DNA of 64,000 nt, taken from Thalia democratica. Taxonomy: Eukaryota. The stretch is from positions 24,490,001 to 24,554,000 of the forward strand of contig OZ241828.1 in NCBI GenBank assembly GCA_965202585.1. Reading direction: 5' to 3'. Both the position numbers and the translations under genes were made by a program. Positions 1 to 64,000 of this stretch are shown piece by piece (within the stretch, counting starts at the first letter, position 1; each line of letters opens with the position of its first letter). The notes beneath the pieces were generated by a model. The model worked only from the letters and a program-made list of their open reading frames with translations. It searched no databases and was not told where the DNA came from.

Positions 1-504
1 AAATCTATCATTTTTATTATAAACATTGGTTAGTTTTTGATCACTCAGGCTGGATTTTTTCGCTTTAGATTAGCAACTCTTACTTGACTACGCTTAACTA
101 CCAGTTTATCATGTACTAGATGAATCGATACTTATACAATACAACGAAGTTTTAAGAAATTTTAAAATTTACTTGTGCTTGCAACAACCTAAAATAGCTT
201 AAAAGATTAAATAGTTATTGTAGAAACGAGAAAATAGGTTCAATTTATTTATTTTGAAAAGTTGTAAAATAAACTTTTGAAACAATTAATTTCAAACATA
301 TTGAAGCAATTTTTGTATTTTTACCAAACGTTTTGGTCTAGTTTAAATAAAATGTATTTTAAGTATGTATTCTCAGACTAGTATTCTTAAAATAAACAGT
401 TTCAGCAGATCAGACTCAAACATATGTAGTATATAGATATATTAGGAATGTAGGGAAGCATTTATTACTGATGAGTATGTATTGAATATGTTACTATCCC
501 TCTC

Positions 505-628
505 GCTACAGAACCGACCGCAGCATTGTAGAAGCTATGATAAAAATATACAATAATAACAATATTAATAAATATTAAACTTTAATTTTACAGAACGGAC
601 AGAAACATTGTAAAAGCTGCAGCAATCA
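505..628 (+). repeat. Two intronic copies of the acceptor plus first codons of SLC28 exon 767
   Basis: acAG|A ACC GAC CGC AGC ATT GTA GAA GCT (from 512) and acAG|A ACG GAC AGA AAC ATT GTA AAA GCT GCA GCA (from 594) versus the real acAG|A ACG GAT AGG AAC ATA GTA GAA GCT GCT GCG. Confidence 0.85.
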
Positions 629-766
629 CGTCAAATCTCTTTAGTTAGGCAAACGTGTATAAAAAATAAAAGTAAAGTAAAAAACAAACTGTTTTATTAT
701 AGAATCAAGGTGATAAAGGATATGAAATGATAAGTAAATAGATTATCATACTTTGTTAATCAACAG

Positions 767-932
767 AACGGATAGGAACATAGTAGAAGCTGCTGCGATG
801 GGGGCATCGTGCTCCATCCCTCTAGTGGCCAACATCGCCGCCAACCTCATCGCCTTCGTGGCGGTCATCGCCGTCATTGATGACGTCATACTTCTGATGA
901 GCGGCTACGTGGGGTTGGAGATCAATTTCACC
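767..932 (+). CDS. SLC28A: SLC28/CNT concentrative nucleoside transporter, internal exon (upstream exons lie outside the window)
   Basis: Acceptor caacAG at 765-766, donor GTTAGT at 933. Translates TDRNIVEAAAMGASCSIPLVANIAANLIAFVAVIAVIDDVILLMSGYVGLEINFT, matching the CNT motif N(I/L)LEAAS.GA..SI.LVANIA.NLIAF. Ends in phase 0. Confidence 0.93.
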
Positions 933-1494
933 GTTAGTTTTTTTTTTTATTGAAAAATTTTTTTTAGTTTGTTAATTTTAAAACTTGATTAGAGGATTCG
1001 AATGTTGCAGGTTTTTATTCTTTTATTGATAAATAGTTTTTATTTGTCTACCTAATGTTTCTGTTTAGATATGTCGTCAAGGCTTTAATATCAATTTATC
1101 TTAAACAACAGGTAAGTATAAGATAAAAAGTTTTACAGAACTTATTAAGAATATAAAGTTTTGCATTCAATGTTTATTAGAAGGAATAAATAGTTTTATA
1201 AATTGAAGTACAACAATCAATTTAAAGATTATTTTTATAAAATTTTAAAGTACCTATGCAGATAGTGATTTGTGTAAGTAGCCCTCCTGGTATAAATATC
1301 ATGTAATAATAAATAAATTAGTAAGCAACGTAAGTAATAACATAAGAAGTAAACTTTAATTTTGAAAAAAAAATTATCAAAATATTTAGCTTCTTTTTGT
1401 ATGCTTATTCGTACCAACATTGTTGCTTATGGAAAATAAAATAGATCAAAATCGACCAAAATTATGATTAATCAAAGTATAAAATGTTCAACAG

Positions 1495-1677
1495 GACTTA
1501 TGCGGCTACCTGTTTGTTCCAGTAGCGTTTCTGATGGGAGTGCCAACCAAGGACTGCTTCGTTGTAGGCAAGTTGGTGGGTGTGAAAACGATGGTGAACG
1601 AATTCGTTGCATACGAACAGCTTGGAGAGTACGTGCTCAACAGGCAGAATTTGACGAGGGGTGGATACATCATGGCT
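1495..1677 (+). CDS. SLC28A: SLC28/CNT exon
   Basis: Acceptor caacAG at 1493-1494, donor GTGAGT at 1678, phase 0/0. Translates DLCGYLFVPVAFLMGVPTKDCFVVGKLVGVKTMVNEFVAYEQLGEYVLNRQNLTRGGYIMA (CNT motifs P.AFLMGVP..DC and NEFVAY). This is a different frame from track ORF 1464..1724. Confidence 0.93.
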
Positions 1678-1713
1678 GTGAGTTTGTTTGTGACGTAATA
1701 ATTAAGTTTATAG

Positions 1714-1833
1714 AGAGAATTTAACAAGGTTTGGATTTATCATGTCTGTTAGTTTGTTGTGACGTCATAATTAGATACATAAAATATGACGAGAGGTGCG
1801 TACATCATGGCTGTGAGTTTGTTTGTGACGTCA
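1714..1833 (+). repeat. Two intronic copies of the last codons plus donor of SLC28 exon 1495-1677
   Basis: GAG AAT TTA ACA AGG TTT GGA TTT ATC ATG TCT|GTTAGTTTGTTGTGACGT (1715-1765) and AAT ATG ACG AGA GGT GCG TAC ATC ATG GCT|GTGAGTTTGTTTGTGACGT (1783-1831) versus the real CAG AAT TTG ACG AGG GGT GGA TAC ATC ATG GCT|GTGAGTTTGTTTGTGACGT. Confidence 0.88.
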
Positions 1834-4358
1834 TAGTTTAATAAAATGGTTGGAATAAGTTTACAATAAAGCAGTGAAGGTTGATTGTAGCTAATTTAGT
1901 GAGTTTTTTAATAAAATTTATTGACTCTGGACATAATGAACATTACGTTAGATAGGGTATTTTTAAGGTTGTCATTCAGTTACAACGTGATAGCAACACA
2001 TATATATATTTTTTGAATTATCAAGCTATGTATTGTTTGCATTAATGAATTGTTGAGAAAAAAGTTTCAGAACAGGTTTAACTTTATACGAGGTGAGATT
2101 TATACGGGTTTAAGTTTTTTTTTTATTCTAACGAATAGCGTGAAAGTTATCTGTTATACACGTGAATAGTGTATTAATGTATTAATGATACTAAAAAACT
2201 GAGTTTAAAATTATGTATAAACAATTTTCACTCTTAAAAACGAGGGTTAAATAAAAGTTTAAGATGTATTATTGATAAAGAGAAAAGTTTATTATCAATC
2301 TAGTCCTTAGGTCTACTTACATAATAATAGTTTAAATAAAGTTAAACATGTTTACTCTTTATAAAACTTTCTTATTTGTTATGTAGTTCAAAATATGTTA
2401 TGTAAAGCCCTGAGTTTTGCTTCTATGTTTTTTTCATGATTCTGAAACAACAAATTAAATTGCGTATAAGATGCACTTGATATTAATAAAATTATGATAA
2501 AAAACATCACGTCAATATTGTCTAGTCAATGTTGTTTTATTGCAATAATAATATTTGTAACTGTTTTTTTTTTGTTTTATTAGATCTTTATTTAAATAAG
2601 TATTTAAGTTATATAACCTTATTTTAGTTTAAAGTTAGTGATTAAACCAAGCTATCTAGCAGTAGAATGATTATATAAAATTTTGTACTTTTTTTCATGG
2701 TTTACTTTAGAGGAAAATTATTTCATAGCATTATTGAAAAGCAAAATAAAAATTTTTTAGAGTATAAGTTTACAAAAAGCAGTATAAAACATTTTGAACT
2801 ATATCAAATGTCATTTTAGTTTATTTACTGAGTAATCTCAAATTTCATAAATTGCCAGTAAAGTATTTAGTTACTTTAATTTCAAGCATCATTAGTAAGA
2901 GTTCAATGAATAGTTAATTGTATTTTAAAACGTTTTGAGAAAAACAAAAAAAATACTTTGCTCAGACTTTAAGGAAATTTTTAGTTATAGTATGTCATTA
3001 TTTAATATAACAACTATATTATTTCTAAACATTAACTTGTTTTAAAAAAAAAAGTATGTTAAAATAAGCATAATGCGTATAGTTCTAAAAAGTGGTCAAT
3101 TTGAGGCTGGTGAATTTTTTTATAGACTTTAAAAAACTGTTCTAAATAAACTACATAAACCACAAAATTATACAATGTGATTTTTAAAATGTTTGTTCTT
3201 TATATTTCTAAGGGCATTGTACTACATGAATATGTTATTACAAGAGCAAAACTTGGTTGAAATACATTGTAGTATTTTGCAAAAAAAAATTTTAATGAAT
3301 TTTACTTGTTTAGTTTTTAAATATTGAAAAGTCTATAAAAATAATCAAAGATGTTTTCAAAATATAAACATTGATTTTTGTAACTCAGTTAAGAGTGAAA
3401 AGAAACTAAAGAACAAACTTTCACTCAGTTTAGAAAATACCCGATATACTCAATCAACAGTACTTTAGTATTTACTATTTCAAAACAAGACGTAATAGCT
3501 GTTAAATTAAATTAATTTGAAATGAGTAAAATTTCACAGTAGGTAATAAAACTTGCGTACAATGTTTTTTACATGAGAAGTGTTCAATAAAACTTAAGTG
3601 TTTTTAAACATTTTAAGTATAAATTGCGAGAGCTTCTAAATAGTTTTATTTTCTTTAAATTTGTAAAAAAATAGTTTCTCAATATAACACTTAGAAAGTT
3701 ATTTATATACTTTTATACACATTTTTTTTAAATTGTTTTCTAATCACCATGTATATACACAATGTCAAGGATTACTAAAATAAAAAAGAGTTCCAATACA
3801 TTAAAATAAAAGACTAAGTTTTGATAACTTAAACTTTACCAAACTATGTCATTAAGCAAACTTTTGATTTTTATAAAGTCCAAGCATTTGTCAAAATGAT
3901 AATAATTTAATTTGTTTATATTTTATCTTAAAAAGTAAAACTGAAACGTTCTTGGAGCCAAAAGATTTTTTAGTCCAAAGTTTATTTTAAACGTCTTTCA
4001 GTGATATGCATCCAAAAGTTATTACTTAAAGTTTTTTTTTTAACAAAATTTGCACAGTTTTTTTTTTAATTTCGAAAAAAAACAGGCGTCGAAAATATAC
4101 ATAATGCCTACAGTTTTATTATTTTAAAGCGTGTATGCATGTCAACAAATAATTAGGCACTTATTTACAATACATTGTTTATTTACATTTTAAGAAGTAA
4201 AAACAAATATGTTGAACACATAATAACTACTTAGTTACTTAACAATTTTGTTTTAAAGTAACTATTGTACGATAATATCAGTATACTTTATATGAACTTT
4301 ATTTATTTTACAAATGTAATAAATTTTTGAGAAATACTAACACATAAACTGATTACAG

Positions 4359-4440
4359 GAACGATCGGAAGCGATTGCAATTCACGCTTTGTGTGGATTC
4401 TGTAACATTGGGAGTATGGGAATCATTATTGGAGGACTTG
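4359..4440 (+). CDS. SLC28A: SLC28/CNT exon
   Basis: Acceptor ttacAG, donor GTTTGT, phase 0/1. Translates ERSEAIAIHALCGFCNIGSMGIIIGGL (CNT motif RSE.IATYALCGF.N.GS.GI.IGGL). Confidence 0.93.
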
Positions 4441-4833
4441 GTTTGTTTAATTTAAGTATAGTTGAAAAAATAGGAGTGTATTTAATGAACCCTGTTTAGT
4501 TTACTTGGTGTAAAGTTATTGCTTTTCAATAAACTTCTGAAGATCTTAAAGCATTCCTGCATAATCGTTTCATTTATTGGTTGTTAAGTATTAAATCTTT
4601 AACAAAAATTGGTAATGATTTTATGAACTAAAGTCACATAATACTGCAATAATAAATATGTAGTAAAAGAAATAAATAATGTATTTTTAAACATCAATAA
4701 TTAATAATTTACTAATTTATATATCAATATCATAATAATTTAAATCTGTAATAAAAGTAATAGTAATAGAAAATGTGTTTTAAACATCCATAATTGGTAA
4801 TTTACTAGTTTATAAAGTTATTTTATTTTTAAG

Positions 4834-4932
4834 GTGTCCTGATGCCAACAAAGAAGGAAGATCTGGCCAACAATGCGTTGAGAGCTCTTTTCGGAGCCAT
4901 GCTTTGCTGTTTTCTCACCGCTAGTGTCGCTG
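4834..4932 (+). CDS. SLC28A: SLC28/CNT exon
   Basis: Acceptor tttaAG, donor GTGAGT, phase 1/1. Translates (G)VLMPTKKEDLANNALRALFGAMLCCFLTASVA(G), the last CNT transmembrane helix (ALIAGTVACFMTACIAG-like). Confidence 0.92.
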
Positions 4933-4974
4933 GTGAGTTGTAAACTTTATTATTTACAAATAAAAATATTTTCT

Positions 4975-5019
4975 ATGCTCTGTTGCTTTTTAACCGCTAG
5001 TGTCGCTGGTGAGTTGTAA
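4975..5019 (+). repeat. Intronic copy of the last 11 codons plus donor of SLC28 exon 4834-4932
   Basis: ATG CTC TGT TGC TTT TTA ACC GCT AGT GTC GCT G|GTGAGTTGTAA versus the real ATG CTT TGC TGT TTT CTC ACC GCT AGT GTC GCT G|GTGAGTTGTAA (4899-4943); 76-bp period. Confidence 0.92.
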
Positions 5020-5290
5020 TGATTATAACTAAAACTGTTTTCGTTTGCGGTTTTCTATTAGTTTTGTAAAAAAAGTTGATTTTCAGCTATGTTAATAAAC
5101 GTTAACTTTTATAGGTTAGATGAAGTTTTAGCTCGAACTTTTCAATAGTTTTGACTGATTAGTTATTTTTTTAAGTTTTTTGAATGTTAATAATATTTTA
5201 ATTACTGTATTGTAGTACTTGCATTTTGATACTTAGAAAATTACTTTTATTTGTTGGGTAACTAACGTTGATTTAATTTTTATTTTACAG

Positions 5291-5433
5291 GTATGATGTA
5301 TAAACCTGCAGAAATTGTTGATTTTGTGGCGAACAACACAATGAACAATGCAACCATTATGACCAATATTTCGACCATTATGCCGAATATTTCGACCATT
5401 ATGCCGAATGTGACCACACCAGTAACACTGTGA
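5291..5433 (+). CDS. SLC28A: SLC28/CNT terminal exon with a short N-glycosylation-rich tail
   Basis: Acceptor ttacAG, phase 1 compatible with the previous exon. Translates (G)MMYKPAEIVDFVANNTMNNATIMTNISTIMPNISTIMPNVTTPVTL-stop (TGA 5431-5433); contains a 21-nt tandem repeat. Confidence 0.88.
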
Positions 5434-5442
5434 TCAACAACA

Positions 5443-5730
5443 CAATTGGTGTTTGAAATGGTTTGTTTTTTATTTGGATAACTATTTAACATTTTTGATA
5501 AATACTAGATTAACTAAGACAAAATTTAAATATCGAAACAAAGCTTATAAAATAGAATTTAACAATTTTGATTTTAATTCTATTTTTTTACCGGTGTTAC
5601 AACTGGTATTTGAAGTGGTCTGTTTTTTAATTGGGTATCATTTTTTCAATAAATATTAGATTAACTAACAAACTTTAAACAATTAATAAAAGCTGACAAG
5701 TTGAATTTAAAAAACATTTTACTGCCTCTA
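5443..5730. repeat. Degenerate tandem duplication of about 155 bp in the SLC28 3' flank
   Basis: The block caa.tggt.tttgaa.tggt.tgttttt...ataaata.tagattaactaa occurs twice (from about 5443 and about 5601). Confidence 0.6.
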
Positions 5731-7379
5731 AAGCAATATAATTAATATTAAAAAAAGTGTATGAAGCTGATAAGATTAAATTTCTATGTATTATATACAG
5801 AAAACAACAAAAATAATTTAATAGTCTCAAATTTGTGTATAATTACTTTTAAATGTTATAATAAATTTTCCTTTACACAAACTATAGGAAGAAAAATGGA
5901 TTTGCTGAAAATCTTAGGAAAATTATAACAACTAGTCACATTTTACCAACTAACACAATATTAGCTGCTTTGTATTTATATTATTATTTACCAAATATTT
6001 TAACAAATCGCTTAACCTAAAATTACAACTTTTTTGATAAACCCTACCGTTTTCATTAAATTATTACACAATCGATTCATTAAATTTAAGTTACACGTAT
6101 TCAAATTTTTATACACACACTAATCTATTTCACATATTTTATGATACTTTCACAGTGGATTATAATGATGCTTTAATTTTTTTTTCTACCTCTAAAAAAA
6201 TTAGGTTCACAACAGTTTTTAATCGTGTACTGAATATTGGTGTCTTTTGAGTTTTATTGGTTTTCTTACTTTTATGTAAAGTGATTAAATTTTTTATTGT
6301 TTTTAAATTAAATTAACGGCTTGCTTTTTCTTCAGATTATTTTCGATTTTGTTAATAAATTATAATGTCTTGTGAAACAAGTATTAGATATACTTTTATT
6401 AAACAAGAAATATAGCTTAGCTTTAATTTGGTTACTCTAGCTAGTCTAATTATATTAAGTTATTTAATAGATTTAGTCTTAAAAATTATGTTGTGGTACT
6501 GAGTAAACATTTTGTGATGTCTCGAAATGTAGTAGTATTTAAGTATTCTAGTTAAAATTGTTTTTTTTTTAATGTAAAGCATAAACACAAAAAGACTAGT
6601 TATGATACGACTTTTTAATAAAATACTGATCGGCCTGGTAAAATCAATTGCGTCAAAATTTGGCTAAGTATTCGTTGTTATCTTAACATTTAAGCAGATT
6701 AGTTGGTATCATGGAACTTAAAACCAGTCAGTAATAACTCAAACTACAAATATATATAAACTATATATATTTTTAGAATAACCTTAACTGTTCCGATTTT
6801 ACGACTCGATATCATTATTTTAACTTTATACTCATTAAATATAAGTAAAACTACGCTGATTGAATAAAATATAGTCATATCAAAACAACTATGCATTTGT
6901 CTCCAAGTAATTTCAAAAAGTCATATCTCTTAGTCAAAATAGCAATTGAGTTTAAAGTAGAAAGCGAAAGTTTTTTTAAAGGAGTAAAACATTATTTCAG
7001 CAAATTTTGAAACTTGAACTTCTTGTACAAAATTTAAAGTATGTAAAAAACAAATAGATTTATAGTTGTAAAGATTATTTATGTAATTTTATTAAGAAAC
7101 AACACAAAATAGTTTGTTACATAAGAGCAATATACTTGAACTTCTTCGTACAGAAGTTGACCAAGTGTTCCGAAATATAAGAAAATAATTTTTTAAAAAG
7201 TAGAAATAAATTAATATTATGATAATTCTTGCTAATTTTAATGAGAGTCAGAGAAGTATAGTGTTTGCCAAGAAATTAAAGTTACTTTCATTTTTTTTTT
7301 CATCGTAAACAGCTAACTTTTATAACCATAATTTTCCCGCCCACTAGAAGAGCGTCGCAAATATTGACAAAACCACTGT

Positions 7380-7850
7380 ATTCTATCTATGAAGGTCTTT
7401 TTAAAGTGAAAACACGTTAATTAGACTGTCATATACCGAGAATACTTCTGGTAAGCCTCTAAAAACAAAAAAAAATATTTTTGAATGCCACCGACTTGTG
7501 GCCATCTCTAATTTGCATAGTATTTGGCTCCTTAGGTCCTCAGGTCCAAAGGTTTCCCTCATGATCAAATACGTAACAAAAACTTATACTTCCAACTACC
7601 CCGTACACAACCGCTCTGTCTTGTGAAACCTTGCTGGCTGCCTTTCTTCTTACCCTTGTAGTTTTTCGCAATTGTTTTGTTTTGTCGTGCAAACTCCAAG
7701 CACGAGTCAACATTTTGCTCGTAAAACTACTTTCAAATCGCCATTTGTGTAGATTTTATCCTTAAGAGCGCAACGCTGAATGAACACCGATTAAATGGAA
7801 TCAGACCGACTCTTGTCGACTTGTTAGTTGTTGGAGTATACTTTGAAAAT
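7380..7850 (-). pseudogene. Kelch-repeat gene remnant K1 (downstream of family X copy A1)
   Basis: Homologous to 26173-26640. Minus-strand frames give DKIYTNG, DSCLEFARQN and RKAASKVSQDRAVVYG, with frameshifts and stops; Kelch blade pattern. Confidence 0.7.
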
Positions 7851-9329
7851 GTTGACAAATAGAATGATGTTAAAATACGGACAAAAAATTACAAAAGAAA
7901 TAAATCCGTGATACTTTGTATGAGAACTGTAATATAGTATGTATATTTTAAAAATTAGTCAAAATAGTCCATGAAATCCGTAAATATGAAAGTTAAACAA
8001 AGTTGATTAAAAAAAAATGATTTAAGTGAAATTGAAATGAAATAATTAAAAAAAGAATAGAAGATATATGAAGTAAGTAGCTGGATGACCGAAAAAAATT
8101 TTTATACGAAATATTTGAGCGTTAATATTTTTTGTGTCCAATAAACTAATAATGTAATAGAAATAAAAGAAAGTAGGGTACGAAGTTAAAAACATCAAAC
8201 AAGGTATAAAAAAAATTCTCTAACCTTAAGTTATCTAAGACTTTTTAACCTTTAATGCAATTAAGCTAAATTTCAATTAATTTAGCAAACTTTATGTTGT
8301 AAGTTTTCTTTATTAAAACTGTTGTGTTCACGATGCACATTATATTATACATAACTAGCAACTTATAAAAAATTCAAAATTTGTAAGAAAAACAAAAATT
8401 TAATTAAAAATTTAGTTATTTATATTAAGTAAAAAAATAAGTATAAAAGTTTTATTACTAAAATAAAACAGATATTTAGTATAAGTATGGTTTATTAACA
8501 AAGCGACGTATTGTTTTTTAAACTATGTATTTAGTTATTAGAAAGCATTTATATTTTTAAATGTTATATGGTTGAAAAATTAAAACGAGAACGCATATTC
8601 AAAACTGTGAAAATTGTCGTATTTGGAAAATTCACTTTTCTGTTAGAAGTTCGGCTGATTTCAAGTAGTTTTAAACTCTACATAAACAAAAAACATTTTT
8701 TTGGACACGTATTAGTCAGCTAAAATTTGTACTTTAAGATAAGTTTTACTAGAAAAATGCCAGCAACCAAAAAATTTAAACACTAGTTATTTTTTAATCG
8801 GTTTTGTGTACAAAGAAATAATAAAGTTTAACTATATAGTATTTATTTAGTTAATAGCGAATTTCAATAAATAACAAAGATGTTGAAAAAAAATCTTATT
8901 CAACATGCTTTTCATTATATACTAAAAAAAAAATATTTATCTTTTGTATTTTCATTCTATTAAGTCTTTATTTTATAAAATTATAAATGCCTTTTGATTA
9001 GAATAAGGAAAAAAAAAGCATTACTAGCATTTTAAAAAACAGTTTTACAAACTTAAAGTTAAAAAATATCTCAGTAAATTGTACCAATAAGACAAACAAT
9101 TTTTACCGACAATTTCACTTTGCAAAGTTAACATCAGATTTTATAACATAACACCAATGCACAACTTTAGACAAATTTAGTATAAACAGATTTGTATAAA
9201 TAAAACTCATATATACAAACTTTAATAATGAATTTTACTTTACGAAGACATAAATAAATTTATATCATAAAACAAATGTAGCTTTTATCAAAGTAAATCA
9301 AATTAACCTATCATAATTTATTTCAACAT

Positions 9330-10757
9330 CTAAAACCTAATCTTTTTACTTTTTAGGGGCTTGACATATTTCTTGAACTGGACTTTTTCTACATGCCTTT
9401 TCTTTTCATCACGGTTTTTACCTTGTTTAGTAATCGATTTATTTGGGAAGCAGCTCAATATTTCCAATCCATCAACACAAAAATCTACTTCATTTTTAGA
9501 AAATTTAGGTAAACTTCCTAAAAAATCATTAAAGTACCAACCCAGATGAAACGCTCCAGAAACACGAGATAACTTATTTGAAAATTCAAAAAAATACAAT
9601 TGAGCTTCACAGTAGTTCTTTTCTTCAAAATAAGTTAGAAAGTTTTTTACGTGTTTATACCATGTTCCCGACTTGAAACCGACATTCAACTCAATCGTTG
9701 GTGGGCTTTCAAAAAGTTTGTTGTTACTAAACAGCTCATCAAGTGATATAGAAATACATTTTTTGATACTTTTTAATAAATCAGAAAGAAATTTATACTC
9801 ATTTTGTTTAAAATTTAATGTTGTTGGCAAAAAAAAGTTTGCTTTTTTTCTATTGTTGATTCTATTTAATGATGTACCATATAGTTCATCATAAGTTAAA
9901 CTAAAAGGAAATGCTGACATAAAATTCATTTTTATCCCTTTAGATTCTCTGTTTGATAACTTAACTAAACAGTCTAAAAGATTTATAACATATAAAAACT
10001 TTTTAAAAAAACAGATTCTGTTTGAGCAACGTTCAGTTATTTTTGTTTTTTCAACAAAATATTTCTTGTTCTTAGTTGAGAACGAACGGACGCAATCATC
10101 GAAATATTTTTTAAGAATTTGGTTCACAGAGGTCATTGAGCTGAAGTGAATAGCAGTAAAGGACTTTTCAATTTCTACGTTGAGTACATCTGTGATTCCA
10201 TCACTTTTTAGTGTCTTTTAAAAAGCATGCTGGTTATTATAAGTATCTGTAATGTTTGTTGTACACCCTATCAAAATTGCAAAAGTTTTTTCTTTCCATT
10301 TAAAATTAACTTTTACTTCGTTTTTCAATGTTACATTATCTGAAGTTTTCAGCAGTTTTTGTCTATATATTTTTACTTGTATCTTCTTTTTAAACTTTTC
10401 TACCAAATACAACTTTTTCAAATGATATTTTTCTAGAAATTTTTTACTTTTGGTATTAAATGGGTATACATTTTTCTTATCTGCATATCTTTGTTTAATC
10501 AACTTTACAGATTCAATAGAAAACAAATGGACTTCAGCGTATCCTTTTGACTCAAGAAGCTCGTTTCTTTGAATTTCGACATCAATTATATTAGTGACAC
10601 CAATACTTTCAATTTTCTTCACAATTTCAAATTCACTTGAACCAGGGTCCAATCCACCAATGAAAAGCGAGTATTTGTTTCCATGGTAATCATACTTGAG
10701 AGACTTGTCCAAATAAGATTCTTCCGATTTCAAACTATCTTGAATATAAACCAGCAT
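9330..10757 (-). pseudogene. Family X copy A1 (RRM-RRM-unknown domain), one nonsense codon
   Basis: ATG at 10757 (MLVYIQDSL...). Track ORFs 10218..10757 and 9330..10136 are in one frame, separated only by TAA at 10218-10220 where copy A2 has AAA (HAF*KTLKSDG versus NAFKKTLKSDG). Confidence 0.85.
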
Positions 10758-12552
10758 ACTAGCTTCTAACTAACAACATATATACTACTATCAGAGAACA
10801 TTTAGTTACTAAAACTAACTTTTAAAATTAATGATGGCCTTAGCTTAAAATTAAAAATTTTAATGGTGTAGAAAGTATATTAGCAGACTTATTAATATTG
10901 TTAAGTATTTTTTTTCTCTATTTATTTTTAATTAAAAAATCTGCTAAGCACTACAAAATCTACAATTTTTTTTTACATAACGCAGAAGTTCAGAACAATA
11001 TAACAATGTTTACAGGTTTTATAAGTCTACCTACATGAAAAAAATAAAAATAAACGTTTTAAAAAAGAATCAATAAAAAATGCATTTAAAACTAAATAAT
11101 GTTTTATGTTTTAATTACTGCAATTTACATTGAGTCAAAACACAAAATATACATTTTTATTTTATATTTTTTCTCAACCTCACTTAAATTTGTATATGCT
11201 TTCTTATATGACATAGTGCACACAATTTGTTGAAATTATGAAAGATCACTAATTTTAAATTATAATGCCTATGCTGTTACTTACACTTTTTATTACTAAA
11301 TTCTTATTATTAATAATGTTAATTAATTTAAATAGTTATTTAATAACTAAAGTTTTGTATAAAATTTTAGACAACCATAGTAATTTAATAAATTTTACCA
11401 ATTTTAAATGTAGTATAAGTGATAAAGTAAAAACTTTTTAACATTTATATATTTAACTTAAAACAAAAGTGTTTATTTAAGTTAAATTTACTAACAGCAA
11501 ATTTAAAACATAATATAGTTAAAAATAAAAACAAAACGATTATCTAAGCCTAATATTAAAATGCACTTTTTTGCTTTTATTTCCGCTTACACATAAAATA
11601 TACGATAATTTATTAAGCAGGTTTGTTTTTATGTATTTATTTAATTCAAAAACGCAAATTTTTGTAAATCTAAATATAAAGTTTTTATTTCTTAGTAACT
11701 TAACTTAGCTTAATACACGTGTAATTTTTATCTTAAATGTATTCATTTCGATTATATCTAGTAAAGTATCATTCGGCTTAGTACAACAGCTAACCTTCTT
11801 TTGGGTTTATAGTTGAAAACGGAAGCTTCATGGTAAAAAAAATCTTTTTTAATCTAAATTTGTTCATGCTACATTTTTACTGCTCTTTGAACACGTCTTT
11901 GAACACTTAAATTTTGAGTATAAAAACTTTTATTTTAATTGCCGAGTTCGTGTTTCGTGACGAAACTATCCATAAAAGTTCATTGCTAATTTAAAAAAAA
12001 ATGATTTAAAGCTAAAATTTTGATATGAATATATCACAATTTTTACAAGTTGCATAAGTTTTGAAAACTAAGCATAACATTTTCGATGGTACTTAATAAA
12101 TCTAAATTATGCTGGTTATTGTAGATTTTGTAATTTATCAGTTTTATGATACATTGCTAGATTTATTAAGTGTTCAGCTTTCTAAAAGAGTTGAAAACTA
12201 ATAAACTTCTGAACAAAATTACTTAATTTTAAAATGTTTTTTTTTTCAACTGTTCTTTATAAACTTATCATCAAAGACTTTGTTGGACACTTATGCAAAA
12301 TTTTATTTTCCCTAAGGTGTCAAAACTTTGATAATTTAAAGAAATTTATGTTTTTCACTTAAATTTTTTTTTTTTTTTAAATAACAACAAATAAATATAT
12401 AAAATATTCCCCGAAAAAACTAGTATTCACAAACAAAATAAGTGTTAATTAATAATGATTTGTGTTTCTTTTTACTTGGTTGAACTAGATATAGCTTGTT
12501 TGTTAGCTAAAGGAATATGAAAGATCGCGCGATCTACAAAGTCCAAAGACTA

Positions 12553-12690
12553 TTAGTAAACTGTCATGTGCCTCAAATGTTTTTGCAAGCCTCTAAAAAC
12601 ACTGCGCATCCTGTATTTGATGTTAGTAAGTTCACAAGTCTCACCATCGAACACTTCAACAGTGTTTAAAACAAAACATATTTTTCTCAT
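12553..12690 (-). pseudogene. Kelch-repeat remnant K2 (internally deleted)
   Basis: Translates FVLNTVEVFDGETC...SVFRGLQ, homologous to K3 and K4 (LNSAEVFD...FVFGGLQ). Confidence 0.6.
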
Positions 12691-13836
12691 TTCGAAATAT
12701 TTGAGCGTTGATATTTTTAATGCATATAATAAACTAATCGTGTAATAAAAAAAACAGAGATCGAACTTTAACATCTAACAAAGTGTAAAGAAAAAAAGTT
12801 TACGGTATTTAGTTACCTTAGATTTAACTACTTTTTATATAGAAAGTTCAGTTAATTTTGCAAATTTTGTAATTTATTATAAAAAAGCTGTTACGTTCAC
12901 GATGCATATCATTAGTTATATTGCTAACAGCTTTCAAAACAAATCTTACAAGATAACGAAAATTGTTAAAAGAACAATTTACAATCTATAACAAATTAAT
13001 TTAAGTTAGAAAAATAGTAAGTATAGAAGTATTAGCGCAAAAAAAAAAAATTAATAAAAGTATATAATTTTAGCAAAGCGACAAACAAATAATTGATATT
13101 TTTAATTCATTTATTATTTATTTAACATTGTTTAATGTAATTTAAAAAGATAGTTTAAGCTTACTTTATTTAAATGCTATTTAATTTAATAATTAAGTTA
13201 ATATAAAATATTCAAAACCGAAGAATGCACCATATGTTTAATTTACTACACTGTTTTATACTCACCTAATTTATGTAGTTATAAGCTTTACATCGATACT
13301 TTTTTGACTTATTTGGTAATTAAAAAGTTTGTACTTAAGGTTAACTTAGTTATTAAAATTCGTTCAAAGCTAAAATTTTTAACAAGTAGTTTTAAAAACA
13401 CAGCAAAATTGATCCTGTGAAGGTTTTATTATCAATTTGTACAATTGAATGATGTAGTCTTACTTTTTAGTACTAATAGCCGTTTTTAATATAAAAGAAA
13501 ACTGTAGAAAAAATCTCATTATTAATACTTCTATTTATTTACTAAGTAATAAGACTACATTCTCTTTGTATTTTCATTGTATAAACTATTTATTTTATAA
13601 AGGTACATATCTCTTGTGGAGAATATAAAGAAAGAAATACAACTCTTATCTTATAAAACAATAAAAAATAAAAACACTTTAAATTAAAACACAATAAAGT
13701 GGAATGTACAAGTCAAAGTAAACAATTTTTTACCTATAGTTATACTTTGCAAAATTAAATAACAAATTTTATAACACATTAGTGCCTAAAAATTGTGACT
13801 TATCAAAGTATATAATGACGTTGATCTCATCAAATC

Positions 13837-15082
13837 TTATTTTAACAATTTAAATTCAATATTTTTACTTTTCATAGGCTTATTGTTGTGCTTGCATTGT
13901 ACTTCATTTTTTTTATATTGATCAATGGTTCTTTCACCGGGAAAACAACTCAATATTTCCAAGCCACTTACACAAAACCCTTCTTCTACTTTAGAAACCC
14001 AAGGTAAATATTTTGAAAATTTATCAAAACACCTTTCAGCTTTACTATAGTTCTTTTTCTTAAAACTGATTAGAAAGTATTTAACGAGTTCGTACCTTGG
14101 TTTCGTCTTAAACCCAACGTTCAACTCGATGTTTCGTGGACTTTCGTATATCTTGTTAATACTAAACAGCTCATCAAGGGAAATTAATACCCAATTTTTA
14201 ATACTTTTTGTTAAACCAGTAAGGAATTTTTGTTCACCTTTGATAAGATATTCAAACATCTTTTAATAACTCAAGTATTTTCTTTTTAATAGTGCATCTA
14301 TCATGGCTTTAGTTTTTAAGAACTTAATGAAAAAACAATTTTTATTTATGCAGCAGTCAAATTTTATTTGGTTTTCTACAAAATATTTTTTGTTTTTACT
14401 TGAAAACGAACGGACGCAGTTATCGTTTAAATATTTTTTAAGAATAAAATCAACAGAATTCATTGAACCAAAATAGATAACAGTAAGTGACTTTCCAAAT
14501 TTTACTTTAAGTACATCTGTAATGACATCATTTTTTAGTGTCATCTTAAAAGCAAACATATTTTAACATCCTCATCTGTTGTGTTTATAATTGTCCCGAT
14601 CAAAACTGCATATTGAGTTTCTTTCCATTTAAAATTAATTTTTTCTTCAGTTTTCAACTTCAAACTATCTGTGACTTTCAGCAGTTTTTGTCTATATGTT
14701 TCAACTTGTAATTCCTTTTCAAACTTTTCTACCAAATACAACTTTTTCAAATGGTACTCTGCAAGGTATGTTTAGCTTTTTGAATTAAATGAGTACACAT
14801 TTTTTTAACGGAGTTTCTTTCTTTAGTTAAACTTACAGATTCAATTAAAAACAAATGGACTTCAGCGTATCTTTTTGACTCAAGAAGCCCGTTCATTTGA
14901 GTTTTAACATCAGTTATATCAGTGACACCAATACTTTCAATTTTCATCACAATTCCAAATTCACTCATACTAGGAAGTAATCTACCAATGAAAAGCGAGT
15001 ATTTGTTACCATGGTAATCATACTTGAGAGATTTGTCCAAATAAGATTCTTCAAACATAAAACTATCTTGATGACTACTCAT
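13837..15082 (-). pseudogene. Family X copy B1, several frameshifts
   Basis: ATG at 15082 (MSSHQDSFMFEESYLDKSLKYDYHGNKYSLFIG). The family sequence is split across four successive track ORFs (14747..15082, 14541..14750, 14263..14559, 13837..14259) and reaches GLEILSCFP. Confidence 0.88.
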
Positions 15083-17199
15083 GCTAGAAAGCCTGCTATT
15101 TTTTTTTTTACTAAATTAATAAACTTATCAAAACCTTGACTTTTATCAATCCTAAGTGTTTTAATTGGTTTAACAATTTTAAAGGTAAAAAAAAAACATA
15201 TCTTCTAACACAAAAGTTAAATTTAAAGTAAATTTCTAAATGTGTAGAAAATATACAATAAGTAGACTTGTCTGTTAACAAGAAGTACTTTGAAATAAAT
15301 TTTTTTTATTCAAGCATTTTAAATAAAACAAAAATCATAAAAAAAAACATTTTTTTTCAAAGGATTACGAAAACAAATAAATTTCAAAACCTCTATACAT
15401 TTTTAAAGCACTATAAACTATATTGAGTCCATATCTTATTATACAGTACTTGTATTTTTGTTATTTAACCTCTCTTAAACTTGTGTTTGATTTGAAGTGT
15501 CTCAGAATAATAAAATATTTCAGCAAATGATGTAAAAAATATAAAGCTAACAGATCACTACAAAAACAATACCTTAGCTGATACTAAACATACTCAACAG
15601 AATAAATTTTCTGATATCTACGTACTTTTAATTTAACTTCTTACTTGAAAACAAATCTATCCAAAAAAATATATCTGTTAAAATGGTGTTAGAAATCTAT
15701 CTACATGAAAAAACTGACAATAAACTTTTTTTCTAGCTTGTCATTAAGAAGTAAATTTTAAAACGAATACTTTTTAAGCACTTTAAACTGCATTTAGTTA
15801 ACAAAAAAATATAAAATAGTTTATTGGTTTAGCTATTTTAGTTTTTATTTTTTTATTTTCACTTAAGTCTGTATTTGATTTTTAATATAACATAGTGCAC
15901 ATAATTTATTGGAATAAAATGAAAGCTCACTAAAATTTAAACTTTTATACTTTAGCTGATATTAAACATTTTTTTACTAAATTCTTTTCTATTATCTTCA
16001 TATTTAAATTAAACTTTTACTTAAAATAAAAGTTTTAGTTCTAGATCTAGATAACCATTTAGCAACATCTACCAATTTTATATGTTATAATCTACAGTTA
16101 TAATTTAAAGTAATTATTCTAAAAAACTCAAGTCTTAACATGTTTAGTTGAAAATAAAACAGTTAATTTAATTTTAACAACATTAACTTGAAAAAATTTT
16201 AATACAAAACTTAGTAAAAACAAAAACAAAACATTTTTTAATGTTATTTAACCTGTAAACATTGTAATAAAATCTAAGATAAAAACTTTGTTAAACAGCT
16301 CTTTTTACTTTGTAGAGTTTTAATTCAAAAACGCAAGTGTTTGTGGAACGAACTATAAAGTTTTAAATGTTTATTTTTTCAGCATAACATTTAAATATTT
16401 TCTATAAAAGTAAAAAAACTATTATGAATATTTTGTAAGTTTAAATACTAATGTTAAGCTAAATATTATTTAACATAAACAAAGGCTCTTAATTTTTGAT
16501 ACTGTGGTGAGAAATGGCAAATTTATGTTAAAAGTACAATCAGAAATTAATAATATTTGACTTCGTTAATGTTAGATTTTTTACATTGTTAACCTCAATT
16601 ATCCTCATGAATTATCAGAACATGTTGTTTTTTAGGAAACCCTAAAGTGACAAAACGTTTAATTAAATTCCATCAGTAACTGAGTGGAATGTTGGTTTTA
16701 AGTTTAAATATTATATGAAAGTTCAAAAGCTTTACTTGTTTAAAGTTTGAAAAATTTAGAATAACATTTTAGCTTGACAAGTTTATTAGTTATAAAATAC
16801 TTTACCAAATTAGTTTTAAATTTTAAAATGTTAGATCTCTTAAAATACTATATCACAGCTATTGAAAATTGTATGTATATACTTCATATATAAATTTATG
16901 TTATTACGTTGTTTTTTAATTTAAAAAATAGACTAAAACATTTTTTAGTTTTCCAATTATAGAAAATATAATTTATTTAAGTTTAATTAATTTATCTGAA
17001 AATTAAAATTAACATTTCAACGTTAAAAGTCTCCTTAACCATTTCCTCATGGTTTTCACAACTTATTAAAACATATTTTAATAATTTATAAAACCCTTTA
17101 ATTAAACCTAAGCTTAGAACTATCGACTAAAACAAAAAATGCACAAGTTTAAAGACTACAAGACTAACAATGAGAATCATAATTTAAAATTTCAAGTTG

Positions 17200-17640
17200 G
17201 TATTTAAAATGCAAATGCTGTCAAGTTGGTAAAACTTCACTTCCCTTTGATTAAATGCCAGAATTTACGATGATCGAAGTTTTATTTACGGTAACGCGGA
17301 TCATGAAAAGTGTGCAGAAAATCAACACTTTCCAACTACGATGCCTTATTCATAGAACTTGATTCTTAGATCTTACAAAAGGTCACCAAAAGGCAAGTGT
17401 TGGTATGCACTCGCCTCAGCCAGTTCAAACATGTTATAAAAATCGGCGACAAGTAAAGGATATGAACCTAAAAGGTATGTTGTACACCTAGTTCATTTAA
17501 AACAAAGTTTTAACTTCTGAGCGCGAATTATCTTAAATAAAACCAACTATGAATCAGAGGAGTTTGCTGATGACGCGAAAAATATCAAAGTTATACAAAA
17601 ACATGAAAGAGAGAGAAGAAGAAACACCTTTAAACACTTA
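17200..17640. other. Unassigned GC-elevated segment conserved in blocks 1 and 3 (possible decayed gene)
   Basis: Clear paralog at about 50320-50800. Minus strand reads ESVDFLHTFHDPRYRK*NFDHRKFWHLIKGK*SFTNLTAF; no family recognised. Confidence 0.4.
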
Positions 17641-17771
17641 AGTAGACGAATAAACAAAAATTACAAATAGACTTTTTTTTTGTTTTATGATACTTTCTTG
17701 CATCACTGTGTTTGTGTGTGTTTTAGTAATTGTTTTTTTTATTACGCAACATAACACTTTTATGTTAAACA

Positions 17772-18170
17772 TTAAATTTCGATTATCGAGTCTGGAGGCA
17801 ACTCAATGCTCGGTTCTAACTCGATAATATCCGGTTTGAATTTTCTTCATTCTGCATTGTACTCGTGTCCTCTTTATTAAGATTCGAAGTCCAAGCTACT
17901 GTTTTTCCACATTCAGGAAATTTGCTGTTATTTTCATCGAAACAGTTAGAATGAAAATATAGCCCGTAGCTGGTCTATATTAACGGAAATTTTTGTTTAA
18001 TTTCCTTCAAATCTACAATACTGTGACTTTCTTCATTTTGTTGCATTTAAGGCAGAAATCGTAAAGGCTGCTTTTGCAAATGTATGAAATATCTGTTTGT
18101 TTTTCCTTTATACATCCAGACAATTTTCTTGTTTTGCTGAAAACGTTCCAAAAAATATCCCATAAACCAT
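17772..18170 (-). pseudogene. RBX1/APC11-like RING-H2 gene remnant R1
   Basis: ATG at 18170, TAA at 17772-17774. Across frameshifts reads W...DISYICKSSLYDFCLKC...KFPLI*TSYGLYFHSNCFDENNSKFPECGKTVAW, compared with RBX1 W..DNCAICRNHIMDLCIEC...C.VAWG.CNHAFHFHCI..W....CP....W. Confidence 0.68.
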
Positions 18171-18881
18171 GATTTTGATATTGTTTATTGTTAAACTTAA
18201 ATATTATATAATTTTTTATTGAACGATTACACTAAAGTTAAAAATATACGAACATTTACAAAAATTTACATAGACATAAAATATTATACATACAAATATA
18301 AATATAGTTTTGTTTATTTTTTATTTTGACTTTCAAATAGTTTGCTTCCACGTATTACTACCATGGAAATAAATGTAAATTAATTAGTTATTTTAAATAA
18401 AATTAAATGTTATAATATTAATCTTGGTCTACATTGTCATACGCATTAAAAAACTTTTAAGGTTGAAATATCATCATTTAATGATATTCGAGAAATGCTT
18501 AAAACATCTTTTAAAAACTAATTTTACTAGTTTTGTACTCTATGAATTATTTACGTTTAAACTAGTTTAACAGAAAACAAAGATATTTTCATTATTCAAA
18601 TTTAACAATGTTCTAATGATTAATAACTACTTTTTAATTATAGTAAGTGTTTTAATTGACTCGAATAAAAAAATTATGCAAACTTTATGCAACATTTTTG
18701 TACAATTTTTTAAACAATTTTGTGTCGACTAAAAATTGACATCTGAAAGAGTTAGTGACGAAACTTGAAACTTCCAGGAATTTTTTAGACTATTTGAGAT
18801 ATATGTACGATTTCATTTTGGAGTCGCAATGGATTAAACACGTAATTTGTGGAGCGTTGCTTTCCAGTAAGTAAGAGAAGA

Positions 18882-19202
18882 GCAAGTTAGCACATTTGCG
18901 CGCTTTTTGCCATCTTTACGAAGCAAAGCCAAAAAAAGGCGGCGCTTTCTGAGGCAAATATTAAGTTTAACCAGAATGTAAACAAGGTTGAATTTGCGAA
19001 GCAAGGTCAAAGAAAGCGAGATTTTCTTAGAAACAAATTCTATTTTAATGCTTTGTTAAAACAGTAGTTTTTTACAAACTAAACATTTTTAGTAGTATTT
19101 GGAAAAATGCACACAACTTTTTTAAGATTTAAATTATTTAACTTGCTTTCTTCGGTTTTGCTTCGAAAAATAAGCACTAAGGCGCGCGGTATGTGACCTT
19201 GC
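18882..19202. mobile_element. Possible MITE: imperfect inverted repeats of about 49 bp in a CpG-rich patch
   Basis: GCAAGTTAGCACATTTGCGCGC...CGAAGCAAAGCC (18882-18930) versus the reverse complement of 19154-19202, GCAAGGTCACATACCGCGCGCC...CGAAGCAAAACC. No TSD identified. Confidence 0.35.
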
Positions 19203-20184
19203 TTTTAGCTATTCAATAAAAACTGTTTTTAAATCAAATTGTTTTTATTTGTCTATAGCTTACTGAACTAATATACTTAACCCAAAAACTATTCTAAGAA
19301 ACTAATTTATGTTAATTATTTTTAAGTTGTCCGCGCGGAGAGCCTGGCAGCCCCGACGGAACAGATACTGCATTTGAGTAAATTATGTGTCTCACACTCA
19401 TATCCAATCAGTATATATAAACAATGTATAAAATATACAAATATCAATTATAAATATCAAATATGCATATCAATATATGATGAATATGAATATAGGGAAT
19501 ATGAATATTATTAATGGGAATCAATAACAATAACAAATACTAATAATAGTATGAACATTTAACAGGATGTAATAATTCTAAATAGTTATATATAAATACA
19601 GAAAACTTAAACTACCACTAATATACTAAATAAATTACTAAAATATTATTAACAACTATTTTTTACTAAATTTTGTTATTAAACAAATTAGAAATGTAAG
19701 CTTGCAATTAAAGAAAATCAAGAGAGAATTGAGCATTTACAAGATAGCAGTCAACAATAGGTTACAACAAGTTGTGTTACTCTCAAAGCATATCATGTAA
19801 CTGTCAAGCCCTATCATTAAACTCTGAAGACATAAAACTTGTCTTTAAAAACAACAAATTCTATCTATTATTACGTCATATTTTTTAATTTTAGCGTTCT
19901 TAGAAATATATAACTATTTTGTACTTTTTCGAATAATAGCCTAACACTACACTATCTTTCCTAAAAAGTCTATTTTAGAATTTCTGCTAGGGGTTTCTAA
20001 AACATTTTAGGATCAACCAGAAGGTTGAAATTATTTAGAAAACATGTGTTAATCTTGTACACCTTTTAAAACTAAAAAAAAAATCCAAAGAAACATAAAA
20101 TTTTGAACTCTCTTTACAGCAAACACTTCAAACAAAAAAAAAGTAAAAATGATCACTAGCACCAAAAAAACAATAATAAAAAAA

Positions 20185-20465
20185 AAGCATGAAGTGTGTT
20201 TAATCAATTAAATTGCAAAAATGAATAAATAGGAATACACTGCTTCCAAGTACCAAAATTTGAAGTAACATTATAACACTAAAAGAAATGAAAGCATAAA
20301 AAATTTAGAATTTACATTTGAAATCAAAAATTAATAACAATTTTAATCCCACAACAAAAAAAAATGTGGTGCAGTCAATCAATTAAATTGCTAAGTGAAC
20401 AAAAATAAGTAGGAATACATTGCTGTTATATACCTAAAAAATTGGAGTAAATTTTAACACTAATT
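20185..20465. repeat. Degenerate direct duplication of about 100 bp
   Basis: aatcaattaaa.ttgc.aa...taggaataca.tgc...tacc.aaa.ttg.agtaa..tt.taacactaa occurs at about 20200-20282 and about 20377-20463. Confidence 0.6.
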
Positions 20466-20809
20466 TCAAATATAAAAACTTGAAATGTAGAAAATTTGAT
20501 CTATTAAAAGCATTTAAACAACTTAACTATAATAAAAGTTTGTTTTAATATAATCTTCATTAAAAGTGAAATCTCTATTGAAACGTGAATTTGAGTGTGT
20601 TACTAACATCATATTACTTTACACAGGAAATAGTTGAATGAGTTATTGTTTACTACTTTTATGTATCAAAATTTTAAAGTAACATATTAGTTTTAAACTC
20701 AAAATAAAGAAATTAAAGTATAAAAATTTAGTTTTATACATTTGAATTAAAAAAAATACTCTCAGCAAAAAAATTAGTAATATCATTAAGTTACAGTGTT
20801 AAACTTGCA

Positions 20810-21260
20810 AAATTTCACCAAATCCTGCAGCCAATCAGGATTTCCTAAACGCCATTTAACTGACTCTCCTCCTCAGATCAGTAACCCGCTGCTGGCTCCA
20901 AAATTGTTGCTCCTCCACAGGTCATCTCCACGGTCTTAGCCTGGTTGTCTCCGGCTGTGCTGATAGTTTGGAGTATTGGACTGCTGCCATCGTTTTGCAG
21001 TGGACTGCTTCCTGACACTGCGACCAGTTTGTGAGATGCAACTGCTACTGTCAACTTGCAGTGGCCATCTGTGACAACGGACTGTTTTATCACACTGTCG
21101 ACTCGCTGATGAAATGTGACTGTCACCGTCATCTTGCAGTGGCTATCTGTGACAACGGACTGTTTCATCACACTGTCATCTCGCTGATGAAATGTTACTG
21201 CTACTGTCATCTTTCAGTGGCTGTCAGTGACAACTTTCAACCGGTTGAAGAACTGCTATT
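20810..21260 (-). pseudogene. GC-rich exon-like segment with 78-bp tandem repeats; unknown product, probably decayed
   Basis: Repeat units start at 21061, 21139 and 21217 (partial). One frame is open for 110 aa (track ORF 20878..21210). Another frame has a stop in one unit where the sister unit has a sense codon (TGA/CGA, TAG/TGG). Confidence 0.45.
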
Positions 21261-21996
21261 GAAAACCTTGTTGCAAAAAAATACAAAAAATAAAACAAAC
21301 CCATTGAATCAAAAAAAAAAAAGTATACATACCAGCAGGCAAAAGCCTACTACAGAGAAAATAAAAAAAAATTCACCAAAGAATATCTATTCATCTACTT
21401 CACACAACACTCTGAAGGAAATAGGGGGTTAAACAAACTACTATCATCGACAAAAATACTAATTGTCTTTTTATGCTGCCAACAAAAGAAGTAAAATAAA
21501 ACATTGTAGGAAAATAAATGAGTTAAAAACACACAATAAACAAGCCACCCCATAGTGAGCATAGAAAAATTAGTTGTTATTAGTACTATTATATAACAAT
21601 ATTATAATCATTTTTAGTTTGCTAGTAATGTAATATTACATTAATACTGTACTTTAATTTTTAATTAGTTATTATAAAGATTAACTACAGTTTTTACGAA
21701 ATTACTAGTTATAATTATTAATGTACCACTCTACTTAACTCTTCCTAATACTTAACCACCCTTAATCTGTGTAGATTATTTGTGCCGCCATCTGTGAAAA
21801 ATATAAAATGAAACTTTATTTGCATCAAATACATCTTTAATTATGTATGGCCATATGTGATAGAAAAAACAAGTTAGACAATTCTTAACATTCTGTTTCT
21901 TCGCCATAATTTTGAGACCAGGCTTACGAATAACTTTTGTTTTGTCTACCTTTGGTATTCTCTTCAATTAATCTTCCGTATTCAACGTTCCTTGGC

Positions 21997-22115
21997 AAGA
22001 AACACTAACAGCGTCAATATTGTTTGTGGCAGATTTTGATACTAACGCCGAAAGCTGTTAACAGTGACGCGTCGTGGGTAAACGAAACTGAATGTCGTCC
22101 GAACCCAAGGAGCTA
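21997..22115 (+). repeat. Dispersed repeat of about 120 bp, copy 1 (inverted copy at 59108-59240)
   Basis: ttgtttgtggcagattttgatactaa.gccgaaagctgtt...acagtgacgcgtcgtgggt.aacgaaactgaatg is shared with the reverse complement of 59108-59240. Confidence 0.8.
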
Positions 22116-22884
22116 AACAAAAGTAATAAAAATTCTTTATTTTTATCTCTTCGAACATTATAAAGATTTTATTTTTATTTTAGTTTAAATAATGCCTGTT
22201 AAGTTTGAGAAAAAGATTTTTTTATTTTATTAGTAACTAACACCATTGTTGTAACAAGGCGAAAAGTTTATATAAACAACAACTTAACTATAAAACTTTG
22301 AAGCACAAATTTATCAATTTAAAACATTCTTTTTAGTTATTAGTTTCTGTTTTATTTAAAAACTATTAATTTGAATTTAAGCTTCAGATTTTTTAAAAAC
22401 ACCTTATTTTTATATTATTAACTTTATTGTTCAATAACAAAAATCTAAAGTTTGCTCGCTAAAAACTAATGTTTATTGTTTTTAGTTCGACACAACTTTA
22501 AAACAAAACTTGAAAATATTAAAGATCTTAAAAAGCTAACGTATAACACACGACAAAGTTTGATACGAAGAAAAAGTCCTTATTTAAATAAAAAGACTAA
22601 AATTTATTATTAAAAGAACTGTTTTAGTTTTATTCTCTAATTTGTGTAAGAAAGCGAATATGAGTAAGTACTAATATGAGTATTTAGAAACTTTACTACT
22701 TGTATAAAAATAAGAGAAAAAAAACTTATTTTAGGGTTTTTGCTAGTATACAAAAACGTTGTATTTTTTTTAACTCAATGGTGATTTTATAACTTTAATG
22801 AATATTATAGAAACAGACAAATATAATGTGACTTTTTTTCGGGGAGATCAAATTGTTCTACTGTACATCCTTCTTCGTCTATAT

Positions 22885-25800
22885 CAGGGCTTCCCAAAGT
22901 GGGCGATATCGCCCCCCTGGGGGCGATTTTAGTATTTGGGGGGGCGATAATTAGTAATGGGGCGAAAAGGGGGCGATTTTAAAATTTTGGGTTGTCATAA
23001 AATTTTTACATTTTATTTTGCTATTTTACTAATTTTAGCTTGCTATTAAATATTTGACCCTGTGGTAAAACTTAAACAAAAAAGTTTATTGTGTTTATGT
23101 AAAATATAGAGAAAAAAATCAAGTGCTTATGACTCATACTTTCAAGTTAATTACATATTTCCAATTATATATTTTCTTATTCAACACTTACATAGATCAT
23201 AGACGATCGGAATTCTTTTCACTATTTTTTAACCTTACATATATGTTATTTAGGATCATAAATGGTTTGTAAAAATCTATGTTTTCTTATTAACTATCAC
23301 CTCATGAAATTTCCAATTGTTTTTTGAAAAGTCATTAAGTTAGACTAAGAAATAAAACTATACAGGGTTGCCAATTTACCTAGAAAAACCTGGAATTTGA
23401 CAATTTAGGCAAACACTTTTTTTAATCTAGAATTTTTAACAATTTCACCATATTAAGTAGTAAAATTTCGGTTTGACACAAAAAAGCTATCATATAGATA
23501 AAAATATGGATCCCTTCGTGGCAGATCTTTTTGAAGTAAACGACTCACAGGAAATCTTCTCCGACTTACAAACTGACCTTGAACTTAAAGTAATTTTTTC
23601 CAAAAAACGAAATGAAAGCTTTTGAACTCAACAAAAACTAACGCAAAAGTATCCAACCATTTGAGAGGAATTTAGATTGTTGTGTGTAGTTTTTTCTTCT
23701 AGCTATGTTGTTGAGAAAGCTTTCAGTTTAGTTATCAACATCTTGAGCAAAATATCTAATCTAGATATTTGTAAAGGAGGTGACTTGAGGCTTTATTTGA
23801 CTGATTTAGAATCAGATTAGAAAAACTTTCAAGAATTCATGAACCTCATCCTTCGCATTATATCTGAATTCAGTAGCAGACATTATTTTATGAAAGTTTT
23901 TTTATTTATTTGATCTTTTAAAATACTTCTTGTTTAACCTGGTTTGTATTGTATTTAAGTAGTCTTTTTATATTAAAAAATCTTTTAAGTTATTTATTCT
24001 ATAGCAGGTTTGCATAATGCCTAATAAATATTAATTACGGTAGACTTCCTCTTAAGTTCGCACTTTTTACCCAAAAAAAGTGCAAACTTATACTTTCTTT
24101 AACTTAACTTAAATAAAGTCTATTACTAACTAAGTATTAATAAAACGAAAAATACACAATATTTAATAGCTTATATAGATCTTTTTTTTATGACTGTTTG
24201 TTTTATGTTTTAGTTGATTTCATGTTTGTTCATAACGTTATTGCATATAACATATTTAAATTTATCAGTTTGTAAAAAAAATGGTAATAATTTTTGAGTT
24301 TAAACTTTTTTATTATGTTCAAAATGAGAATTGAAGAGAAAGTCTACTGTATTTATAAAATGTTTTATGTTTTAAATATGTTAATAGCTTTGTTTTGACC
24401 TGGTTAATTTTGTAGTTTATATTTGTCGATTTACATTACACTAAAAGTTTTTATAGCATAGTGGTTAAAGTATTTGTTTGAAAGAAATTTATTTGACATA
24501 TTTTTGTTATTACTTGTTTAATCTGTATAAATAAAAAAGCCTTGATAACTATTAAAGTTTTTATTTCAAAAATTATTTTCGGTTTTAAAAGAGTACAGAT
24601 TTGATGTCTCTATTTGAAATGCTTCAACTTTTTCATTTAAAAGATTATAAAACTCAAACTTATTTTCTAACTTGATTTATTACTGTTAGAAAATCTATAT
24701 ATTAAATAATTTTAAACTATTAATATAACTGTTTTTTGTTTTATCTTATTTTTTAATATATTAGCAATTAGAATATGTTGTTTATTTTAATAGTTGAACA
24801 CTAGCTTTTAGTTTTTTACTATTTTTTTCTAGTAAATTATTATAGGCTAATAACTAGAGAAAAAATAAAATTAAACAGTATTAAATAAGCAATAAAAAAG
24901 ACTGCTACAGTTACAAAAGAAAGTTTTAACACAATTAAAAGATTTTTTAAATCGATTACTTTCTGTTCACAGAATTAACTGTAAAACATTTGATTTTTTT
25001 AAAATTTAAACGAAGAAAAAAAATGTTAAAATTAAGGTTTAGATTCCTAAAAGTTGTTTTAAGTCGAAAACTATTTAATGGTATTCTACTACAAAACATA
25101 TAGTTTAAAAAGTTTAGAATTAAATTTTTAATTTCACAACTAACTTGCTTAAAATATATCTCTGCATCGAAATTAATAATTTACTGCATTAACAGAAAGT
25201 ATTGATAAACCCACTTTTCATGTGAGATAATCAACCAATCGGTCAAACTTCCTAAAACTGGATCAGCAATAATGTTTTAATATCTATTTCATTATGTTTA
25301 AAATTATCTGTTCATTCTTTTATAGTTTTTTAATCTCTGGTATTTAATTTTAAAATATGCCTTTTTATATAATATTTTAAGTATTTTGTGCGGCTTAAAT
25401 AAGTTACTTTGTATTCACTCTAAATGTCCGAAATTCTTTAAATGAGAGATAGTTATAATTTCAGTTAAGATTTCAGATTGGTAACTTACGGTCCAGATTC
25501 AATCAAATTTCGACCCGCCAAGTAACTTGAAACTACTTGTGCAAAATAAACAAAATTTAGTTTTTTGATGTTTATGATTTTGAAATACACTTTCAACTTG
25601 GTTTCTAGTTACTTTAGTATTTCCTAGATCACAATAATAGTAAATCATTTTATTACAATTATGTTCGAGTCTTTTAGTTTTCTACATGTTATTTTTGTAA
25701 ATTATGCAGCCCACAATTACATTTTTTAAACGAGTTGAAACAAGAAATTATTTTTTAGTAAATATGAATCGCTGACTACAAAAGTTGTCCACCACTACCC

Positions 25801-26123
25801 TAAAAGTTTCATTAGTTTCAAAACAACTCAAATTTAAACAGGATTGATTACTGATTACACAAGGCTTTTTAATATTTAATTATTTTTATACACTTCACTG
25901 GGCTTATAAGAAAACAACAGTAACTTATTTTCTCAAGCCCTGTAAACTATTTTGAACACAGTCGAAAAGTGTGTGTATAAGAAATACCAGACTAAATTAC
26001 ATTTCGAACACAATTTTTTGGCTCAAAAGTTTGTACTTAAGAGAAAAACTACTTTTTAAAACTACTTTATTTTTCAAATTTCTGAAAAGGAGGCGATTTA
26101 GTAAATGAGTTCTGGAAACCCTG
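22885..26123 (+). mobile_element. hAT (Charlie/Buster-like) DNA transposon, non-autonomous derivative
   Basis: TIRs CAGGGCTTCCCAAAGT ... AGTTCTGGAAACCCTG, perfect 8-bp TSD GTCTATAT (22877-22884 and 26124-26131), subterminal GGGGCGAT repeats, internal transposase remnant. Confidence 0.92.
23506..23867 (+). pseudogene. hAT Buster/SCAND3-type transposase C-terminal (dimerisation) remnant
   Basis: Reads MDPFV...DLQTDLELK...SF*TQQKLTQKYPTI*EE...FSSSYVVEKAFSLVINIL...GGDLRLYLTDLESD, then HEPHPSH after a frameshift. This matches the Buster-type ending F.SSYLVE.GFS.V..LL...RGDLRL.LT..EP...H..HPSH. Confidence 0.85.
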
Positions 26124-26172
26124 GTCTATATCATAAACAGCTATTTTTATTTTTAAGAACTCATGTCGTCTA

Positions 26173-26640
26173 TCAGTGTCTTTCTTTTAAAGGTGAAAAC
26201 ACGTTAATAAAACTGCTACATACCTCAAATGCTTCTTGTAAGCCTCCGAAAACAAAAAAATATTTTTGACAGATAACAAACTTGTGGCTATTTCTAATTT
26301 GCATCATGTTTGGCATGAAAATCCACAAGTTCTCCTCATGATCAAACACCTCAGCAGAGTTTAAAACAAAACTTATACTTCCAATTACCCTTGCACAACC
26401 GCTCTGCCTTGTGAAACTGCGCTGGCTGCTTTTCTTACTGGCTGCTTGTAGTTTTTCGCACGTGTTTCGTTTTACCGTGCAAATTCCAAGCACGAGTCAA
26501 CAGATTGCTGGTATAACTACTTTCCAATCGCCAGTTGTGTAGATGTTGTCCATGAGAGCGCAACGCTGAATGAACACCGATTAAATGGAATCAGACCGAC
26601 TCTTGTCGACTTGTTAGTTGTTTGATTATACTTTGAAATT
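26173..26640 (-). pseudogene. Kelch-repeat gene remnant K3 (best preserved, about three blades)
   Basis: Frames give SKYNQTTNKSTRVGLIPFNRCSF, CALMDNIYTTG, DSCLEFAR, RKAASAVSQGRAVVQG and VLNSAEVFDHEENLWIFMPNMMQIRNSHKFVICQKYFFVFGGLQEAFEV (Kelch LNS.E.YD...N.W..MP.M...R..H......FVFGG). Frameshifts and stops are present. Confidence 0.82.
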
Positions 26641-28168
26641 GTTATCAAAAATAAAATGATGTCAAAATACGGACAAAAAGTAAAAAAGAAATAATTCCGT
26701 GATACTTTGTATGAGAACTGTAATAAAATATCTATATTTTAAAAATTAGTCAAAATAGCCTAAAAAATCCATAAAAATGAAAGTCAAACAAAGTTAACTC
26801 AAAAAAATGATTTAAGTGAAATTGAAATTAAAAAAAAGAATAAAAGATATATGAAGTAAATAGCTGGATGACCGAAAATATTTTTCATACCAAATATTTG
26901 AGCGTTAATATTTTTGTGTCCAATAAACTAATAATGTAATAAAAATAAAAAGAAAGTAGGGTACGAAGTTAAAAACATCAAACAAGGTATAAAAAAATCT
27001 CTAACCTTAAGTTATCTAAGACTTTATAACCTTTAATGCAATTAAGCTAAATTTCAGTTAATTTAGCAAACTTTATGTTGTAAGTTTTCTTTATTAAAAC
27101 TGTTGTGTTCACGATGCACATTATATAATACATAACTAGCAACTTATAAAAAATCAAAATCTGTAAGAAACACAAAAATTTAATGAAAATTTAGCTATTT
27201 ATTTTGAATTTAGTAAATAAATGTAAGTATAAAAGTTTAATTACTGAAACAAAACAGATATTTAGTATAAGCATGTTTTATTAACATAGCGACGTATTGT
27301 TTTTTTTAATTATGTATTTATTAATAAATATTGTTACTATACTTAATGTTATTAAAAAGGATTTATTCTATTTAAATGTTATGTGATTAAAAAATCAAAA
27401 ATTAAAACGAGAACGCATATTCAAAACTGCAAAAGTTGTCGTATTTGGAAAATTAACTTTTCTGTTAGAAATTCGGCTGATTTCAAGTAGTTTTAAACTC
27501 TACATAAACAAAATACATTTTTTTGGATACGTACTAGTCAGCTAAAATTTGTTCTTTAAGATAAATTTTACTAGAAAAATGCCAGCAACCAAAAAATTTA
27601 AACACTAGTTATTTTTTAATCGGTTTTGTGAAGGTATTTATTATTTTAAAGTTGTACAATGGAATTTTTGAGTTTAACTATATAGTATTTATTTAGTTAA
27701 TAGCGAATTCCAATAAATAACAAAGATGTTGAAAAAAAATCTTATTCAACATGCTTTTCATTATATACTAAAAAAAAAACTATTTGTCTTTTATATTTTC
27801 ATTCTATTAAATCTTTATTTTATAAAATTATAAATGCTTTTTGATTAGAATAAGGAGAAAAAGCATTACTAGCATTTCAAAAAACAGTTTTACAAACTTA
27901 AAGTTAAAAAATATCCCAGTAAGTTGTACCAATAAAACAAACAATTTTTACCGAAAACTTTACTTTGAAAAGTTAACATCAAATTTTATAACATAACACT
28001 AATGCACAACTCAAGACAAATTTAGTATAAACAGATTTGTATAAATAAAACTCATATATACAAACTTTAATAATGAATTTTACTTTACGAAGACATAAAT
28101 AAATTTATATCGTAAAACAAATGTAGCTTTTATCAAAGTAAATCAAATTGACCTCATCATAATCTATT

Positions 28169-29605
28169 TCAACATCTAAAACCTAATCTTTTACTTTTTA
28201 GGGGCTTGACATATTTCTTGAACTGGACTTTTTCTACATGCCTTTTCTTTTCATCACGGTTTTTACCTTGTTTGGTAATCGATTTATTTGGGAAGCAACT
28301 CAATATTTCCAAACCATCAACACAAAAATCTACTTTATTTTTAGAAAATTCAGGTAAACTTCCTATAAAATCATTAAAGTACCGACCCGGAAGAAACGCT
28401 ACAGAAACACGAGATAACTTATTTGAAAATTCAACAAAATTCCATCGCGCTTCACTATAACTCTTTTCTTCAAAATAGATTAGAAAATTTTTTACGTGTC
28501 TATACCATGTTCCCGACTTGAAATTGACATTCAACTCAATCGTTGGTGGGCTTTCAAAAAGTTTGTTGTTACTAAACAGCTCATCAAGTGATATTAAAAT
28601 CAATTTTTTGATACTATTTAATAAATCAGAAAGAAACTTATACTCAATTTTTTTAAAAGTTAATGTTATTGGCAAAAAAAAATTTGCTTTTTTTCTATTG
28701 TTAATTCTATTTAATGATTTACCATATATTTCAACATAAGTTAAACTACAAGGAAATGCTGACCTAAAATTAATTTTTTTCCTTTTAAATTCTCTGTTTG
28801 ATAACTTAACTAAGCAGTCTACAAGATTTGTAACATATAAAAACTTTTTAAAAAAACAGATTCTGTTTGAGCAACGTTCAATTGTTTTTGTTTTTTCAAC
28901 AAAATATTTCTTGTTCTTAGTTGAGAACGAACGGACGCAATCATCATCGAAATATTTTTTAAGAATTTGGTTCACAGAGGTCACTGAACTGAAGTGAATA
29001 GCAGTAAGGGACTTTTCAATTTCTACGTTGAGTACATCTGTGATTCCATCACTTTTTAGTGTCTTTTTAAAAGCATTCTGGTTATTATAAGTATCTGTAA
29101 TGTTTGTTGTACACCCTATCAAAATTGCAAAAGTTTTTTCTTTCCATTTAAAATTAACTTTTACTTCGTTTTTCAATGTTACATTATCTGAAGTTTTCAA
29201 CATTTTTTGTCTATTTATTTTTACTTGTATCTTCTTTTTAAACTTTTCTACCAAATACAACCTTTTCAAATGATATTCTTCAAGAAACTTTTTACTTTTG
29301 GTATTAAATGGGTATACATTTTTCTTATCTGCATATCTTTGTTTAATCAACTTTACAGATTCAATAGAAAACAAATGGACTTCAGCGTATCTTTTTGACA
29401 GAAGAAACTTGTTTCTTTGAATTTTGACATCAATTATATCAGTGACACCAATACTTTCAATTTTCTTCACAATTTCAAATTCACTTGAACCAGGATCCAT
29501 TCCACCAATGAAAAGTGAGTATTTGTTTCCATGGTAATCATACTTGAGAGACTTGTCCAAATAAGATTCTTCCGATTTCAAACTACCTTGAATATAAAGC
29601 AGAAT
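28169..29605 (-). CDS. Family X copy A2: full open frame (470 aa from TTG 29581), but the paralogous ATG is mutated to ATT
   Basis: Uninterrupted frame. RRM-like RNP2 SLFIGG and RNP1 KRYAEVHL, second repeat AILIG...KSLTAIHF, C-terminal ESPPTIELNV...FCVDGLEILSCFP. Codon 29605-29603 is ATT where A1 and A3 have ATG. Expression is unproven. Confidence 0.7.
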   Translation of the reverse strand: MLLYIQGSLKSEESYLDKSLKYDYHGNKYSLFIGGMDPGSSEFEIVKKIESIGVTDIIDVKIQRNKFLLSKRYAEVHLFSIESVKLIKQRYADKKNVYPFNTKSKKFLEEYHLKRLYLVEKFKKKIQVKINRQKMLKTSDNVTLKNEVKVNFKWKEKTFAILIGCTTNITDTYNNQNAFKKTLKSDGITDVLNVEIEKSLTAIHFSSVTSVNQILKKYFDDDCVRSFSTKNKKYFVEKTKTIERCSNRICFFKKFLYVTNLVDCLVKLSNREFKRKKINFRSAFPCSLTYVEIYGKSLNRINNRKKANFFLPITLTFKKIEYKFLSDLLNSIKKLILISLDELFSNNKLFESPPTIELNVNFKSGTWYRHVKNFLIYFEEKSYSEARWNFVEFSNKLSRVSVAFLPGRYFNDFIGSLPEFSKNKVDFCVDGLEILSCFPNKSITKQGKNRDEKKRHVEKVQFKKYVKPLKSKRLGFRC

Positions 29606-30662
29606 ACTAACTTCTAACTAACAACATATATACTACTATGAGAGAATATTTAGTTACTAAAACTAACTTTTAAAATTAATGATGGCCTTAGCTTAAAATT
29701 AAAAATTTAAACGGTGTAGAAAGTATATAAGCAGACTTATAATTGTTAAGTAATATTTTTTCTCTAGTTAATTTTAATTAAAAAATCTACTAAGCACTAC
29801 AAAATCTACAATTTTGTTTTACATAAAGCAGAAGTTCAGAACAATAACAATGTTTATTGATTTTATAAGTCTATCTACATGAAAATACTAATAATAAACA
29901 TTTAAAAAAAAGATCAAGAAAAATGCATTTAAAAATCAATAATGTTTTATGTTTTAATTACTGCAATTTATATTGAGACAAATACGAAATATATATTTTT
30001 ATTTTATATTTTTTCTCAACTTCACTTAAATCGGTATATACTTTCTAATATGACTTAGTTCACACCATTTATTGAAATTATGAAAGATCACTAATTTTAA
30101 ATTATGATGCCTAAGCTTTTACTTACACGTTTTATTACTAAATTCTTATATTAATTATCATTAATTAATTTAGTTGTTATTTAAAAACTAAAGTTTTGTG
30201 TAATATTTTAGACAACCATAGTAATTTAATAAATTTTACCAATTCTAAATGTAGTATAAGTGATAAAGTGAAAATTTTTTAACATTTATATTTTTAACTT
30301 AAAGCAAAAGTGTTTATTTAATTTAAATTCACTAAGAGAAAATTTTAAACAGAATATAATTAAAAACAAAACGATTATCTAAGCCTAATATTAAAATGCA
30401 CTTTTTTGGTTTTATTTACACATAAAGTTTACGATAATTTATTAAGCAGGTTTGTTTTTGTGTATTTATTTAATTCAAAAACGCAAATTTTTGTTAATCT
30501 AAATATAAAGTTTGAATTTCTTAGTAACTTAACTTAGCTTAATATACGTGTAATTTTTATCTTAAATGTATTCATTTCGATTATACCTAGTAAGGTATCA
30601 TTCGGCTTAGAACAACAGCTAAGCTTCTTTTGATTTTGTAGTTGAAAATGGAAGCTTTATGT

Positions 30663-33058
30663 CATGGGTCGGCAAACTGCGGCCCGCGGGCCAAATGCGG
30701 CCCGCGAAGGGTAAATATGCGGCCCGCGAGCATGTTCTTTTTTTGAATGGAATGCGGCCCGCGGAAGAAAATTTTGTGGCCCGCGAGCATGTAAGTGTGG
30801 CCCGCTGAGCAAAAAAATTTTTAAGTTAAAATTTTTTTGGTTTTTGGTTTAATTTTATTAAATTCGTTTTAAGTCCCTGTTTAAAATTTTAAAACAATTA
30901 AAAAACTTTACAGTATCAGCTTAAAAGTGTAAAAAAGAAAGATAAGTATTCCGCTAGGTTTTTTTCTCAGTTTCATCATAGCTTTATTTTTACAACAGCA
31001 AGTTTAGGTATTTTTTACATGTTTTTTAAAACTAAGTTTCTTTTGTAAACGTTTTATTATTAAAATTTATATTTGATTGTGCACAAAAACATTTAAAATA
31101 ACATATTATTAAGTATTTTCAATTTTTTTATTTTTACACATTTTGATTTTTTTTAAAGGTTTTTTAGCACTTTAAACTAATTCCTATGCACACAAATGTA
31201 CAAAGATGCTCATATTTTAATCGGCATACTGACAATTCCCACCCGTGATCATTTTTCAATCGATCAAATCCCACCCGCGTACAATTCTCAAACGAAAATA
31301 ATTTTAACTTTAATTATTTATTCCTTTATTTTCTAATATTTTTTTTCACTTTTATTAATTATTATTTTATGTTTTACTATAACTCTTACCCCTAACCCTT
31401 ACCCTTGCGTTCTCGGATTTGATCATGTGGGGTTTGATTGTGGGTTGAAAATAATCGCGGGTTGGAAATGAGCGGTACCCATTTTAAACTATGTTTTATT
31501 TAATACTTAAATTAGATTAAGTTAAGTCGACTCATAATTTTCTAAAATTATTGTTTATACATTTAATATCTAAGTGTGTAAAGGCACATTTAAAACAATA
31601 CATGATATAATTTTTTTTTTGATAGGTACACATACATTTTAATTTTTCAAACAATGGTTTTTGACAAGTTAAATTAATTTCTATGCACTAATATACACAG
31701 TTACTGTTTTTTTTTTGAACTACCTATTTAATACAAACTAAGTTTACAGATGGTAAATTTCTTAAACTTGTATATTTTTAATCAAAATAGTTCAAATTGA
31801 AGCAAATAAACAACTAAACATTGCAACACACTTAAATTATGACTATCTGTAGATTCAAATCTCAAGTAAGTTTTTTTCATTTTTTCAGTTTATAGTTAGA
31901 ATAAATTTTTGTATATTAAAATATTAGGCTAGCTTTTGGTCAATTAGGCTGGTTTTTTTGCTTTATAAGCAGCAAATAAAACTTATGATGTATGTTTCGT
32001 TCAACTTACAGTTTTGGTTTGAATTATAGTATATGTTTAACTTTAAGTCTTGCAGCTGATAAAATTTGAAATATTATTTGTATTAATAGTAAACATATAG
32101 GTATGGACAATTAGTGTTGATAAAAAAATTGAATCCCGGAAAAGTTTTGATTTTAAAATTTTTTGCTTAAAAATTCTGGAAAAATCTGGAATTTGAAAAT
32201 TTTTGCAAAAACCTTGAATTTTAAACAACTTTTACGTGTAAAATAATGAAATTTCGATTTGACACAAAAAAATTTACGATATAATTTTTTTAAACACATT
32301 AAAAGTAGCTTAACAGTATATATTTAGTATTTCTATATTACTATATTTCTATATCTATATTATATAGCATTTTTGGTATATATTTAAGTCACTGTTAATA
32401 AACTTCGTTATTTCTTTATTTTGTATATTCTTTTATTTTATATTTTAAAAAGAGTTGTCAAACATACAGTCTAGTTTAAAAATTTGAAAAATTTAAACTA
32501 GGTTAAACCTGTTTAAGTCATTTAAATATTACTCAGCTAAACTTTTATTTCAAACACTTTAAATAAATCTTCGAATTCTCAGAACAGTTTTTTCAACTAT
32601 AGTGTAGTTTACTAATTGTAATATTTTCTGGTCTACTTATACATTATGTACTTTTTATACTGATTGTATTTTAGTTAGGTATCTAAGCTTGATTAAATGA
32701 AAGTTTTTGCACTTTTTGAAAGTTGAAACCATGTAAAAAGCTCATTAATTACTCATAAGGTACTTTATTAGAGTAGTCGAGCATTAGTTATGTTAAAAAA
32801 AGTGCATAGTTTTTAAAGACTTAAGTATATTAGTCAATGTAAATTATACTCCAATAAATATTATAAATAAAATAGGCATTCTATTTGTAGCTATATATCA
32901 TTAAAATTAATAAAGTGAATAAAAGTAAAGGTTCCTTAATGTGAATAAAACTAAAATAAAAAGATTATTCAAATGTCACTAAAACTATAACTGCGGCCCG
33001 CGAAGACTTTGGAAACTTGAAATTTGGCCCGCAAGCACCAACTGCCTGCCGACCCCTG
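30663..33058 (+). mobile_element. Non-autonomous hAT (Charlie/MER-like) element inserted in array block 2
   Basis: TIRs CATGGGTCGGCAAAC ... GCCTGCCGACCCCTG, GCGGCCCGCG subterminal repeats, perfect 8-bp TSD CTTTATGT (30655-30662 and 33059-33066). Empty sites are visible at 11826-11833 and 45049-45056. Confidence 0.95.
31223..31480. mobile_element. MULE-like MITE nested in the hAT element
   Basis: GG...CC termini with imperfect TIRs (GGCATACTGACAATTCCCACCC and reverse complement GGGTACCGCTCATTTCCAACCC), 9-bp TSD ATTTTAATC/ATTTTAAAC (8 of 9 match), internal cctaacccttaccct. Confidence 0.75.
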
Positions 33059-33726
33059 CTTTATGTTAAAAACAAATCTTTTTTAATCTAAATTTGTTCA
33101 TGCTTTATTTTTACTGCACTTTGAACACGTTATTGATTTGGAATTTAATTTTTTTTATTTTAATTGTCGAGTTCGTGTTTTGTGATGAAACTATCCATAA
33201 AAGCTCATTGCTAATTAAAAAAAAAGATTTTAAGCTAAAATGTTGGTATGAATATATCACAACATTTACAACTTGTATAAGTTTTGAAAAGTAAGCATAA
33301 AATTTTCGATGGTACTTAATAAATATAAATCATGCTGGTTATTGTATATTTTATAGTTTATCAGTTTTCTGATATATTGCTAGATTTATTTAGTGTTCAG
33401 CTTTCTAAAACAGTTGAAAATTAATAAACTTCTGAACAAAATTACTTAATTTAAAAATGTTTTTTTCAACTTTATTTTATAAACTTACCTTTAAAGACTT
33501 TGTTGGACACTTATGCAAAATTTTATTTTCCCTAAGGTGAATTTTGATAAAATAAAGAAAATTATGTTTTTCACTTATTATTTTGTTTTTATTTTCTAAA
33601 TAGCAACAAATAAATATAATAAAATATTTCTCCAAAACACTAACATTCACAAACAAAATAAGTGTTAATTAAAAATGATTTGTGTTCCTTATTTCTTGAT
33701 TGAACTAGAAATAGCTTCTTTGTTAG

Positions 33727-34080
33727 CTAAGGGAAAATAAGAGATCTACAAAGTCCAAAGACTATTAGTAAACTGTCTTGTACCTCAAATGTTTTTTGCA
33801 GGCCTCTGAAAACACTGTGCATCCTGTATTTGATATTAGTAAGTCCACAAGTTTGCCTCACCATCGAACGTCTCAACATTGTTTTAAACAAAACTTCTTT
33901 TTTTAACTTTTCCTCGCACACAACCACTCTGCATTGAAAAACCTTACTTGCTGCTCTTTTAATTTTCCGCTCGTGTTTCGTTTTATCATGCAGAAATCCG
34001 AGCACCAGTCAACAGATCGCTTGTAAAACTACTTTTAATCCGCCAATTATGTAGATTTTATCCATGAGTGCGCAAACGCT
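33727..34080 (-). pseudogene. Kelch-repeat remnant K4
   Basis: Reads CALMDKIYIIGG (canonical Kelch GG), then LGFLHDKTKH...RAASKVFQCRVVVC and SVFRGLQKTFEV, with frameshifts. Confidence 0.75.
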
Positions 34081-35482
34081 AATTGATAAAATAATAAATA
34101 AATTCAAAAATAAATGTATGATGTTATGAATGAAGACTGTAAATAAGTAAATTATAGTAATCAGTCAAAAATTCCACGAAATCCATAAAAATGAAAGTTA
34201 AATAAAGTTAATCCATAAAAAATGATTTAAAAGAATTTAGAAAAATAGTTAGTTAATTAGCTAAAGAATAAAAGAGGTATGAAGTAAATAGCTCGATGAC
34301 CGAAAAAAATTTTTATACGAAATACTTGAGCGTTGATATTTTTATTTTATATAATAAATTAATCGTGTAACAAAAAAAAACAGAAATCGAACTTAAAAAC
34401 ATCTATAAAGAAGTAAATATATAAAGAAAAAAATTTTACGGTATTTAGTTACCTTAGATTTAATTACTTTTTATATAGATAAACTTCAGTTAGTTATGCA
34501 AATTTTATAATTTCTTGTAAAAAATCTGTTACGTTCACGATGCATATAATTTGTTATATTGCTAACAACTTACAAAAAAAATCTTGCAAGAAAACAAAAG
34601 TTGTTAAAAAAACAATTTAGCTGTTTATATTAAATTAACTAAAGTTAAAAAACATAAAGTAAGTATAGAAGTTTTAGCAAAAAAAATTTAATTTAATATA
34701 AATATACAATTTTAACAAAGAAACAAACATAAAAAAGTTTTTTTAATTTCATTTATTATTTGTTTAACATTGTTAGTATGTTTGATGTTATTGAAAAGAT
34801 AGTTTAACCTTAATTTATTTAAATGCTGCTTGATTAGATAATCATAAGTTAAAGAAAAAGTTCAAAACCGTAGAAGGCACCATATTTTTTCAATTAACTT
34901 AATTGTTTCACACTCAGCAAGTTTTATGTAGTTTTAAGCTTTACTTCGATAAAAATAACTTCGATACTTTTTTTACTTGTTGGTTAGTTATTAAATTTCA
35001 AAAAATAAGTTTTAAAACACGTCAAAATTGATCTTGTTGAGGTATTTATTATTTTAAAATTGCAAAAACGAATTCAATTGCCTTATTTTATAGTACTAAT
35101 TGCAATTTTGAATTCAATGTTTGTAGAAAATACTCATAGCAGATACGTTAATTTATCTACTAGATAATAAAACTACTCACTTTGTATTTCATTGTATAAG
35201 GTAGTTATTTTATAAAAATATAATTCCCTTGTGGACAATATAAAGAAATACAACTCTTATTTTATAAAAGAATAAGAACTAAAAACACTTAGAATTAAAA
35301 CATAATAAATCAAATTGTACAAGTTAAAGTAAACAATTTTCTACTTACAGTTATACCTTGCAAAAATTAATAACAAATTTTATAACACATTAGTGCGTAA
35401 CAATTGTGACTTATCAATGTATATCATGACGTTGATCTCATCAAAACTTATTTCAACAATTTATATTTAATGTTTATACTTT

Positions 35483-36720
35483 TCATGGGCTTAACATATT
35501 TCCTGTATACTTTTTCTGCATGGCCTTATTTTCATGTTGATAAATGACCTGTTTATCTTGGAAACAACTCAATATTTCCAAACCAGTAGCAAAAAACTTT
35601 TTAACCTTTAGAAAACCTTTAGAAACCCGAGATAATTCACTTGAAAATTGATCAAAATATCTTTCAGCTAGACCATAGTTCTTTTCTTTAAAATAGATTA
35701 AAAAGTTTTTTACATGTTTGTACCATGTTTTCGACTTAAACCTGACATTCAACTCAATCATTGATGGATTCTCATAAAGCTTGTTATTACAAAACTTTTC
35801 TTTGAGCGCCATTGATATCCATTTTTTAATACTTTTTAGTAAATCAGTAAGGAAGTTTTTTTCACCTTTGAAATGATATTTACTCATTTCGAAATTTGTT
35901 ATTACCATACTCAATTGTTTTATTTTTAATGGTGCATCTACCATAGCTCTAGTGTTTAAGAACTTGAGGAAAAAACAGTTTTTGTTTATGCAACAGTTTA
36001 AATTTATTGGGTTTTCAATAAAATATTTTTTATTCTTTTCTGAAAACGAGCGGACACAATTGTCGTCTAAATAGTTTTTGAGAACAATTTCAACAGAATT
36101 TATTGAACCAAAATAAATAACAGTAAATGTCTTTTCAAATTTTAAGTTGAGTACATCTGTAATGCCATCATTTTCTAGTATAATTTTAAATGTTAATCTA
36201 TTTTTAGTATCATCTGTAGTGTTTCTTGCGGTCCTGATCAAAACTGCAAATTGGGTTTCTTTCCATTTAAAACTTATTTTATCTTCGGTTTTTAACTTTA
36301 AATTATCTGTGACTTTCTGCAGTTTTTGTCTATAAGTTTCAGCTTGTAATTCCTTTTCAAACTTTTCTACCATATACAACTTTTTCAAATGGCACTCTTC
36401 AAGATATGTTTTGCTTTTTGAATTAAATGAGTACACATTTTTTTTATCGGAATATCTTTGTTTAATTAAGCATACAGATTCAATTGAAAACAAATGGACT
36501 TCAGCGTATCTTTTTGACTTAAGAAGCTTGTTTCTTTCAATTTTGACATCAATTATATCAGTGACACCAATACTTTCAATTTCCTTACAATTTCAACTTC
36601 ACTCGTACCAGGGTCCAATCCACCAATGAAAAGCGAGTATTTGTTTCCATGGTAATCATACTTGAGAGATTTGTATAAATAAGATTCATCAAACATAAAA
36701 CTATCTTGATGACTACTCAT
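35483..36720 (-). pseudogene. Family X copy B2, single 1-nt deletion
   Basis: ATG at 36720, in frame to GGLDPGTSEVEIV. GTAAGGAAATTG at about 36580 lacks one A relative to paralogs; thereafter the family frame is open to the stop at 35483 (track ORF 336 aa). The lesion is in an A-run and could be an assembly error. Confidence 0.8.
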
Positions 36721-37406
36721 GCTAGAAAGCCTGCTAATTTTTTTCTCACTAAATTAATAAACTTATCAAAACCTTGACTTTTATCAATCCTTGGTGTTTT
36801 TATTGGTTTAAAATTTTTAAAGGTAAAAAGAAACATATCTTCTAACACAAAAGTTAAATTTAAAGTAAATTTCTAAATGTGTAGAAAATATACAATAAGT
36901 AGACTTATCTGTTAACAAGAAGTACTTTGAAATAAATTTTTTTATTCAAGCATTTTAAATAAAACAAAAATCATAAAAAAAAAAATTTTTTTTCAAAGGA
37001 TTACGAAAACAAAAAAATTTCAAAACCTCTATACATTTCAAAAGCACTATAAACTATAATGAGTCAATATCTTATTATACAGTACTTGTTTTTTTTATTT
37101 ATTTATTTAACCTCACTTAAACTTGTGTTTGATTTGAAGTATCTCAGAATTATAGAATATTTTAGCACATGTTGTTAAAAAGATAAAACTAACAGATCAC
37201 TATAAAAACAATACCTTAGCTGATACTAAACATACTCAACAAAATAAATTTTCTGATATCTACCTACTTCCAATTTAACTTCTTACTTGAAAACAAATCT
37301 ATCTAAAAAAAATATATCTGTTAAAATGGTATTAAAAATCTATTTTCATGAAAAAACTGATAAAAAACTTCTTTTTTATCTTATCATCAAAAAGTAAATT
37401 TTAAAA

Positions 37407-37484
37407 GTTTCCATGGTAATCATACTTGAGACATTTGTCCAAATAAGATTCTTCCAATTCAAAATTATATTGAAAGTTATTCAT
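37407..37484 (-). pseudogene. Family X 5' fragment (divergent subtype D)
   Basis: ctAG|c ATG AAT AAC TTT... translates MNNFQYNFELEESYLDKCLKYDYHGN, then fuses abruptly to the B2 upstream flank at about 37406. Confidence 0.85.
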
Positions 37485-38899
37485 GCTAGAAAGACTTATA
37501 TGTTTTTTTTTGACTAAGTATAACAAATAGTAGCATTAATTAACATTTTTAACTAATGATGGCCTTAGTTAAAAGTTAAAAGGTGTATAAAATTTATAAG
37601 CAGGCTTTTTTTTGTTTGAAGAACTTTAAATTAACAGTTCAATATAAGTATTTTACTCAAAATAAAATATCTGCTAAGCACTAGAATTATTTATAATGGT
37701 CCTATATACAATACAGATAGTTTAAACAATAACAAGATTTATTTATTTAAAACTAATTTTATCAATTTTATTATTTAAAGTTCTAAAGTTTTCTGATTTA
37801 ATAAATTAATTATGCTGTTTTTTTTTTCTTAACCTCACTTAACTTTGTAATTTTTTTAACATTCTAGATACAGTAATTTTTTAGCACACAACTTATCAAA
37901 ATAAACATCACTAAGCTTTAAAAAATTACCTAAGCTAATCCTAATACTTAACAGCTTCAAACTAATTTCTTTTCTAGTATCTTCATACCTACAATTTAAA
38001 CTGTTACTAAAAACCAAAGGTTAAGTACAACTTAAAACAACTATTATATCAACATTTATATTTTATAGATCATATACTGTTGCTGATCTAATATTTTTTG
38101 TTTTTTTATGCTGAATTAAAGTATAAACTTTTATTCAATTTAATTTTACCAACTTTTGCTTAAAGACTCAACAAAATAACTTAATCAAAAAAAAAAAAAA
38201 CAATTTTGAAATATTATTTAATCGTAAACATCAAGTAATAACTAGGATAAAAAATAAGGTATTTTAAACGTTAAGGCTAGCTTAAAATGGCAAACCTTAG
38301 TTAAACGAAGTATAAAATCAATTACTATTATTACCTAAACTATCTTGTTAATGTTAATTTTATAAACGTGCTTTTTATCTTAGGAGAATTTATTTCAAAG
38401 ATAATTTTGTTAATTTATTTAGTATATATAAGAACAAATACTAGGCCTAGTAAAAGTTTATTGAACTTTAAACAACAGCTCTTTATTTTTATTCTGAATG
38501 AAAAACGGCAGGTTGACGAACACAATAATAATTATTTAGCTTCTGACTTTGTTAGTTTTAGATTTTTTTATCCGACCTACCTCAAATAGCTCGTTGATTT
38601 AGCAAAGAAAGTTTTTTTTCATTATTTAAAAACTTTTTAATGATAAAACTGTTCATAAAAGTTCATTTGTAACCGGGTTTGTTTCATGTTCAAATATTAG
38701 TATAAACATACTTTTAACTAGCTCAAAGTTTTAAAATAAACATAATATTTTTGATGGTAACTTGATTTGTTAGAGATTTGTTCTCGATCTTTGGTTTGTT
38801 CTAGATTTGATAGTTCATCTATATAGTTAATTAATAGTTTTTAACAAGGTTAATATTTGAATATTTTGATAATTAAACATTATTTGACATTAGAATAAT

Positions 38900-39590
38900 T
38901 TCTTTCAAACTATATAAATGAGACTCAATTTTTAGAACAAGATATATTTCATGCTTCTTTCATCAGTTGAATACTAGGCAATAAAAATAAAGTTTGAAAT
39001 TTAACTTATATAGTGGAAATGCAATCAACGTAATTAATAATAATAAAGCAAAGAGTAATTAACAATACAATACATAATACAGTAATTATTGACGAATTTT
39101 GTAAGAGTAATGAGAAAACTAAATCTATTAGAGTAATAAATGCTTCAAAAAGATCTGCTATTTCTGAACACTTAGATAATAACCTTGATTGTGCTAGTAA
39201 TTATAATTTAAAAAGATTTAAAATTGTTAAAAAATGTTTTCACATTTCGGATTTAATTAAACTTGAGGCTATTTGTATTTTATTAAGAAAACCTAAGTTA
39301 TGTAAACATAAAGATTTTGATTATACTGTTTCGTTGTTTTCTTAAATTGTTTTATAAGTTGTTGCTTTGCTCTGTTTTATTATTATTTTTTTAGTTGCAT
39401 TGTAATTATAAGTACTTATGTATTGTTAATTACTCTTTGCTTTATTATTATTAATTACGTTGATTGCATTTCCACTATATAAGTTAAATTTCAAACTTTA
39501 TTTTTATTGCTTAGTATTCAACTGATGAAAGAAGCATGAAATATATCTTGTTCTAAAAATTGAGTCTCATTTATATAGTTTGAGAGAATA
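38900..39590. mobile_element. Penelope-like retroelement remnant: GIY-YIG C-terminus between inverted repeats of about 175 bp
   Basis: 38900-39077 is the reverse complement of 39416-39590 and they flank the endonuclease tail. Inverted pseudo-LTR arrangements are characteristic of Penelope-like elements. Confidence 0.78.
39091..39345 (+). pseudogene. Penelope-type GIY-YIG endonuclease C-terminal fragment
   Basis: Reads DEFCKSNEKTKSIRVINASKRSAISEHLDNNLDCASNYNLKRFKIVKKCFHISDLIKLEAICILLRKPKLCKHKDFDYTVSLFS-stop, matching the Penelope ending SAI.EHL..N..CA..Y...RF.I......L..LEA..I....P.LC.QK.F...L.LF. Confidence 0.82.
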
Positions 39591-39649
39591 TTTTGATATT
39601 CAGTTTTTTAAATTAAGTTTTAACTTACGATGTACCTAGTATCAGGACT

Positions 39650-39810
39650 CAATTTTTTCTGATTTTTTTTCAGGGTTCATTTCCGAAGTCTTAGGTTAAC
39701 CAAAGGCATCCACAAGGCAGTGGAGTTGAAAAATCTATGTGCTCATAGCAGGACTAGAACCTTGAACCCCGTGAACTGGACTGTACCCGCTACCACTGCA
39801 CTATCAGGTC
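39650..39810 (-). mobile_element. tRNA-derived SINE (head plus partial body)
   Basis: Minus strand starts GACCTGATAGTGCAGTGGTAGC (A-box TAGTGCAGTGG) ... GGTTCTAGTCCTGC (B-box-like) and continues into unrelated body sequence; no complete cloverleaf. Confidence 0.6.
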
Positions 39811-40079
39811 ACTTATCTATATATAGATATATATAAAATAAATAAATAAATATATACATATATATAAATTCAACAAAAAACAAATTTAGCAGGAAAATTA
39901 AAGTCGGTCACGTATACATTATATGTATTTTTGTACATTATATGACTACATTACTTTCTTATTTCAAAGCTAATATTAAAACTTTTACATCATTTAAAAA
40001 TCTCAATTCCTTAGCTTTAAATTCAAGTTATTTAAACATAGTTTAGACTTAGTTTTTACTTTTGTTTTGTTTTTTTTTT

Positions 40080-40127
40080 TCTAGGTAGTGCAACAGCTAG
40101 AGCATTCCACCCCACGCGACGCCCCTG
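40080..40127 (-). mobile_element. Solo hAT-like terminus (CAGGGGCGTCGCGTGGGG on the minus strand)
   Basis: Ends ...CCCCACGCGACGCCCCTG at 40127 and directly abuts a truncated family X coding fragment. Same family as the terminus at 53144; no partner end or TSD found. Confidence 0.55.
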
Positions 40128-40290
40128 GTTCGTACCATATTTTCGACTTGAATCCGATATTCAACTCAATCTTTGATGGGCTCTGATGTAGCTTTTTATT
40201 GTTATATAGTTCGCCAAGCGATATCAATATCCATTTTTTTATGCATTTTAATAAACTAGTAAGGAATTTATGTTCATTTTTTTAAGATAA
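40128..40290 (-). pseudogene. Family X internal fragment truncated at a hAT terminus
   Basis: Translates KNEHKFLTSLLKCIKKWILISLGELYNNKKLHQSPSKIELNIGFKSKIWYE. Confidence 0.85.
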
Positions 40291-41396
40291 CTTAATTTTG
40301 GAACTTTAATAAAAAAATGCAAATACTTGTAAAACGAAATATAAAATTCTTTATATTTATTTATCTAGCTTAAAAGTAGGTATTTTAAAGAAAAGATTAA
40401 GAGTGTTGTGTAAGTACAAATACTAAACTAAACAAATACTATTAGATTTTGAGTAAAAGCTTTGATTATGTAGTGAAAAAGTCATGTTTATGTTGGAAGT
40501 ACGATCTTAAATTATGGATCAGTTAAAACAGAATATTTGTTAAGCTGGCTTCTAAAACTTGCTAGTTATTTTACTCTTGGTGATACCATAGTTTTTCTTG
40601 ATATTATTTTTAGAGTAAGTTAAGCATATAATTTACTAACGACAAGCGACAAGTATAAATTGACTACTTTAAATTATGTGTTTTTAGTTTAACACTGTAT
40701 TTTTTATATTATCTGAAAAGATAGTTTAACCTTAATTTATTTAAATGCTATTTGATTAAAAAACTGCTATTTTAAGTATGAAAGCATATTCAAAACTGTG
40801 AAACATGTCATATTCATACAACTAACTATTCTGTTTAAAGTTCTGAGTAGCTAATGTAATTTTAAGCTTTACACAAATAAAAAACCATTTCTTTGTGCAA
40901 ACATGTTGGTCAATTAGCAACTTAACTTTTGGTAAACTTTACTAAAAACGTTTAAGCAACCAAAAAATTTATACACTACTTAAATTTTTAGAACACATCA
41001 AAATTGTTTTTGAGAAAGATTTAGTTTCCAAGTTGTTAAATATGAACAATAAAGTACTTGTTTTGGTAAATAGCATAATTTTATTTAAAAAAATTAATAT
41101 TATTAAAAAAAATATTATAACACATACTTTTATTTATATACTGTATGACAAACTTAATCCTATTTGCATGTTCATTCTATAAAGTCTTTACTTAATTTGT
41201 TTATAAATTCATTTTAGATTAAATGAAAAATGCATTACTATAAATCTTCAAAAAAAGTGCTAAATTTTAAAATCAAAATATAAATAAGTAAATTATACCG
41301 ATTTCAATTAACATCTTTTAACTATACTTTTACTTCGGAAATTTTAAAAATACATTTTATGACATTAATGATATATAAAGTTGTACAAATCAAAAC

Positions 41397-41532
41397 TTAT
41401 CTTAACGTTTTAAACTTAACCCTTTTACTTTTCAAAGGCTTGAAATATTTCTTGTACTGTTCTTTGTTTACATGGCGTTTCTTTATACCAAACTTTTTAC
41501 GTTGGGTAATGAACGGTTTATTTAGGAAACAT
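41397..41532 (-). pseudogene. Family X C-terminal fragment
   Basis: Translates CFLNKPFITQRKKFGIKKRHVNKEQYKKYFKPLKSKRVKFKTLR-stop. Confidence 0.8.
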
Positions 41533-41799
41533 TCATTGTATGAAATTTTTGTATTATTAAATTATAAATACCTCTTGATTGACATAAAGAAAAAAAACAT
41601 CACTACCATTTATAAAAAAGAAATATAAAAAATTAAAAATTAAAAAATATATGAGTGAATTATACCAAATAAAATAAATAATTTTTACCGTCAAGTTTAC
41701 ACTACAAAGTTAAAATCAGATTCTATAACATAATACTAAAGCACAATTTTAGATTTATAAAGTTGATCAAGTCCATATATGCATAAAGTTGTACAAATC

Positions 41800-42065
41800 A
41801 AAACTGATCTCAACACTTTAACCTTAACCCTTTTACTTTTCAAGGGCTTGACATATTTCTTGTATTGTAGTTTTTTTACATGCTATTTCTTTTTACCACA
41901 CTTTTTACGTTGGGTAGTGATCGGTTTATTCGGGAAACAAATAAATATTTCCAATCCATCAACACAAAAATCTTCATCATTTTTAGAAAATTCAGGAGAA
42001 CTTCCTAAAAAATTATCAAAATACCTACCAGCACAAACAACTGCTTCAGAAACCCAAGGTTTCAA
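41800..42065 (-). pseudogene. Family X C-terminal fragment
   Basis: Translates PWVSEAVVCAGRYFDNFLGSSPEFSKNDEDFCVDGLEIFICFPNKPITTQRKKCGKKK*HVKKLQYKKYVKPLKSKRV. Confidence 0.85.
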
Positions 42066-42540
42066 ATTTTACATAAAAAAAAAAAAATTTTTTGGACATG
42101 TGTTAGTCGGTTAAAATTTGTACTTAAGATTTAATTTACTAGAAAGTTTCTAACAACCAAAAAATTTAAACTTTAGTAAAAGTCTAACTGTATGGTACTT
42201 ACTTAGTTTAATAGCAAATTCTAAAAATAAACAAAAAAAAAAGGTTGTAGTAAAAACTTTATAACACTTGCTTTTAGTAGTATACTAAAAAAAAAACTAA
42301 TTATTTTTTGTATTTTCATTCTATAAAGTCTTTATTTTATAAAATTATAAGTACCTTTTGATTAAAATAAAGAAAAAAAATCATTGCTATAATTAAAAAG
42401 ATATAGTTTTACTAATCAAAAAATGTAGAAACAAATTATACAAATAAAGATAAACAATTTTACTTTGCTAAGTTTATCAGATTTTATTAACATTACACAA
42501 CTTTAGATTTGTTAAATATATGATGTTGATCTTATCAAAA

Positions 42541-43982
42541 CTATCTCAACTTTTTATACTTAAAATTTTTACTTTTCATAGGCTTGTCATTTTTCTTATA
42601 CTTTACTTTTTCTAAATGGCATTTCTTTTTACCACACTTTTTACGTTGGGTAGTGATCGGTTTATTTGGGAAGCAACTCAATATTTCCAATCCATCAACA
42701 CAAAAATCTACTTCATTTTTAGAAAATTCAGGTAAACTTTCTAAAAAATCATTAAAGTACCAACCTAGATGAAACGCTCCAGAAAACGAGATAACTTATT
42801 TGAAAATTCAAAAAAATACAATTGAGCTTCACTGTAGTTCTTTTCTTCAAAAGAGATTAGAAAGTTTTTTACGTATTCATACCATGTTTCCGATTTAAAA
42901 CCGACATTCAACTCAATCGCTTGTGGATTTTAAAAAAGCTTGTTATTACTAAACAGCTCATCAAGTGATATTGAAATCCATTTTTTGATACTTTTTAATA
43001 AATCAGAAAGAAATTTATACTCAATTTGTTTAAAAGTTAATGCTGTTGGCGAAAAAAAGTTTGCTTTTTTTCTATCGTTAATTTCATCTAATGATGTACC
43101 ATATAGTTCACGAAAACTTAAACTAAAAGGAAATTTTGACAAAAAATTCAATTTTTTCCTTCTAGATTCTCTGTTTAATAACTTCACTAAGCAGTCTACA
43201 AGATTTATAATATATAAAAACTTTCTAAAAAAACAGATTCTGTTTGAGCAACGTTCAATTATTTTTGTTTTTTCAACAAAATATTTCTTATTCTTAGTTG
43301 AAAACGAACGGACGCAATTATCATCGAAATACTTTTTAAGAATTTGGTTCACAGAGGTCACTGAGCTGAAGTGAATAGCAGTAAAGGACTTTTCAATGTC
43401 TACGTTGAGTACATCTGTGATTCCATCACTTTTTAGTGTCTTTTTAAAAACGTTCTGGTTATCATTGTTATCTCTAATGTTTGTTGTACACCCGATTAAA
43501 ATTGCAAAAGTTTTTTCTTTCCATTTAAAATTAACTTTTACTTCGTTTTTCAATGTTACATTATCTTAAGTTTTCAGCAGTTTTTGTCTATATATTTTTA
43601 CTTGTATCTTCTTTTTAAACTTTTCTACCAAATACAACTGTTTCAAATGATACTCTTCTAGAAATTTTTTACTTTTGGTATTAAATGGGTATACATTTTT
43701 CTTATCAACATATCTTTGTTTAATCAACTTTACAGATTCAATAGAAAACAAATGGACTTCAGCGTAATTTTTTGACAGAAGAAACTTGTTTCTTTGAATT
43801 TTGACATCAATTATATCAGTGACACCAATACTTTCAATTTTCTTCACAATTTCAAATTAACTTGAACCAGGGTCCAATCCACCAATGAAAAGCGAGTATT
43901 TGTTTCCATGGTAATCATACTTGAGAGATTTCTCCAAATAAGATTCTTCCGATTTCAAACTACCTTGAATATAAAGCAGCAT
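42541..43982 (-). pseudogene. Family X copy A3, several nonsense codons and a frameshift
   Basis: ATG at 43982 (MLLYIQGSL...). Stops at GSS*FEI (about 43857), LLKT*DN (43566) and KLF*NP (42930), plus a 2-nt deletion near 42785. Confidence 0.88.
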
Positions 43983-45558
43983 ACTAACTTCTAACTAACA
44001 ACATATATACTACTATCAGAGAACATTTAGTTACTAAAACTAACTTTTAAAATTAATGATGGCCTTAGTTTAAAATTAAAAACTTTAACGGTGTAGAAAG
44101 TATATTAGCAGACTTATTAATATTGTTAAGTATTTTTTTATCTAGTTATTTTTAATTAAAAAATCTGCTAAGCACTACAAAATCTACAATTTTGTTTTAC
44201 ATAACGCAGAAGTTAAGAACAATATAACAATGTTTACAGGTTTTATAAGTCTATCTACATGAAAAAAATAAAAATAAACGTTTTAAAAAAGTATCAATAA
44301 AAAATACATTTAAAACTAAATAATGTTTTATGTTTTAATTACTGCAATTTATATTGAGTCAAAACACAAAATATACATTTTTATTTTATATTTTTTCTCA
44401 ACCTCACTTAAATCTGTATATGCTTTCTTATATGACATAGTGCACACAATTTGTTGAAATTATGAAAGATCACTAATTTTAAATTATAATGCCTATGCTG
44501 TTACTTACACGTTTTATTACTAAATTCTTATCATTAATAATGTTAATTAATTTAAATAGTTATTTAATAACTAAAGTTTTGTATAAAATTTTAGACACCC
44601 ATAGTAATTTAATAAATTTTACCAATTTTAAATGTAGTATAAGTGATAAAGTAAAAACTTTTTAACATTTATATATTTAACTTAAAACAAAAGTGTTTAT
44701 TTAAGTTAAATTTACAAAAGCAAATTTAAAACATAATATAGTTAAAAATAAAAACAAAACGATTATCTAAGCCTAATATTAAAATGCACTTTTTTGCTTT
44801 TATTTCCGCTTACACATAAAATATACGATAATTTATTAAGCAGGTTTGTTTTTGTGTATTTATTTAATTCAAAAACGCAAATTTTTGTAAATCTAAATAT
44901 AAAGTTTTTATTTCTTAGTAACTTAACTTAGCTTAATATACGTGTAATTTTTATCTTAAATGTATTCATTTCGATTATACCTAGTAAGGTATCATTCGGC
45001 TTAGAACAACAGCTAAGCTTCTTTTGATTTTGTAGTTGAAAATGGAAGCTTCATGTTAAAAACAAATCTTTTTTAATCTAAATTTGTTCATGCTACATTT
45101 TTACTGCTCTTTGAACACGTCTATGAACACTTAAATTTTGAGTATAAAAACTTTTATTTTTATTGTTGAGTTCGTGTTTTGTGATGAAACTATCCATAAA
45201 AGTTCATTACTAATAAAAAAAAAAGATTTTAAACTAAAATGTTGGTATGAATATATCACAATATTTACAACTTGTATAAGTTTTGAAAAGTAAGCATAAA
45301 ATTTTCGATGGTACTTAATAAATCTAAATTATGCTGGTTATTGTATATTTTATAGTTTATCAGTTTTCTAATATATTGCTAGATTTATTTAATGTTTAAC
45401 TTTCTAGAGAGTTGAAAATTAATAAACTTTTGAACAAAATAAATCCATTTTAAAGTATTTTTTCAACTGTTCTTTATAAATAAATCTTCAAAGACTTTGT
45501 TGGACACTTATGCAAAATTTTACTTTCCCTAAGGTGTCAAAATTTAAACAAAAGCATA

Positions 45559-45635
45559 AGTCAACAGAATGCACGCACACTACTTTCAAACCGCCAATTA
45601 TGTAGGCTTTATCCATAAGAGCGCAAACGCTAATT
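45559..45635 (-). pseudogene. Kelch remnant K5 (mostly deleted)
   Basis: Matches the 5' end of K4 (ttAG|cgtttgcgctct...GATAAAGCCTACATAATTGGCGG; DKAYIIGG). Confidence 0.55.
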
Positions 45636-47001
45636 AATAAATAAATTTAGAAAATAAAGATATGATGCTATGAATGACGACTGTAAATAAGTAAATTACA
45701 ATAATAAGTCAAAAAGTACATGAAATCCACAAAAATTAAAATTAAATAAAGTTAATCCATAAAAAAAATATTAGTTATTTATTAAATGTAATTAGTTAGT
45801 TAATTTAATAAAGAATAAAAGAGGTATGTAGTAAGTAGCTCGATATCCGAAAATGTTTTTTATACGAAATACGTGAGCGTTGATAATTTTGTTGTATATA
45901 ATAAACTAATCGTGTAATAAAAAAAAAACAGAGATCGAACTTAGAAACATCTATTAAAGTGTAAAGAAAAAAGTTTACGGTATATAGTTACCTTAGATTT
46001 AATTACTTTTTATATAGAAACTTCAGTTAATTATGCAAATTTTGTAATTTATTATATAAAAGCTGTTATATTCACGATGCATATCATTTCTTACATTGTT
46101 AACAACTTACAAAAACAATCATGCAAGAAAACAAAAATTGTTGAAAGAACAATATAGTAATCTATAGCAAATTCACTTTAGTTAAAAAATATAAAGTAAG
46201 TATAGAAATTTTAGCCCAAAAAATAGTTTAATATAAGCATATAATTTTAGCAAAGCGACAAATATATAATTGATTTTTTAAATTCATTTAATATTTGTTT
46301 AACATTGTTAGTGTGTTTGATGTTATTGAAAAGATAGTTTAACCTTATTTAAATGCTGCTTGATTAGATAATCATAAGTTAAAGAAAAAGTTCAAAACCG
46401 TAGAATACACCATATTTTTTCAATTAACTTAATTGTTTCACACTCAGCAAGTTTTATGTAGTTTTAAGCTTTACTTCGATAAAAATAACTTCGATACTTT
46501 TTTTTTTGTTGGTTAGTTATTAAAAATCAAAAAATAAGTTTTAAAACACGTCTTGTTAAGGTATTTATTATTTTAAAAATGTAAAAACGAATTCAATTGC
46601 CTTATTTTATAGTACTAGTTGCAGTTTTGAATTCAATGTTTGTAGAAAATACTCATAGCAGATACGTTAATTTATCTACTAGATAATAAAACTACTCACT
46701 TTGTATTTCATTGTATAAGGTAGTTATTTTATAAAAATACAATTCCTTTGTGCAGAATATAAATAAATACAACTCTTATTTTATAAAACAATAAGAACTA
46801 AAAACACTTAGAATTAAAACATAATAAATCAAATTGTACAAGTTAAAGTAAACAATTTTTTACTTACAGTTATACCTTGCAAAAATTAATAACAAATTTT
46901 ATAACAAATTAGTGCGTAACAATTGTGACTTATCAATGTATATCATGACGTTGATCTCATCAAAACTTATTTCAACAATTTATATTTAATGTTTATACTT
47001 T

Positions 47002-48241
47002 TCATGGGCTTAACATATTTCCTGTATACTTTTTCTGCATGGCCTTATTTTCATGTTGATAAATGACCTGTTTATCTTGGAAACAACTCAATATTTCCAA
47101 ACCAGTAGCAAAAAACTTTTTAACCTTTAGAAAACCTTTAGAAACCCGAGATAATTCACTTGAAAATTGATCAAAATATCTTTCAGCTAGACCATAGTTC
47201 TTTTCTTTAAAATAGATTAAAAAGTTTTTTACGTGTTCGTACCATGTTTTCGACTTAAACCCGACATTTAACTCAATCATTGATGGACTCTCATAAAGCT
47301 TGTTATTACAAAACTTTTCGCTGAGCGATATTGATATCCATTTTTTAATACTTTTTAGTAAATCAGTAAGAAAGTTTTTTTCACCTTTGAAATGATATTT
47401 ACTCATTTCGAAATTTTTTGTTACCATGTTCATCTGTTTTCTTTTTTAATGATTCATCTACCATAGCTCTAGTGTTTAAGTACTTAAGGAAAAAACAGTT
47501 TTTGGTTATGCGACAGTTTAAATTTATTGGGTTTTCAATAAAATATTTTTTATTCTTTTCTGAAAACGAGCAGACACAATTGTCGTCTAAATATTTTTTG
47601 AGAACAATTTCAACAGAATTTATTGAACCAAAATAAATAACAGTAAATGTCTTTTCAAATTTTAGGTTGAGTACATCTGTAATGCCATCATTTTCTAGTA
47701 TAATTTTAAATGCTGATCTATTTTTAGTATCATCTGTAGCTTTTCTTGTGGTCCTGATCAAAACTGCGAATTGAGTTTCTTTCCATTTAAAATAAACTTT
47801 TTCTTCGGTTTTCAACTTCAAACTATCTGTGACTTTCAGCAGTTTTTGTCTATATGTTTCAACTTGTAATTCCTTTTTAAGCTTTTCTACCAAATACAAC
47901 TTTTTAAAATGAAGTTCTTCAAGAAACTTTTTGCTTTGTGAATTAAATGAGTACACATTTTTCTTATCGGAATATCTTTGTTTAACTAAGCTTACAGATT
48001 CAATTGAAAACAAATGGACTTCAGCGTATCTTTTTGACTTAAGAAGCTCATTTCTTTGAATTTTGACATCAATTATATCAGTGACACCAATACTTTCTAT
48101 TTTCTTTACAATTTCAAATTCACTCATACTAGGAAGTAATCCACCAATGAAAAGCGAGTATTTGTTACCATGGTAATCATACTTGAGAGATTTGTCCAAA
48201 TAAGATTCTTCAAACATAAAACTATCTTGATGACTACTCAT
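47002..48241 (-). pseudogene. Family X copy B3, single +1 frameshift
   Basis: ATG at 48241, 280-aa frame; the family sequence continues in track ORF 47002..47433. One extra base in a T-run at about 47443-47448 relative to B2; could be an assembly error. Confidence 0.8.
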
Positions 48242-50408
48242 GCTAGAAAGCCTGCTAATTTTTTTTTACTAAATCAATAAACTTATCAAAACCTTGACTT
48301 TTATCAATCCTAAGTGTTTTTATTGGTTTAATATTTTAAAGGTAAAAAAAAAACATATCTTCTAACACAAAAGTTAAATTTAAAGTAAAAATCTAAATGT
48401 GTAGAAAATATACAATAAGTAGACTTATCTGTTTAAAAGAAGTACTTTAAACTATTTTTTTTTATTCAAGCATTTTAAATAAAACAAAAACCATTAAAAA
48501 AACATTTTTTTTCAAAGGCTTACGAATACAAATAAACTTCAAAACCTCTATACATTTTTAAAGCACTATAAACTATATTGAGTCAATATCTTATTGTACA
48601 GTACTTGTTTTTTTATTTATTTAGGCTCACTTAAACTTGTGTTTGATTTGAAGTGTCTCAGAATTATAAAACGTATTAGCACATGATGTAAAAAATATAA
48701 AGCTAACAGATCACTACAAAAACAATACCTTAGCTGATACTAAATATACTCAACAAAATAAATTTTCTGATATCTACATACTTTTAATTTAACTTCTTAC
48801 TCGAAAACCAATCTATCTAAAAAAATATATCTGTTAAAATGGTGTTAAAATATATCTACATGAAAAAACTGATAAGAATTTATTTTTTAGCTTATCATTA
48901 AAATGTAAATTTTAAAACGTGTATTTTTAAGCACTTTAAACTGTATTAAGTTAACAAAAAAATTATAAAATAGTTTATTGGTTTTACTATTTTAGTTTTT
49001 ATTTTCTTATTTTCATTTAAGTCTGTATTAGATTTTTAATATAACATAGTGCACATAATTTTTTGGAATAAAATGAAAGATCACTAAAATTTAAACTTTA
49101 ATACCTTAGCTGATACTAGACATTTTTTTACTAAAGTCTTTTCTAATATCTACATATTTAAATTAAACTTTTACTTAAAATAAAAGTTTTCATTCTAGAC
49201 AACCATTTAGCAACATCTACCAATTTTAGATGTTATAATCTACAGTTACAATTTAAAGTAATTAATCTAAAAAAACTCAAGTCTTAATATGTTTAGCTGA
49301 AAATAAAACTGTTAATTTAATTTTAACAACATTATTCTTTAACACAAAACTTAGTAAAAACAAAAACAAAACATTTTTTAATGTTATCTAACCTGTAAAC
49401 ATTGTAATAAAATCTAAGTTAAAAACCTTGTTATATAGTTCTTTTTATTTTGTAGAGTTTTAATTTAAAAACGCAATTGTTTGTGAAATGAACTATAGAG
49501 TTTTTAATGTTTTTTTAGAATAATATTTAATTATTTCTTATAAAAGTAATATAAATATTATGAATATTTTCTAAGTTTAAATTCTAAGACGAGCTTAATA
49601 TTATTTAATTTAAATAAAAGCTCTTAATTTTTGATTTTGTGGTGAACAATGGCAAATTTATGTTAAAAGTTCAATCATAAATTAGTAATATTTCACATCG
49701 TTAATGTTAGGTTTTTTATTTAGTTTGCCTCAATTATTCTCATGATTTATCAAAACATGTTTTATTTTTAGGAAATTCTTCAGTGACAAAACGTTTATTG
49801 AAACTCCATCAGTAACTGAGTGTAATGTTTATTTTAAGTTTAAATACTATATGAAGGTTCAAAAGCTTTACTTGTTTAAAGTTTGAAAAATTTAGAATAG
49901 CATTTTAACTGGACAAGTTTATCAGTTTTACTTCACCAAATTAATTTTAGATTTAAATTATTAGATCTTTTAGAATACGATATCACAGCTAATGAAAATT
50001 GTATGTTTATACTTGATATATAAATTTGTGTTTTTACGTTTTATTTTTTAAATTTAAAGATAGGCTAAAATAAATTTCAGCTTCACAATTATAGATAATC
50101 TAATTTATTTAAGTTTAATTGATTCATCTGTGAATAAAAAAACTCTCACAATTTAATGTTAAAATTCTCCTTTACCATTTCCTCATGGTTTTCACAACTT
50201 ATTAAAACATATTTTAATAATTTTTAAACTCTTTAATTAAACCTAGCTTAGAACTATCGACTAAAACAAAGAAAGTGCACAAGTTTATAGACTAACAACG
50301 AGAAAAATAATTTAAAGTAAAAGCTGTCATATTGGTAAAACTTCACTTTCATTCGACTAAATGCCAGAATTTACGATGAACGAAGTTTTATTTACGGTAA
50401 CGCGGACC

Positions 50409-50480
50409 ATGATAAGTGTGCAGAAAATGATAAGTTTGCAGAAAATGATAAGTGTGCAGAAAATGATAAGTGTGCAGAAA
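50409..50480. repeat. 18-bp tandem repeat x4 (ATGATAAGTGTGCAGAAA) inside the block-3 copy of the unassigned segment (about 50320-50800)
   Basis: Four units are read directly; the block-1 paralog has one unit (atgaaaagtgtgcagaaa, about 17304-17321). Confidence 0.9.
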
Positions 50481-50942
50481 ATCAACACTTTCCACCTAAG
50501 GTGTCCCTGCCTTATTCATAGAACTTGATTCTTAGATCTTACAAAAGGTCACCAACTAGCAAGTGTTGAAATAGAATTCCTTAACCAATTTGAACATGTT
50601 ATAAGAATTGGCGACAAGTGAAGGATATGAACCCAAAAGGTATGTTGTACACCTAGTTGGTCTAAAACAAAGTTTTAACACATCTTCTGAGCGCTAATTA
50701 TCTTGAATATAATCAAGTATGATTGAGGGGAGTTTGCTAATGACGCGACAAATATCAAAGTTATACCTACAAAAGGATGATAGAGAGAAAAATTAAATAC
50801 TAAATAAAAATTAAGTTGATGAATAAACCAAAGTTTCAAATAGATTTCATTTTTATTATTTCATACTTTCTTGCATCATTGTGGCTGTCTGATTATAGTA
50901 TTTTTTGAGCACATCTTGACATTTTTATCCAATTGCCAAACA

Positions 50943-51334
50943 TTAAAGTTCAATTATTGAGTCTGGAGGCAACTCAATGCTCGGCTCCAACTCAATAATA
51001 TCAGGTTTAATTTTTTTTCATTCTGCATTTTACTTGTACTTTTTTATTTAGTTTCGAAGTCCAAGCAATCGTTTTTCCACATTCGGGACATTTACTAATT
51101 ATTTCATCGAAACAGTGCGAATGAAAATAGTGTCCACGGCTGGTCATTAACGGGCATTTTTGTTCGTTTTTTTTTCAAATCTTCAATACTTTGATTTTCT
51201 TCTTTTTGTTTACATTTAACGCAGAAATCGTAAGTTCTGTTTTTGAAGGTGTAGCAAATATATGTTTGTTTTTACTTTTTACAGTAACACATCTTATTTT
51301 GCTGATAGAGTTCCAAAAAAAACTTATAATCCAT
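50943..51334 (-). pseudogene. RBX1/APC11-like RING-H2 gene remnant R2
   Basis: ATG at 51334, TAA at 50943-50945. Across frameshifts reads ICY...YDFCVKC...KCPLMTSRGHYFHSHCFDEIISKCPECGKTIAW...PDIIELEPSIELPPDSIIEL; FHSHC mirrors RBX1 FHFHC. Confidence 0.72.
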
Positions 51335-51862
51335 GATTTTGATGTTTATTAATAAACAAAAGTATTAATACTTTTTTTTATTGAACGAATACATAAAAAA
51401 TATTCGAACATTTATAAAAATCGACATAGAAATAAAATATTTTACAAAAAAAAACATAAATATAGTTCTGTTTGTTTTTGATTTGGACAAACAGTTTGCT
51501 TCCACGTATTACTACCATGGAAATAGAAATAAAATTATCAGTTAATTTATATAAAATTAAATGTTATAATATTAATTTTGATCTACATTGTAATACGCCT
51601 TGAAAAACTTTTAAGGTTGAAATATCATTAACTAATGATATTCGAAAAATGCTTAAAACATCTTTTAAAAACTAATTTTCATCAGTTTTCTATTTTTTAT
51701 ATTATTTACCTTTAATTTAGTTTTAACAAAGATATTTTTACCATTTAAAGTCAACAGTTTTCTTTAGATTTTCAGTACTTTTCAAACATGTATTAATTAT
51801 ACCAAGGTTTGTGAAGTTGATCGGTTTATTTGTGAAGTTTTTGTACATGCTATTTATTTTTA

Positions 51863-52744
51863 TCAAAAGTTTTTTGTAATGTTAGAGATCGGTTTGTCTT
51901 GGATAATGACCTCTTCATCAGGAAAACAACTCAGTATTTCCAAACCATGATGACAAAAATTTACTTCGCTTTTACAAACTTCAGGTAAACTGCGTAAAAA
52001 TCGATCAAAATACTTTATTGCCAGACTGTAGTATTTTTCTATAAAATAAATTAAAAAGTTTATTAAGTTTTCGTACCATAAATTCGACTTATATCCAACA
52101 TTAAACTCAATAATGGTGGCCTATCAATAAGTTTAAATTTACTAAACAGTTCGTCAAGCAATACTGATATCCATTTTTTAATACTTTTTGATAAATCAGT
52201 AAGGAATTTACTTTCATTATGCTCAAGATAAAACATGCTTAATTTCGTTTTTTTATAATTCAAAAATTTACTTTAAAAAAATTGTATTTCTTGAACCATA
52301 TCTTAGGGGATTTGACCAAGCCTTAAAATAAAACTCTTTAAGCGGTTTTTTTTTATAAGGTTCAACTTGTATTCCTATTTCAAACTTTTTTATCAAATAC
52401 TACTTTTTCAAATCAAATTCTTCAATAATTGCTTTGCTTTTTGCATTAAATGGGTATACATTTTTCTTACCTGGATATCTTTGTTTAATTAACTTTACAG
52501 ATTCAATTGAAAACAAGTGGACTTCAGCGTATCTTTTTGTCTCAAGATGCTTGTTTCTTTGAATTTTGACATCAATTACATCAGTAATACCAATATTTTC
52601 AATTTGCTTCACAATTTCAATTTCACTCGTACCAGGTTTCAATCCACCAATTAAAAGCGAGTGTTTATTTCCATGGTAATCATACTTGAGAGATTTGTCC
52701 AAATGATAATCCTCAAATACAAAACTGCTTTGACAATTACTCAT
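51863..52744 (-). pseudogene. Family X copy C1: divergent subtype with one RRM, disrupted
   Basis: ATG at 52744, 114-aa RRM1 ORF ending in an early stop. The second RRM-like repeat is absent; C-terminal pieces KFLTDLSKSIKKWISVLLDELF and NFCHHGLEILSCFPDEEV...KNF-stop (51863) are present. Confidence 0.85.
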
Positions 52745-53143
52745 GCTAGAAAGATTATTTAATTTTTGGATTTCGACTAAGTATATAAAATAGTAACTAA
52801 ACCTTAACTTCTACAACTATAAAGGGCTTAAGCCTAAAGTTGAAAACTGTCGAAAATATTCAAGCAGAATTACAGGTTAGGACTAAAAGTACTAAAACAT
52901 ATTATTTTAGTACAAGTACTTTTGATATAACATAAGCTATAACATAAGTACTGAAAAATAATTTTTTTAATAGTACAGAATGTCGTAACTATAGCAGTTT
53001 CCATTGGTTTGATAAATATATATAAAAACTTTTTTTCTCAAAAGTTTATAAGTCAAAATAAATTTTAAACACGGCAATTATCTTTATAATTTTAGAGCTC
53101 TATAATCTTAATTGAGTCAAAAAACAAGCTATACAGTACTAAT

Positions 53144-53200
53144 CAGGGACGTAGCGTGGGGAGGGACACTGGCGCATGCGTGCCACCCAAAAAAAGAAAA
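53144..53200 (+). mobile_element. Solo hAT-like terminus (CAGGGACGTAGCGTGGGG)
   Basis: Similar to the reverse complement of 40080-40127, including the following GC hairpin-like tract and A-run. No matching right end with TSD found. Confidence 0.5.
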
Positions 53201-54805
53201 GAAGTTAAAAAAAAAGAATGTAATATCTTTATTGTTTATTTTTTTGGTTAATTTGCCTTTTTTCAACTATGTTTATCTAGTATTCGAAAAGTTAACAAAA
53301 TTTTGAATACCAATTAGTGAAAAGTTAGGAAAATTACCTAATATAATGACTTTGTGCGCGAGCGAAAGTGCGCACCGATGTTGATAAAAAACTACATAAG
53401 GACAAATTTTATAACTTCATTAACTTCATAAGAATTTAGGCTCACAAAGTACGTCAAAAAATGACTATGCTGAAGAAATTAGCTACAAAAAAATATAAAT
53501 AGTAAAATAGTAAAATATAAATAAAAATATATTAAAATTTAACGGCAACTATTCTTAAAAACAAGTATTTTAATTGGTTTCATGACAATTCAAATTATTA
53601 TAAAGATGTGTAGAGGACCACTATTAAAAAAGTAGCATATATTTTGAAAAACTGTTAGTAGGTTTAATTAATAAGATTATATACTTAGAAAAATATAACT
53701 TTTCAATAAATAATAATTTTAAAATTAATTTTAGCCATATCTGAAAAATGAATGCAATTTTGAAACTAATGATTTAGACCTAAAAACTATTTTCTTTTAT
53801 TTCTGGAAAGCACGTAGTACTTTTTGAGTTGTTGCCTTAAATTTTTTTAAAAATTTAATGTTATGAATTTGCATTGAACGAAGTTAAGTAACCTTACCCC
53901 TGTATAAATTATTCATAGGTTTCAGTTTTAAAGTAACAATTTTTATAGATGAGCTACCAGATGTGGCTTATTAATTTAAACTTAAGATATGCATATAGAT
54001 ATGTTAGTTTTATTCGTTATTAACGTCAGGTTTGTACACATACTACCAATTTTTTTTCTAACATAAATGTATAACCAACTTATCTGTTTTCTTAAAGTTA
54101 ATTAATTTTTTACAACTAAGTATTTATAGCTTAGAAAAAACTAAACTACTTGTAAACTGTTTTTATTATTAATATATTGACAAAATCTTTAAAAGCTATT
54201 GCTAAACTTCTAACTTTGCTGTAAACTTTAAAAAAAATATTATTTCTTTTTTTTTTAAGCTAATTATTAAAATAAAAAGTTTTTTTACATTCAATATTTA
54301 TACATATATATGTTGCATAATGTTGAAAAACAACAACACAGTACAAGCAATAATAATAAATTAATCTTGAATATTTTTTTTACTTAAAATTTTTATTGAG
54401 GTTACCATTATAGCTGACATTTTTAGGTTTTAAGACATAAACTGTTAAAATAAAACAATATTTAAGTTAATTAGTGATTAAAGATTAGCAAATTTTTTTA
54501 TGCTTTAGTTGAGCTTCTTAATAACGTTAACAACTTTTGATTAAACAAAGTAAAACTTATTTTCCAGTAAAATAGATGGTAAAAACATAATCTGTTAAAC
54601 TCTTCAAGTTATTTACATACTTAAGCTGTTTGTCTTTTTATGTCTAATCTTGCCATACAGCAAAATTGTTAAAACTATTACTTTAAAAGTATCCCTTGTA
54701 TTAGTAAAAACAAAAGAGTGTTTAGAAAAAGAAACTTTTATTGTAGATTGTAAATAAACATCAATGTGAACAAATTAATGGTTGGAAGAAGAGAAACTGT
54801 TAATT

Positions 54806-55136
54806 TCAGCATAGAGGTAAACCCACCACTCTGCAAAGAAGCGTCTTAATACTCTTACTAGTATCGGGCATATGCATCTTCTCCTCTACTTTAACCTCGG
54901 TGGTCCTTTGATCGGGACTGTACGCCTTCTCACGCAGACCCTCAAACTCCTTTGCAACCGCTTTCGGGTCGTTATTGGTGATCTCGCAGCAGATGGAGCT
55001 ACCGTCGTCCAACCTGATCAGAAGGCCCTTCACGAGCATGACGGTGATGGACTTGTCGGTGTCCACCCACCAGTCCATGTCGCGAACCCGACCGTTGCTT
55101 TCCGGGACGAAGGAAGCGATCTTTTCGTTTTTATAT
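54806..55136 (-). CDS. Secreted Cu/Zn-SOD-like protein, coding exon 2
   Basis: Acceptor ttgttccAG at 55138-55137, phase 2 joins exon 1 (AG+A=Arg). Translates YKNEKIASFVPESNGRV...SITVMLVKGLLIRLDDGSSICCEI...RVVGLPLC-stop. The SOD-like assignment rests on weak motif similarity. Confidence 0.75.
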
Positions 55137-55189
55137 CTGGAACAAAGCAAGCTTTTAGTTTTAGCTATCAAGTGCATAGTAAACTGTTT

Positions 55190-55265
55190 AAAGTTTAATA
55201 AAAAAGTAAAATTTTTAAAGTTTAATAGACAAGTAAAATATTTAAAGTTTAATAGACAAGTACAT
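55190..55265. repeat. 27-bp tandem repeat x3 in the intron
   Basis: aaagtttaata.a.aagtaaaat.ttt is repeated three times. Confidence 0.8.
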
Positions 55266-55445
55266 GTTTAATAAAACAAACAAGGCATGACGTAGATTGT
55301 TAATTCAAAACAAGGTATTATTCATTTTGTTTCAATATTTTCTGGCAACGATCAGTTGTTTCAAAATAACTTAACCACTATTTAAAGTTACAAATTCTAA
55401 GTGAAAGGTAGTTTTAGTTTAAAAATGTCAATTATATCAACCCAC

Positions 55446-55696
55446 CTCATCAGTCTTTCGCAGGTGTCACGCTCCGGGCGCTTCGTCAGCTCAACCTCTA
55501 CAGTTTTGTCTCCTCCGTGCAAGCGAATATTCGATCTTCCGATCATTCTGCGGCCTACCTGCTTGAACAAAATGACACCGTGAGCCTGGTGAACAGTACT
55601 AGGGAAGGCGCATTTGGCATACTGCTTTGACGGAGTTGCCGTTGCAGCGCAGAAGAAGAGGCAAATGGCCAACAGTGAAACGATTAACTTTGTCAT
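55446..55696 (-). CDS. Secreted Cu/Zn-SOD-like protein, coding exon 1 (signal peptide); spliced product 193 aa
   Basis: ATG at 55696, hydrophobic leader MTKLIVSLLAICLFFCAATA, then AKCAFP...HGVILFKQ (SOD N-terminal A.C.L...G.I.F.Q pattern). Donor GTGGGT at 55445; GC-rich codons like the SLC28 exons. Confidence 0.78.
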
Positions 55697-57227
55697 GATA
55701 CTTGAGTGCTTCTGTGAAAAAATTCTGTGAAAAAATTGTTTGCTAACTTTAGTAGATACTCAATGCAGAAGAATTTTTTAATATGTAGTTTTTAAAGTTT
55801 TAAAATCAAAATGCTTTTTTAAGAGCAGATGTAGTTTTTTTTCTGATTTGAATGTCCAAACACAATTTTTAACTTTTTAAAGCATGAAGTTTGTACGAGT
55901 CTTAAGTTCAAATATCTTGTTATAAAATAGATTTCTAATTATGAAACTTATACATCAACTACTAAGATAAGCATTAGACTAAGTTTATATGTTGTACAAC
56001 TCTAAACAGATAAACAGATAAAGTTTTAAAGCTTTATTGAAACTTTATAAGTAAAGTTATTATCACTCTAAACTAAAGTTCTGTTTAACACATTAACTAT
56101 TAGAGTTGTTGAAAAAGTAGACTTGGATAGAAACCAACATTTATAAATTCAGTTTTTATTTTAATCTATTTCTATTCAACTTCTAGTTAAGGTAAAATTT
56201 TCTTATGCCTAGGTTAATTTCAGAACTATTAAAGTTCTTATTCTTAAAATTTTTCTTTTTTTCTAGCAATTTTTAAAGAATAAATTTTAGTTAATTTTCC
56301 TTTCAAAACCTTCTTTGAAAAACTTTCACGAGAGTTCTGACTTCATACAAAAAAAAAGTTATATAGTTTTTGACATGCTTTAAATCAGCTTTTAATTTTT
56401 TAAATAATAAACAAAGTATTTCTTTTACACAATTTGAGCAATCCTAAGCCAAAAATGTTTCAAATAGACTTTTGTACTTTATCTTTGACGTAGCTCCTTA
56501 TATACCTTGGAAAGTGTCGTAAAACACTAATAAACTAATTATAAGGATTAAGCTTAAACTATTTAACAAGAGTATGTCAGTTGAAAATACCAATTTGAAA
56601 GCCTATCATGCCATTTGTATTATTGTTTAAGATTAAAAACTATTTGTTAATAGTATTTTCTACCATTTTTTTTTATTGTTTAAATTTGTTATACACTGGT
56701 TTTTAATACCATCTGTACTGATCATAATTTAAGATTTGTAAACTGAGTTCTAATTAGAATTTTTTGCTACCAATTGTTTTTATTGTTTTCTTAAAACACT
56801 ATTTTTTGCCCGGGCATGGTTAATTTGTTTTTAGTTTTATAAGCTTGAATTATAGTTAGTAACAATAAATTAATTTTTGTTAAGCTTACTTTTCATAACT
56901 TCGAAGTTAGTTTTACTGTATAATATTTTTAAATTTAGTATGGATTTAATTTAAACAATAAAAACAATTGGATGTAAAAGACATCAAATAGAATTAGTTT
57001 TAAAATCTTAAATAATGATTAGTACAAAAAGCATTTTTAACCAGTGATATTCAAATTGTATTTTAAACTTACATACTTTTGTGTTTAAATCCTTGATCAT
57101 TCAAGCTTAATCCTTAATGAGTGTATTGGTTTATTACGAAACTTTCTGCGGTATATAAAGAGCTAAGAAAAAGATAAATTTGAAAATTTATTTGAAACAA
57201 CTATAAGTTAAATTTACTGAAATTTTA

Positions 57228-57450
57228 TTAATATAACTTTGTTTAGTATTTTAAAACTTAGAAACTGATTTGTAACATCTTATAAAGTATATATAAAATT
57301 TTAGTCAGAACTTTAGTGAAAATTTATTGCAGAAATTATCAAAACGAGGATGAACTAAAATTCATACTTTTTAATTTTATATAATTTCATCATTTTAAGA
57401 TGTTACAAATCAGTTTTCAAGTTTTGAAATATTAAACAAAGTTTTATTAA
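57228..57450. mobile_element. AT-rich MITE-like element with inverted repeats of about 53 bp
   Basis: aatataactttgtttagtatttt.aaaacttagaaactgatttgtaacatctta (about 57230-57282) versus the reverse complement of 57396-57448; TTAA at both outer edges. Confidence 0.6.
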
Positions 57451-57485
57451 CATAATTTGAGCAAACTTAAGTTATAGTTGTTTTT

Positions 57486-57630
57486 GGCAACCGAGAGAGG
57501 TTGCCAAAAAGTTCGAGGGTCTGGATGAGGACGTGAACCCGATAAGGTTATTGCAAGGTTTGTTTGCGGTATTCGATGCGGAAATTAGCTATTTGTTTTC
57601 TCTTCTTCCAACCATTAATTTGATCACATT
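57486..57630 (+). pseudogene. Inverted paralog fragment of the SOD-like gene (end of exon 2 plus proximal 3' UTR)
   Basis: QPREVAKKFEGLDE versus DPKAVAKEFEGLRE, and TTTCTCTTCTTCCAACCATTAATTTGATCACATTG versus the gene's 3' UTR TTTCTCTTCTTCCAACCATTAATTTGTTCACATTG (reverse complement of 54762-54796). Confidence 0.8.
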
Positions 57631-57883
57631 GGTCTTTATTTTAAAATGTACAACAAAATTTATTTTTTATACTAGTGAATCAAACTCTACTAAATTAAGG
57701 ATTATTTTTACATAGAAGTTTTAATCATTTACATCTTTAACTAAAAATCTAACTATTTATTCAAACTAACAAACAATTAGTAAACAATTTTTTTCTAAAC
57801 TGTAAAACGCAACTTTTCATAACAACAAAAAATCAAACAATAGTTTAAAAAATCTACAATTTTATTGCATACTTTAGTTAAAA

Positions 57884-57976
57884 TCGATTTCGGACAACAA
57901 TACGTCTTCAGTGAAGTTTAAACTAACCTAAGGTTAGTTTAAAATTCACTGAAGAAGGACTGTTGTCCGAAATCGA
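57884..57976. repeat. 93-bp near-perfect palindrome (46-bp arms, 4 mismatches, 1-nt centre)
   Basis: TCGATTTCGGACAACAATACGTCTTCAGTGAAGTTTAAACTAACCT-A-AGGTTAGTTTAAAATTCACTGAAGAAGGACTGTTGTCCGAAATCGA, read directly. Confidence 0.95.
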
Positions 57977-58000
57977 CTGTGTCCTGACCGATTTAATAAT
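57945..58000 (+). ncRNA. Minimal type I hammerhead ribozyme-like motif (Penelope pseudo-LTR type)
   Basis: CUGAAGA (57949-57955), A, stem II GGAC-UGUU-GUCC, GAAA (57969-57972), stem III UCG...CGA, AUU triplet ending at 57993. Stem I pairing is poor. Confidence 0.55.
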
Positions 58001-58238
58001 TATATATAAATCTTGTATTAAAATAACTAGAAAAACATTAGGTTCAGAATTCTAGGCTGAATAATAGAAGTTCAGAAGCTTAATAACTACCAATACTAAC
58101 AAGAAAAATCATAATTCACGTTAAGGCAGCATGTCGCGTTAGTAAACTTTCAAGCACTTTCGCTCGACTAAATGCAATAGCTTGGGGTAATCAAAGTATT
58201 TTAATCAAGTTTTAAGTTTATTGAGTCTATGCTCAGTA

Positions 58239-58345
58239 GTTTACTGACAATTCCTACCAGCGCACAATTCCCAATCAAAAGTTTCGATTTATCTCTATTT
58301 ATTTCTTTATTTTTTAATACTTTTGTTTTATTTTCTATCTTCCCA
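58239..58345 (+). mobile_element. Truncated end of a MITE related to 31223-31480
   Basis: GTTTACTGACAATTCCTACCAGCGCACAATTCCC followed by a T-rich tract parallels GGCATACTGACAATTCCCACCCG...CGTACAATTCTC of the 31.2-kb element. Confidence 0.55.
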
Positions 58346-58749
58346 TAGTTTTAAAACGTAGAATAAATAATAGTTTGTGTGTTATATTTGTTTAAACTTT
58401 GTTGCAATGTAACCATAAAGTATAAATTGATATTTGTAGTTTTAAATAGTAAGAAAAATTTTGTTGTTTGAAAATTATTTTAACATATACTTGTTTGAGT
58501 TAAAATTAGTTTTTTAACTAGATCGAAAACTAAAGTTATTACTTTTCGAGTTTTTTAATACTATTAAAGTTATTAAGTACTTGTTCTTAGAGTATTTTAA
58601 CTTAGTTCAATTTTGCCACGCAGACCTTGTAACATTTTTTATAAGCCGATGCATAAGTTTTGAACTAAGTAGCATTTATACAATTGCTTTATTTTTTAGC
58701 GCATTTAATGATATTATAATATTTATATTCTACTATTCGCTGCCTTAAC

Positions 58750-59070
58750 ATGTCCTTTACCCCTCGTAACCACAATAGACCTTTTAGTTATAACGACAGT
58801 AGTTATGTACCTCTTAATAACTATAGCTCAGACGGCTACAACGCCAGTAGGTCAGTCAGTTACAATGCCAGTGGATCAGATTGTTATAGCCGTAGATCAC
58901 ATTAGTATAACACTATTACATGTGGTTGTAGTCGCCTTAATAACAGTAAGTCAGATCGATATGTTACTAGGTCAGCTGTAATAATGACATTAGTTCTCAT
59001 AGTTATAATCACCCTAGGTCAGATCGTTATACAACTTTTAGGTCACATGGTTATAAAATCATGTAATCCT
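58750..59070 (+). pseudogene. Low-complexity Ser/Arg/Tyr/Asn-rich ORF remnant
   Basis: ATG at 58750 gives MSFTPRNHNRPFSYNDSSY...YNASRSVSYNASGSDCYSRRSH, stop at 58903-58905, then SKSDRY, a frameshift, and HPRSDRYTTFRSHGY; degenerate aggtcagatcgttat repeats. Confidence 0.4.
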
Positions 59071-59107
59071 ATATTTGAACAGATATTAACTAAACGAATT
59101 TTATCAC

Positions 59108-59240
59108 GCTCCTTTGGTTTAGTCATTTGTTTGGAAGTCATTCAGTTTCGTTGACCCACGACGCGTCACTGTCTTTACCCTCAACAGCTTTCGGCATTAG
59201 TATCAAAATCTGCCACAAACAATTTGACGTCGTCAGTGTT
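59108..59240 (-). repeat. Dispersed repeat of about 120 bp, copy 2 (see 21997-22115)
   Basis: The reverse complement aligns with 21997-22115 apart from a short insertion (gagggtaaag). Confidence 0.8.
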
Positions 59241-59657
59241 TCCCTTTTGTGTAAAAAACCATCAGCCCTAAAGGCATAAACTAACAATAAAGTAACATAT
59301 ATGCTACTAGATTTAAATTAAACGTTAGATGAATTAAATAAAGAAGCTGTTAGTTTATATGTTCAATTGCACACATTAATGAAAAATAGTATATTAATTT
59401 GCTAAGGGTTACCATAAATAAATTTCTTAAAATAGTTTTTAGGTTAAGTATATCTGTTGAGTAAAAACTAAAACAAATAAAATGAATATTAATTTCAAAT
59501 TTGTTTATATTAAATATCTAGGAGCACGGTCGCACACGTGTAAACTTTCTCTTCCCTTTACGAGCTTTTTATTTTACTGGCATGCGTCTCGCCAAAGACA
59601 AAAATTATAACAATCCAACAGATAAGAGCTAAAATAATCTATTACGCTTGGGAGCCG

Positions 59658-60088
59658 ATCATTTCTAACCCGCTATCATTTCTAACCCGTTCACTTCTAA
59701 CCCGATCACTTCTAACCCGATCATTTCTAACCCGATCACTTCTAACCCGATCACTTCTAACCCAATCACTTCTAACCCGATCACTTCTAACCCGATCACT
59801 TCTAACCCGATCACTTCTAACCCGATCACATCTAACCCGATTATTTCTAACTCGATTACTTCTAACCCGATCCCTTCTAACCCGATCACTTCTAACCCGA
59901 TCAGTTTTAACCTGATCATTTCTAACCCGATCACTTCTAACCCAATCACTTCTAACCCGATCATTTTTAACAAGATCATTTCTAACCCGATTATTTCTAA
60001 CCCAATTTAGCCCAATCATTTCTAACCCGATCATTTCTAATCTGATTATTTCTAACCCGATCACTTTTAACCTGATCATTTCTAACCC
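59658..60088 (+). repeat. 15-bp minisatellite array (left arm), about 28 units
   Basis: (ATCACTTCTAACCCG)n with minor variants, read directly. Confidence 0.97.
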
Positions 60089-63000
60089 ATTTTACTTGTT
60101 TATCTTATTTTTCAATCTATATTTAATTCAAAAACAAACTAGTCTTAATAAAAAATATTAAAGTATTTTATTATTAGCTTCTTAAAAACATTATGATTTT
60201 AATGTGTTACGTAAAAAACATTGTTAGTATAAACTTCAATTTTAGTATTAGCTTAACATAGGTTTAATTTACTTTTATCACCTTATTTTTTGTTCTACAC
60301 ATAATTTAATTTTTTTTTTCATTATTTCATACTTTTTTGTTCTTTCAATTTACTTTAACAGACGTTTTTCGTTAATGATATACAATTGACTAAAATGTTT
60401 ACGTTACAATATTTTGAACTATTCTTTGTAGGATTTTAAAGTAAGCAATTATAACTATATTTAAGTTGGATCATATAATATATTGACGTGACTATAATAA
60501 TTTTATCATAAGCAAATTTAAAACATTAAACCTTTACAATAGTAATATTCAGATACAAAATCCTTTATATTACGGTCTAAAAACTAAAGTGTAAGTCTGT
60601 TGTAAATGTTATATTATTGCTGACTAGTGTATTAACGTTTTATAGTAGGTTAGTTTTAAGTTTCATTTTAATAACTTTAACAAATTGTTATACAACTTGT
60701 ATAGGCCTATTAAGATAATGCAATTCAAGCAAACACTAGGAGAAATTAAATACTTTTGTTATATTAACTTAAAAAGCCTGATTTTTAGGTATAACCTAGA
60801 TATTAAAACCGTTATGTCATATAATAAACCGCAAAAGTATTTTACGTCGATTGAACGTCTTGATTTCACATCATTAATAAACTCCTACTTATTCCTAGAG
60901 AAAAAAAAGTCACTAACAATTAAACAGGCATGTTTATTTGTATAACAAGTCCGAGGTTAATCAAATCTCGCCCAGGTAATCTTCTTTAAAACATTCACTT
61001 AAATATATATAATATAAAAATGTTTTGACTACGACTTAAATTAGTACTTTAGTTGACAAAAATTTATTAAAAATTTACTTTGTTATGAACAGTTGAAATA
61101 ACGTAATTAAAAACGAAATAAGTACTTAAAAAACATTTTAAATACAGTAATAAATTGATTAAAATTAAATCAAGTATAACTAGGAGCAGAAGTTTACAAA
61201 AACTACATCAAGTTTTTTGTTTCCTTTAATCGACTATTTATTCAGACAATTTTTACACGCAACAAATTTACTTTTTATTCATTACAGTAAAGCCAGCTTG
61301 AAGTCTATTGACTTTATTCTCGGTGCTTCTTTGCACCTCTAAATTTTTATAAATGTCTTGAGTTTTCTCTTCATTAGAAATTAAAGTCTATATTACAGTT
61401 TCACAACACAAAGCAATTTTATTGTTTTATTATAAGTTTTAAAAATACATAAATTAATTAAGTAACTTATGCTTATGTTTCATATTTAATTATCGCTAAA
61501 TAATCTTAATTTTTTGTGTTTTCGGAAACCTGTGAAACATAACTTTTAAAAAATATCAAGAAATTTTTTAAAGAAGTATCTATTATTAATCGTGAGAAAC
61601 TGTTTTTGCCATTTTAAATTTTGAAAACTTTGAAATTATCATGATAAATGTAAGTTTTTTTGTATTATATACAACATATTTTGAAAGAAAAAAAACAAAA
61701 TGATATGTTTTTAACACTTAACTTTTATATTTAAGTTTATTATATAACATTCCTTATGTAATTTTTAAATATAATTTAACTTTGGCTTAAAGAAAGAAAA
61801 TTAAATTTAAGTTCTAGTAAATGACGGGTTCTAAATGTTGCAAAACGTCTACCTCTACTTTTGACTTATTAAACAGTTTACATTTTTGTTTTAAGAACTT
61901 AAAATTTTATAATGATAACTTTAAATGAAACAACCATACTAAACACGATTACTAAATTTTATTAAGTTTATTATTTCAAGTTTCATAGATACTCATATTA
62001 TTATTCTTAAAAAGTTGTATTTCAAATAAATTCGCCCTAAATTTAAATGCAACTTGCCATTTTGGTCTCCACACTTAAAAAATGTGTATTAACTATATAG
62101 AATATCTTCAAAAAAGGTAGAGAATAGTCTTTAAATGCTTCAATATTCATTATACTTCTTACATTTACGACTATCAAAACTTAATATTTAATCTTTACAA
62201 TACTAAAGATTTATACTTTTTCTAATTCCTTTTTTAACTAATTAACTACAGTTAGTTCATAATCCATTTTTAAACATTTTTTAAATAATTAATTACCACA
62301 AAAATAAACCATTGATTCATAAACCTAACGAAAATGAATCATTATAAACCATTGATAAAATATGTAGAATTTGGTTCATTCTACAGTTTGATTTTATTAG
62401 CAGCGCCTTTTTTCTGTAAATAATAAAAGGTTTTTCAATATTTTCGATAGATATTTATTTAGCCTGTATTCCTAATGTGCTTTGGACTTTAAATTTAGTA
62501 GTTAGTCAATGCACTTGATTTTTTTATTTTGTTTACAATTTTCTGTACCTTAATTCCAATAATATTTATTTTAATCGAATCGATTATGCTTTGGCAAAGC
62601 AAAAAAAATAATAGATAAAAAATTAATGAAATACCAAACGGTTGCACAAATGTACAGAACCTAACTCTAAAAGTCAGGATGTGTATATCCGGTTGATGTT
62701 TCAACAAGAATAAATTTTATTATGAACTTTTGTAGTTTGTTTGAATTCTGACATTTTAGTATGTTTAAAAAGAATTTTATAAAAGTATTTATGTAACTTC
62801 TTTTAATAAGGAAGTGCGTAAAATAGACTATTTTGCTGATTGCTGCTCTAAAATCATTGAAATAATTTACTAAATCGTCTCAATATGTGTTGCTGAATTT
62901 TTAAGAGAAAGTTTTTTGTTGAAAAGAAATCGGAAGTTAATTATAAGCTTAAAGATTGTGCAACTGTGTTTGGTTTTATTGGAGCTCACTGATCGATGAA

Positions 63001-63420
63001 AGAATTGATATTAAACTTGCTTATTATGGAGTTTAAACCAAATGTTTTAAAAACCTGTTCCTTCAAATCATAAATAAGTCAACTAGTATTATACTGAAGT
63101 ATAAATCTTTTTTGCTGTTAATCTATAAATATTAGTTAAAACTATAGTTTTTTATTTTAAGGTATATAAATTTGCGTCTCTTTGTTAAGTGTCATTCAGT
63201 TTAAGTGGCTTAGCTTTTGATGCCGAAGTCAAACGTAGAATAAAAAACTTCCAACAGCAATGATCATCAAAAACTAAATTTTAATAAAAGCTATCTGAAC
63301 ATTAAGTTTAATTTTATACAAAAATAATTATATTTTATTAAATAACGACTTTGTTGAGATTAATTTGTTTTTAAAACAAACCCTAATTTCAAAACAATAA
63401 TAAACAAACATACTAATACA

Positions 63421-63785
63421 GATCGGGTTAGAAATGATCGGGTTAGATATAATCAGGTTAGAAATGATCGGGTTAGATATGATCGGGTTATAAGTGATCG
63501 GGTTAGAAGTGATCGGGTTAGAAGTGATCGGGTTAGAAGGGATCGGGTTAGAAGTAATCGAGTTAGAAGTGATCGGGTTAGAGGTGATCGGGTTAGAAAT
63601 AATCGAGTTAGAAGTGATCGGGTTAGAAGTGATCGGGTTAGAAGTGATCGGGTCAGATATGATCGGGTTAGAAATGATCGGGTTAGAAGTGATCGGGTTA
63701 GAAGTGATCAGGTTAGAAGTGATCGGGTTAGATGTGCAGGGTTAGAAGTGATCGGGTTAGAAATGATAGCGGGTTAGAAATGATA
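63421..63785 (-). repeat. 15-bp minisatellite array (right arm, inverted), about 24 units
   Basis: (GATCGGGTTAGAAGT)n is the reverse complement of the left-arm unit. Confidence 0.97.
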
Positions 63786-64000
63786 GTAAACCTGTACGCT
63801 TGCCTTAGTAGATTTTAGATGCTAAGTTTTTAATAACTAAGTTGGTTTTTTTTTCAATTGATCTTGCGGAAATTAAAAATTACTCTTACTACTAATTACG
63901 TTTTGTTATACATTATACAAGCTTAGATCTAAAATACCGACCAAATTAAAAAACAACTTCTGTTTACTTAAACATAAAATGGCTTAGCCTTAGTATAATT

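What the first reader, a model, noticed from the sequence alone, without database searches (positions are those of the whole stretch)
7380..51760. Higher-order cassette Kelch - X(A) - Kelch - X(B) - unknown - RING-H2, amplified about three times
Seen: block 1 (about 7.4-18.7 kb), block 2 (about 26.2-37.4 kb, with a hAT insertion and cut before the RING) and block 3 (about 42.1-51.7 kb) share gene order, strand and long intergenic homology. Five of the six A/B copies (all except A3) have a Kelch remnant about 1.1-1.6 kb downstream, and B1 and B3 have an RBX1/APC11-like RING remnant upstream. Established: BTB-Kelch proteins and RBX1 are the adaptor and RING subunits of CUL3 ligases. Inference: an RNA-binding-protein plus ubiquitin-ligase module co-amplified as a unit (for example germline RNA surveillance or a conflict system). 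Passive hitchhiking is the alternative, and the Kelch and RING genes are more decayed than family X.
Basis: partly seen in the sequence, partly recalled or inferred. Interest (0 to 1): 0.75.

Follow-up and report, generated by a model that had tools for sequence, protein, structure and literature searches.

The report
Decayed edge of RRM-RING gene array
The three repeated blocks are real, but they are the dead near end of a much larger (about 180 kb) tandem array of two marine-animal-specific gene families: a protein with a CPSF6-like RRM domain and a small RBX1-like RING finger; the Kelch pieces are fossil fragments carried along passively.

Summary
Observation partly confirmed. Blocks 7396-18637, 26183-37406 (with a 2.4-kb hAT-type insertion) and 42437-51785 share order, strand and 82-93% identity. 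They are the edge of a mosaic array of at least 24 X copies and 17 RING copies, spanning window coordinates 9 k to 185 k, plus contig C165.

- **X:** an intronless orphan of 415-470 aa, with a CPSF6/7-type RRM, a second RRM fold and a helical tail of unknown fold. It has only 18 relatives among 1.84 billion protein cluster representatives.
- **RING:** passes the zf-rbx1 cut-off and keeps all zinc ligands, but lacks the RBX1 strand that docks onto cullins. This subfamily occurs only in this array.
- **State of the copies:** all seven X copies and both RING copies in the window are broken. Seven X and four RING copies further along are intact, with dN/dS below 1.
- **Kelch:** one 107-codon open fragment and three decayed homologues (4 of 6 copies, not 5). 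There is no BTB/BACK and no intact Kelch or cullin gene in 234 kb.
- **"Unknown" slot:** it holds no conserved ORF.

The ubiquitin link is partly supported. The X-type RRM is fused to a CUL3-like cullin in a relative, and X abuts RING in a marine metagenome contig. However, X and RING distances are not congruent, and no RNA data exist. Earlier scan notes on other DNA of this genome had already found the RRM-cullin fusion and cullin-less RING families.

The parts
7396..18637 (-). Block 1 (A1 + B1 + RING remnant)
   Evidence: Self-BLASTN: 7396-11832 matches 26183-30661 at 90%; 12693-18637 matches 45865-51785 at 81.6%.
26183..37406 (-). Block 2 (A2 + B2), interrupted by a transposon and ending before the RING
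   Evidence: no RING match in 37.4-42 kb.
42437..51785 (-). Block 3 (A3 + B3 + RING remnant)
   Evidence: 9212-12328 matches 42437-45545 at 92.4%; 34001-37406 matches 45553-48917 at 90.8%.
9321..10757 (-). X copy A1, pseudogene (split into ORFs of 179 and 268 aa)
13840..15082 (-). X copy B1, pseudogene (four ORF pieces of 111, 69, 98 and 140 aa)
28169..29617 (-). X copy A2. It keeps a 470-codon open frame, but the conserved ATG reads ATT, and the first in-frame ATG removes strand 1 of RRM1.
35483..36720 (-). X copy B2, pseudogene (N-terminal part out of frame)
41808..43967 (-). X copy A3 plus an extra 3' fragment, pseudogene (longest ATG ORF 41 aa)
46970..48241 (-). X copy B3, pseudogene (ORFs of 280 and 143 aa)
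51893..52744 (-). X copy C1: an RRM1-only ORF of 114 aa followed by decayed C-terminal pieces. It starts a further repeat that recurs at window coordinates 92.1 k and 148.7 k.
17775..18163 (-). RBX1-like RING-H2 remnant (frameshifted), upstream of B1
   Evidence: TBLASTN with intact array RING ORFs, E about 1e-28.
50946..51322 (-). RBX1-like RING-H2 remnant (frameshifted), upstream of B3
   Evidence: E about 5e-33.
26176..26496 (-). Kelch fragment: 107 open codons, about 1.5-2 blades, no start codon, lying at the edge of the repeat unit
   Evidence: Pfam Kelch_1 at 25.8 bits (cut-off 20.1). phmmer E = 2e-9 to an intact Kelch ORF of this genome.
7389..7706 (-). Decayed homologue of the Kelch fragment (stops and frameshifts)
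   Evidence: TBLASTN E = 1e-10 to the A2 fragment and 76% DNA identity. Not recognisable as Kelch on its own.
33757..33973 (-). Decayed homologue of the Kelch fragment, downstream of B2
   Evidence: E = 3e-7.
12633..12681 (-). About 15-residue trace of the Kelch fragment, downstream of B1
   Evidence: DNA 79% identical over 53 bases. Pfam finds nothing.
30663..33058 (.). Non-autonomous hAT-like transposon. The 8-bp target duplications lie at 30655-30662 and 33059-33066.
   Evidence: target duplication, inverted repeats, empty site at about 11830 in block 1. No transposase ORF. Very high copy number in DNA runs.

Best explanation
The window holds the proximal, decayed end of a roughly 180-kb tandem array (C4:24.497-24.675 Mb, plus unplaced contig C165). 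The array grew by overlapping segmental duplications or unequal crossing-over, not by copying one fixed cassette.

Two lineage-restricted gene families are interleaved in it:
- **X:** intronless, 415-470 aa, all copies on the minus strand. It has an N-terminal RRM derived from the CPSF6/CPSF7 (CFIm68/59) type, a second RRM fold and a helical tail of unknown fold.
- **RING:** a 106-131-aa RBX1-like RING-H2 protein that keeps every zinc ligand but lacks the N-terminal strand by which RBX1 docks into a cullin.

Living copies (seven X, including three short forms without RRM2, and four RING) lie beyond the window and evolve under purifying selection. The window's seven X copies and two RING copies are pseudogenes.

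The Kelch pieces all descend from one truncated Kelch fragment without BTB/BACK at the edge of the duplicated segment and were copied passively.

Inferred, not shown: RRM1 of X is a protein-binding module, as in CFIm68/59, that works with this animal's greatly expanded ubiquitin-ligase machinery. The array RING would be a cullin-independent E2 recruiter.
For: - **Array extent and mosaic structure:**
- **X is an orphan:** no Pfam family at E <= 0.01; 2 hits among 5.8 billion proteins; 18 hits among 1.84 billion representatives.
- **RRM1 is CPSF6/7-type:** the deep search reaches a CPSF6 orthologue (P0015, RRM_1 + RSLD_CPSF6). BLASTP gives 38% identity, E = 2e-10. The only PDB sequence hits are the CPSF7 and CPSF6 RRMs. 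Foldseek gives TM 0.71-0.76 to the CFIm68/59 RRMs, plus tandem-RRM proteins. The genome's own CPSF6 matches X copies at 33-40%.
- **RING:** zf-rbx1 at 39.3 bits against a cut-off of 31. Zinc ligands are conserved but the docking strand is absent. The subfamily is confined to the array and C165. 13 of 17 copies lie 1.7-4.8 kb upstream of an X copy on the same strand.
- **Selection:** RING dN/dS is 0.19-0.38; whole X is 0.54-0.69 and RRM1 is 0.19-0.43. Bootstrap intervals for all three lie below 1.
- **Link to the ubiquitin system:** the X-type RRM is fused to a CUL3-like cullin on metagenome contig L001, and two dead copies sit on C5. X and RING sequence abut on marine metagenome contig L045, which is about 74-83% identical to the array.
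- **Kelch is passive:** there is a single fragment family, no BTB/BACK, and no intact Kelch gene in 234 kb. The genome background is very high, with 6829 Kelch candidates.
Against: - No RNA run exists for this organism, so no copy is shown to be expressed.
- Only one unit (window coordinates 157-161 k) has both an intact X and an intact RING.
- X and RING distance matrices are uncorrelated (Mantel r = 0.04, P = 0.36), so nothing shows co-evolution.
- The structure models are weak (pLDDT 47 and 60), and the C-terminal domain matches no known fold.
- dN/dS by the Nei-Gojobori method in 25% GC DNA is approximate.
- The L045 junction comes from one low-coverage contig and truncates both genes.
Confidence: 0.6

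Rival explanations
1. Pure hitchhiking. X and the RING are functionally unrelated genes that happened to be neighbours when the locus began to duplicate. Their interleaving reflects descent from that arrangement only.
For: - X and RING distances are not congruent.
- Breakpoints differ between duplications.
- Most copies of both families are dead.
- The Kelch fragment shows that unrelated DNA is carried along in this array.
Against: - The RING subfamily occurs only inside this array, yet it is kept under purifying selection at dS up to 0.89.
- The same RRM type is independently fused to a CUL3-like cullin.
- X and RING sequence are adjacent in a second genome.
Confidence: 0.28
2. One reading: a working CUL3-type module (BTB-Kelch adaptor + RBX1 RING + RNA-binding X) amplified as one cassette.
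For: - A Kelch_1 motif passes the cut-off at 26176-26496.
- The RING is RBX1-like.
- The cullin fused to the X-type RRM is CUL3-like.
Against: - No BTB/BACK is present.
- Kelch is only a 107-codon fragment and its decayed copies, and there is no intact Kelch gene in 234 kb.
- The RING lacks the cullin-docking strand.
- No cullin lies in the array.
- There is no fixed cassette.
- All window copies are broken.
Confidence: 0.07
3. X and RING are cargo of a large mobile element or an integrated virus.
For: - The genes are intronless.
- The copy number is high.
- Atlas feature hits for the X tail include giant-virus hypothetical proteins at scores of 0.84-0.85, below the level that is meaningful.
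Against: - Copies are confined to one locus (plus C165 and a degenerate cluster 1.5 Mb away), all in one orientation.
- No terminal repeats or transposase lie around the units.
- Intronless genes are common in this genome, including its own CPSF6 and its cullins.
Confidence: 0.03

Closest known systems
CPSF6 / CPSF7 (CFIm68/59) RRM
   Same: X RRM1 shares the motif ahead of strand 1 (Y-x-Y-x-G-N/K-K), the RNP2-like and RNP1-like stretches and the beta-alpha-beta-beta-alpha-beta fold. These RRMs are the only PDB sequence hits and the best single-domain Foldseek hits.
   Different: X has no proline-rich region and no RSLD domain. It carries a second RRM fold and an unrelated helical tail, is multi-copy and fast-evolving, and is only 33-40% identical to the genome's own CPSF6.
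RBX1 / RBX2 / APC11 RING-H2 subunits
   Same: All ligands of the three zinc sites and the conserved tryptophan are present, and the zf-rbx1 cut-off is passed.
   Different: The N-terminal strand that inserts into the cullin C-terminal domain is missing. The copies carry short, variable N- and C-terminal tails, and the subfamily exists only in this array. Similar cullin-less RBX-like RINGs were noted elsewhere in this genome by the scan (s1-311243; those copies were not checked here).
Birth-and-death tandem clusters of ubiquitin-ligase-related genes (TRIM clusters of primates, PMC3228819; F-box and BTB expansions of nematodes, from my own knowledge)
   Same: Tandem array at one locus, with many pseudogenes beside a few selected copies, a mosaic of segmental duplications, and one conserved domain joined to a faster-evolving remainder.
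   Different: The amplified protein is not itself an E3 or a known adaptor. It is an orphan with a CPSF6-type RRM. The E3-like part is a separate small gene.
RRM-CUL3-like fusion gene (metagenome contig L001; dead copies on C5; scan note s1-301216)
   Same: Its RRM is 51-65% identical to X RRM1, far closer than to CPSF6 (37%).
   Different: After about residue 150 it continues into a cullin from about cullin residue 50 onwards, not into RRM2 and the helical tail. On L001 the two halves are in different frames; I searched them apart and did not join them.

Membership tests
CUL3 / BTB-Kelch / RBX1 ligase module | BTB and BACK domains N-terminal to the Kelch propeller | tested here: not met
   Pfam and six-frame inspection of the 1.7-kb stretch between the Kelch fragment and X found nothing. 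The sampled intact Kelch ORFs of this genome also lack BTB.
CUL3 / BTB-Kelch / RBX1 ligase module | Complete six-blade Kelch propeller ORF | tested here: not met
   Only a 107-codon fragment and three decayed copies in the window. TBLASTN found no intact Kelch in 234 kb.
CUL3 / BTB-Kelch / RBX1 ligase module | A cullin gene linked to the module | tested here: not met
   Genome-wide cullin searches give no hit in C4:24.47-24.70 Mb.
RBX1/APC11-type RING-H2 | RING-H2 with the extra zinc site (all Cys/His ligands) | tested here: met
   zf-rbx1 at 39.3 bits against a cut-off of 31, matching profile positions 1-54. Invariant ligands seen in the alignment with RBX1-like proteins of the same genome.
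RBX1/APC11-type RING-H2 | N-terminal beta-strand that docks into the cullin or APC2 C-terminal domain | tested here: not met
   The segment present in the canonical RBX1 exon (L012) and the RBX-like L015 has no counterpart in the four array RINGs.
CPSF6/7-type RRM protein | RRM with specific sequence similarity to CPSF6/7 | tested here: met
CPSF6/7-type RRM protein | Proline-rich region and C-terminal RS-like (RSLD) domain | tested here: not met
   No Pfam family at E <= 0.01 for six X ORFs, whereas the orthologue P0015 shows RSLD_CPSF6.
CPSF6/7-type RRM protein | Binding of the RRM to the CFIm25 (NUDT21) dimer | not testable with these tools
   Needs a binding assay or a multimer prediction.
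hAT transposon | 8-bp target-site duplication and short terminal inverted repeats | tested here: met
   CTTTATGT on both sides, 11/12 matching inverted repeats, and an empty site in block 1.
hAT transposon | hAT transposase ORF | tested here: not met
   No ORF over 61 aa inside the element. It is therefore at best a non-autonomous member.
Birth-and-death tandem gene family | Same-orientation tandem copies that mix selected intact genes with pseudogenes | tested here: met

The most novel reading that the evidence does not exclude
The free-standing X proteins, the array-specific cullin-less RBX1-like RINGs and the RRM-CUL3-like fusion are parts of one undescribed ubiquitin-ligase system of pelagic tunicates. 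In it, a CPSF6-type RRM has been recruited as the recognition module (for CFIm25-like or foreign proteins, or for RNA). It would be diversified by tandem birth-and-death evolution in the way that conflict or immune gene families are.
Probability: 0.2. Interest if true: 0.75.

Novelty: new variant of a known kind. Interest (0 to 1): 0.45.

Why it matters
If X and the RING work together, this would be the first case of a CPSF6-type RRM used as a recognition domain for ubiquitin ligases. It would add a defined and testable piece to the unusually large expansion of ligase parts in this animal (Kelch, cullin, RBX-like RING).

For annotation, the practical point is that the window itself holds only pseudogenes. 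The genes to study lie 40 to 130 kb further along the chromosome.

Tried and rejected
- **BTB/BACK in the spacer:** nothing found.
- **Kelch remnant for B3:** absent; there is a deletion at that place.
- **A gene in the 'unknown' slot:** no ORF is shared between nine spacers.
- **Origin by insertion of X into a RING-coiled-coil-Kelch gene** (a family noted by the scan): the array RING finds no such RINGs, only array copies and one RBX-like gene on C6.
- **Co-duplication of X with its downstream RING:** rejected by uncorrelated distances.
- **Link of the X-type RRM to the RRM-Ulp1 protease genes noted by the scan:** no C48 protease lies near any X-type RRM locus.
- **Fold of the C-terminal domain:** no match.
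- **Expression:** no RNA runs exist, and the three DNA runs gave only short contigs.
- **Synteny in relatives:** the JGI metagenome scan was empty and the ENA contigs are under 3 kb.
- **Literature:** two searches found no description of such a family.
- **Rfam:** no hits in the window.
- **Loci not inspected:** The second X cluster (C4:25.97-26.23 Mb) and the C10 Kelch-RING-cullin cluster were therefore not looked at.
Full report
**Setting.** The window is G000:C4:24490001-24554000 of an 800-Mb, AT-rich genome; the window has about 26% GC. The genome is an animal's: a canonical, intron-containing RBX1 and a CPSF6 orthologue are present. Relatives of the genes studied here turn up only in marine metagenomes, including Tara Oceans. 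Earlier scan notes call the organism a pelagic tunicate (salp). I did not verify that.

**Observation.** Self-BLASTN confirms the three blocks:
- Block 1 is 7396-18637, block 2 is 26183-37406 and block 3 is 42437-51785.
- The A halves are 90-93% identical and the B halves 82-91%.
- The X cores of A and B are 78-80% identical, and their flanks about 65-70%.
- Block 2 is interrupted at 30663-33058 by an element with an 8-bp target duplication, 11/12 terminal inverted repeats and an empty site in block 1. It has no transposase ORF and is extremely abundant in DNA runs. It is therefore a non-autonomous hAT-like element.

The window is only the edge of the structure. A whole-genome search and 234 kb of fetched flanking sequence show 27 X copies or fragments, all on the minus strand, from window coordinates 9.3 k to 177.6 k. 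There are more on unplaced contig C165 and in a degenerate cluster at C4:25.97-26.23 Mb. Long matches have many different offsets and breakpoints, so this is a mosaic of overlapping segmental duplications rather than three copies of one cassette.

**Family X.**
- It is an intronless ORF of 415-470 aa with no Pfam family at E <= 0.01.
- The word search found two relatives among 5.8 billion proteins. A profile search of 1.84 billion cluster representatives found 18, mostly short fragments from marine metagenomes.
- The weaker hits include a CPSF6 orthologue, P0015 (RRM_1 plus RSLD_CPSF6). BLASTP of X against it gives 38% identity over the RRM, E = 2e-10.
- The only PDB sequence hits are the CPSF7 and CPSF6 RRMs. 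The genome's own CPSF6, an intronless 492-aa ORF on C10, matches X copies at 33-40%.
- An AlphaFold model from 13 sequences is poor overall (pLDDT 47). It does show two beta-alpha-beta-beta-alpha-beta folds at residues 20-100 and 150-235.
- Foldseek returns tandem-RRM proteins and, for domain 1, the CFIm68/59 RRMs at TM 0.71-0.76.
- The C-terminal 170 residues model as helices (pLDDT 60) with no fold match. Atlas leads are below meaningful scores.
- In the alignments, X, like CPSF6, departs from the canonical RNP1 aromatic positions. The solved CPSF6/7 RRM structures are complexes with the 25-kDa CFIm subunit (entry titles). 'RNA-binding protein' is therefore an assumption, not a result.

**State of the X copies.**
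- In the window, none of the seven copies has a clean ATG-to-stop frame.
- A2 keeps 470 open codons, but its conserved ATG reads ATT.
- Outside the window, four full-length copies (415-455 aa) and three short forms without RRM2 (295-301 aa) are intact, and C165 carries one of 457 aa.
- Among intact copies, dN/dS is 0.54-0.69 overall and 0.19-0.43 in RRM1, with bootstrap intervals below 1 for both. The remainder is 0.61-0.78, and two of five intervals there reach 1.

**RING.**
- TBLASTN with intact array ORFs finds frameshifted remnants at 17775-18163 and 50946-51322, and 15 further copies along the array.
- Four copies are intact ORFs of 106-131 aa.
- One scores 39.3 bits on zf-rbx1 against a cut-off of 31, covering profile positions 1-54.
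- Aligned with the genome's RBX1 exon and an RBX-like protein, all zinc ligands are invariant. The N-terminal strand that docks RBX1 into a cullin is absent.
- The subfamily is found only in this array and on C165. The nearest outside relative is 41% identical.
- dN/dS is 0.19-0.38 at dS up to 0.89.
- Two open relatives, 84% and 69% identical, occur in marine metagenomes.
- Thirteen of the 17 copies lie 1.7-4.8 kb upstream of an X copy on the same strand.

**Kelch.**
- Only 26176-26496 (minus strand, 107 open codons, no start) is recognisably Kelch: Kelch_1 at 25.8 bits and phmmer E = 2e-9 to an intact Kelch ORF.
- It sits exactly at the edge of the repeat unit.
- Decayed homologues lie at 7389-7706, 33757-33973 and, as a 15-residue trace, 12633-12681. 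B3 has a deletion there and A3 starts beyond it.
- Nothing BTB- or BACK-like lies in the spacer.
- The 234 kb hold no intact Kelch gene.
- The genome has 6829 candidate Kelch motifs, and the four sampled Kelch ORFs are BTB-less.
- The Kelch pieces are therefore one truncated fragment copied passively.

**The 'unknown' slot.** Nine spacers between X and RING share no ORF. The slot is intergenic DNA.

**Link to ubiquitin ligases.** Three lines of evidence bear on it.
- *Fusion to a cullin.* P0002, on metagenome contig L001, starts with an X-type RRM that is 51-65% identical to array copies but only 37% identical to CPSF6. It continues into a cullin from about cullin residue 50. A second frame on the same contig carries the rest of the cullin, with the neddylation domain. 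The two frames differ by a frameshift; I searched them apart and did not join them. The cullin's closest intact paralogue in this genome is CUL3-like: 399 bits to CUL3 against 276 to CUL4A. G000 holds two dead copies of the fusion on C5.
- *Confinement of the RING.* The RING subfamily exists only next to X.
- *Adjacency in a second genome.* Metagenome contig L045, about 74-83% identical to the array, joins X sequence and RING sequence within 12 bases, in opposite orientation and with both truncated.

Against a tight partnership:
- Pairwise distances of X copies and of their upstream RINGs are uncorrelated (Mantel r = 0.04, P = 0.36).
- Only one unit has both genes intact.
- No cullin lies in the array.
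- No RNA data exist.

**Verdict.** The repeat is real, but the window holds only a graveyard end of a larger birth-and-death array of an orphan RRM protein and a cullin-dock-less RBX1-like RING. The CUL3/BTB-Kelch/RBX1 cassette reading fails its membership tests. A looser link between the X-type RRM and the ubiquitin system is plausible and testable.

The scan had already noted the RRM-cullin fusion (s1-301216), cullin-less RBX-like RINGs (s1-311243) and the Kelch expansions on other DNA of this genome. The look-ups I ran did not turn up the free-standing X array and its private RING subfamily.

Noticed in passing
window 59655-60088 and 63421-63784: Two arrays of a 15-bp satellite (about 29 and 24 copies) lie in inverted orientation 3.3 kb apart. 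They may be the arms of a larger element.
   Followed up: no
window 20878-21432: A 78-bp tandem repeat (2.5 copies) is overlapped by ORFs of 110-133 aa on both strands. There is no convincing Pfam match.
   Followed up: partly
window 50850-57889: This segment recurs at window coordinates 91.1-96.4 k and 148.1-154.6 k at 90-96% identity. It carries a RING remnant, an open RRM1-only ORF of 114 aa (52400-52744), and ORFs of 123 aa (54806-55177) and 99 aa (55397-55696) without any Pfam family.
   Followed up: partly
L017:5675-6559, L018:2683-3585, L020:1106-1990 (window coordinates 69.7 k, 86.7 k, 125.1 k): Three intact short forms of X (295-301 aa) lack RRM2 but keep RRM1 and the helical tail.
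   Followed up: partly
L045 (marine metagenome contig, 840 bases): X sequence (positions 2-501) and RING sequence (positions 513-840) are joined within 12 bases, in opposite orientation and with both truncated.
   Followed up: partly
G000:C10:26.66-26.92 Mb: Tandem Kelch ORFs, a RING ORF and three or more CUL3-like cullin genes lie within about 260 kb. These cullins are the closest paralogues, after the C8 pair, of the cullin fused to the X-type RRM.
   Followed up: no
G000:C4:25.97-26.23 Mb: A second, degenerate cluster holds X RRM1 fragments on both strands, with no array-type RING.
   Followed up: no
G000:C10:31239493-31240941: The genome's own CPSF6 orthologue is a single intronless ORF of 492 aa. 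Dozens of cullin ORFs of 680-780 aa are also intronless.
   Followed up: no
L034:6854-7246 and L035:5802-6194: Two of the intact RING proteins start with Met-Gly followed by a Cys-Cys-Cys run. This may indicate lipid anchoring. The two plus-strand copies lack this feature.
   Followed up: no

What the first reader, a model, noticed from the sequence alone, without database searches (positions are those of the whole stretch)
9330..52744. Tandem birth-and-death array of an unrecognised intronless RRM-RRM gene family (family X)
Seen: 7 near-complete copies (A1, B1, A2, B2, A3, B3, C1) and at least 4 fragments in 43 kb, all on the minus strand, in at least four diverged subtypes. They keep invariant motifs (LDKSLKYDYHGNK, (K)RYAEVHLF.IESV, IELNV.F, GLEILSCF) despite substantial amino-acid divergence, which implies past coding selection. 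Established: LFIGGL and KRYAEVHL fit RNP2 and RNP1 of an RRM. I recognise no named family with this architecture. Inference: a lineage-specific, fast-turnover RNA-binding family, a pattern typical of germline, host-defence or genetic-conflict genes. This is the best candidate for an undescribed system here.
Basis: partly seen in the sequence, partly recalled or inferred. Interest (0 to 1): 0.85.

Follow-up and report, generated by a model that had tools for sequence, protein, structure and literature searches.

The report
Decaying tandem array of CPSF6-type RRM genes
A 43-kb run of seven same-strand copies of a lineage-restricted single-exon gene, built from two copies of the RNA-recognition domain of the polyadenylation factor CPSF6/7 plus an unknown helical domain, is real, but every copy here is damaged, so the locus is mostly a gene graveyard and not a proven working system.

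Summary
Seven near-complete copies and four fragments lie on the minus strand between 9.3 and 52.8 kb, and the quoted motifs are present.

The family is not wholly unrecognisable:
- The N-terminal domain is a CFIm68/59 (CPSF6/CPSF7)-type RRM. A PDB profile search gives E about 1e-6, against 5e-3 for generic RRMs. Foldseek gives TM 0.74. It is 38% identical to a genuine CPSF6.
- The second domain is an internal duplicate of the first (hhalign 93.7%, E 2e-7).
- The C-terminal domain of about 130 aa has no match by sequence or fold.

The family is very narrow: 17 hits among 1.84 billion representative proteins, and only one intact full-length relative.

All seven copies carry lesions. The only unbroken ORF (A2, 470 codons) has ATT where its sisters have ATG. 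Terminal branches evolve near-neutrally. Deep branches give dN/dS about 0.45 (CI 0.33-0.64), which indicates past constraint.

The RRM1 module shows three further features:
- It is conserved even at synonymous sites.
- Its read depth is roughly 5-15 times that of the rest of the gene.
- It is also fused to a cullin on a related contig.

No RNA data could be found. I found no transposon or viral signature.

Verdict: a new lineage-specific variant of RRM proteins, evolving by birth and death, mostly dead at this locus. Function is inferred only. Other first-reader notes in this genome report RRM-cullin and RRM-Ulp1 fusions elsewhere; I did not test those.

The parts
9333..10757 (-). Copy A1. The ATG is present. 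A single in-frame TAA at codon 172 (10218-20) splits it into ORFs of 179 and 268 aa, and there is one 3-nt deletion.
13840..15082 (-). Copy B1, a deep B branch. It has several frameshifts and a stop. The RRM1 ORF of 111 aa keeps its ATG.
28169..29605 (-). Copy A2, the only unbroken ORF (470 codons; stop-free for 482). The position of the A-type ATG reads ATT (29605-29603). A 1-nt deletion at 28188 changes the last 6 residues.
35483..36720 (-). Copy B2. A 1-nt deletion at codon 38, not in a homopolymer, cuts RRM1. The remaining 336-aa ORF is open.
42544..43982 (-). Copy A3. It has three in-frame TAA codons (34, 131, 343) and a 1-nt deletion at codon 392.
47002..48241 (-). Copy B3. One frameshift near codon 258 splits it into ORFs of 280 and 143 aa. 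The ATG is present.
51866..52744 (-). Copy C1. It has RRM1 (a 114-aa ORF with ATG) and the C-terminal domain, but lacks RRM2 and the middle region. It also carries frame changes and stops.
37407..42029 (-). Zone of fragments: 37407-37454 (residues 4-19), 40129-40275 (313-361), 41409-41534 (428-469) and 41826-42029 (399-466), plus partial repeats of the unit flanks.
29333..29545 (-). RRM1 core of A2 (codons about 15-83). It is conserved at third codon positions across 12 copies, including a cullin fusion. Summed read depth here is 5-15 times that of the rest of the gene.
28919..29173 (-). RRM2 of A2 (residues about 137-221), an internal duplicate of the CPSF6-type RRM.
28169..28639 (-). Orphan C-terminal domain of A2, predicted helical, followed by a Lys-rich tail.
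26176..26496 (-). Kelch-motif relic carried about 1.7 kb downstream of the gene within the duplicated unit. Sister relics lie at 7389-7706 and 33757-33973.

Best explanation
Shown:
- This is a tandem array made by repeated DNA-level segmental duplication, with later patchwork recombination or gene conversion.
- The unit is 4-6 kb and holds one single-exon gene plus a Kelch relic.
- The gene family is lineage-restricted.
- Its product has a CFIm68/59 (CPSF6/7)-type RRM, including that family's N-terminal Y-x-Y-x-G-x-K extension and its C-terminal extension. A long helix follows, then a second, partly degenerate copy of the same RRM, a variable spacer, an orphan helical domain of about 130 aa and a Lys-rich tail.
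- It lacks the Pro-rich and RS-like domains of true CPSF6/7.
- All seven copies at this locus are damaged. Four of them carry only one or two lesions, so they died recently.
- Recent branches evolve near-neutrally. Older branches show moderate purifying selection.
- The RRM1 module is more conserved than the rest of the gene, even at synonymous sites. It has many more copies in the genome and is also joined to a cullin on a related contig. It therefore behaves as a shared, homogenised module.

Inferred (about 30% likely):
- Intact members, such as the 420-aa relative P0001, are nuclear adaptor proteins.
- Their CFIm-type RRMs dock on the NUDT21/CFIm25 dimer, or on RNA beside it.
- Without the RS-like activation domain, they would act as alternative or competing large subunits, and the orphan domain would bring in an unknown partner.
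For: Array and copies:
- unit homology covers the flanks, e.g. 7396-11832 versus 26183-30661 at 90% and 34001-37406 versus 45553-48917 at 91%.

CFIm-type RRM1:
- PDB phmmer and profile searches put CPSF7 3n9u (1.1e-6) and CPSF6 3q2s (2.4e-6) first, against hnRNP A1 at 5e-3.
- The profile search of 1.84e9 proteins recovers a genuine CPSF6 (P0016) and a CPSF6-like protein (P0014) as the only non-family hits.
- BLASTP gives 38% identity over 76 aa, E 9e-14.
- Foldseek gives TM 0.74, 0.65 and 0.64 to the CFIm68 and CFIm59 RRMs, and tandem-RRM proteins align over about 200 columns.

RRM2 as a duplicate:
- hhalign gives 93.7%, E 1.9e-7, over 81 columns.
- AF2 shows two beta-alpha-beta-beta-alpha-beta modules at 21-91 and 151-210.

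Orphan C-terminal domain.

No Pro-rich or RS domain.

Lesions.

Selection:
- Terminal S:N counts are near the neutral fraction.
- ancA-ancB omega is 0.45, CI 0.33-0.64; RRM1 omega is 0.23-0.29.
- Coding and flank divergence are similar and mosaic in the young duplicates.

Module behaviour:
- Third-position conservation.
- About 5-fold shorter branches and a conflicting topology in the RRM1 tree.
- Depth of 1000-2600 against 150-500.
- RRM1 fused to a cullin on L002.
- Two RRM1-only ORFs in tandem on L004.
Against: - There is no expression evidence: runs X1-X4 cover the flanks as well as the genes, so they are DNA.
- The CFIm25-docking idea rests only on homology of the RRM. The interface residues could not be checked because the structure paper is not held.
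- Pfam RRM_1 is below its threshold (13.5 against 20.7 bits).
- The AF2 models are of low confidence overall (mean pLDDT 43 and 45).
- dN/dS is from Nei-Gojobori counts in a very AT-rich gene and on majority-rule ancestors, so it is approximate.
- The depth ratio is not a copy number.
- Reads showing ATG at 29603 and the extra T at 28188 match the A1 and A3 states at 16 of 19 diagnostic sites. It therefore stays open whether A2 is intact in other individuals.
Confidence: 0.75

Rival explanations
1. The locus is still a working, fast-turnover RNA-binding gene family. At least A2 would make a full-length protein, through a non-AUG start or an ATG allele present in the population. The truncated RRM1-only ORFs of A1, B1, B3 and C1 may be made as well. 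Turnover would be driven by germline or defence conflict.
For: - A2 has 482 stop-free codons. About 2.3 new stops are expected from its 47 lineage-specific substitutions, and none is seen (P about 0.1).
- DNA contigs of three runs show C at 29603 (= ATG) and the extra T at 28188.
- Four of the seven copies keep an ATG-initiated RRM1 ORF.
- Coding parts have far fewer indels than flanks.
- An intact relative, P0001, exists.
Against: - Those read variants match the paralogues A1 and A3 at 16 of 19 sites, so the locus cannot be assigned.
- The synonymous fraction on the A2 branch (14 of 47) is close to the neutral value.
- No RNA run holds the gene.
- The positions of the lesions show no sparing of any domain.
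Confidence: 0.2
2. The copies are cargo or ORFs of a mobile element or an integrated large DNA virus. The array would then reflect element amplification and not host gene duplication.
For: - Other first-reader notes in this genome describe amplified cassettes with RRM-Ulp1, H2B and cullin relics (unchecked).
- An embedding search of residues 125-420 puts two Nucleocytoviricota hypothetical clusters first, at 0.85 and 0.84.
- RRM1 is multi-copy.
Against: - No transposase, reverse transcriptase, integrase or capsid ORF is in the window.
- No terminal inverted or long terminal repeats flank the units, and all homology is array-internal and collinear.
- GC is flat at about 25% across the array and its neighbours.
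- The IMG/VR scan found no relative.
- The atlas scores are below the level at which shuffled proteins are excluded.
Confidence: 0.04
3. The strong synonymous-site conservation of the RRM1 core reflects a function of the nucleotide sequence itself, such as a structured RNA, a small-RNA source or target, or a regulatory element. Gene conversion or recent spread would not be the cause.
For: - Third positions of codons 15-83 are 10-12 of 12 identical, including GC-ending codons in a 25% GC genome.
- dS in RRM1 is 0.2-0.3, against 0.5-0.85 elsewhere.
Against: - There is no excess RNA folding: z is +0.76 and -0.47 against dinucleotide shuffles.
- There is no Rfam hit.
- The tree topology inside the A and B groups differs between RRM1 and the rest of the gene, as conversion or recombination predicts, and the divergence profiles are mosaic.
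Confidence: 0.06

Closest known systems
CFIm large subunits CPSF6 (CFIm68) and CPSF7 (CFIm59)
   Same: RRM1 is their kind of RRM:
- They are the best PDB sequence and fold matches.
- It shares the Y-x-Y-x-G-x-K lead-in, the GV(T/N)D(I/L)(I/L)-(D/E)-(V/I)-K strand, the SK-x-(F/Y)-A-x-V RNP1 that lacks the fifth-position aromatic, and the P-x-N-x-x-x-L extension.
   Different: - There is no Pro-rich middle and no RS/RD/RE tail: 2% Pro and 4-6 such dipeptides, against 14% and 45 in a true CPSF6.
- It has a second copy of the RRM, an orphan helical domain and a Lys-rich tail.
- It is single-exon, multi-copy, tandem and decaying. It is not an orthologue.
Tandem-RRM RNA-binding proteins (hnRNP A1 UP1, PABP RRM1-2, HuR, Pub1)
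   Same: Two RRM folds in a row. Foldseek aligns about 200 columns to them.
   Different: - The two RRMs are separated by a predicted helix of about 35 residues, not a short linker.
- RRM2 has lost the RNP2 aromatic.
- Sequence similarity to these proteins is only generic (E about 5e-3).
Lineage-specific birth-and-death tandem families (a general evolutionary pattern, as in many immune, reproductive and chemosensory gene clusters)
   Same: - Same-strand tandem copies.
- A mixture of young and old duplicates.
- Many pseudogenes.
- Gene-conversion mosaics.
   Different: No sign of positive selection was found: all pairwise and branch omega values are below 1. No expression or functional class is known.
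RRM1-cullin fusion on metagenome contig L002 (and the RRM-cullin note s1-301216 elsewhere in this genome)
   Same: It carries the same RRM1 module, at 82-87% nucleotide identity over about 200 nt and 61% amino-acid identity.
   Different: Downstream there is a complete cullin with a neddylation domain in place of RRM2 plus the orphan domain.

Membership tests
RRM superfamily (Pfam RRM_1 / RRM clan) | Beta-alpha-beta-beta-alpha-beta fold | tested here: met
   AF2 gives strands and helices in that order at 21-91 (pLDDT 60-78) and 151-210 (57-68). Foldseek matches RRM structures.
RRM superfamily (Pfam RRM_1 / RRM clan) | RNP2 and RNP1 motifs | tested here: met
   RRM1 has LFIGGL and KRYAEVHL. RRM2 has only a partial RNP1 (KSF/KTF...F), and its RNP2 lacks the aromatic.
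RRM superfamily (Pfam RRM_1 / RRM clan) | Score above Pfam's gathering threshold | tested here: not met
   The best score is 13.5 bits (E 0.067) against a cut-off of 20.7. A2 and P0001 give no hit at all. Membership rests on the profile and fold evidence instead.
CFIm large subunit (CPSF6/CPSF7) | CFIm-type RRM with its N- and C-terminal extensions | tested here: met
   The profile search also retrieves genuine CPSF6 proteins.
CFIm large subunit (CPSF6/CPSF7) | Central proline-rich region | tested here: not met
   2.1% Pro, and at most 3 Pro in any 50 aa.
CFIm large subunit (CPSF6/CPSF7) | C-terminal RS/RD/RE-like domain | tested here: not met
   4-6 such dipeptides, against 45 in P0016. The tail is Lys-rich instead.
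CFIm large subunit (CPSF6/CPSF7) | Binds the CFIm25/NUDT21 dimer through the RRM | not testable with these tools
   The interface residues were not available, and there was no complex prediction tool.
Transposon or viral ORF | Terminal repeats, transposase, RT or capsid genes, or hits in viral collections | tested here: not met

The most novel reading that the evidence does not exclude
The CPSF6-type RRM1 would be a lineage-specific, homogenised 'address tag'. It would have been placed at the N-terminus of several unrelated effector bodies: a cullin (seen here on L002), Ulp1/SENP proteases (other readers' notes, untested) and the RRM2-plus-orphan-domain body of this array. Together these would form a fast-evolving system that directs ubiquitin and SUMO enzymes and adaptors to the CFIm / 3'-end processing machinery or its RNAs. 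That could serve germline or antiviral conflict.
Probability: 0.1. Interest if true: 0.75.

Novelty: new variant of a known kind. Interest (0 to 1): 0.38.

Why it matters
The RRM of CPSF6/7 is normally a single-copy, deeply conserved docking domain of the cleavage factor Im complex. In this lineage it has been duplicated inside a gene, amplified in tandem, kept uniform at the nucleotide level and joined to at least one unrelated protein, a cullin.

If intact members are expressed, they would be natural candidates for competitors or alternative large subunits of CFIm. That makes them a way into lineage-specific control of poly(A) site choice.

As it stands, this locus mainly documents how such a family is born, homogenised and lost. 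It shows no working system.

Tried and rejected
- Pfam on four copies, on P0001 and on the C-terminal alignment gave nothing above threshold except weak RRM_1.
- The PDB sequence search with the C-terminal profile gave nothing.
- hhalign of the C-terminal domain against RRM1 found no relation. It is therefore not a third RRM by this test.
- AF2 of the C-terminal domain alone gave pLDDT 45, and the AFDB cluster search gave only noise.
- Atlas embedding searches gave only sub-threshold RRM leads.
- Scans of JGI metagenome contigs (twice) and of IMG/VR found no relatives.
- The word-indexed protein search, run on the whole protein and on region 1-120, found only P0001 and P0002.
- Rfam found nothing in the window.
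- RNA folding of the RRM1 core showed no excess structure.
- The two run searches listed no run shown to be RNA. The laid runs behave as DNA and cannot assign variants to A2 as against A1 or A3.
- Literature searches for an expanded CPSF6-like family found nothing relevant.
- The CFIm25-CFIm68 structure paper is not held.
- I considered retroposition and rejected it, because the duplicates include 1-3 kb of flank on both sides.
- I considered assembly error as the cause of the frameshifts. The B2 and A3 deletions are not in homopolymers, and A1 and A3 carry substitution stops.
Full report
**Setting**

The window is uniformly AT-rich, at about 22-32% GC, and contains no N. It carries spliced exons of a concentrative nucleoside transporter at its left end. 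DNA runs of two coded organisms and of one marine metagenome hold the sequence. The source is therefore an AT-rich, apparently marine eukaryote. I did not try to identify it further.

**Observation**

tblastn with the one unbroken ORF (A2, window 28169-29581, minus strand, 470 aa) finds seven near-complete copies and four fragments, all on the minus strand:

| Copy | Coordinates |
|---|---|
| A1 | 9333-10733 |
| B1 | 13849-15052 |
| A2 | 28172-29581 |
| B2 | 35504-36690 |
| A3 | 42553-43958 |
| B3 | 46997-48211 |
| C1 | 51893-52714 |
| fragments | 37407-37454, 40129-40275, 41409-41534, 41826-42029 |

- A 482-codon stop-free stretch has P about 3e-20 at this composition.

**How the array was built**

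- Self-comparison of the DNA shows that the duplicates include 1-3 kb of flank on each side. Examples are 7396-11832 versus 26183-30661 at 90%, 9212-12328 versus 42437-45545 at 92%, 34001-37406 versus 45553-48917 at 91%, and 12693-18637 versus 45865-51785 at 82%.
- A and B units are themselves homologous in their flanks at 65-72%.
- These are therefore DNA-level segmental duplications of a 4-6 kb unit, not retrocopies.
- I found no terminal repeats around units and no transposase, RT or capsid ORF in the window.
- Each of the A1, A2 and B2 units carries a Kelch-motif relic 1.5-1.9 kb downstream of the gene.
- Divergence along young duplicate pairs is mosaic, running from 0.7% to 24% in adjacent 300-nt bins for A1/A3.
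- Tree topology inside the A and B groups differs between the 5' part and the rest. A2+A3 versus A1+A2, and B1+B3 versus B2+B3, each have good support.
- Unequal crossing-over or gene conversion has therefore reshuffled the copies.

**What the protein is**

*RRM1*
- Pfam gives only a sub-threshold RRM_1 hit.
- The first 115 residues match the RRMs of CPSF6 and CPSF7 best among all solved structures. phmmer gives E 0.0055 and 0.016. A ten-sequence profile gives 2.4e-6 and 1.1e-6, against 5e-3 for hnRNP A1.
- The alignments run from the Y-x-Y-x-G-x-K lead-in to the P-x-N-x-x-F-L extension after the domain.
- A profile search of 1.84 billion representative proteins returned 17 hits. Fifteen are family members or fragments. 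The other two are a genuine 513-aa CPSF6, with a Pro-rich middle and an RS-like tail, and a CPSF6-like fragment.
- BLASTP of the intact relative against that CPSF6 gives 38% identity over 76 residues.

*RRM2*
- AF2 on the shallow family alignment is poor overall (mean pLDDT 43). It still gives two beta-alpha-beta-beta-alpha-beta modules, at 21-91 and 151-210, joined by a helix of about 35 residues.
- Foldseek aligns tandem-RRM proteins over about 200 columns. The CFIm68 and CFIm59 RRMs are the best single-domain matches, with TM 0.74, 0.65 and 0.64.
- hhalign of the RRM1 profile against the second module gives 93.7% probability and E 1.9e-7 over 81 columns, lead-in and extension included.
- RRM2 is therefore an internal duplicate. 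It has lost the RNP2 aromatic.

*C-terminal domain*
- The C-terminal 130-150 residues have no Pfam, PDB or hhalign relation.
- They fold only to a low-confidence helical model with no fold match.
- The tail is Lys-rich.

*Relation to CPSF6/7*
- The Pro-rich and RS-like parts that define CPSF6/7 are absent.
- The family is thus a derivative of the CFIm large-subunit RRM and not an orthologue.

**State of the copies**

| Copy | Lesions |
|---|---|
| A1 | one TAA at codon 172 |
| A2 | no stop, but ATT where A1 and A3 have their ATG (29605-29603); a 1-nt deletion at 28188 alters the last six residues |
| A3 | three TAA codons and a frameshift |
| B1 | several frameshifts |
| B2 | one 1-nt deletion at codon 38 |
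| B3 | one frameshift near codon 258 |
| C1 | lacks RRM2 and has stops |

The B2 and A3 deletions are not in homopolymers.

Contigs of three DNA runs show C at 29603 (which would restore ATG) and an extra T at 28188. However, 16 of 19 diagnostic variants in those contigs equal the A1 or A3 state. I cannot say whether they come from an intact A2 allele or from the paralogues.

**Selection**

- By parsimony, synonymous: non-synonymous changes on the terminal branches are 5:21 (A1), 14:33 (A2), 22:61 (A3), 49:122 (B1), 11:25 (B2) and 8:20 (B3). The neutral synonymous fraction is 0.19-0.27. These branches are near neutral.
- In the young duplicates, coding and flank divergence are alike, although indels are rarer in coding sequence.
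- Between the majority states of the A and B groups, dN/dS is 0.45 (bootstrap CI 0.33-0.64). Against the intact relative it is 0.48-0.56. For RRM1 alone it is 0.23-0.29.
- The family was therefore under moderate constraint in the past and is now decaying at this locus.

**The RRM1 module**

- dS in RRM1 is 0.2-0.3, against 0.5-0.85 in the rest of the gene.
- Third positions of codons 15-83 are identical in 10-12 of 12 sequences. That set includes a cullin fusion and copies from other contigs.
- RRM1 branches are about five times shorter than those of the rest of the gene.
- Summed contig depth over 29299-29592 is 1000-2600, against 150-500 for the rest of the gene. Exact single-copy pieces lie at about 42.
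- On ENA contig L002 the same module precedes a complete cullin with a neddylation domain. The cullin is split by a short gap or frameshift.
- On contig L004 two RRM1-only ORFs lie 2.9 kb apart.
- Most family hits in the protein library are RRM1-only ORFs.
- The core shows no excess RNA structure and no Rfam hit.
- I read this as homogenisation or recent spread of a shared module. I do not read it as a function of the nucleotide sequence.
- Other first-reader notes in this genome report RRM-cullin and RRM-Ulp1 fusions and amplified cassettes. I tested only the cullin case, and only on a related contig.

**Range**

- The family is nearly absent from public protein sets.
- It is absent from JGI metagenome contigs and from IMG/VR.
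- Only one intact full-length relative is known: P0001, 420 aa, 54% identical to A2, on a 2.5-kb ENA contig.

**Mechanism**

- In human CFIm, the CPSF6/7 RRM clamps the NUDT21 dimer, and the RS-like domain activates 3' processing. This rests on the titles of the PDB entries matched and on established knowledge.
- A protein with two such RRMs and no RS-like domain would most simply act as an alternative or competing partner of NUDT21, or of RNA beside it. The orphan domain would supply another contact.
- I give this about 30%. Nothing here tests it.
- No RNA data were available.

**Verdict**

- The array is real and belongs to a lineage-specific family.
- It is recognisably derived from the CFIm RRM.
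- It evolves by birth and death with gene conversion.
- At this locus it is largely dead.
- I rate it a new variant of a known kind, of moderate interest.

Noticed in passing
window 30622-31200 (a 41-nt piece also at 45016-45056): An extremely high-copy repeat, inserted next to the A2 unit. Its left part carries reiterated GCGGCCCGCG-like motifs. Summed contig depth reaches about 8e5 in runs X1-X3 and 1.5e4 in a marine metagenome, against about 40-500 nearby. It is probably a SINE- or MITE-like element.
   Followed up: partly
window 38900-39588: A foldback element: 170-nt inverted arms (38900-39069 and 39419-39588) that are 98.8% complementary. The 103-codon open frame at 39034-39342 starts in the left arm and runs into the space between them. 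It has no Pfam hit.
   Followed up: no
window 7389-7706, 26176-26496, 33757-33973 (minus strand): Kelch-motif relics (Kelch_1, E 7.7e-6) carried along in the duplicated units, 1.5-1.9 kb downstream of A1, A2 and B2.
   Followed up: partly
window 59655-60090 and 63421-63784: Two minisatellite arrays of the same short unit, in opposite orientation and about 3.3 kb apart, 82-89% alike. They give long artificial ORFs in all frames.
   Followed up: no
window 20881-21432: A short tandem repeat with a unit of about 78 nt, giving overlapping ORFs of 110-133 aa on both strands. GC is locally raised to 30%.
   Followed up: no
L004:445-933 and 3381-3734: On a 4.1-kb ENA metagenome contig, two RRM1-only ORFs of this family lie 2.9 kb apart on the same strand. 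Nothing recognisable of the rest of the gene lies downstream.
   Followed up: partly
window 52745-52760, 48242-48260 and the homologous sites; L001:790-806: In the B, C and P0001-type copies, the ATG is directly preceded by a conserved TTTCTAG, which looks like a splice or trans-splice acceptor. Similarity between the unrelated contigs L002-L004 and the window copies starts within about 7-16 nt of the ATG; L001 also aligns further upstream. A-type copies have a 9-nt deletion that removed this ATG and use one 12 nt upstream.
   Followed up: no
window 54809-55759 (minus strand): Two open frames that may be exons of a secreted protein. The upstream one starts with a signal-peptide-like segment. 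There is no Pfam hit, and GC is locally 31%.
   Followed up: no
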